Positions 1 through 32,000 of a DNA stretch of 32,000 nucleotides are shown here, in pieces. This stretch comes from Candidatus Saccharimonas sp. (GTDB lineage Bacteria; Patescibacteriota; Saccharimonadia; Saccharimonadales; Saccharimonadaceae), in contig CP076101.2 of assembly GCA_015256915.3 (NCBI GenBank), positions 390,001-422,000 on the forward strand, in the 5' to 3' direction. Below the pieces are notes generated by a model that saw nothing but the letters and a program-made list of their open reading frames with translations, ran no database searches and was not told where the DNA came from. Position numbers and translations under genes: made by a program. Position 1 is the first letter of the stretch, and each line of letters starts with the position of its first letter.

Positions 1-1002
1 CTGCCCAGCGCGACCAATTGCAACACTTTGTTGATCTTCACTCACAAGCACAGTTGCTCGTTTGCGTTCGTTTTCACCAGTTTCTTTAATTTGAACTTCA
101 ACAACTTCTGCAGGACTTAACGCCTCACGGATAAATTCGCTTGGGTTTTCGCTCCAAGTTACAATATCAATTTTTTCACGTTCACCAATTTCATTCATAA
201 CAGATTGAACTCGCACACCACGACTACCAACAAAAGTTCCAACTGGATCAACACCGTTCATAATTGAACGAACCGCCATCTTAGTTCGGCGACCAGCCTC
301 ACGAGCAATAGCCACAATTTCAACCATTCCAGTTTCTAGTTCTGGCACTTCTTGTTCGAAAAGAATTTCAACGAATTTAGCATCTGCACGTGAAAGAATC
401 AACTCCGGTGCACGACCTTCACGTTCAATTTCTTTAATAAGAACTTTAATCCGCTGGCCAACACTAAAATATTCACCATTAATTTGTTCGCGGAGTGGCA
501 TAACTCCATTTGCTTTTCCTAAATCAATTCTCACAAATCGTTGGTCAATTTTCGAAACCGAACCACTTACGATAGTACCAACTTTATCTTCGAATTCTTC
601 AAGAATAATCTCACGTTCAGCTTCACGGAGTCGTTGCAAAACAACTTGCTTAGCAGTTTGGGCGGCCACACGACCAAAAGTTTCAACTGGGAATTTCTCT
701 TCAACAATTTCGCCAATTTCAGCATTTGCATCAAGTTTTTTTGCATCTTCAAGAGAAATCTCGTTATTAATATTATAAGCTTCTTCGCCGTCAACAACTT
801 CATATTGAACAAAAACTTCAGCATCACCAGTTTGAGTATTTAGCTCTGCTCGAACATTTTGGTCACGATTTCCGTTCTCGCGTCGCCAAGCAGCCGCAAT
901 CGCCATTTCAATAACTTCTAAAACTTTTTCTTCTGGTAAATTTTTTTCAGCTGCAATTGTTTTTGCCGCCAACATCATTTGTTTAATATTTAAATCTTCC
1001 AT
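1..1002 (-). CDS. nusA: Transcription termination/antitermination factor NusA, first ~334 codons (gene runs off the left edge of the window)
   Basis: Absent from the supplied ORF track because it is open at the window edge. My minus-strand translation from ATG 1002..1000 reads MEDLNIKQMMLAAKTIAAEKNLPEEKVLEV...GRVAAQTAKQVVLQRLREAERE...PELILSRADAKFVEILFEQEVPE...VDPVGTFVGSRGVRVQSVMNEIGEREKIDIV. These are the NusA N-terminal, S1 and KH hallmarks. There is no in-frame stop down to position 1. Confidence 0.85.
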   Translation of the reverse strand, partial: MEDLNIKQMMLAAKTIAAEKNLPEEKVLEVIEMAIAAAWRRENGNRDQNVRAELNTQTGDAEVFVQYEVVDGEEAYNINNEISLEDAKKLDANAEIGEIVEEKFPVETFGRVAAQTAKQVVLQRLREAEREIILEEFEDKVGTIVSGSVSKIDQRFVRIDLGKANGVMPLREQINGEYFSVGQRIKVLIKEIEREGRAPELILSRADAKFVEILFEQEVPELETGMVEIVAIAREAGRRTKMAVRSIMNGVDPVGTFVGSRGVRVQSVMNEIGEREKIDIVTWSENPSEFIREALSPAEVVEVQIKETGENERKRATVLVSEDQQSVAIGRAGQ

Positions 1003-1030
1003 TTTATCCTTTCGAAATAATTTCTTATGA

Positions 1031-1053
1031 AAAATGCCGACCTGGTGGCCGAC
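1031..1053 (-). terminator. Strand-specific hairpin plus U-run between recG stop and nusA start (recG terminator and/or nusA leader attenuator)
   Basis: The minus-strand RNA is GUCGGCC-ACCA-GGUCGGC (1053..1036, 7 bp including two G.U pairs) followed by AUUUUU (1035..1031). On the plus strand the wobble pairs become C.A mismatches. Confidence 0.4.
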
Positions 1054-1062
1054 TACCTTTCA

Positions 1063-1091
1063 ATTTTAGCACAATTTATTTTTTTCGTCAA
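1063..1091 (-). promoter_or_regulatory. Putative sigma70-type promoter for nusA
   Basis: TTGACG (1091..1086) - 17 nt - TAAAAT (1068..1063), preceded by TGC (extended -10). An AAAGGA SD lies 4 nt before the nusA ATG. Confidence 0.4.
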
Positions 1092-1095
1092 GCTT

Positions 1096-3147
1096 CTAAT
1101 TTAATAAAGTTAATCTTTGGTATTTTTCAAGTGATTTTGGCTTTTCTCTCAAATATTCTTGCCAATATTTTTGATTTTCGAACAAAAAATCCACCGCAGA
1201 TTGTGCTCGCGAAATCATTTTTGTGTCACCGATACTTGCGAATTCCAGATTAATTTCTCCACTTTGTGCCTTGCCGTAAATTTCACCAGCACCACGAAGT
1301 TCTAAATCCTTTTCCGCCAAAATAAATCCATCATTGGTTTTCGAAATTTCTTGGAGCCTCTGTGGCGGTTTTGCATTTGAGCTCATTACAAGATAACAAA
1401 AAGCATCACCACCACCACGACCAACTCGCCCACGAAGCTGATGAAGCTGTGCTAAACCAAAACGATCCGCGTTCTCAATAACAATTACACTCGCATTCGG
1501 AACGTTAATTCCAACTTCAATAACGGTAGTTGAAAGCAGAATATCAGCTTTTTTTGCCAAAAAATCTGCCATTATTTGCTCTTTTTCTTCCGACTTCTTT
1601 TTACCATGAAGCTGTAAAATTCTAAATTCCTTAAAATCACGCTTTAATCGTTTAAATTCTGCCTCAACACTTTTAATTTCCTCGTTTTTTCCTTCTTGAA
1701 TTGCCGGAACAATTACAAAAACTTGCCGTCCATTCGAAATTTCATCTCTAATCCTTGCATTCATCGGCGCACGAGAAGCTGGTGAGATGATTTCAGTTTG
1801 AACTGGCTTTCTCCCTTCAGGCTTTTCTTTCAATATTGAAATACTCAAATCACCAAAAAGTGTTAATTGTAACGATCTTGGAATTGGCGTAGCAGTCATT
1901 GCAAGTAGATGTGGCATTTTTTGGTGAGATTTTTCAAGAATTTTTTGCCTTTGAGCAACACCAAAACGGTGCTGTTCATCAATAATCACCAAACCGAGAT
2001 TCAAAAAATCCACTTTTTCTTGAATGATCGCACTCGTACCGACTAAAATATCAAGATTACCATTTTTTAGATTTTCGAAAAGTGTTTTACGAGCCTTTCC
2101 TTTTACCTTTCCTGAAAGAAAGCCAATCGAAATACCACACCAAGCCAAAGTTTTTGAAAAATTTTCAGCTAATTGCTGTGCAAGAATTTCAGTTGGCGCA
2201 AAAACTGCCACTTGATAACCATTTTTTACCGCATTTAATGCCGCAATTGCCGCCACGGTTGTCTTTCCGGAACCAACATCGCCTTGCAAAAGCCGGTTCA
2301 TCGGAAAATCCTGACTCATATTTTGCATAATCTCCCAAGAAGAAAGCCTTTGCGATTGCGTCAAATCAAAAGGTAGCTTTCCAACAAATTGCTTCACATC
2401 TTGGATTTTTGGCTTGATATTGTATCCACGAAGTTGCTCATTTTCAATTTTATTTAATTTTGCAGCCAAAATTAGCTCAAAAATTTCATCAAAAGCAAGC
2501 CGTTCAAGTGCTAGATTAAATTCTTCTGCCGAACCAGGAAAATGCACCCATTCAATTGCTTGTGCGCGTGAAATTAGTTCTTCTTTTCGAACAATAATTT
2601 CAGGCAAAGTTTCAGGCAGAATCTTCATCATTGGTTTTAATTCTGTTAAAATTTTTCGAATTGTTTCAGTTTTTAAACCTTTTTTTTGCGGGTAAATCGG
2701 TACAATTTCTCCACCTTTACCTGAAAAATTTTGATTTTTTGGCAATTCTTCGCGCTTCATTAAACTTGGATTCGTAATTTGATAGCGATTATAGTTAAAA
2801 TCATACTTTCCTGAAAAGAAAAATTCTTCTTCATCTTGAAGCTGTTTTACGCGGTATGGCTGATTAAACCAAATTGCTTTAATTTTATCTTTCCCGTCAG
2901 TTAAAATTGCCTCGGTTATTGTCATTCCACGCCGAACTCGACGCATCGAAACTTTTTCGGCATGAGCTTTAAAAAGAACCTTCCCTGGTTTAATCTCACT
3001 TAAACTAGTTAAACTTGCAAAATCCTCATATTTTCGTGGAAAAAACTCCAAAATATCACCAACAGTTCGCAAATTAACACTTTCGAGTTTCTCGAGAGTT
3101 TTTTCACCAACACCCTTTACCAAACCTAACGAAGAATTTAAATTCAT
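1096..3147 (-). CDS. recG: ATP-dependent DNA helicase RecG
   Basis: 683-aa ORF with ATG start. Motifs: Walker A GDVGSGKT, DEQH box (IIDEQHRFG), TATPIPRS, QLRGRVGRG motif VI, and an N-terminal wedge/OB-like region. Confidence 0.95.
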   Translation of the reverse strand: MNLNSSLGLVKGVGEKTLEKLESVNLRTVGDILEFFPRKYEDFASLTSLSEIKPGKVLFKAHAEKVSMRRVRRGMTITEAILTDGKDKIKAIWFNQPYRVKQLQDEEEFFFSGKYDFNYNRYQITNPSLMKREELPKNQNFSGKGGEIVPIYPQKKGLKTETIRKILTELKPMMKILPETLPEIIVRKEELISRAQAIEWVHFPGSAEEFNLALERLAFDEIFELILAAKLNKIENEQLRGYNIKPKIQDVKQFVGKLPFDLTQSQRLSSWEIMQNMSQDFPMNRLLQGDVGSGKTTVAAIAALNAVKNGYQVAVFAPTEILAQQLAENFSKTLAWCGISIGFLSGKVKGKARKTLFENLKNGNLDILVGTSAIIQEKVDFLNLGLVIIDEQHRFGVAQRQKILEKSHQKMPHLLAMTATPIPRSLQLTLFGDLSISILKEKPEGRKPVQTEIISPASRAPMNARIRDEISNGRQVFVIVPAIQEGKNEEIKSVEAEFKRLKRDFKEFRILQLHGKKKSEEKEQIMADFLAKKADILLSTTVIEVGINVPNASVIVIENADRFGLAQLHQLRGRVGRGGGDAFCYLVMSSNAKPPQRLQEISKTNDGFILAEKDLELRGAGEIYGKAQSGEINLEFASIGDTKMISRAQSAVDFLFENQKYWQEYLREKPKSLEKYQRLTLLN

Positions 3148-3153
3148 TACTAA

Positions 3154-3182
3154 ATTTTAACATCTTTTGGAGTTTTTTTCAA
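3154..3182 (-). promoter_or_regulatory. Putative recG promoter, leaderless configuration
   Basis: TTGAAA (3182..3177) - 17 nt - TAAAAT (3159..3154), then only 6 nt (TTAGTA) before ATG 3147. No SD is present. Confidence 0.5.
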
Positions 3183-3270
3183 TTTTCGAAAAACATCTAA
3201 TTATTTGCTCCTGTTTTTAGGTGGTTTTATTTATATAATAGTTGCACCAGATAAAATTAGTTAATAATAA

Positions 3271-3295
3271 AAAATCGCCCGTTTTGAGCGATTTT
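3271..3295 (-). terminator. Rho-independent terminator downstream of rnj
   Basis: AAAATCGC (3271-3278) pairs with GCGATTTT (3288-3295) around a 9-nt loop. A T-run follows on the minus strand (rc of 3262-3275). Confidence 0.6.
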
Positions 3296-3304
3296 CGAAA
3301 CAGA

Positions 3305-5380
3305 TTAAACTTTATTTACTACTGGAATAACAATTGGCGTATGACCAGTCGAATCAAACAATAGGTGCGAAATATCATCTTTGATTTCTTGTTTCATGTC
3401 AGCAATTTCAACTTTTCGTTCAACTTCGCGGTCGATTTTAATCCGCAAATAATGACGAATTTTACCAATCAATTCTTCGCTATCTTTTAGATAAACAAAT
3501 CCACGCGAAATCACATCCGGCGTTTTAAGAAGTCTGCCAGTTTTCTTGCTAATTGTTAGCACGATAATGAAAATACCTTCAGTTGAAATATGCAATCGGT
3601 CTTTCACAACAGCATCATGAACCGTATTTCCAGTGTTATCATAAAGAATTGAACCAACATGAACACGACCACCTTTTTTAATTTTCTTTTCTTTTGTAAG
3701 CTCAATGATATCACCACTGTCAGCAACAAGAATTTCTTCTCGTTTTAATCCAAGAACTTTCTGCGCCATTTCAGCATTATGTTGGAGCATATAAAATTCA
3801 CCATGAACTGGGAGGTAATTTCTTGGGCGAATAGTTTCCACCAATCGAACGTGGTCATCGTAGTAAGCATGCCCTGAAAGATGGAGTGGACCAATGCCGT
3901 GATAATGACCGCGACCGTGCTGAATTACGCCGGCACCTTCCCGCAAGAGCCCATCAACGGTCGAAGCTACACGAGGCTCATTTCCTGGAATCGGACTTGA
4001 AGAAAATACCACAACATCTGTTGCTTTAATTTTAACAAATCGGTGAGCGCCAGTTGCCATTCGGTTTAGAACAGCGTTTAATTCACCTTGTGAGCCAGTG
4101 CAGACGATCGTAACTTTCGAATCATCAAGCTTCACGATATCTTCCATTTTTACAATAACATCTTTTGGAACTTTAATTTTTCGTGACCTCAATGCAATTT
4201 CAATCGCATTAATCATTGAAAATCCAGCAAACGCAACCTTGCGGTCGTGCTTTACTGCTTCATCTAAAATTAATTGCAGGCGGTAAATCTGGCTTGAAAA
4301 ACAAGAAAAAATTAATCGTGCATGTGGATACGCCGTCATCACTTCGCCAACACTTTCACCAATAGAATACTCACTGTGTGGGTGTGTTCCTGGTGTATCA
4401 ATATTAGTACTTTCGTTCATCAATAGATCAACACCTTCGGTTTGCGCAATTTCAGCAAGCCGTGGGAGATCGAATTGAGTATCAACCGGATCGTTTTCGA
4501 AACGCCAGTCACCCATATGAACAATATTCCCATTTGGCGTACGAATAACCATTGCCACACAGCCAGGAATCGAGTGTAAAACATGCACAAATTCAAGTGT
4601 CATATATTTCGAAATTCTAATTTGCTCATGTTTGAATGGGTCAACAATTTGATAATTTGGCGAAACTTCGACAACCGCCTCTTCCATCTGGCGTTTAATC
4701 ATTCCAATCGTGAAATCGGTTGCATAAATTGGAATATTATTTCCAAATTCAGGTAAAAGCTGGCGGACAGCACCAATATGATCAAGGTGAGCGTGCGTAA
4801 ATGCAACAGCCTTAACTTTGTGCATGTTATCTTTTAGATAAGTGATATCTGGCGTCATGAAATTTACACCAGGGTAGTCTTCATTCGGAAAAATCGAACC
4901 CATATCAATCACTAAAATTTCATCCATATATTCAATTGCGAACATATTTTTACCAATTCCAAATTCACCCAAGCCACCGAGCGGAATTACTCGCACACTA
5001 TCCTTTTCTGGGCGAAGTTTTTTCAATTTTGAAGCTGTTAGCTGCTCACCATTAAAACCGTTAAAAAGTGATTTATTAACAGGAATATTAACAATATGCT
5101 GAGTTGCGCGCATATTAATATCATTCGAAATCATTCGTTGAGCTCGCACAACCGCACCACGACGCGTTGTTGTTGGTAAATTCACCTTTTTAGTGTCAGA
5201 TTTTTGAACTCGAGTTTGCTTTGAAATATTCTTAGCTTTTTGAGCGATTTTTGCATTCTTCTCATTGCTTTCATTTTTAGTATTTCCAACATATTTATCT
5301 CGATTTTTTTGCAAATCTTGAGCTTTTTTCTGCAAGTTAGCACGCTTTCGAGCCTGCTTCTCATTAAAATTATCAGTCAT
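3305..5380 (-). CDS. rnj: Ribonuclease J (metallo-beta-lactamase/beta-CASP) with a ~135-aa Lys-rich N-terminal extension
   Basis: 691-aa ORF. HxHxDH motif in AFTHAHLDHIGA, and a GGLGEFGKNM start of the beta-lactamase domain at about residue 145. AAGGAG SD 5 nt upstream of ATG 5380. Confidence 0.93.
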   Translation of the reverse strand: MTDNFNEKQARKRANLQKKAQDLQKNRDKYVGNTKNESNEKNAKIAQKAKNISKQTRVQKSDTKKVNLPTTTRRGAVVRAQRMISNDINMRATQHIVNIPVNKSLFNGFNGEQLTASKLKKLRPEKDSVRVIPLGGLGEFGIGKNMFAIEYMDEILVIDMGSIFPNEDYPGVNFMTPDITYLKDNMHKVKAVAFTHAHLDHIGAVRQLLPEFGNNIPIYATDFTIGMIKRQMEEAVVEVSPNYQIVDPFKHEQIRISKYMTLEFVHVLHSIPGCVAMVIRTPNGNIVHMGDWRFENDPVDTQFDLPRLAEIAQTEGVDLLMNESTNIDTPGTHPHSEYSIGESVGEVMTAYPHARLIFSCFSSQIYRLQLILDEAVKHDRKVAFAGFSMINAIEIALRSRKIKVPKDVIVKMEDIVKLDDSKVTIVCTGSQGELNAVLNRMATGAHRFVKIKATDVVVFSSSPIPGNEPRVASTVDGLLREGAGVIQHGRGHYHGIGPLHLSGHAYYDDHVRLVETIRPRNYLPVHGEFYMLQHNAEMAQKVLGLKREEILVADSGDIIELTKEKKIKKGGRVHVGSILYDNTGNTVHDAVVKDRLHISTEGIFIIVLTISKKTGRLLKTPDVISRGFVYLKDSEELIGKIRHYLRIKIDREVERKVEIADMKQEIKDDISHLLFDSTGHTPIVIPVVNKV

Positions 5381-5457
5381 TTTTCTCCTTAAATTAAAGC
5401 GTTCGAAAAGTTATTTTTAGGTCGGATTCTTCGAACAAGTAATATTTTAGTATTCTT

Positions 5458-5486
5458 ATTTTATCAAATTTCAAGTTTAAAGTCAA
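5458..5486 (-). promoter_or_regulatory. Putative rnj promoter with ~70-80 nt leader
   Basis: TTGACT (5486..5481) - 17 nt - TAAAAT (5463..5458). The leader carries two TTCGAA sites (5402, 5429). Confidence 0.5.
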
Positions 5487-5488
5487 AT

Positions 5489-5509
5489 AAAAAAGAGCCC
5501 GTGGGGCCC
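5489..5509 (-). terminator. Short GC hairpin plus U6, terminator of the 264-aa orphan gene
   Basis: Minus-strand RNA GGGCCC-CAC-GGGCUC (5509..5495, 6 bp, 3-nt loop) followed by UUUUUU (5494..5489). Confidence 0.45.
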
Positions 5510-5513
5510 TAAA

Positions 5514-6305
5514 TCATAAGCGTGAAGCACGGTATCTCTCAATTAAGCTGAACTCATAGCCTTTTTTAGTAAGAGCCTTATAAGCTCTTTTTAGATCCTT
5601 CTTCAAATTATTGTCAAGCTTTCTAATTTCAGTTTTCGAGCACAAAATTGAAGAAAGACCGCGATAGATTATCTTATCAAGATGAGAATTACATCCTCTT
5701 ATAAATTGGTCGATAGACCATTTGTAATTGCTACTTATAATAATCACAAAATTTATACCATAGGTATTGTATCTTTCACAGATACTCAACCCCGTGAAAT
5801 ATATATTGTTCATGAGCCTTTCAATTTCAATTTCACTTTCACTTTCGCTTTCACTCTCAATTTCACTCTCAATTTCGCTTTCACTCTCACTAGCTAACCT
5901 ATCAACAATAGGTCTTAAGGAGTGGAGAATTACCACAGATTCCTCAAATCCAAGCTGATCATCTTGCGTGATCAAATTGATAATATTTCCAGCAATAGCA
6001 GATGCCATTTGCTTTGGAGTATTTAGGATGCTTTTGTCAACCGCTTCAGAAAACCGCCTCTTGAAACTTTCCAGAAAATTCAAAACTTTTTCTAATTTTT
6101 CTCGATCTTCATCGTATTCCTCACTATATTCAACATTGCTATGGAATTCTGCCGCAATTGTTAAAATAGTCTCTAACTCTTCAATATCGCAGTCTTTAAT
6201 CGCCGCCAAAGCCATCTTAACATCTGAAACTAATGGGTAAAGATACAATTCGCCCTCACAATAATTTCTACTTTCCTCTTTAAAAAGAACTTCATATAAT
6301 AACAT
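5514..6305 (-). CDS. Hypothetical acidic cytoplasmic protein with an internal (S/I)E dipeptide-repeat linker; no recognisable domain
   Basis: The track ORF 5514..6368 is trimmed to ATG 6305 (MLLYEVLFKEE...), because GGAGGT lies 7 nt upstream and a consensus promoter sits inside the longer ORF. 263 aa. No signal peptide or TM segment after trimming. Confidence 0.6.
   Translation of the reverse strand: MLLYEVLFKEESRNYCEGELYLYPLVSDVKMALAAIKDCDIEELETILTIAAEFHSNVEYSEEYDEDREKLEKVLNFLESFKRRFSEAVDKSILNTPKQMASAIAGNIINLITQDDQLGFEESVVILHSLRPIVDRLASESESEIESEIESESESESEIEIERLMNNIYFTGLSICERYNTYGINFVIIISSNYKWSIDQFIRGCNSHLDKIIYRGLSSILCSKTEIRKLDNNLKKDLKRAYKALTKKGYEFSLIERYRASRL
5822..5893 (-). repeat. Imperfect hexanucleotide-periodic tract encoding ASESESEIESEIESESESESEIEIE
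   Basis: Plus-strand units are TTCACT/TTCGCT/CTCAAT. There is a perfect 12-nt tandem duplication, TCACTCTCAATT x2, at 5851-5874. Confidence 0.8.
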
Positions 6306-6339
6306 TTTTGTTACCTCCAAAAATATATAGAATATAAAT

Positions 6340-6368
6340 ATTATACCTATTTTTACATTTTTTGTCAA
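6340..6368 (-). promoter_or_regulatory. Perfect-consensus sigma70 promoter of the 264-aa orphan gene
   Basis: TTGACA (6368..6363) - 17 nt - TATAAT (6345..6340), followed by a ~30-nt leader with GGAGGT. Confidence 0.6.
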
Positions 6369-6600
6369 TTGTAAATTCCCTACTCAGCAAGCAAAGATAT
6401 ATAAACTATTCTAAAGAAACAAGAAAAATGATAAACAAAGAATAAAAGCAATCCTTCGAGTTTTAGCAAGATAAAGACCTAACCCTTTTATATTGTTAAA
6501 AAGGTAGGTTTTAATAAAATATCTCTTTTTTTGCATAAAAATACGCTTCTAAAGTCCTTTTGTAAACTATGAATTAAAATATGTTATACCAGATTTTCAA

Positions 6601-6630
6601 AAAAAGAAGACCCCGCATAATTAGCAGGGC
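6601..6630 (-). terminator. Rho-independent terminator of the 4-TM orphan gene
   Basis: Minus-strand RNA GCCCUGC-UAAUUAU-GCGGGGU, then CUUCUUUUU. One pair is G.U, which becomes a C.A mismatch on the plus strand. Confidence 0.6.
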
Positions 6631-6672
6631 TTTAGATGAAAAAACTTACAATCTTTGATGAGCGAACTCAAC

Positions 6673-7389
6673 CTATTCTTCAATGACATAATTGCCATTT
6701 AAAGAAAATTCTAATGCATTATCATTGTCAACTCTTGGAGAAACATTATAGCGCATTCTTGCTTTTGTTCTAATGAAACAGCGGATTGCCCAGAGGTAAA
6801 ACTCCATAAGAACCCATAAACCTGCGACAATAATAAGCGATATTTTGTCTGGCTGACTTTCAACTATTAAAAGCATTGTTGCTATGAGCAATAAAGTTAA
6901 AGCAAAAGCTAAATGAGAAAAATAAAATCTAATTGCGAATTTATTTATCTCTTCGAAAGCTCTCTTTTCAAAGCTACAATCTCTTTTCTCCACTTCCGTG
7001 CAGTTCTTATGCGACTCAGCTTTTTTATTATAAACCCACATCCAGTTGGCTATTAGCCTTTTTTTAATGTTGAGAATTCCCTCACCGAAGAAGTATAGCT
7101 TAAAGATCGGGAAATTAGCAACGATCGTTATGGTCGTTAAGCTTGCAAATATTAATACCGATAAAAGATCATAATTCTGACTGATTTTTTCGAATATTAA
7201 TAAAACAATCAAAATCAAAAACCATATAATAAGCGCAATTTTTAGCCACAGATTATCAATAAATACCTTATTGATAATATAGTCCTTTTTTGGAAAATTA
7301 AATTCACGAATTTCCTTCGTGCTTAATTTAATTTCCTCATTTTTGCTAGTATCCAAGTTTTTCATCGTTACGATTTTTGAAATCTTCAT
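6673..7389 (-). CDS. Hypothetical integral membrane protein (two TM hairpins, 4 predicted TM helices); no recognisable family
   Basis: The track ORF 6673..7425 is trimmed to ATG 7389 (MKISKIV...), which has GAGGTGG 6 nt upstream. Hydrophobic stretches: LWLKIALIIWFLILIVLLIF, LLSVLIFASLTTITIVANFPIF, LAFALTLLLIATMLLIV, ISLIIVAGLWVLMEFYLWAI. Confidence 0.6.
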   Translation of the reverse strand: MKISKIVTMKNLDTSKNEEIKLSTKEIREFNFPKKDYIINKVFIDNLWLKIALIIWFLILIVLLIFEKISQNYDLLSVLIFASLTTITIVANFPIFKLYFFGEGILNIKKRLIANWMWVYNKKAESHKNCTEVEKRDCSFEKRAFEEINKFAIRFYFSHLAFALTLLLIATMLLIVESQPDKISLIIVAGLWVLMEFYLWAIRCFIRTKARMRYNVSPRVDNDNALEFSLNGNYVIEE

Positions 7390-7439
7390 AAGATTCCACC
7401 TCATCTTTCTAAAATTTCTTTGCAAAATGCAACTTTCAA

Positions 7440-7468
7440 ATTATACCATATATTCTCTAAAAATGCAA
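7440..7468 (-). promoter_or_regulatory. Putative promoter of the 4-TM orphan gene
   Basis: TTGCAT (7468..7463) - 17 nt - TATAAT (7445..7440), preceded by TGG (extended -10). Confidence 0.5.
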
Positions 7469-7471
7469 ATC

Positions 7472-7500
7472 TTGCAGGCTTTCTAAAAATCTGTTAAACT
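7472..7500 (+). promoter_or_regulatory. Putative promoter of the COG0523 GTPase gene, leaderless configuration
   Basis: TTGCAG (7472-7477) - 17 nt - TAAACT (7495-7500), preceded by TGT. Then 6 nt before ATG 7507, with no SD. The -35 box lies 3 bp from the -35 of the divergent promoter. Confidence 0.45.
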
Positions 7501-7506
7501 GGTTTT

Positions 7507-8604
7507 ATGAATAATGAAGATTTTGACATTTCAAACTTTTCGAAAGATATTTTTGATGATTTTTCAAAAACAGAAATTAAAGCAAAAAAACAAAAAAATC
7601 GAAAAATTCCAGTTATAATGATTTCTGGTTTTTTAGGATCAGGCAAAACCACACTTTTAAACCACATTTTAAAATCAAGCCCAAACCTAAAAATTGGTGC
7701 AATTGTGAATGATTTTGGCATAATAAATATTGACAGTAAATTAATTTCTAATGGGATCAATGAGCAAAAAATTGAGCTTAGTAATGGCTGTATTTGCTGT
7801 ATGATTGGCGATAACGGATTAAGCGAACCACTTTCGAAATTAGCAAATAAAGATTCGCAACTTGATGCAATCATAATTGAAGCTAGTGGAATTGCTGAAC
7901 CTTACGATTTGCTTAAAACCCTGCAATATTCTGGAAATCAATATTCTTATTTCGGTGGAAATATTTATTTAATTGACGCTCAAAATTTCGAAAATTCCAA
8001 GAAAGATTTTCCAACACATTTTAAAAAATGTCTCAAAGCGAGCGACATTATTGTTTTAAATAAAACCGATTTAATTTCAAAAAATAAAATTCAAGAAATC
8101 CGTAAATTCATTAGAAAATTAAACCCAAATTCACCAATTATTGAAAGTCAAAACTCAAAAATTAATCCTGATTTAATTTTTTCTTGGCAAAAATCCGATC
8201 AAAAGAATAACGAGAAAAATGAAGAACACGAGCATGATCACAAAGACCACATCCACAATCAATTTCAATCTTTAGCCTTCGAAACGGTAAAACCACTAAA
8301 TCCTCAAAAATTCCTAAGTTTTCTTGATAATTTACCTAAAAATCTTTTTCGAATGAAAGGAATTTGCTACTTTGGGATGAAAGGGTACGAGCAGAAATAT
8401 ATAGTTCAGCTAGTTGGCAAAACTATTGATATTTACAGCGAAGATTGGAAAGATGAAACGCCAAAAACTGAACTCGTTCTAATAGGCTCTAAAATTGATA
8501 AAGCTAAAATTCTTGCAAAGTTAAGCGATCTAGAAGATAAAAACCCAGATGAAATCACACCACAAAATATGGTAAATTTCGAAAGATTCTTTTTATCAAA
8601 ATAA
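7507..8604 (+). CDS. COG0523/CobW-family G3E GTPase (putative metallochaperone)
   Basis: 365 aa. Walker A GFLGSGKTTLLNHIL, CxCC motif (NGCICCM), NKTD-type LNKTD, a His-rich insert EEHEHDHKDHIH, and a CobW C-terminal-like domain. Confidence 0.88.
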   Translation: MNNEDFDISNFSKDIFDDFSKTEIKAKKQKNRKIPVIMISGFLGSGKTTLLNHILKSSPNLKIGAIVNDFGIINIDSKLISNGINEQKIELSNGCICCMIGDNGLSEPLSKLANKDSQLDAIIIEASGIAEPYDLLKTLQYSGNQYSYFGGNIYLIDAQNFENSKKDFPTHFKKCLKASDIIVLNKTDLISKNKIQEIRKFIRKLNPNSPIIESQNSKINPDLIFSWQKSDQKNNEKNEEHEHDHKDHIHNQFQSLAFETVKPLNPQKFLSFLDNLPKNLFRMKGICYFGMKGYEQKYIVQLVGKTIDIYSEDWKDETPKTELVLIGSKIDKAKILAKLSDLEDKNPDEITPQNMVNFERFFLSK

Positions 8605-8607
8605 AGT

Positions 8608-8636
8608 AAAACCGACCGTTGAGTATGGTCGGTTTT
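8608..8636. terminator. Bidirectional terminator between convergent COG0523 gene and pepN
   Basis: AAAACCGACC (8608-8617) pairs with GGTCGGTTTT (8627-8636) around a 9-nt loop. A and T tracts are present on both sides. Confidence 0.7.
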
Positions 8637-8640
8637 AAGT

Positions 8641-11172
8641 TTAAATATTTTGTAAAAATTTATCAATAGCAGTTTTGTCTCGTTTAATCAAATCAACTCG
8701 CCCGGCGATTTCTCGCTCGCCCATCTCGATCGCCCTAGTTAAACTTGGGTCGTTTTTTAGGGGCTCAAAAAACTCTTTAAATTCTTGGAGCTGTTTCTCG
8801 GTTCGCAAAATCGCACCTGAATATCGCGGAAAATCATTATAACTTTTATCGCCATCAAATTTTTCCTCAATTAATTTCCAATTTTCACGTAGCCACTTCC
8901 ATGCTAGCTCTCGAGTCTTCAAATTTCGGAGTAAATGAACATACCAGCTTAAGATATCCTGCGTTCGAATTATATCATTCTCAAGCATTTTTTCAAGAAG
9001 TAATTTACCAGTTCGAATATTCTTAGTTGAAGTTAAAGCTACCATAATATCATCTCGATAATCAACATTTGAAGTATTCTTATAATTTTCGAGCATTCTT
9101 TGCACTAATTCTGGAGATTCTTCGAAACGAATCTTTGCAGTTAAAATTAAACTTCGAATTTCCGAATCAATATCTTCCATATTCGGCGAATTTTCGAAAA
9201 TATCTAAAGCGCCTGAGATAGCTTTTTTATTTTCAGCATAAATCATGTGAGCCAAAATTGAGCTACGTTTTTGCGTATCCTCTTCATCTTCGCCAGTTTT
9301 TTTGATAAATCCAAGTTTTTCAAATTCATTTTGAGCTAAATTGCCAACAAATTTTTTCATTTTTTTCGAACTCACAGAATCTTCATCAATAAAAATTTTC
9401 AATTCGCCAATTAAAAGACTAATCATGTCCCAAACCGTTAAAGAAGTTTCTTTATCATAACTCTCTAAAGTTCGCAGCAGCTCAACGCTTGGAATTTCGC
9501 CACCGCGTGAGAGCAAAGAACGCTCCTGAAGAATTTGAAGGCGAGAAATTGTATCTAAATCACCATCTCTAACCTTTTCAAGCAAATTTTCGAAAAGATT
9601 TTGGCTGTAATTTGTAATAAAATGAGCAACATTCCCTTGATTTAGCTGAACAAAATCTGAACTTTTCTTACAAGTTAAATCTTTCGAATCCATAATCTCA
9701 GGCAAATTATTTTGATTTGAGCCAAGTAAAATTGGCCAAATTCGCCCACTATCTTTACCTTCACCAATAAAAAATTGCTTTTGTGATAATTTTAATTCTT
9801 CACCATCTCCTTCAGCTAAAACACTCGGATAGCCACTTTTTAAAAGCCAAGGATTCATAAAATCTGCGACATTTTTACCAGAAGCTTCGCTCAGGCAATC
9901 CCATAAATTCTCGCCAATTGTATTTTGATATTTAAACTTATCAAAATATCTTTGCAAACCTTTTTGAAATGCATCGTTCCCAACATATCTTCGAAGCATA
10001 TTCATTAAGCGAGCACCCTTTGCATAAACAATTGCACCATCAAAAATAGTGCTAATTTCATCTGGATGATGAACTGGGACATGAACCGCCTGAACACCGT
10101 CAATCGCATCACGGCGCAGACTTAAAACAGCTTCATTAACTGCAAACTCTTCCCAAATTCTCCATTTTGGTTCTAGAGCGTCAGTTGCTAAATATTCCAT
10201 CATCGTTGCGAAAGATTCATTTAGCCAAAGCTCATCCCACCATTTCATTGTTACAAGGTTTCCAAACCATTGGTGTGAAGTTTCATGCGCAATCACTAAC
10301 GCGACATATTTTTTTGAAGATATAGAGGAATTTTTACCAGCGAGCAATGCAGTTTCACGATAGGTAATTAAACCCCAGTTCTCCATCGCACCACTAGAAA
10401 AATCTGGCAAAGCAATGTGGTCGCATTTTGAAAGCGGGAACTTTTGACCAAAAAAATCTTCATAAAATTCTAAAACCCGCACCGCAAAACTAAGTGGAAA
10501 TTCCATTAATTCAGACTTTTGAGCTTTTGTTGCCAGAACTGAAACTTCAACACCACTTTTAGTCTTTTTCGAAACTCGTTGAAAATCGCCCAATACAAAT
10601 GCTAATAAATATGTTGACATTTTTGGTGTTTTAGCAAATCTGACCTGCTGGATATTGCCATTTTCATTTTTTTCGATAATTTCAGTATTCGACAAAACTT
10701 CAAGATCGCTCAAAGCTCTAATCTCTAATGAAAAAGTTACCTTTGCTTCAGGCTCATCAATACACGGAAAAACCTCACGAGCATGATGGCTTTCAAATTG
10801 AGTTGCAAAAAGCTCTTTTTTCTCACCATTTTCTTTATAGTAGCAAGGATATAATCCATGCATCGCATCTGTTATTTTACCAGAAAACTCAATTTTAAGT
10901 TGGATTTTATCACCTTTTTTAAAGTTAAGTTTTTCAATATTCACTAAAATTTCATCATTTTCAGCTTTCGAAAAGTTCAATTTTATGTCGTTAGAAGAAA
11001 TAATATTTTTGATTTCTAAATCTTTCGAATGAAACGTAATTTCTTTTTCATTATTAATCTCGCCAAAAATATCAACAATTCCATTAAATTCACGATTTTT
11101 TACTTGCGTTAAATCAAGCTTTAATTCATAATGTTCGGGCTTAAATTTTTCTACTAATCGATTAACACTCAT
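8641..11172 (-). CDS. pepN: Aminopeptidase N (M1 family zinc metallopeptidase)
   Basis: 843 aa. GAMENWG exopeptidase motif and HETSHQWFGNLVTMKWWDELWLNESFA (HExxH-18-E). AAGGAG SD. The start overlaps the upstream gene by 11 nt. Confidence 0.93.
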   Translation of the reverse strand: MSVNRLVEKFKPEHYELKLDLTQVKNREFNGIVDIFGEINNEKEITFHSKDLEIKNIISSNDIKLNFSKAENDEILVNIEKLNFKKGDKIQLKIEFSGKITDAMHGLYPCYYKENGEKKELFATQFESHHAREVFPCIDEPEAKVTFSLEIRALSDLEVLSNTEIIEKNENGNIQQVRFAKTPKMSTYLLAFVLGDFQRVSKKTKSGVEVSVLATKAQKSELMEFPLSFAVRVLEFYEDFFGQKFPLSKCDHIALPDFSSGAMENWGLITYRETALLAGKNSSISSKKYVALVIAHETSHQWFGNLVTMKWWDELWLNESFATMMEYLATDALEPKWRIWEEFAVNEAVLSLRRDAIDGVQAVHVPVHHPDEISTIFDGAIVYAKGARLMNMLRRYVGNDAFQKGLQRYFDKFKYQNTIGENLWDCLSEASGKNVADFMNPWLLKSGYPSVLAEGDGEELKLSQKQFFIGEGKDSGRIWPILLGSNQNNLPEIMDSKDLTCKKSSDFVQLNQGNVAHFITNYSQNLFENLLEKVRDGDLDTISRLQILQERSLLSRGGEIPSVELLRTLESYDKETSLTVWDMISLLIGELKIFIDEDSVSSKKMKKFVGNLAQNEFEKLGFIKKTGEDEEDTQKRSSILAHMIYAENKKAISGALDIFENSPNMEDIDSEIRSLILTAKIRFEESPELVQRMLENYKNTSNVDYRDDIMVALTSTKNIRTGKLLLEKMLENDIIRTQDILSWYVHLLRNLKTRELAWKWLRENWKLIEEKFDGDKSYNDFPRYSGAILRTEKQLQEFKEFFEPLKNDPSLTRAIEMGEREIAGRVDLIKRDKTAIDKFLQNI

Positions 11173-12922
11173 TTAAAATCCTCTCCTTAAAATCACTTAA
11201 AATATTCTCAATCTTTACACAATCTTGTTTATTTTCGAAACGCCATTGAGCATAAATTTTCATTTTTGGCTCAGTTCCGCTTGGTCGAATTGTAATTCTT
11301 CTATCTTCTGAATCAAAAATAAAACTTACCGCATTTCCATTTTCCAGCATTTTAAAACTATTTTTTTTATTTGTTGAAAAATCTAACTCAGTTAAATTTT
11401 CGAAATCTCGCATCTTTAATGCACCAAAATTTTTATTTCCAATTCGCATTTTTTGCATAATTTCTTGCATTTTTACAAACCCTTCAGCGCCACTAAATTC
11501 AAGAGATTCGGTCTTTTCAACAAAATATCCATTTTCAGCATAAATTTCATCAAGCCTCTCACCCAAAGTTTGATTTTTAAGCTTTAATTCCGATGCAAGC
11601 TCGGCTATCATCAATCCAATTGTTGCAGCATCCTTATCTCTAGTCTGTGAACCAATAAGCCCGCCAAGGCTTTCTTCAAATCCAGCAATAAATTTCTCTC
11701 CAAGCGTTTCTTTTTGTGATATTTTTTTTCCAATAAATTTAAACCCAACCAGCAAATCATCATAAATTTTTACGCCATATTTTTTAGCTAAAACATTTAG
11801 CATATCAGTAGTTACAAAACTTTTGCAAATAAAGTCACGATTCCCGAAATAAAGTTCAGCATATTTATTTCGATCCTTTTGCTTCTTTGAAAGAATATAA
11901 TCAGTCACCAAAATTGCAGTTTGATTGCCTGAAAAACTTCGAACCTCCCCATTTTTTTCAAGACTCATTACACAAATTCGATCAGCATCTGGGTCAGTAG
12001 TTAGGGCAATATCTGCTTGTTCTTTTCTTAATTTTAAAATCACCATTCTATTTGCAGAAAGATTTTCCGGATTAGGTTTCCTATCTTGAAGTGTTGAAAA
12101 ATTACCATCAAAATTTATCTGCTCATCAACAATAATGATATTTTCGAAACCTACAAACTGAAGAGTTTTTAATAAATTAGTCGTTCCAGTTCCGTGAATC
12201 GGTGAAAAAATAATTTTTACATTTCTATTTTTTGATAAAGATAATTTCGCATTAGCCTTGATATAAGAATAGTCATTTTCTTCACCCAAAATTTTAATTT
12301 TACCGTTTTTTACAAATTCATCAAAATTGCCAGTTTTAAATTCTTCAATATTTTTAGCAATTTTCATTAATTTTTTGTCGTGTGGAGCTGAAATTTGTGC
12401 GCCATCATTCCAGTAGATCTTAATTCCATTATCTTCTGGCGGATTATGACTGGCTGAAATCACAATTCCCGCTGAAGTTTTAAGATTTCGAACTGTAAAA
12501 GATAATTCCGGAGTCGAGCGTGGAGTATCAAAATAAAAAACTTCAATATTATTTGCGGCTAAAATTTCAGCACATTTTTTTGAAAGCTCACAAGAGGAAT
12601 TTCGAACATCCCAAGCAATTGCAATACTTGGTGAATTAATATCGAGCGATTTTAAATAATTCGCAAGAGCCTGTGCACTTTCCGAAATTGTAACTAAATT
12701 AATGCGGTTAGAGCCAGCACCAACTTTCCCACGTCGGCCAGCCGTACCAAATTCCAAAATTTTAAAAAATGAGTCCTCAAGCTCATCCCAATTTTCGTTT
12801 TTGATTAAATTCAAAATTTGCGCTTTAAATTCATGATATTTTTCATCTAAAAGCCATTTTTGTAAATTTTCGAAAGCTAACTTCGATAAATTAGATTCGG
12901 CTTTTATTAATTCTTCGCTCAT
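11162..12922 (-). CDS. Phosphoglucomutase/phosphomannomutase-family alpha-D-phosphohexomutase
   Basis: 586 aa. Phosphoserine loop SASHNPPEDNG, Mg loop TDPDADR, sugar loop GFEESLG, phosphate loop RPSGTEPK. AAGGAG SD. Confidence 0.9.
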   Translation of the reverse strand: MSEELIKAESNLSKLAFENLQKWLLDEKYHEFKAQILNLIKNENWDELEDSFFKILEFGTAGRRGKVGAGSNRINLVTISESAQALANYLKSLDINSPSIAIAWDVRNSSCELSKKCAEILAANNIEVFYFDTPRSTPELSFTVRNLKTSAGIVISASHNPPEDNGIKIYWNDGAQISAPHDKKLMKIAKNIEEFKTGNFDEFVKNGKIKILGEENDYSYIKANAKLSLSKNRNVKIIFSPIHGTGTTNLLKTLQFVGFENIIIVDEQINFDGNFSTLQDRKPNPENLSANRMVILKLRKEQADIALTTDPDADRICVMSLEKNGEVRSFSGNQTAILVTDYILSKKQKDRNKYAELYFGNRDFICKSFVTTDMLNVLAKKYGVKIYDDLLVGFKFIGKKISQKETLGEKFIAGFEESLGGLIGSQTRDKDAATIGLMIAELASELKLKNQTLGERLDEIYAENGYFVEKTESLEFSGAEGFVKMQEIMQKMRIGNKNFGALKMRDFENLTELDFSTNKKNSFKMLENGNAVSFIFDSEDRRITIRPSGTEPKMKIYAQWRFENKQDCVKIENILSDFKERILNEC

Positions 12923-12945
12923 TTAATCCAACTCCTTCTGTATCT

Positions 12946-12974
12946 ATTTTATCACTATCTCTCAATAAAATCAA
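12946..12974 (-). promoter_or_regulatory. Putative promoter of the phosphohexomutase-pepN operon
   Basis: TTGATT (12974..12969) - 17 nt - TAAAAT (12951..12946), with a ~20-nt leader carrying AAGGAG. Confidence 0.45.
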
Positions 12975-12979
12975 AGAGC

Positions 12980-13008
12980 TTGCGTTTTTAGAATATTTAT
13001 GTTAAAAT
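12980..13008 (+). promoter_or_regulatory. Putative promoter of the 94-aa membrane protein gene, leaderless configuration
   Basis: TTGCGT (12980-12985) - 17 nt - TAAAAT (13003-13008), then 7 nt before ATG 13016, with no SD. Confidence 0.45.
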
Positions 13009-13015
13009 AATTCCG

Positions 13016-13300
13016 ATGAATAAAATTCTAAAAAAATCTGCAAAAAAACTAGCCGACGACAATGCGCGCGGAGCTCAAATTGGTTTGCTTGAAGAAGTTT
13101 TTAACGATATTTATCCAAGTCGCTGGACGATTTATAAAGTTAATTTCTTTCGCGGAATAGCTTTTGGATTCGGTAGCGCTATTGGTGCAACAGTTCTAAT
13201 CTTCTTGTTAATTTGGATTCTTAACTTTTTTGTTAACATTCCGGGCGGAATTGGTGACTTTATCCAATCTATTATAAATGCGATGCAAAATCGGCGATAA
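13016..13300 (+). CDS. Small hypothetical membrane protein (one to two C-terminal TM segments)
   Basis: 94 aa. Polar N-terminus, then FFRGIAFGFGSAIGATVLIFLLIWILNFFV. Bounded by a promoter and a terminator. The family is not confidently recognised. Confidence 0.55.
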   Translation: MNKILKKSAKKLADDNARGAQIGLLEEVFNDIYPSRWTIYKVNFFRGIAFGFGSAIGATVLIFLLIWILNFFVNIPGGIGDFIQSIINAMQNRR

Positions 13301-13301
13301 T

Positions 13302-13327
13302 AAAACTACTCCATCAGGAGTAGTTTT
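13302..13327. terminator. Bidirectional terminator between the 94-aa gene and the PBP gene
   Basis: AAAACTACTCC (13302-13312) pairs with GGAGTAGTTTT (13317-13327) around the 4-nt loop ATCA. A T-run follows. Confidence 0.75.
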
Positions 13328-13331
13328 ATTT

Positions 13332-16082
13332 TTAGTTTGAAGAACCCGTTGTATTTTCCGTACCTATAGTGGAAGGGCCTGTATAACTTTTGGAAACTTT
13401 ATAACCACCAGAGTCGGTAACTTCAACTGTAATATTTTGACTAGCTTTATTAAACGTATAATCTGTTGAGAGTATATTTCCAGTTGGAAGAGCAGTACTA
13501 ATTGTTGCGCCATCAACCTTAATCACTACCGAAGTTATATCAAAATTCCCCTTTGCAATATTTATATTTATTCGATAAGTATTTGAATTTGCGTGCCTTG
13601 AGTATGAAACACTTGAGATAGATGGCTGTGAATCTGAACAGTTATGGATATTATCTTCTTCGTTTACATCATAACCTTCTGGCGCAGTTATTGTCTTCTT
13701 TTTAGAAACCGGGTCAGTTGTTTCAAAAACAGTTAGTTTAACTCGAGTAGATTCTGGTGTACATTTAGTTGCTTTCTTTTTCGAAATACTATCAAACTCA
13801 ATTTCTCTTGAGACTGAACCAGTTTTATTTTTATCCCACCAAGATGGGCAAATGTCATTCTTACCATTTATTGTACAGTTTCGAATTCCAGATGGTCTTT
13901 CAATTTTATCACCAGATCTCCATTTACCGTTAGAAGCGTAAACTTGATGGTGAACATCGCGCATATATTCATTAATTACTCTACGCACAGGGCTATTATC
14001 AGGAGAGCGCAAAGCCCGACCATCATGATTTCCGCTCCAAACACCTGTTGCAACTACAGGAGAATAACTCATCATCCAGGAGTCCTTGGCAGCACCTTTT
14101 CCGTTATCTGTTGTTCCAGTTTTCGAAGCTGTCCAAACCCCAGGAACCGTAAATCCATAACTTCGACTTTGACCGCCAAATGTAGTTGTTCGAGCACTTG
14201 GATCAGCAAGAATATCGGTCAATTCATATGCGGCCTGCGAATCGATCACCTGTTTTGATTCGTCTTTCCACTCAAAAATCTTTTGATTTGATGAATTTTT
14301 AACTTCGGTAAAATATGTTAATTCTTTATAGACACCACCTCGGGCAATAGATGCAAAAGCGTTTGTGTGCTCATCCTGATGAACCGAACATCCACCACCA
14401 ATTGCAGCAGAAAGACCAGCATTACTATTTTTACAATAAGATTTATCACCAAGCTGTTGTGCGACACTCAAACCTTCATCAACGCCAACAATACTCAATG
14501 CCTTAACCGCTGCGATATTCAAAGAATTTCCAAGACTAAACCTAATTGGTACACTACCGTAAAATTGTTTCGAAGCATTCCTTAGCTGACAAGCTCCATA
14601 TGTTCCATTACAATATTGCGAATCGATATTTTCGTCCTTTAAAATTGTTCCTGGTGTATAAACTGTATCTTTCTTATTAAATAAAGCCGCGTAATCGACA
14701 ATAGGTTTGATACTTGAGCCTGGATCAAGAGATGAAGTTGAAGCATTAGTTTGACCATAGCCAGCTTTATTATAATCAACCGATCCAACTTGAGCAATAA
14801 CTTGCCCAGTTGCAACATCAACAGATGTCATAGCAATATTATCAGCGCCACTAACATATAAAGTTTTAGCACCAGCGTTAACGGCATTTTCAGCAATAGA
14901 CTGAGCCTTTAAATCAACTGTAGTTTTAACAGTTAAACCACCAGCACCAACAACCTTAACACCAAGTTTTTCTTCAAGCTTCTTTTTAACCTCTTGAACA
15001 AAATGTGGTGCCTTAATATTTGTATATTGGTCTTTTTCTGGCTTAATTGTTGCAAGAATATCGAATTCTTTAGCTTCTTTTGCTTCTTTTTCAGTAATAA
15101 ATCCACAAGAAACCATATCATTCAAAACCTTATGCTGGCGCTCAATCAAGCTCTTATTATAACTTATATTATATGGATTATAAACTGCTGGATTATTAGG
15201 GATAGAAGCTAATAATGCGGCCTCAGCCAAAGTTAGATCTTTCGAACTTTTGCCAAAATAAGTTCGTGCACCAGATTCAACTCCGTTTCGACGGCCACCA
15301 TATGGAGATTCATTCAAATATAATGAAAGAATTTGGTCTTTATTATACATTTGTTCAACTTGAACCGCAAGAATCATCTCTTTAATTTTTCGAGGAACTC
15401 CACTGAGTCCACGATCGCTAGATTCATTAGAGAAATAAACCTGTTTAATAAGCTGTTGTGTCAAGGTTGAGCCACCCTGAGTTGCTCCACCCCTAAAGTT
15501 ATTTACAAAAGCACGAATAATCGCAGTTAAATCAACACCCTTATGCTTATAAAAATCTCGGTCTTCAATAGCAACAGTTGCTTTTTTAACATAGTCTGAA
15601 ATCTCAGAATTATCAACAACTAGCTTATAATCACCAGAACCCTTATCCTCCCACAAAAGCTCACCATTTCTATCATAGTATTTCGAAACTGTAGTCTGGA
15701 CTCTCTTAGCTAATTCTTCTGGTTTGATTTGATTTAAATCTTTCGAAACATAGGCGAAAGCTGCTGCGATTCCTACCACAGCGACAACAATAAATACTGC
15801 GGAAATTTTTAAAGCCATAAATAAACCGCGCTTACTAAACCAATACTTTAAAACTCGTTTTGGATGAAGACGATAAAAAAATCTCTTCACTGGGTCTTTC
15901 GGTAGGCTTGCAAGATACTCTGCTCGCTCCCGAGCTTTCGAATCTTTCTTTTCTTTCCTTCGATGAGCTAAATTTGTATATAAACTTAGGTTATTCTGTT
16001 TTTTTAGTGAACTCACTTTTTTAAAAGCAGTTCGTTTTTCAACAGATTTCCCATCTTTATTGAGTATTTTTCTTCTATCCAT
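13332..16082 (-). CDS. Class A penicillin-binding protein (GT51 transglycosylase + transpeptidase) with a ~180-aa C-terminal extension
   Basis: GT51 motifs EDRDFYKHKG, GGSTLTQQL and RKIKE. Transpeptidase motifs SSIKP (SxxK) and SKTGT (KTG). The start is moved to ATG 16082 (MDRRKIL), because the track start at 16121 is TTG and lies inside the -35 box of the promoter. Confidence 0.9.
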   Translation of the reverse strand: MDRRKILNKDGKSVEKRTAFKKVSSLKKQNNLSLYTNLAHRRKEKKDSKARERAEYLASLPKDPVKRFFYRLHPKRVLKYWFSKRGLFMALKISAVFIVVAVVGIAAAFAYVSKDLNQIKPEELAKRVQTTVSKYYDRNGELLWEDKGSGDYKLVVDNSEISDYVKKATVAIEDRDFYKHKGVDLTAIIRAFVNNFRGGATQGGSTLTQQLIKQVYFSNESSDRGLSGVPRKIKEMILAVQVEQMYNKDQILSLYLNESPYGGRRNGVESGARTYFGKSSKDLTLAEAALLASIPNNPAVYNPYNISYNKSLIERQHKVLNDMVSCGFITEKEAKEAKEFDILATIKPEKDQYTNIKAPHFVQEVKKKLEEKLGVKVVGAGGLTVKTTVDLKAQSIAENAVNAGAKTLYVSGADNIAMTSVDVATGQVIAQVGSVDYNKAGYGQTNASTSSLDPGSSIKPIVDYAALFNKKDTVYTPGTILKDENIDSQYCNGTYGACQLRNASKQFYGSVPIRFSLGNSLNIAAVKALSIVGVDEGLSVAQQLGDKSYCKNSNAGLSAAIGGGCSVHQDEHTNAFASIARGGVYKELTYFTEVKNSSNQKIFEWKDESKQVIDSQAAYELTDILADPSARTTTFGGQSRSYGFTVPGVWTASKTGTTDNGKGAAKDSWMMSYSPVVATGVWSGNHDGRALRSPDNSPVRRVINEYMRDVHHQVYASNGKWRSGDKIERPSGIRNCTINGKNDICPSWWDKNKTGSVSREIEFDSISKKKATKCTPESTRVKLTVFETTDPVSKKKTITAPEGYDVNEEDNIHNCSDSQPSISSVSYSRHANSNTYRININIAKGNFDITSVVIKVDGATISTALPTGNILSTDYTFNKASQNITVEVTDSGGYKVSKSYTGPSTIGTENTTGSSN

Positions 16083-16092
16083 ATTACACTCA

Positions 16093-16121
16093 ATTATACC
16101 GCAATTGCTTATGGTTTTCAA
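16093..16121 (-). promoter_or_regulatory. Putative PBP promoter, near-leaderless
   Basis: TTGAAA (16121..16116) - 17 nt - TATAAT (16098..16093), then 10 nt before ATG 16082, with no SD. Confidence 0.5.
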
Positions 16122-16205
16122 GATTTTTTAATTTTTATAATACTGGAAAAAAAGCTTTTTTTGTGTTAATATAGTTAATAATAAAATATAATAATGGGAG
16201 AGTAA

Positions 16206-17414
16206 ATGAAGTTATCAGAGGAGCTAAAATGGCGTGGTTTCTGGAATCAAACCACTTTTCAAGATTCAAAAGTTTTAGATGGTGAAAAGCGAACCATCTA
16301 TCTTGGCGCCGACCCTTCCGCTGACAGCCTTCATATTGGTCATTTAAGTGTTTATATGATGGTTAGGCGATTTCTTGATCATGGTCATAAAGTAGTTCTT
16401 CTGATTGGTGGTGGTACTGGAATGATTGGTGATATGCGCGACACTGAAGAGCGTCAACTCCTCTCGCCTGAAATAGTAGCTAAAAATACCGAGGCTCTCA
16501 AATCTCAAGTTTCGAAACTTTTTGCTGGGCAAGATTTTGAAGTTGTAAATAATGCGGATTGGCTTTCAAAAATAGAGTTAATACCTTTTTTACGTGATAT
16601 TGGTAAAAACTTTAATATGGCGGAACTAATAAGCCGAGATTTTTTCAAAAGTAGAATAAATAATGGTAGTGGATTAAGTTTTGCAGAATTTACATATACT
16701 CTTCTCCAAGGTTATGATTTTTGGTATTTATACAAAAATAACGGCGTTTCACTTCAAATTGGAGGAAGTGATCAGTGGGGAAATTTACTTTCTGGTGTAA
16801 ATTTAATTCGAAAGAAAGAAGGCGCTGAAGTTTTTGCAATGACAGCCCCTCTCCTTATTAATCGTTCAACTGGCCGAAAATTTGGTAAGTCAGAAGGCGG
16901 AGCTTTATGGCTCGATGCTTCAAAAACATCACCATTCAAAATGTATCAATTCCTTCTTAACTCAGATGATCAAAGCGTTTTCGAATATCTAAAAATTCTA
17001 ACAACGCTTTCAAAAGAAGAAATTGAAACAATTGAAAAAAATCATCAGGAAAATCAGCACTTACGAATTGCTCAAAAAGCATTGGCAAAAAATGTCGTAG
17101 AAATTGTTCATGGAGAAGAAGTTGCAAAAAATGTAATTTCTGCAACAGAAGTCCTCTTTGGCGGAAAAGCTTTCGAAAATCTAACTAAAGCTGAAATCGA
17201 AGTATTAAAATATGAAATTCCTGTTGCTCCAAAAGATAAAACTGTTAGCGAAATATTAATTGAAACGAATCTTGCTAAAAGCAAAGGTGAGGCCAAAAGG
17301 TTGATTTCAGCAAATTCAATTTCATTTAACGGTAATAAACTCAAAGAGGATATTCAAATAACTGAAAAAGGTCTACTTAAAAAAGGCAAAAATAGTTTTA
17401 TACTAATTGATTAA
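16206..17414 (+). CDS. tyrS: Tyrosine--tRNA ligase
   Basis: 402 aa. HIGH motif (SLHIGHL), KMSKS-equivalent KFGKS, GGSDQWGN, and a C-terminal S4-like domain. GGGAG SD. Confidence 0.93.
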   Translation: MKLSEELKWRGFWNQTTFQDSKVLDGEKRTIYLGADPSADSLHIGHLSVYMMVRRFLDHGHKVVLLIGGGTGMIGDMRDTEERQLLSPEIVAKNTEALKSQVSKLFAGQDFEVVNNADWLSKIELIPFLRDIGKNFNMAELISRDFFKSRINNGSGLSFAEFTYTLLQGYDFWYLYKNNGVSLQIGGSDQWGNLLSGVNLIRKKEGAEVFAMTAPLLINRSTGRKFGKSEGGALWLDASKTSPFKMYQFLLNSDDQSVFEYLKILTTLSKEEIETIEKNHQENQHLRIAQKALAKNVVEIVHGEEVAKNVISATEVLFGGKAFENLTKAEIEVLKYEIPVAPKDKTVSEILIETNLAKSKGEAKRLISANSISFNGNKLKEDIQITEKGLLKKGKNSFILID

Positions 17415-17422
17415 TAAAATAA

Positions 17423-17450
17423 AAATCGCTCAAATTTGATTGAGCGATTT
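17423..17450. terminator. Bidirectional terminator between tyrS and the YtxH-like gene
   Basis: AAATCGCTCAA (17423-17433) pairs with TTGAGCGATTT (17440-17450) around a 6-nt loop. Confidence 0.75.
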
Positions 17451-17457
17451 TCTATAA

Positions 17458-17796
17458 TTAAACTTTCTTTTCAAAACCTTTTTTAGCACCTTCGAAAGTA
17501 TTTAGGGCGCGTTTTTGAATTTTACCAGCTTCTTTTTTTGCATTTTCTACAACTTCACCAGTTTTACTTTTAGCGCCTTCGGCAAATTCAGTAACTTTTT
17601 CTTTAGTTTCTTCAACGAATTCACCTGCGTTTTCAGCAACTTCACCGGTTTTTTGAGTGGCTACATCAGCAACTTTTTTAGCTTTTAATTTTAAATCTTT
17701 TCGAGTTTCTTCACCACTTTTAGGAGCAGTTAAAATTCCAGCAACTGCGCCAACTAAAGCACCAACAGCTAATCCTAGTCCAAATTTTTTACTCAT
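17458..17796 (-). CDS. YtxH-like general-stress-type protein (N-terminal Gly-zipper TM, Lys/Glu-rich helical tail)
   Basis: 112 aa. GLGLAVGALVGAVAGILTAPKSGEETRKDLK matches the YtxH-domain signature as I remember it. The start overlaps the upstream stop (TAATG). Confidence 0.7.
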   Translation of the reverse strand: MSKKFGLGLAVGALVGAVAGILTAPKSGEETRKDLKLKAKKVADVATQKTGEVAENAGEFVEETKEKVTEFAEGAKSKTGEVVENAKKEAGKIQKRALNTFEGAKKGFEKKV

Positions 17797-18053
17797 TATT
17801 TTTTCTCCTTTTTAGTTTTAAATTTATTAAAAATGTCAAAAATTGTTTTTCCGATAATTATCGGTGAAGTCACCTGAGCGACATTTTGTGCGATTCCATC
17901 AATACTTGCTGTTATATTTTGCATTTTTTCTGCAACATCACCAATTTGGCGAGTTACACGAATTACTAGAATAAAAGTAACAATTCCAAGCGTGATGAAA
18001 ACTGCAAGAGCTATAGAAAGAAAAACAACTAATATTTCTGCAGCCGAGCTCAT
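17796..18053 (-). CDS. Small membrane protein, DUF948-like (partner of YtxH-type proteins in Firmicutes)
   Basis: 85 aa. N-terminal TM ILVVFLSIALAVFITLGIVTFILVI followed by a helical region. AAGGAG SD. Confidence 0.55.
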   Translation of the reverse strand: MSSAAEILVVFLSIALAVFITLGIVTFILVIRVTRQIGDVAEKMQNITASIDGIAQNVAQVTSPIIIGKTIFDIFNKFKTKKEKK

Positions 18054-18113
18054 TCTTCTCCTTTTTATTTTTTTATTTTATTTATTTTTTGATTTTATTC
18101 AAATCTATTTTGT

Positions 18114-18142
18114 ATTTTACCATAAAATAATTCTTATGTCAA
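18114..18142 (-). promoter_or_regulatory. Putative promoter of the DUF948-like/YtxH-like pair
   Basis: TTGACA (18142..18137) - 17 nt - TAAAAT (18119..18114), preceded by TGG. The leader is ~55 nt and AT-rich. Confidence 0.5.
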
Positions 18143-18159
18143 TAGTTTTTTGAAAAAAT

Positions 18160-18534
18160 CTAAAAATATCCCGACACAATCTTGTTTACTTGAGTTCGAA
18201 TATCCAATGAAGAATATCCATTTATAGTAAAATAATAGAGATTTCCATCGAGCATTTCAATCTCAATTCGACAAGATTTTTTCTGCCAATTTTTTGGGCG
18301 ACCAAAAGCTAACATCCCTAAAAATAGAATTCGAAAAATTCCCGGCTGATAAACTTCGTCAGCAGCATCAATAAAATCAATTGATGCAATTTCGGTAGCA
18401 TTCAAATGAAATTCAAGCGGACGAGACAGTGCGAAATCTTCATAGAATTCTACCCCGCTAGCTGAAAAAATCAAACTACCAGAAATATTTTTATCGCCAT
18501 TAAAATTAGCTTGAAATTCAAACTTTTCTTCCAC
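18160..18534 (-). CDS. Hypothetical 124-aa protein abutting gatB (possibly PH/GRAM-like beta fold; unrecognised)
   Basis: The GTG start at 18534 immediately follows the gatB TAA (TAAGTG). No TM segment or signal peptide. The first in-frame ATG is far downstream (residue ~74). Confidence 0.45.
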   Translation of the reverse strand: MEEKFEFQANFNGDKNISGSLIFSASGVEFYEDFALSRPLEFHLNATEIASIDFIDAADEVYQPGIFRILFLGMLAFGRPKNWQKKSCRIEIEMLDGNLYYFTINGYSSLDIRTQVNKIVSGYF

Positions 18535-20052
18535 TTACAACCTTTCGCGAATCAATTTTTGCGCCAAAGCCGGATTTGCCTTACCTTGCGATTTTTTCAT
18601 AATCTGACCAACCAAAAAGCCAATTGCTTTATCGTTGCCACTTCGAATATCCTCAATCGCTTTTTGCGAAGCCACATCACTCATTACTTCATCAACAATT
18701 TTCGCAATTTCGCCTTCATCAGAAACTTGGAGAAGATTCATATTCTCAGCGATTTTTTCTGGCATGAATCCTAAATTATCATCATCAAACATCGCCAAGA
18801 AAATTTGATGACCGCCATTTGAACTAACTTTTTTCTCATGAACCAAATGAGCGAGAAGAGCTAGTCTACGAGGACCAAGATAACCTTTGTAGAGTTTCTC
18901 TAAATCAAGCTCTTCGCTTGGAGTTGAAGCAAACCAGTTGAAAATTCGCTTCATGTTTTCTTTATGCTCTTCAAGAGTGTAGCCCTCGATTTCTGCAGAA
19001 TTATAGAGTTCAATTTGAGATTTTTCCCAAGGACCATCACCCCAAGTTGCAAGGAGTAGTTCAGCGATTCGATAATCGCTCAAGGCGTACTCAACCACAG
19101 AGCTATCAAGCTCGAAAACACTAAATTTTTCACGGAAATAATCTGGCATAATTGGAAATTGTGCTTGCATTTTCAAAATTTCTTCATCATTCAAAACAAT
19201 CGGTGGAATATCTGGATCAGGCATATATCGGTAATCTTGAGCCTCTTCTTTGCTTCGTTGCGAAACTGTTTTTTGCTCGTCGTCAATCCAACCACGAGTC
19301 TCCTGCTTAATTTTTTCACCTTTTTCAAGCAATCTCACTTGGCGTTCAAATTCATATTGAGCCGCTCGTTCAACACTTCGAAAACTATTTAAATTCTTAA
19401 TTTCAGTTCGCGTTCCAAGCTTTTCATCACCGATTTTTCGCGCTGAGATATTCACATCAAAACGCATATTCCCTTGATATAAATCACCATTTGTAACATC
19501 TGCAAAAACCATTCGCTTATGAAGCTCTTCAGCATAAGCGCGCGCCTCTTCAGCCGAATGAATATCAGGCATTGACACAATTTCGATTAGAGGTGTTCCG
19601 GCTCGATTCAAATCAACTAAAGAATGATCACCAAAATGAGTGAGTTTTCCAGCATCTTCTTCGAGATGAGCATGCTCAATTCGAACTTTTACTTCACCGC
19701 CGCTAGGAAGTGGTGCAATAATCTCACCCTCACCAATAATCGGCTGATAAAGCTGTGAAGTTTGATAACCTTTTGGTAGGTCTGGATAAAAATAGTGTTT
19801 TCGATCAAAACGACTCACATTGGCAATTTTTGCGTTCAGCGCTTTTCCAGCTCGTACGGCTAGACGGACCGCCTCTTTATTTAAAACTGGCAACATTCCA
19901 GGCAAACCAAAATCAATTGGCGAAGTTGCTTCATTTGGTAATTTTTCTCGTGAATCGTTATCACTTCCACTAAAAAGCTTGGTTTTAGTTTTTAGCTGAA
20001 CATGACATTCAATCCCAATTGTCATTTCATATTTTTTAAAAATATCTTCCAT
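18535..20052 (-). CDS. gatB: Asp-tRNA(Asn)/Glu-tRNA(Gln) amidotransferase subunit B
   Basis: 505 aa. N-terminal YEMTIGIECHVQLKTKTKLF, GLPGMLPVLN, and a C-terminal GatB/YqeY-like tail. Confidence 0.95.
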   Translation of the reverse strand: MEDIFKKYEMTIGIECHVQLKTKTKLFSGSDNDSREKLPNEATSPIDFGLPGMLPVLNKEAVRLAVRAGKALNAKIANVSRFDRKHYFYPDLPKGYQTSQLYQPIIGEGEIIAPLPSGGEVKVRIEHAHLEEDAGKLTHFGDHSLVDLNRAGTPLIEIVSMPDIHSAEEARAYAEELHKRMVFADVTNGDLYQGNMRFDVNISARKIGDEKLGTRTEIKNLNSFRSVERAAQYEFERQVRLLEKGEKIKQETRGWIDDEQKTVSQRSKEEAQDYRYMPDPDIPPIVLNDEEILKMQAQFPIMPDYFREKFSVFELDSSVVEYALSDYRIAELLLATWGDGPWEKSQIELYNSAEIEGYTLEEHKENMKRIFNWFASTPSEELDLEKLYKGYLGPRRLALLAHLVHEKKVSSNGGHQIFLAMFDDDNLGFMPEKIAENMNLLQVSDEGEIAKIVDEVMSDVASQKAIEDIRSGNDKAIGFLVGQIMKKSQGKANPALAQKLIRERL

Positions 20053-20465
20053 TAAATTGCTCCTAAATCTTTCAAAGCTTGTTTAAAACTATTCATCGCT
20101 CGGCGAGTTTGGTCGAAATTAATTTGTGCGTCATTCTCATGAGCGACTACATTTCGAAGTTTGTGGGCGTGCCAAATTGAATTCGGGCTTGAAAATTTAT
20201 CTTTCGAATTTTTCAGCCGCTCGCCCATCGTTTGACCAGAAATTTGAAGCTCCCGCATCGCCGTATCAACAAGTTTATCGGCATTAATTAAAGCCAAGTG
20301 CCAAGTTGCAGGTTCATCTTTTTTAATCGAATTTTCTATTTTTAGCCAATCACCCTGAAACTTTAATTTATCAAGTTGTATTTTTTCAGTTTTTGTAATT
20401 CCGATAAAGAAAAACAAAAGACCAGCGCAAATCAAAATAGAAACCGAAAGAATGACTAGATCCAT
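20052..20465 (-). CDS. Membrane-anchored protein with HEPN-like Rx4H motif, inserted between gatA and gatB
   Basis: 137 aa. TM segment LVILSVSILICAGLLFFFIGI, then a helical domain ending in WHAHKLRNVVAHE (R-x4-H). TAATG overlaps with both gatA and gatB. Confidence 0.6.
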   Translation of the reverse strand: MDLVILSVSILICAGLLFFFIGITKTEKIQLDKLKFQGDWLKIENSIKKDEPATWHLALINADKLVDTAMRELQISGQTMGERLKNSKDKFSSPNSIWHAHKLRNVVAHENDAQINFDQTRRAMNSFKQALKDLGAI

Positions 20466-21865
20466 TAGTTTTTCTCCAATTCGTCAGCCAAAGCCAGAAT
20501 TTTTGCGTCCGATTTCATCTTTCCAATAATTTGCACACCAACAGGTAGACCATTTTCAGTTTTACCAGCCGGAACAGAAACAGCAGGAAGTCCAGCAAGT
20601 GAAGCTGGTACGCTCAAGATATCAGCTAGATACATTTTTACTGGGTCATGAGCATTTTCACCAATTTTAAACGCAGGGGTTGGCGCAACAGGGCCAACCA
20701 AAAAATCAACTTCTTCGAAAAGCTTATTAAATTCGTCGATCAAAAGAGTGCGAGCTTTTTGTGCTTTCAAATAATAAGCATCATAAAATCCACTTGACAA
20801 AACATATGAGCCAATCATGATTCGGCGTTTATTTTCAGCTTCAAAACCTTCATCGCGAGACTTACCAAAAACCTCACCCAAGTCTTGAGCATTTTCTGAA
20901 CGTAAGCCATAGCGAATTCCATCATATCGCGCTAAGTTTGAAGAAACCTCAGCTGGAACAATAATATAATAGATAGCGAGCGAATACTTACTCATCGGTA
21001 GAGAAACCTCCACAATCTCGTGCCCAGCTTTTCGCATTTTATCAATATAATCTTCAGTTATTTTTCGAACTTCCGAGTCAACCCCTTCACTAAGGAATTC
21101 TTTAACTACTCCAATTTTTGCCTTTTTTGAAACTTGCTCTTCTTGCCAAAAATCAGGCAAAGTCATTGCATCACGCGCGTCAAGACCAGCCATAATGCGC
21201 ATTACAAGGTCACTTTCTTTAGCAGTTTTTGCAAAAACACCAACCGTATCAGTTGAAGAAGCCATTGCTACTACACCAAATCGTGAAACCGTACCATAAG
21301 TTGGCTTTATACCATATACACCGTTAAAGCTTGCCGGCTGACGAATTGAACCGCCAGTATCAGTTCCAAGCGCAAAAGGCACGATGTTAAGAGCCGTAAT
21401 TACCGCCGAACCACCAGATGAACCACCTGCAACTCGAGTTTCATCAATTGAGTTTTTAGTTACACCAAAAGCTGAGTTCTCGGTCGATCCACCGTGAGCA
21501 AAAGCGTCTAAGTTTGATTTTCCAATACAAATCGCACCAGCTTTTTCAAGTTTTTCAATCGCAGTAGCCTGAATTGGTGTTTCGAAATCTTTCAACATTT
21601 TACTCGAAGCCGTCGAAGGTGAACCAAACACCAAAAAATTATCCTTCGCCACAAAAGGAACACCTGCAAGCTCACCAACTTCTTTACCTTTTGAAATCTT
21701 ATCATCAATTTCTTGCGCTCGTGCTAAAGCTCGCTCTTCGGTCAAGCTCGTAAAAGCATTGAATTTTTCAGTATTTTTTGCCTTCGAAATAGCTTCTTTA
21801 ACAAAATCAACTGCAGTCTTCTTTCCAGATAGAACTTGTTCTCTAATTTCAAAAATATTCGTCAT
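20465..21865 (-). CDS. gatA: Glu-tRNA(Gln)/Asp-tRNA(Asn) amidotransferase subunit A
   Basis: 466 aa. Amidase signature GGSSGGSAV and GTDTGGSIRQPA. AGGAG SD. Confidence 0.95.
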   Translation of the reverse strand: MTNIFEIREQVLSGKKTAVDFVKEAISKAKNTEKFNAFTSLTEERALARAQEIDDKISKGKEVGELAGVPFVAKDNFLVFGSPSTASSKMLKDFETPIQATAIEKLEKAGAICIGKSNLDAFAHGGSTENSAFGVTKNSIDETRVAGGSSGGSAVITALNIVPFALGTDTGGSIRQPASFNGVYGIKPTYGTVSRFGVVAMASSTDTVGVFAKTAKESDLVMRIMAGLDARDAMTLPDFWQEEQVSKKAKIGVVKEFLSEGVDSEVRKITEDYIDKMRKAGHEIVEVSLPMSKYSLAIYYIIVPAEVSSNLARYDGIRYGLRSENAQDLGEVFGKSRDEGFEAENKRRIMIGSYVLSSGFYDAYYLKAQKARTLLIDEFNKLFEEVDFLVGPVAPTPAFKIGENAHDPVKMYLADILSVPASLAGLPAVSVPAGKTENGLPVGVQIIGKMKSDAKILALADELEKN

Positions 21866-21872
21866 AATTCTC

Positions 21873-22166
21873 CTACAAAACCTTTGGGACTTTTACCTGA
21901 TTATCTTCAACATTCTCACCCGCCAACTTTAAAAGCTCATCTCGTTTTACACCATAATCATCAATTTCATCTTCTCGCCAAACATTTTGATTTTTCGAAA
22001 CCGAATAAGTTGGTTTAACGCCATCTGTATTTAATTGGCTAAGTTGCTCAATATATTCAACAATATTTCCCAAATCAGTTTGAAGATTCGAAATTTCTTC
22101 TTCACTTAGCGAAATACTAGAAAGCTCCGCCAAGTGTTTAACTTCGTCTTTTGATATTTTTTCCAT
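21873..22166 (-). CDS. gatC: Amidotransferase subunit C
   Basis: 97 aa. The size, its position directly upstream of gatA, and the LAELSSISLSEEEISNLQTDLGNIVEYIEQL pattern fit GatC. Confidence 0.85.
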   Translation of the reverse strand: MEKISKDEVKHLAELSSISLSEEEISNLQTDLGNIVEYIEQLSQLNTDGVKPTYSVSKNQNVWREDEIDDYGVKRDELLKLAGENVEDNQVKVPKVL

Positions 22167-22173
22167 ACACTTA

Positions 22174-22202
22174 AGTATATCACTTTTCGAAAAATTTTTA
22201 AA
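22174..22202 (-). promoter_or_regulatory. Possible gatC promoter, leaderless configuration
   Basis: TTTAAA (22202..22197) - 17 nt - TATACT (22179..22174), then 7 nt before ATG 22166, with no SD. Confidence 0.35.
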
Positions 22203-22203
22203 G

Positions 22204-22226
22204 TAAAAACTCCCAAAAACTGGAAG
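22204..22226 (-). terminator. Weak hairpin plus T-run downstream of the 69-aa ORF
   Basis: Minus-strand RNA CUUCCA-GUUUU-UGGGAG (one G.U pair), followed by UUUUUA. Confidence 0.35.
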
Positions 22227-22235
22227 TCTCTAAGT

Positions 22236-22445
22236 TTATTTTTTCTTAAGTTTTTCGATTCGTTGATTTAGCTCGTTTATTAAATTCATTTGATTTACAT
22301 TAATTTCACCCGAACTCTTAATATCGTTATTAATTCTTTGGTGAAGAAAAATTACTTCAGTCGAAAGAATTAAATTCCAAACAACAAACAGAATAACTAC
22401 AACTATCTTAAGGAAACTCTTGTCTTTTTTGCTAATAAATTTCAT
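22236..22445 (-). CDS. Small hypothetical membrane protein with C-terminal coiled-coil-like tail
   Basis: 69 aa. TM segment FLKIVVVILFVVWNLILSTEVIFL. AGGAG SD. The ATG lies 7 nt after the uvrB stop. Confidence 0.5.
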   Translation of the reverse strand: MKFISKKDKSFLKIVVVILFVVWNLILSTEVIFLHQRINNDIKSSGEINVNQMNLINELNQRIEKLKKK

Positions 22446-22452
22446 GAATCTC

Positions 22453-24429
22453 CTATTTCACCATCTTTTTCCGAATATCCGCAATCTGATCTCGCAAATC
22501 CGCCGCCTCCTCAAAAAGCAAATTCGCGCTAGCAAGATTCATTTGATTTGTTAAATCTCGCACCAAATTTTCCCACTCTTCACGAGGAATTTTCCTTAAA
22601 TCCAATTTTGGTTTTTTATCTTTTTGCGGAATGATCGCACGCAAACCTTCACCAATCTCACTAGCCACACTTTTTGGCGTAATTCCATTTTTGAAATTAT
22701 ATTCTTGTTGAATTTCTCGCCGCCGATTTGTTTCATCAATTGCGATCTTCATTGAGCGTGTAATTTTATCAGCATACATAATCACATTGCCGTCTTCGTG
22801 CCGAGCTGCCCGCCCAATTGTTTGAATCAACGCACTTTCTGAACGCAAAAAACCTTCTTTATCAGCATCCATAATTGCTACCAATGAAACTTCTGGCAAG
22901 TCCAGCCCTTCACGCAAAAGATTAATTCCTACCAAAACATCATAAACGCCGCTGCGCAAATCACGCAAAATATCACCACGCTCCAACGTGTCAATTTCGC
23001 TATGAATATATGCTGTTTTCACACCATTTTCTTCTAAAAATCCGCTCAAATCTTCAGCCATTCGCTTGGTTAAAGTTGTTACTAAAACACGCTGGTTCTT
23101 CTGAATTCGCTTTCGAATTTCTTCCATCAAATCATCAACTTGACCTTCAATTTTTCGAACTTCAATTTTAGGATCAAGCAAACCTGTTGGGCGAATTACC
23201 TGCTGAGCTGGTTTTGGCGAATGTTCGAGTTCAAAATCACCAGGAGTTGCTGAAACATAAATCGCCTGATTGATATGTTTATAGAATTCTTCGAAAGTTA
23301 GCGGCCGATTGTCTAGTGCTGACGGTAAACGAAAGCCATTATCCACTAAAACTGTTTTGCGAGCACGGTCACCATTAAACATTCCACGAACTTGTGGTAA
23401 AGTCATATGAGATTCATCAACTAAAAGCAAAAAATCATCAGGAAAATAATCAAGCAAAGTTGCCGGCTGCTCACCAGCTGAACGCTCAGTTAAATAACGC
23501 GTGTAATTTTCAATACCTTTAACAAAACCAGTTTCACGGAGCATTTCAAGATCATATTTAGTGCGCTGTGTTAGGCGTTGAGCTTCCAAAAACTTCTTAT
23601 TTTTTTCGAAATATTCATGGCGTGCATAAAATTCCTTCTCAATTTGCGGAATTGCACTCTCAATAATTTCCTTTGGTGTAGCATAATGTGAATTTGGGAA
23701 AATATCAAAAAACTGTGGCTTTTCTAGAATTTCGCCCGTAAGTGGATTCAATATAATTAAGCGGTCAATTTCATCGCCGAAAAATTCCACTCGCACTGCC
23801 AGATCTGAGCCAGCCGTAAAAATATCAACCGTATCGCCACGAACCCGAAAAGTTCCACGTGCAAAATCTACATCATTTCGCTCATATTGAATATCTTTTA
23901 GATGTCGCAAAAACTTCTCTCGGTTATATCGCATTCCAGGCTTAATATGAAGCGCCATTTGCATATAACTCGCCGGCGAACCGATACCATAAATACAGCT
24001 CACACTCGAAACAATAATTGTGTCACTTCGAGTTAAAAGCGCCTCGGTTGCGGCGTGCCTAAGTTTCTCGATTTCTTCATTAATTCGCGAATCTTTCTCG
24101 ATGTATGTATCTGTGCTGGCAATATAAGCTTCGGGCTGATAATAATCAAAATAGCTCACAAAATAATGAACTTCATTTTCAGGAAAAAACTTTTTAAATT
24201 CACTGTAAAGCTGTGCGGCAAGAGTTTTATTATGCGCCAAAATTAAAGTCGGCTTTTGAACTGCTTGAATAATATTCGCCATTGTAAAAGTTTTACCCGA
24301 ACCAGTCACACCAAGCAAAGTTTGCTCACGCTCACCTTTTTTCAAACCGTCAACTAATTGCGAAATTGCTTGGGGCTGATCTCCAGTGGGATGATATTTT
24401 GATTTTAATTTAAACTCGCGATATTTCAT
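22453..24429 (-). CDS. uvrB: Excinuclease ABC subunit B
   Basis: The track ORF is trimmed to ATG 24429 ([22 protein letters not shown], the canonical UvrB N-terminus). Walker [13 protein letters not shown] box (LLVDESHMT), and a C-terminal UVR motif [16 protein letters not shown]. Confidence 0.95.
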
Positions 24430-24438
24430 TATTTCTAT

Positions 24439-24447
24439 TTTATAACA
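24439..24447 (-). promoter_or_regulatory. Extended -10 element upstream of uvrB, near-leaderless
   Basis: TGTTATAAA (24447..24439), then 9 nt before ATG 24429, with no SD. Confidence 0.4.
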
Positions 24448-24457
24448 TATTTTGTTA

Positions 24458-24486
24458 AAAAGCAAAACCGCCCAAATTGAGCGGTT
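24458..24486 (-). terminator. Terminator of the gap...LOG operon
   Basis: Minus-strand RNA AACCGC-(9-nt loop)-GCGGUU, followed by UUGCUUUU. Confidence 0.55.
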
Positions 24487-24490
24487 GGCC

Positions 24491-25099
24491 TTATCCATTT
24501 CCAGCACGTTTTTCTGAAAGATGTTCATCATCTTGTGGTGCAATAAAATCTGCATTTTTTTCATCTAGTCGTGCAATCACTTTTCGAACGAGCCGTTCCG
24601 GGTTATTATCATAAATGATATCTTTCGTTCCTGGCGCTTCAACATTTTGAAGAAGTGTTGGAACATAATCTGCTAAAGCAGTGCTTCCGAGCAAAACACC
24701 ACAAACCTTGCGAGATTCTAAAGCAGTCGCAAGTTCATGAAGCGAGCCCATTCGACCACCAACCGTAATCACCGCATCACTCGAAAGAACCAAATGTGTA
24801 TCACGCCCAACATAACTCATTCCCGTAAAATTAATATAATCAAAAGGCTTAAACGGTAATTTATAAGTATTTACATGCTGCCGAAAACTTGAAGCCGGCG
24901 AAAAACCAATACTTAATCCCGTTCGCCCCTTAACGCTCACTGCGCCCAAAGCTGCGTGGTGCGGTAGGCCAACCGTTGCACCAGTTGTTAGAATTTTCCC
25001 CTGCCGAACAATTTCTTGCCCGAGCCTAAAAGCTAAATCTCGTGAAGCTAAAACACTATCACCCGTTGCCGCTCCCGAAACACAAATTTGATATCTCAT
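24491..25099 (-). CDS. LOG/TIGR00725-like Rossmann-fold protein (putative nucleotide 5'-monophosphate nucleosidase family)
   Basis: 202 aa. [10 protein letters not shown]-terminal glycine-rich strand, and [14 protein letters not shown] resembling the LOG PGGxGTxxE motif. AAGGAG SD. Confidence 0.65.
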
Positions 25100-25109
25100 T
25101 TTTCTCCTT

Positions 25110-25562
25110 TTAAAATAATTTTTCTTCTATTTGCTTGATTGAATAATTTGAAAATTCCTGCTGATATTTTTCAAGAATTTGTTGTTTTAATTCTTTTTCG
25201 AAAAAAGTTTTTGAATGTCCAGCCAAATTCATTATTCTTTTATTTTTTTCAACATCTTTTTTGTTTGCTGAAACCAAACCATCTTCCGCGAAAAATATTG
25301 CATTGCCAAATTCAGCCCAAAATTCTTCATCATTCAGATGATTAACTAAAGCCGAAAAAGCTTCAATCATCAAAATACTATCACCAGAAAACCCCAGCCT
25401 TTTCTCAATATTATGTGATTTTCGATACAACTCCGCCATAATTTGAGCTGAAACACTCTTTAATTCTGGTTTTTTAGCTTCCATTTTCGAAACACCAAAA
25501 TCAAATTTTCTTGCATAAGCACCACTCAATCCGAGTAATTCCGAGAGTTTATAACTTCTCAT
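25110..25562 (-). CDS. Hypothetical 150-aa protein (unrecognised; N-terminus faintly HTH-like)
   Basis: The ATG overlaps the pfkB-kinase stop (ATGA). No TM segment. It is embedded in the operon between the kinase and LOG-like genes. Confidence 0.5.
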   Translation of the reverse strand: MRSYKLSELLGLSGAYARKFDFGVSKMEAKKPELKSVSAQIMAELYRKSHNIEKRLGFSGDSILMIEAFSALVNHLNDEEFWAEFGNAIFFAEDGLVSANKKDVEKNKRIMNLAGHSKTFFEKELKQQILEKYQQEFSNYSIKQIEEKLF

Positions 25563-26527
25563 AACCGAATCTCCTGCATTGGCATTGAATGAAGCTTGGT
25601 ATTTTTATACAAAATCCCTTTTTTTGCGCCCATGTATTGAATTACTGATGTTGAATTTGCACTAGCGAATAAAATACTTTCTTTAATATCAGCGCCCTGA
25701 GCCCACTGGCTCACAAAGCCTGAACCAAACGCATCACCAGCACCAGTCCTATCTATTGACGGTACGTCTTCATACATTCCAGCACGAATAATTTTGCCAT
25801 CAGAAGCTGCCCAAACACCATTCGCTCCATCTGTTAAAATTGCAACTTCCACAAAACTACAAGCATTTCGAACCAGCTCTTCAGCAGAAACTCCCTCAAA
25901 AATTAAACTTGCTTCCTCTTTGTTTACAATTAAAACTTCGACATCTTGAAGTAAAGTTCGAACTTTTTCAGGCTCTTGGAGTTCTTTCTTGCCAGGGTTC
26001 CATGCTATTCTTGCGCCTTTTTTTATAGCTTCTTTAAAAATTTTTAGGAGTGCATCAAATCTGCCAGATAAGTTCGAAACATAAACCCAATCGAATTCAC
26101 CATATTTTAGTTCAAAATTTTCAGCGTAAATATGTTCCGAGGCACCACGATAAGTTAAAATTGTTCGTTCACCATTTGGCGCTAAAATAATAGTTGAATA
26201 GTCTGTATTAAATCTTTTCGAAAATTCAACACGCGAAGTGTCAATAGATTCTTCATCAAGCATTTTTAAAATTTGTTCGCCCGAAGAATCCTCTCCAACC
26301 ACACCCATAAAACTTGAAATCAAACCTTGCCTCGCAAAAGTTGTTGCAGCATTAGTAGCGCCACCACCACTCGAAATATCAATATTTTGAATATCAATTT
26401 TTGAACCAAGCTGGAATTCAACTACATCTTGGTTTTCCGCCATTGAAATCAAACGAAATTCAGGCGAATTACTCAAAAAAACATCCTGAGTAGCCGCTCC
26501 AATTGATAGAATTTTTGGCAAATTCAC
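25559..26527 (-). CDS. pfkB-family carbohydrate/nucleoside kinase (ribokinase-like)
   Basis: 322 aa. GG motif SSGGGATNAA and pfkB signature DRTGAGDAFGSGF. GTG start 2 nt after the rpe stop, with AAGGGG upstream. Confidence 0.85.
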   Translation of the reverse strand: MNLPKILSIGAATQDVFLSNSPEFRLISMAENQDVVEFQLGSKIDIQNIDISSGGGATNAATTFARQGLISSFMGVVGEDSSGEQILKMLDEESIDTSRVEFSKRFNTDYSTIILAPNGERTILTYRGASEHIYAENFELKYGEFDWVYVSNLSGRFDALLKIFKEAIKKGARIAWNPGKKELQEPEKVRTLLQDVEVLIVNKEEASLIFEGVSAEELVRNACSFVEVAILTDGANGVWAASDGKIIRAGMYEDVPSIDRTGAGDAFGSGFVSQWAQGADIKESILFASANSTSVIQYMGAKKGILYKNTKLHSMPMQEIRL

Positions 26528-26529
26528 TT

Positions 26530-27177
26530 TTAAATTGCCCCTTTTCGGTTAATCTCGGCTTCCATCTGTTTATAGCTTTGTTCAGGATTTTGTGAATTCA
26601 TAATTGCTGATCCAACATTTACAACATCAACACCAGATTGTGTTAAATTGAAAACATTCGAAAGATTAGCTCCGCCATCCCATCCAATCTCAACATTACT
26701 ATTAATCTCTTTAATTAAGCGAATTTTCTCTAGTTGCATCATACTTGCACGACCACCCATTTCGCCCAAATTTCCGCTAAAAATCAAGATATGCTCAGCT
26801 GCCTGAATTGCGGGCGCGACAGTTTCTGGAACAGTTGAACGAAGCAAAGCTAAACCAGGTTTAATCATCGTTTCATTTTTAAGCCTTTCGAAAATTGGCA
26901 CCAAATCTTCCTCAACTTCAGCATGAAAAATTACCATATTTGGATTAAGCTGAATAATTGTATCAATATGTTCGCTTGGGCGAGCAACCATCATATGAAT
27001 ATCAACCTTCCATTCTTGAGGCCACCAAATTTGCGTTTCGGACAATGTTAAATTAGGAGCAAAATTACCATCCGTTACATCAATATGAACTCTTTCTGCA
27101 AAAGGAAAAATTGCCTCAACTTGAGCTTTATATTCATCTGGATTAGTTGCTAAAATTGCTGGTACTATTATTGACAT
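26530..27177 (-). CDS. rpe: Ribulose-phosphate 3-epimerase family protein
   Basis: 215 aa. VHIDVTDGNFAPN (the canonical form is HxDxMDGxFVPN), DIHMMV, and GWDGG near the C-terminus. Confidence 0.8.
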   Translation of the reverse strand: MSIIVPAILATNPDEYKAQVEAIFPFAERVHIDVTDGNFAPNLTLSETQIWWPQEWKVDIHMMVARPSEHIDTIIQLNPNMVIFHAEVEEDLVPIFERLKNETMIKPGLALLRSTVPETVAPAIQAAEHILIFSGNLGEMGGRASMMQLEKIRLIKEINSNVEIGWDGGANLSNVFNLTQSGVDVVNVGSAIMNSQNPEQSYKQMEAEINRKGAI

Positions 27178-27633
27178 CTATACCTCATCAATCTGTTTAT
27201 TTCTTCTTACAAATCTTGGAGCAGCTGCAAATGGAGTTTTCAACCAAACATCAACTGTTTCTTTCCACTTAGCTTCAGCTTCATCTTTATCGAAAACGCG
27301 GGCCGGTAAACAAATTATATTACTGTCATTGTCATTGCGGGTCCACTTAGCTTCTTCTGGTTCCCAAACAACAGATGCACGAATACCTTTAAAACGATTT
27401 GCAGCCATTCCCATTCCTTGAGCGCCACCACAAATCAAAATCGCTCTTGGATCATATTTTTCATTGGCTCGTATTTTCGAAACCGCTACGCGAGCGAATT
27501 CAGGAAAATCATCATTTGGGTCATATTCAAAACCACCAATATCTTCAACATCGTATCCGCCCTCTTTTAAGTATTTAAAAACTTTCTCTTTTAAGTAAAA
27601 ACCTCTATGGTCTGCGCCAAGAAAAATCTTCAT
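27178..27633 (-). CDS. rpiB: Ribose-5-phosphate isomerase B (RpiB/LacAB family)
   Basis: 151 aa. GADHRGF and ILICGGAQGMGMAANRFKGIRA. AAGGAG SD. Confidence 0.88.
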   Translation of the reverse strand: MKIFLGADHRGFYLKEKVFKYLKEGGYDVEDIGGFEYDPNDDFPEFARVAVSKIRANEKYDPRAILICGGAQGMGMAANRFKGIRASVVWEPEEAKWTRNDNDSNIICLPARVFDKDEAEAKWKETVDVWLKTPFAAAPRFVRRNKQIDEV

Positions 27634-27641
27634 TTCGCTCC

Positions 27642-28691
<1,050 letters not shown>

Positions 28692-28723
28692 TAAACGCTT
28701 TCAAAAATCCAGATTTAAAATCG

Positions 28724-28752
28724 TTGACTTTTGATTAAGCTTATGCTAGCAT
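28724..28752 (+). promoter_or_regulatory. Putative promoter of the Trp-rich secreted protein cassette
   Basis: TTGACT (28724-28729) - 17 nt - TAGCAT (28747-28752). Confidence 0.45.
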
Positions 28753-28755
28753 TGT

Positions 28756-28780
28756 TTTGTTGATATAAAAAATCAACAAA
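28756..28780 (+). promoter_or_regulatory. Operator-like perfect inverted repeat overlapping the predicted transcription start
   Basis: TTTGTTGAT (28756-28764) - 7 nt - ATCAACAAA (28772-28780), placed between the -10 box and the AGGAGG SD. Confidence 0.45.
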
Positions 28781-28806
28781 TAGTACATTTCAAGGAGGAT
28801 TCAAAA

Positions 28807-29193
28807 ATGGATCTTAAGAAAACCGTAGCTTATAGCTTAATTGCAGCAGGTGTTGCTGGAGTTTTAGCTTTTTCCTCAACCAAAGAAGTTCATGCCTCAA
28901 GTGGAACCGTCTATATGCAAGAAGGCAACAAAATGACCGGTATGTGGGTTCATGTTGAGGGTGGTAGGTCTGGCTGGGCTTATTGGCGTCATAAGTTTGG
29001 AAACCAATATGAGTGGAGATATGACACTCAAGGTAAAAAATGGAAAGCCGATGTAGGTGTAAATGGCACACTTCAATCATGGGCTATAAATGCCCGTGGT
29101 TTCAACTGGACATATCGGCAAGGCGACAATATACCAATATGGGTAAATCAGGGAGGTCATTACGGCTGGAGAACGGTTCTTCCTCGCTCCTAA
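28807..29193 (+). CDS. Small secreted Trp/Gly-rich protein of unknown function
   Basis: 128 aa. Sec-type signal peptide (KK, hydrophobic core LIAAGVAGVLAF, VHA/SS cleavage context). The mature ~97 aa contain 9 Trp. AGGAGG SD. Confidence 0.65.
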   Translation: MDLKKTVAYSLIAAGVAGVLAFSSTKEVHASSGTVYMQEGNKMTGMWVHVEGGRSGWAYWRHKFGNQYEWRYDTQGKKWKADVGVNGTLQSWAINARGFNWTYRQGDNIPIWVNQGGHYGWRTVLPRS

Positions 29194-29248
29194 CAAAATA
29201 GTCCTGAGTAAGACTTAAAATTACTCATTTTAACATAAAGGAGAATAT

Positions 29249-29440
29249 ATGAAAAAGCCACAAAGTAAAAAAGATATTGTAATTATTTCATCAATAATGT
29301 TAGCTTTTATATGGTTAACTATATTAACTGGATTATTTATTTGGCACTACAAAGGCTCTGAAGAAAATTATTGGAATACAATGGTTGAAGTACATAGTAA
29401 TAGAGATAAAATAATAAAACTTGAAGAAAAAAATAAGTAA
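29249..29440 (+). CDS. Small single-pass membrane protein co-oriented with the secreted protein
   Basis: 63 aa. KKPQSKKD, then the TM segment IVIISSIMLAFIWLTILTGLFIW, then a charged tail. AAGGAG SD. Confidence 0.55.
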   Translation: MKKPQSKKDIVIISSIMLAFIWLTILTGLFIWHYKGSEENYWNTMVEVHSNRDKIIKLEEKNK

Positions 29441-29451
29441 AAATCTTTAGC

Positions 29452-29482
29452 AAAAAAGACATTCGCCTGAATGTCTTTTTAT
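29452..29482. terminator. Bidirectional terminator between the cassette and rel
   Basis: AGACATTC (29457-29464) pairs with GAATGTCT (29469-29476) around the loop GCCT. An A-tract lies upstream and a T-run downstream. Confidence 0.75.
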
Positions 29483-29487
29483 TTTTT

Positions 29488-31044
29488 CTATTTCTCGTTG
29501 GATTTTCTTGCTTTAATTGCCTCTGCATTTTTAATCGGCTCTAAATCACCCCTTTGGCGAAGTTGTGAACGAAGCTTAATCCTTGCGTGCGAAGTTTTAA
29601 CTAATTCCAACCAATCAATTTTTGGCTCAGAATTTTTTCGCGTCAAAACCTCGACAACATCACCTTTTTCAAGCGGCTTATCGAAAGCGTGAATTTTCTC
29701 ATTAACCCGAAAAGCATAAGCATGTTTACCGATATCGCTATGTACCATATAGGCAAAATCAAGCGGCAATGCGCCTTCTGGTAGATTATAAATATCACCT
29801 TTTGGTGAATAAACAAAAATTCTATCACCAAAAATATCAATCTGAAGCTGCTCTGGGTCAATCTCCTCACCATCTCTTAAGCGTTGCGCCACATCTTGGA
29901 GTTGAACAATCCACTGTAATTCGTTTGAAAGCCCGCCGTTGCCTTTAACTTCACTCCGCTTTTTCGAAGTAGCCCCAGAAATGTAATCTTTACTCGATTT
30001 CTGTTCATGATAATGGAAACTCGCCGCCAAACCGCGCTCGGCAAATTCATGCATGTCGCGAGTTCGAATTTGAAACTCCGCAATCAGTTTCGAAGGAGTA
30101 ATTACTGTTGTGTGAAGTGATTGATAGCCATTTGGCTTTGGCATTGAAATATAATCTTTGATTCGTTCAATCATCGGTTTATAAATCGAATGCAAAATCC
30201 CCAGAACACGATAGCAATCATCTTTCGAATTTACAATAATCCGCAGAGCCATCAAATCATAAACTCGGTCAATATCACCTTTTGTCTTTTTTAATTTTTT
30301 ATGAAGTGAATAAACACTTTTTACGCGGCCAGAAATTTCAAAATCTAAACCAGCCTTTTTCAATTCCTGTTCAACCTCTTCTCGAACTTTTCCTAGTTTT
30401 CGTGTGCTTTTACCAAGACGCTTTCGAATTTCATTTTCAAGCCGTTTATATTCTTTCGGGTTTAAATACAAAAAAGCTTGCTCTTCCATCTGCATTCGAA
30501 CTCGCCCCATTCCTAAACGATCGGCGATTCTTGCGAAAACATCCAAAGTTTCACGAGCGATTTTTTTCTGTTTTTCGGGCGACATATATTGCAAAGTTTG
30601 AACATTATGCAATCTATCAGCCAACTTAATAATAACCACTCGCACATCTTGCCCAACAGCAATCAATAATTTCGAAAGGTTGTCTTTAGTTTGAGGTAGA
30701 TAGGTTTCAAGATCACCCATTCCAGCACGTGCTTTACCAACTTTAGTTACACCGTCAACCAAAAACGCAATATCGTCATCAAAATTTTCAGCAATTTCAT
30801 CAAGGGGAGTTTCAGTATCTTCAACAACATCATGCAAAACACCAGCAATAATCGTGTCAATGTCCATCCCCCATTCAACCAAAAAACTCGCAACTTTCAA
30901 AGGGTGCGTTATATATTCTTCACCAGATTTTCGCATTTGGCCTTTATGTTTTTCGGTAGCAAATTCAATCGCTTTTTCTAGTCTTTTTATATCTTCCGCC
31001 GAATAAAACGGTTTTGCAATTCTCAAGAGTTCTGCCTTTTCCAT
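29488..31044 (-). CDS. rel: Short bifunctional-type RelA/SpoT homologue (HD hydrolase + synthetase + TGS; no C-terminal ACT/RRM region)
   Basis: 518 aa. HD motif HPLKVA...HDVVEDT, synthetase PKPNGYQSLHTTV, and TGS IFVYSPKGDIYNLPEGALPLDFAY. It ends ~60 aa after the TGS domain. Confidence 0.9.
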   Translation of the reverse strand: MEKAELLRIAKPFYSAEDIKRLEKAIEFATEKHKGQMRKSGEEYITHPLKVASFLVEWGMDIDTIIAGVLHDVVEDTETPLDEIAENFDDDIAFLVDGVTKVGKARAGMGDLETYLPQTKDNLSKLLIAVGQDVRVVIIKLADRLHNVQTLQYMSPEKQKKIARETLDVFARIADRLGMGRVRMQMEEQAFLYLNPKEYKRLENEIRKRLGKSTRKLGKVREEVEQELKKAGLDFEISGRVKSVYSLHKKLKKTKGDIDRVYDLMALRIIVNSKDDCYRVLGILHSIYKPMIERIKDYISMPKPNGYQSLHTTVITPSKLIAEFQIRTRDMHEFAERGLAASFHYHEQKSSKDYISGATSKKRSEVKGNGGLSNELQWIVQLQDVAQRLRDGEEIDPEQLQIDIFGDRIFVYSPKGDIYNLPEGALPLDFAYMVHSDIGKHAYAFRVNEKIHAFDKPLEKGDVVEVLTRKNSEPKIDWLELVKTSHARIKLRSQLRQRGDLEPIKNAEAIKARKSNEK

Positions 31045-31050
31045 ATATTA

Positions 31051-31078
31051 ATTATACACTTTTTTTGATAAAAGTAAA
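31051..31078 (-). promoter_or_regulatory. Putative rel promoter, leaderless configuration
   Basis: TTTACT (31078..31073) - 16 nt - TATAAT (31056..31051), then 6 nt before ATG 31044, with no SD. Confidence 0.45.
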
Positions 31079-31112
31079 GCTTTTACATTTTTAGCAGAAT
31101 TTCACTAAATAA

Positions 31113-31136
31113 AAACTGAGTATTTTTACTCAGTTT
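31113..31136 (-). terminator. Terminator downstream of ppa
   Basis: AAACTGAGTA (31113-31122) pairs with TACTCAGTTT (31127-31136) around the loop TTTT. T-rich sequence follows on the minus strand. Confidence 0.65.
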
Positions 31137-31151
31137 CCAATTTATTTATAA

Positions 31152-31682
31152 CTATTTTTCGTTCCAGCGAACAATCGATTCGGCAATAACTTCTTTTGCT
31201 TCTTCTATGTCGCCAAATTTCTCAACTTTTGTTGTGCCAGCTTTTTTCAAATCTTTGTAGTGATTAAAGTGAAATTCAATCTGTTTAATAAGTTGCTCTG
31301 GTAAATCAGCCAAAGTTTTATAAGCATTTCCAGTGTTACGGTCGTCGGCGGGAACGGCAATAATTTTGTCGTCAACTTCTCCATCATCAACGAATTTCAT
31401 TACACCTAAGATTCGTGCTTCTAGGAAAATTCCAGTTGTAAGTGGATCATTTGTAATAAGTAAAACATCAAGCTCATCGCCATCTTCATCCAAAGTTTGC
31501 GGAATAAAACCATAATTAGTTGGCTTTGCAAAAGCTTTTGGTTCCACGCGATCAAGTTGCATTACAGCCAAATCACGATTCCATTCAATTTTGTGAGTTG
31601 AGCCAGTTGGAATTTCCACCACAACATTAATAATTCCATTTTTATAATCACCAGGAGTTAAAATTTTATTAAAATCTGCCAT
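31152..31682 (-). CDS. ppa: Inorganic pyrophosphatase, family I
   Basis: The track ORF (TTG start at 31715) is trimmed to ATG 31682 (MADFNKIL), which has an AAGGA SD. Motifs DEDGDELDVLL and DDKIIAV. Confidence 0.88.
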   Translation of the reverse strand: MADFNKILTPGDYKNGIINVVVEIPTGSTHKIEWNRDLAVMQLDRVEPKAFAKPTNYGFIPQTLDEDGDELDVLLITNDPLTTGIFLEARILGVMKFVDDGEVDDKIIAVPADDRNTGNAYKTLADLPEQLIKQIEFHFNHYKDLKKAGTTKVEKFGDIEEAKEVIAESIVRWNEK

Positions 31683-31737
31683 ATTTTCCTTTCTTTTATT
31701 CTTTAATTTTAGCAAAAAAACTTTAAAAGTTCAACCG

Positions 31738-32000
31738 TTAATCACGATTAGCAAGCTTAACTAAACTATCTTCTACCGTTTTTTGAGTTCGATGGCGAGT
31801 TTGAGTTTTAGTTTTAGCTTTCGAATTCTGCTTAATATTTTTTGATTTTTTAGAAGATTCTTTCGTTTTTTTTCCGCCTGTTACATTTTTTAAAACTGGT
31901 GCTCGCCCTTTACTTTTTTGAGTCTCAACTTTCGAAACCTTAACACTAGCAGGTCGTGCAAACATCATCTTTCCTGCGGCAGTTTGAAGCGAACGAATAA
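31738..32000 (-). CDS. 3' end of an unidentified gene with a Lys-rich basic C-terminal tail (open to the right edge of the window)
   Basis: The frame stays open upstream of the track start (..IRSLQTAAGKMMFARPASVKV...). The tail is KSKGRAPVLKNVTGGKKTKESSKKSKNIKQNSKAKTKTQTRHR. Confidence 0.4.
   Translation of the reverse strand, partial: IRSLQTAAGKMMFARPASVKVSKVETQKSKGRAPVLKNVTGGKKTKESSKKSKNIKQNSKAKTKTQTRHRTQKTVEDSLVKLANRD

What the first reader, a model, noticed from the sequence alone, without database searches (positions are those of the whole stretch)
1..32000. Roughly nine-fold over-representation of the palindrome TTCGAA (often TTTCGAAA) across genes, reading frames and intergenic DNA
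A hand scan of the whole window finds about 97 TTCGAA sites, about one per 330 bp. With the base composition I estimate by eye (A and T about 0.32 each, C and G about 0.18 each), only about 11 are expected. One-base neighbours noted in the same scan (ATCGAA, TTCGAT, CTCGAA, GTCGAA, TTCGAG) occur only about 7-15 times each, which is near expectation. Of the first 26 sites, 12 sit in the 8-mer palindrome TTTCGAAA. Within a single gene (recG) the word is read in all three frames: TTC-GAA = FE in DFLFENQ (1187), ATT-TCG-AAA = ISK in QEISKT (1339), and ATT-CGA-AAA = IRK in ETIRKI (2656). This recruits TCG and CGA codons, which are not the obvious choices in an AT-rich genome. The word also occurs in non-coding DNA (1011, 3185, 3294, 5402, 5429, 22187). 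That argues for selection or a repair/mutational drive acting on the DNA word itself rather than on protein or codon usage. Palindromic hexamers are usually depleted (restriction avoidance), so enrichment is the unusual direction. Candidate explanations, all inference: an uptake-signal-like sequence in a competent, nucleotide-scavenging organism; the target of an orphan methyltransferase or nucleoid/segregation protein; or a short-patch-repair drive.
Basis: seen in the sequence. Interest (0 to 1): 0.7.

Follow-up and report, generated by a model that had tools for sequence, protein, structure and literature searches.

The report
Hyper-abundant TTCGAA palindrome in Saccharibacteria
One clade of tiny parasitic bacteria (Saccharibacteria) carries the 6-8 base palindrome TTCGAA/TTTCGAAA about every 330 bases, in genes and between them, and keeps it there; its nearest relatives avoid the same word, so this looks like a second case of the still unexplained "highly iterated palindromes" of cyanobacteria.

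Summary
The window has 97 TTCGAA sites against 10.6 expected from base composition, the highest ratio of all 4096 hexamers. It has 37 TTTCGAAA sites.

The excess survives every null I ran. A dinucleotide shuffle expects 23. A synonymous-codon shuffle expects 28 against 88 observed in genes.

Density is the same in coding and non-coding DNA and in all three reading frames. Synonymous codons are chosen by context to spell the word.

The window is chromosomal DNA of an AT-rich Saccharibacterium (TM7). The excess is specific to one clade. All 26 relatives with at least 85% RelA identity, and two further lineages, have 5-12 times the expected count. A sister lineage has zero sites in 21.5 kb, and other TM7 loci average 0.69 times.

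Inside the clade the sites diverge about three times more slowly than other synonymous positions. They are also spaced more evenly than chance. A block carrying them that recombined into a non-enriched lineage decays there at the background rate.

Word specificity is sharp at the hexamer and soft at the eighth base, as in cyanobacterial HIP1.

The best reading is a HIP-like word read by a clade-specific factor, probably a TTCGAA methyltransferase. No such gene was found in the 50 kb I could reach. Mechanism and function remain inference.

The parts
1..32000 (.). Field of 97 dispersed TTCGAA sites, 37 of them TTTCGAAA. Mean spacing is 329 bp, and sites occur in almost every gene and in intergenic DNA.
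   Evidence: The field continues at the same density about 9 kb beyond each end of the window in contigs of the same species.
1177..1182 (-). Site in recG read as TTC-GAA (Phe-Glu), frame 0.
1340..1345 (-). Site in recG read as xxT-TCG-AAx (Ser), frame 2.
2655..2660 (-). Site in recG read as xTT-CGA-Axx (Arg), frame 1.
5402..5435 (.). Two intergenic sites, at 5402 and 5430, between the RNase J gene and a hypothetical gene. They are examples of the 9 non-coding or partly non-coding sites.
5436..6951 (.). Largest site-free stretch (1522 bp between sites). It is a low-GC (31.7%) region holding an unannotated 284-aa ORF and the 3' end of a membrane-protein ORF.
18511..25131 (.). The gatB-gatA-gatC-uvrB block, with 17 sites. 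A copy 86% identical, with the same site density, sits inside the otherwise non-enriched L003 lineage and is not maintained there.

Best explanation
TTCGAA, preferably TTTCGAAA, is a highly iterated palindrome of the HIP type. One clade of AT-rich Saccharibacteria keeps its whole chromosome saturated with it, at about 3 sites per kb, spaced more evenly than chance.

Shown:
- The word is enriched as DNA, independently of frame or coding status.
- The enrichment is specific to one clade.
- Inside that clade the sites and about 3 bp on each side evolve roughly three times more slowly than comparable positions.
- The same sites placed in a related, non-enriched genome decay at the background rate.
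- The specificity profile has a hard edge at the hexamer and a soft preference for the outer T/A.

Inferred:
- The clade encodes a factor acting in trans that reads exactly TTCGAA. The most likely candidate is a type-II-like DNA methyltransferase, since the TTCGAA methyltransferases reported elsewhere make N6-methyladenine.
- The marked sites serve a DNA transaction that needs a mark near every position of the chromosome.
- My preferred version is that the sites tag conspecific DNA during natural transformation and recombination, as is now proposed for methylated HIP1. Strand discrimination in mismatch repair is the second option.
- Alleles that lose a site arise often, mostly by C-to-T change at the central CpG, and are removed later by selection or by biased conversion.
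For: DNA-level word.

Clade specificity:
- The window and its closest genomes show 8.4-9.2 times the expected count, and L004 shows 11.6 times.
- All 26 metagenomic relatives with at least 85% RelA identity show 5.3-10.4 times. The L149/L175 lineage shows 10.4 times. L154 and L155 (80% RelA identity) have zero sites, with 7.2 expected in L154's 21.5 kb, and TCGA at 0.26 times.
- Forty-one other TM7 loci give 145 observed against 209 expected.
- Under one dinucleotide null the clade is at 3.31 times and AT-rich relatives at 0.27 times.

Maintenance:
- Third-codon positions inside the motif differ at 5.3% against 16.7% background versus L002 (p = 0.005), and 5.4% against 16.8% versus L001 (p = 0.018).
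- The TT and AA positions of the motif show 2 differences in 272 positions, against about 6% background.
- The conserved footprint is confined to the motif plus about 3 bp on each side.

Natural experiment:
- The imported gatB-uvrB block in the L003 lineage has 2.57 sites per kb, against 0.46 in the rest of that locus.
- The pattern is reproduced in three further assemblies.
- Block sites there are conserved 24/39, against a background 6-mer identity of 0.51-0.62. In the enriched clade the figure is 34/39 against 0.68.

HIP1-like specificity: TTTCGAAA has 64 sites against 1.74 expected in 50 kb. One-off variants are 9.1 times expected at positions 1/8 but 1.2-1.35 times at positions 2/7 and 3/6.

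Regular spacing: CV 0.846 (P = 0.025). Gaps under 40 bp number 8 against 16 expected (P = 0.010). Counts per 2-kb bin have variance/mean 0.53.

Literature:
- TTCGAA methyltransferases reported so far are m6A (PMC5930826).
- HIP1 is conserved and associated with methyltransferases (PMC4390886, PMC5861425).
- Methylated HIP1 boosts transformation (10.1101/2024.09.10.611283).
- Saccharibacteria are naturally competent through ComEC (PMC10633639).
- DprA and RadA genes are present in clade loci.
Against: - No DNA methyltransferase, restriction enzyme or competence receptor was found in the window or in the roughly 18 kb of flanks I could read. The rest of the genome was out of reach.
- No modification data exist for this organism.
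- Conservation and even spacing are also predicted by a function-free, saturating repair ratchet (Elhai's model).
- Within the species (97% identity) motif columns vary about as much as background, 3.3% against 4.15%, and about 9 losses are seen against 1 gain. That could mean the word is currently eroding rather than being maintained.
- Sample sizes for the conservation contrasts are small, at 39-132 positions.
- Known uptake sequences are longer and not palindromic.
Confidence: 0.4

Rival explanations
1. The word is a function-free by-product of biased repair. A methyltransferase site used by, or interfering with, mismatch repair ratchets near-cognate sequences into the full word until the genome is saturated. 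This is Elhai's model for alternate HIPs. The word itself does nothing.
For: - The density saturates and is evenly spaced.
- The hard hexamer edge with a soft outer base matches the deviation pattern Elhai reported for HIP1 (PMC4390886).
- The word appears and disappears quickly between related lineages.
- Sites accumulate at positions of average constraint (L003 columns).
Against: - The published ratchet depends on a GmC signal, whereas the TTCGAA methyltransferases reported so far are m6A.
- One-off neighbours, including TTTGAA/TTCAAA, are not depleted as feeder words should be.
- The model cannot be separated from selection with these data.
Confidence: 0.2
2. The word is a classical uptake-signal drive without methylation. 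The DNA-uptake machinery binds TTCGAA-bearing DNA preferentially, and recombination of such fragments spreads the word, as with USS and DUS.
For: - The octamer density of about 1.2 per kb is typical of USS and DUS.
- Sites occur in all frames, are more frequent in less conserved genes, and raise the Phe-Glu dipeptide slightly (1.33-1.39 against 0.87-1.08).
- Inter-lineage recombination is documented.
- The phylum is competent (PMC10633639).
Against: - Known uptake sequences are asymmetric words of 9-12 bases with graded specificity. This one is a 6-8 base palindrome with an enzyme-like hard edge.
- The L003 lineage took in a TTCGAA-rich block without being enriched itself.
- No uptake sequence has been reported for Saccharibacteria.
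Confidence: 0.15
3. The word is the binding site of a nucleoid-associated or chromosome-organising protein, selected for regular coverage of the chromosome.
For: - The spacing is regular.
- A palindrome suits a dimeric binder.
- The two half-site flanks vary independently: 37 octamers observed against about 37 expected from the marginals.
- Xu et al. proposed this for HIP1 (PMC5861425).
Against: - No candidate protein was found.
- Nucleoid proteins rarely need an exact hexamer.
- Complete avoidance of TTCGAA and TCGA in a sister lineage points instead to enzymes of restriction-modification type circulating in this group.
Confidence: 0.1
4. The excess comes from a very-short-patch (Vsr-like) repair drive coupled to an m5C methyltransferase, which converts T:G mismatches in TTTGAA/TTCAAA to TTCGAA.
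For: - Almost all polymorphism at the sites is TTCGAA against TTTGAA or TTCAAA.
- CpG transitions inside the word are rarer (6-9%) than at other CpGs (12-13%).
Against: - The product words are not depleted (0.91 times).
- Conservation extends to the TT and AA positions, which such repair cannot protect.
- The predominance of CpG transitions is expected from synonymous constraints and the general CpG transition bias.
Confidence: 0.05
5. The excess is a compositional, codon-usage or repeat-element artefact.
For: Dinucleotide bias (TT/AA 1.34, CG 1.14, TA 0.61) alone raises the expectation 2.2-fold.
Against: - The count is still 3-4 times every null, with z of 13-15.
- No sequence is conserved beyond about 2 bases on each side.
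- Independent assemblies from ENA, Logan, GTDB and JGI give the same result.
Confidence: 0.02

Closest known systems
HIP1 (GCGATCGC) and alternate HIPs of cyanobacteria (PMC4390886, PMC5861425)
   Same: - An 8-base palindrome built around a 4-base and a 6-base palindromic core.
- Over-representation of tens of fold (octamer 33-37 times here).
- Dispersed in all frames and in non-coding DNA.
- Conserved between related genomes.
- One-off variants concentrated at the outer bases.
- Patchy, lineage-specific distribution.
- In my own control loci from Nostoc the HIP1 core CGATCG is 6-9 times over-represented, the same order as TTCGAA here.
   Different: - An AT-rich word with a central CpG, in a different phylum (Patescibacteria/CPR) with a genome of presumably under 1 Mb.
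- The cognate methyltransferases are known for HIP1 and unknown here.
- The hexamer itself is enriched here, whereas CGATCG outside HIP1 is reported as not particularly enriched.
- The 10-90 kb periodicity reported for HIP1 could not be tested on 50 kb.
DNA uptake sequences (USS of Pasteurellaceae, DUS of Neisseriaceae; PMC2817400, PMC3868556)
   Same: Genome-wide density of about one per kb, occurrence inside genes in several frames, a mild imprint on the proteome, clade specificity, and a naturally competent host group.
   Different: Those words are 9-12 bases and not palindromic. Their function as uptake signals is shown by experiment. No uptake test exists here.
Dam GATC with MutH in gamma-proteobacteria
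   Same: A methylated short palindrome that must lie near every position of the chromosome to serve as a strand mark.
   Different: From my own knowledge, GATC is only slightly over-represented in E. coli.
Dcm/Vsr word bias in E. coli (CCWGG up, CTWGG/CCWAG down; from my own knowledge, Bhagwat and McClelland 1992)
   Same: Over-representation of a methyltransferase target caused by a DNA-level process.
   Different: The companion depletion of the T:G-derived words is absent here.
CtsM-methylated RAATTY as a self-DNA mark for transformation in Campylobacter jejuni (from my own knowledge, Beauchamp et al. 2017)
   Same: A short AT-rich palindrome whose methylation by an orphan enzyme marks DNA as acceptable for transformation. 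This is the mechanism I favour here.
   Different: Experimentally shown there and purely inferred here. I do not know of a comparable over-representation analysis for RAATTY.

Membership tests
Highly iterated palindromes (HIP type) | Short palindromic word far more frequent than composition predicts | tested here: met
   TTCGAA is 9.2 times expected and ranks first of 4096 hexamers. TTTCGAAA is 33-37 times expected and is the top octamer in the window and in L004.
Highly iterated palindromes (HIP type) | Dispersed single copies in coding DNA (all frames) and non-coding DNA, not part of a longer repeat | tested here: met
   The three frames carry 25, 27 and 36 sites. Density is 3.02 sites per kb in coding DNA and 3.13 in non-coding DNA. 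Flanks return to background beyond about 2 bases.
Highly iterated palindromes (HIP type) | Sites conserved between related genomes more than comparable positions | tested here: met
   Third-codon positions differ at 5.3-5.4% against 16.7-16.8% background (p = 0.005 and 0.018). Intact sites number 34/39 against a background 6-mer identity of 0.68.
Highly iterated palindromes (HIP type) | One-base deviants concentrated at the outermost positions | tested here: met
   Positions 1/8 are 9.1 times expected. Positions 2/7 and 3/6 are 1.2-1.35 times.
Highly iterated palindromes (HIP type) | Cognate methyltransferase for the inner sequence encoded in the same genome | not testable with these tools
   There is none in the 50 kb I could reach. 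The rest of the genome could not be fetched.
Highly iterated palindromes (HIP type) | Non-random (periodic or regular) placement along the chromosome | tested here: inconclusive
   Spacing is mildly over-regular (CV 0.846, P = 0.025; short gaps 8 against 16, P = 0.010). Periods of 10-90 kb cannot be tested on 50 kb.
DNA uptake sequences (USS/DUS) | Hyper-abundant word at about one per kb, clade-specific | tested here: met
DNA uptake sequences (USS/DUS) | Asymmetric word of 9-12 bases with graded specificity | tested here: not met
   The word is a 6-8 base palindrome with a hard hexamer edge.
DNA uptake sequences (USS/DUS) | Preferential uptake or transformation by motif-bearing DNA, with a cognate receptor | not testable with these tools
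   Only phylum-level competence is known (PMC10633639). DprA and RadA genes were seen in clade loci.
Vsr/Dcm-type repair-driven word bias | Depletion of the T:G-derived one-off words alongside enrichment of the target | tested here: not met
   TTTGAA/TTCAAA are at 0.91 times the dinucleotide expectation, against 0.79 times in non-enriched relatives.
Restriction-site avoidance | Under-representation of the palindrome | tested here: not met
   The direction is the opposite in this clade. Avoidance is seen in relatives: L154 and L155 have zero sites and TCGA at 0.26 times, and other TM7 loci average 0.69 times.
Interspersed repeat elements (REP/MITE-like) | Shared sequence extending well beyond the core word | tested here: not met
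   The position-specific counts show background composition from position -3/+3 outward.

The most novel reading that the evidence does not exclude
TTTCGAAA is a methylation-dependent self-DNA tag for natural transformation and recombination in a lineage of the Candidate Phyla Radiation. It would be an independently evolved functional equivalent of cyanobacterial HIP1 and of uptake sequences. Related lineages carrying TCGA/TTCGAA restriction activity have purged the same word.
Probability: 0.2. Interest if true: 0.85.

Novelty: new variant of a known kind. Interest (0 to 1): 0.65.

Why it matters
HIP1 has been known for 30 years, and its function is only now being linked to methylation-dependent transformation. 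An independent instance would give a second, much simpler system for asking what iterated palindromes are for. This one has a different word, sits in a phylum with tiny genomes, and has sister lineages that lack or actively avoid the word.

There is also a practical side. Saccharibacteria have only recently become genetically tractable through natural transformation. If TTCGAA or its methylation marks acceptable DNA, adding methylated sites to constructs could raise transformation efficiency in this clade.

The word density is also a sharp genomic signature. It exposes recombination between lineages, as with the gatB-uvrB block.

Tried and rejected
- **Methyltransferase, restriction or Vsr gene.** I searched NCBIfam, Pfam and PADLOC on the window ORFs I scanned (24, including all of 200 aa or more) and on the flank genes. 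I also extended the window by about 9 kb on each side through contigs of the same species. Nothing relevant turned up. A lone GmrSD_C-type HNH protein and Ogt are the only nearby DNA enzymes. One look-up failed because my start codon for the pyrophosphatase was wrong.
- **Very-short-patch repair.** I tested it through depletion of TTTGAA/TTCAAA. With order-0 expectations these words looked enriched (2.25 times). That turned out to be the TT/AA dinucleotide bias. With a dinucleotide null they are at 0.91 times. So there is neither a halo nor a depletion.
- **A palindrome in every Saccharibacteria lineage.** Order-0 ratios hinted at CAATTG, GATATC and ATCGAT. Under a Markov-2 null none comes close to TTCGAA.
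- **Chi-like effect on nearby polymorphism.** SNP density is flat beyond 3 bp from the sites.
- **Phages sharing the signature.** A viral-contig scan gave two TTCGAA-dense contigs. Their dinucleotide signature differs from the clade's, and they have no phage homologues. They are not evidence about this clade.
- **The non-syntenic half of L175.** It holds only ribosomal proteins, DprA and fragments.
- **Literature.** I found no paper combining TTCGAA with Saccharibacteria, and no uptake sequence described for the phylum.
Full report

Yes, exactly. The window contains 97 TTCGAA sites and 37 TTTCGAAA sites. Base composition predicts 10.6 hexamers, a ratio of 9.2, the highest of all 4096 hexamers.

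Of 185 TCGA tetramers, 97 carry the T...A flanks. The other 15 flank combinations hold 0-14 each.

The excess survives stricter nulls:
- A dinucleotide-preserving shuffle gives 23.3 +/- 4.8, with a maximum of 37 in 300 shuffles.
- Markov orders 1-3 give 23.5, 38.7 and 48.1.

I defined 29 genes covering 91% of the window. Shuffling synonymous codons within each gene, which keeps every protein and each gene's codon usage, gives 28.3 +/- 4.6 against 88 observed. Permuting codons gives 20.1 +/- 4.5. For the octamer the figures are 5.8 +/- 2.1 against 32.

The only slip is one coordinate, 1177 rather than 1187.

**2. The force acts on DNA.**

Site density is 3.02 per kb in coding and 3.13 per kb in non-coding DNA. 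The three reading frames hold 25, 27 and 36 sites.

Codon choice depends on whether it completes the word:
- Phe is TTC in 16% of cases overall but 62% before GAA.
- Ser is TCG in 46% of T|TCN|AA contexts against 8.5% where neither flank fits.
- Arg is CGA in 77% of TT|CGN|A contexts against 6.5% of TT|CGN|not-A.

There is no conserved sequence beyond about two bases on either side, so this is not a repeat element. The -1 T (66/97) and +1 A (55/97) preferences are independent of each other.

Nearly every gene carries sites. Highly conserved genes (uvrB, gatB, rnj, gap) have about 1.9-2.0 per kb, and less conserved genes have 4-5 per kb. The Phe-Glu dipeptide is slightly raised in enriched lineages, with observed/expected of 1.33-1.39 against 0.87-1.08.

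**3. What the window is.**

It holds housekeeping genes: recG, RNase J, a CobW-like GTPase, pepN, a phosphomutase, PBP1A, tyrS, gatCAB, uvrB, pentose-phosphate enzymes, gap, relA/spoT and ppa.

The closest genomes are Saccharibacteria (TM7) MAGs labelled Ca. Saccharimonas and Ca. Nanogingivalis. The same species occurs in many public assemblies. Its flanks carry the word at the same density. A 49.9-kb composite has 148 sites, 2.96 per kb.

**4. The enrichment is clade-specific and the contrast with relatives is extreme.**

In genome loci around uvrB:
- The window, L001, L002 and L004 have 8.4-11.6 times the order-0 expectation.
- L003 has 3.3 times.
- Nearly all other TM7 loci are at or below 1.6 times; the one exception is a 4-kb locus with 3 sites (2.5 times). 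Forty-one other TM7 loci together give 145 observed against 209 expected over 774 kb.

In metagenome loci around relA:
- All 26 loci with at least 85% RelA identity have 5.3-10.4 times.
- The L149/L175 lineage, about 78% nucleotide identity to the window, has 10.4 times (nucleotide identity).
- The 83% group has 2.4-2.7 times.
- The 80% group (L154, L155) has no site at all, with 7.2 expected in L154's 21.5 kb, and TCGA at 0.26 times.
- More distant groups are mostly at 0-1.

Under one dinucleotide null the clade stands at 3.31 times and AT-rich relatives at 0.27 times. TTTCGAAA is the top octamer both in the window (33 times) and in L004 (37 times).

As a positive control for scale, the Nostoc and Anabaena loci fetched by the same search show the HIP1 core CGATCG at mostly 6-9 times.

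**5. The sites are maintained in the clade.**

Compared with L001 and L002 (90-96% nucleotide identity), third-codon positions inside the motif differ at 5.3-5.4% against 16.7-16.8% elsewhere (p = 0.005 and 0.018).

The TT and AA positions of the motif differ at 2 of 272 positions against about 6% background. The central CpG shows transitions at 6-9% against 12-13% for other CpGs. The slow-down covers the motif and about 3 bp on each side, and nothing beyond.

Nearly all changes that do occur are TTCGAA against TTTGAA or TTCAAA.

Within the species (97% identity) the picture differs. Motif columns vary about as often as background, 3.3% against 4.15%, and third positions vary at 7.4% against 9.8%. 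About nine losses and one gain can be polarised.

Frequent young losses combined with rare fixed losses is what purifying selection or biased conversion would give. The counts are too small for significance, and ongoing erosion is not excluded.

**6. A natural experiment.**

L003 is about 70-77% identical to the window, except for a 6.6-kb gatB-uvrB block at 86%. Seventeen of its 24 sites lie in that block, at 2.57 per kb, the same as the window's block. The remaining 15.4 kb has 0.46 per kb, 1.4 times expectation.

Three further assemblies of the same lineage show the same pattern, so this is recombination and not a chimeric contig.

Within that lineage the block's sites are conserved 24/39, equal to the background 6-mer identity of 0.51-0.62. 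In the enriched clade the figure is 34/39 against 0.68.

So the same sites are kept in one genomic background and drift in another. That argues for a clade-specific factor acting in trans rather than a property of the sequence itself.

**7. Shape of the specificity.**

In the 50-kb composite the octamer occurs 64 times against 1.74 expected. One-base variants are 9.1 times over-represented at the outer positions (that is, whenever the hexamer is intact). They are only 1.2-1.35 times at positions 2/7 and 3/6.

This hard hexamer edge with a soft outer preference resembles the recognition of a type II enzyme. It is also the pattern Elhai described for HIP1 relative to the CGATCG methyltransferase site (PMC4390886).

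Spacing is more regular than random. The CV is 0.846 (P = 0.025), gaps under 40 bp number 8 against 16 (P = 0.010), and counts per 2-kb bin have variance/mean 0.53.

**8. Mechanism.**

The data establish a word-level maintaining force that depends on the lineage. They do not identify the agent.

I favour a TTCGAA-reading enzyme, most simply a methyltransferase. Reported TTCGAA methyltransferases are m6A (PMC5930826), and the motif is also a methylation target in Halobellus limi (PMC7230728).

The marked sites could tag conspecific DNA in transformation and recombination. This is now proposed for HIP1 (10.1101/2024.09.10.611283; 10.64898/2026.06.24.733823). It fits a phylum shown to be naturally competent through ComEC (PMC10633639). 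Strand discrimination for mismatch repair is the second option.

A function-free repair ratchet (Elhai's model), a plain uptake-bias drive and a nucleoid-protein site remain viable.

The Vsr-type drive is the least supported. Its feeder words are not depleted, and it cannot protect the TT and AA positions.

No methyltransferase, restriction enzyme or Vsr gene lies in the 50 kb I could read. I could not reach the rest of the genome with the tools.

**9. Novelty and verdict.**

I found no paper that mentions TTCGAA together with Saccharibacteria, and none describing an uptake sequence in that phylum.

The phenomenon meets every testable defining feature of a highly iterated palindrome. The untested exceptions are the cognate methyltransferase and long-range periodicity. 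It fails the asymmetry and length criterion of classical uptake sequences.

I therefore file it as a new variant of a known kind: a HIP-like word with a new sequence in a new phylum. Sister lineages avoid the same word, which makes the system unusually suited to finding the responsible gene by comparison.

Noticed in passing
L154 and L155 (whole loci; 80% RelA identity to the window): There is no TTCGAA at all, with 7.2 expected in L154's 21.5 kb, and TCGA is at 0.26 times expectation. This is strong avoidance, as if a TCGA-type restriction system acts in this sister lineage. Unrelated AT-rich TM7 loci L058 and L038 also deplete TCGA (0.58 and 0.29 times).
   Followed up: partly
L003 9313-15920, corresponding to window 18511-25131; also L151, L152 and L159: A 6.6-kb gatB-gatA-gatC-uvrB block is 86% identical to the window inside a lineage otherwise about 72% identical. 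It carries the donor's TTCGAA density. This is evidence of homologous recombination between Saccharibacteria lineages.
   Followed up: yes
L054, L059-L064, L067, L069, L073-L076, L079, L080 (Nostoc and Anabaena loci): TTCGAA is absent in almost all of these loci (0 observed against about 7 expected in each). The HIP1 core CGATCG is mostly 6-9 times over-represented. The first point fits the TTCGAA restriction enzymes known from Nostocales (NspV, AsuII; from my own knowledge).
   Followed up: no
L004 (whole locus, 24 dispersed positions): A second over-represented palindrome, CGCGCG/GCGCGC, is about 14 times order-0 expectation and dispersed rather than tandem. TCGA in general is 3.5 times enriched in this lineage, unlike in the window, where only the TTCGAA form is enriched.
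   Followed up: partly
window 1-32000 and relatives L002, L003, L004: ACGT is strongly depleted (0.13-0.29 times order-0 expectation; AACGTT occurs once in the window). TpA is low (0.61), while CpG is not depleted (1.14).
   Followed up: no
window 18064-32000 compared with L001 and L002: CpG sites in general show about twice the transition divergence of other C/G positions (12-13% against 5.8%), although CpG is not depleted. I did not control for codon position.
   Followed up: no
L116 (IMGVR_UViG_3300044959_000237) and L127 (IMGVR_UViG_3300020567_000331): These viral contigs have 6-8 TTCGAA per kb (20-24 times expected). They have an unusual dinucleotide signature (CG 1.7-1.9, TA 0.27-0.40, TC/GA 1.54, GC 0.5-0.8) and long stop-free stretches in all six frames. 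They have no homologues among 50,697 phage records. Host unknown.
   Followed up: partly
L116 9178-11976: A 2.8-kb tandem array of roughly 24-base units contains the palindrome TTCCGGAA (consensus AAAATGTTCCGGAACATATCGGGT).
   Followed up: no
window 5431-6951: This is the longest TTCGAA-free stretch in the 50 kb examined. It has low GC (31.7%). It holds an unannotated acidic protein with Ser-Glu repeats, next to a multi-pass membrane protein with no family match. It may be recently acquired DNA.
   Followed up: partly
L088 4325-7022 (about 2-4.7 kb beyond the window's right end): A stand-alone GmrSD_C-type (HNH) protein of 225 aa lies between an RNase HII-YraN fusion and a 330-aa coiled-coil protein next to radA. 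The 330-aa gene aligns at the DNA level only among enriched lineages (window, L171, L149/L175). In L151, L154 and L157 a gene-sized gap remains in the alignment. It is either fast-evolving or lineage-specific.
   Followed up: partly
window 24491-24564: The longest uvrB ORF (703 aa from 24564) overlaps the upstream SLOG/LDcluster4 gene by 74 bp. Gene callers in related contigs start uvrB later (689-692 aa).
   Followed up: no
L015 165-2034: The high CGCGCG and GTGTGT counts come from simple-sequence runs near the contig end. This is not a dispersed word.
   Followed up: yes
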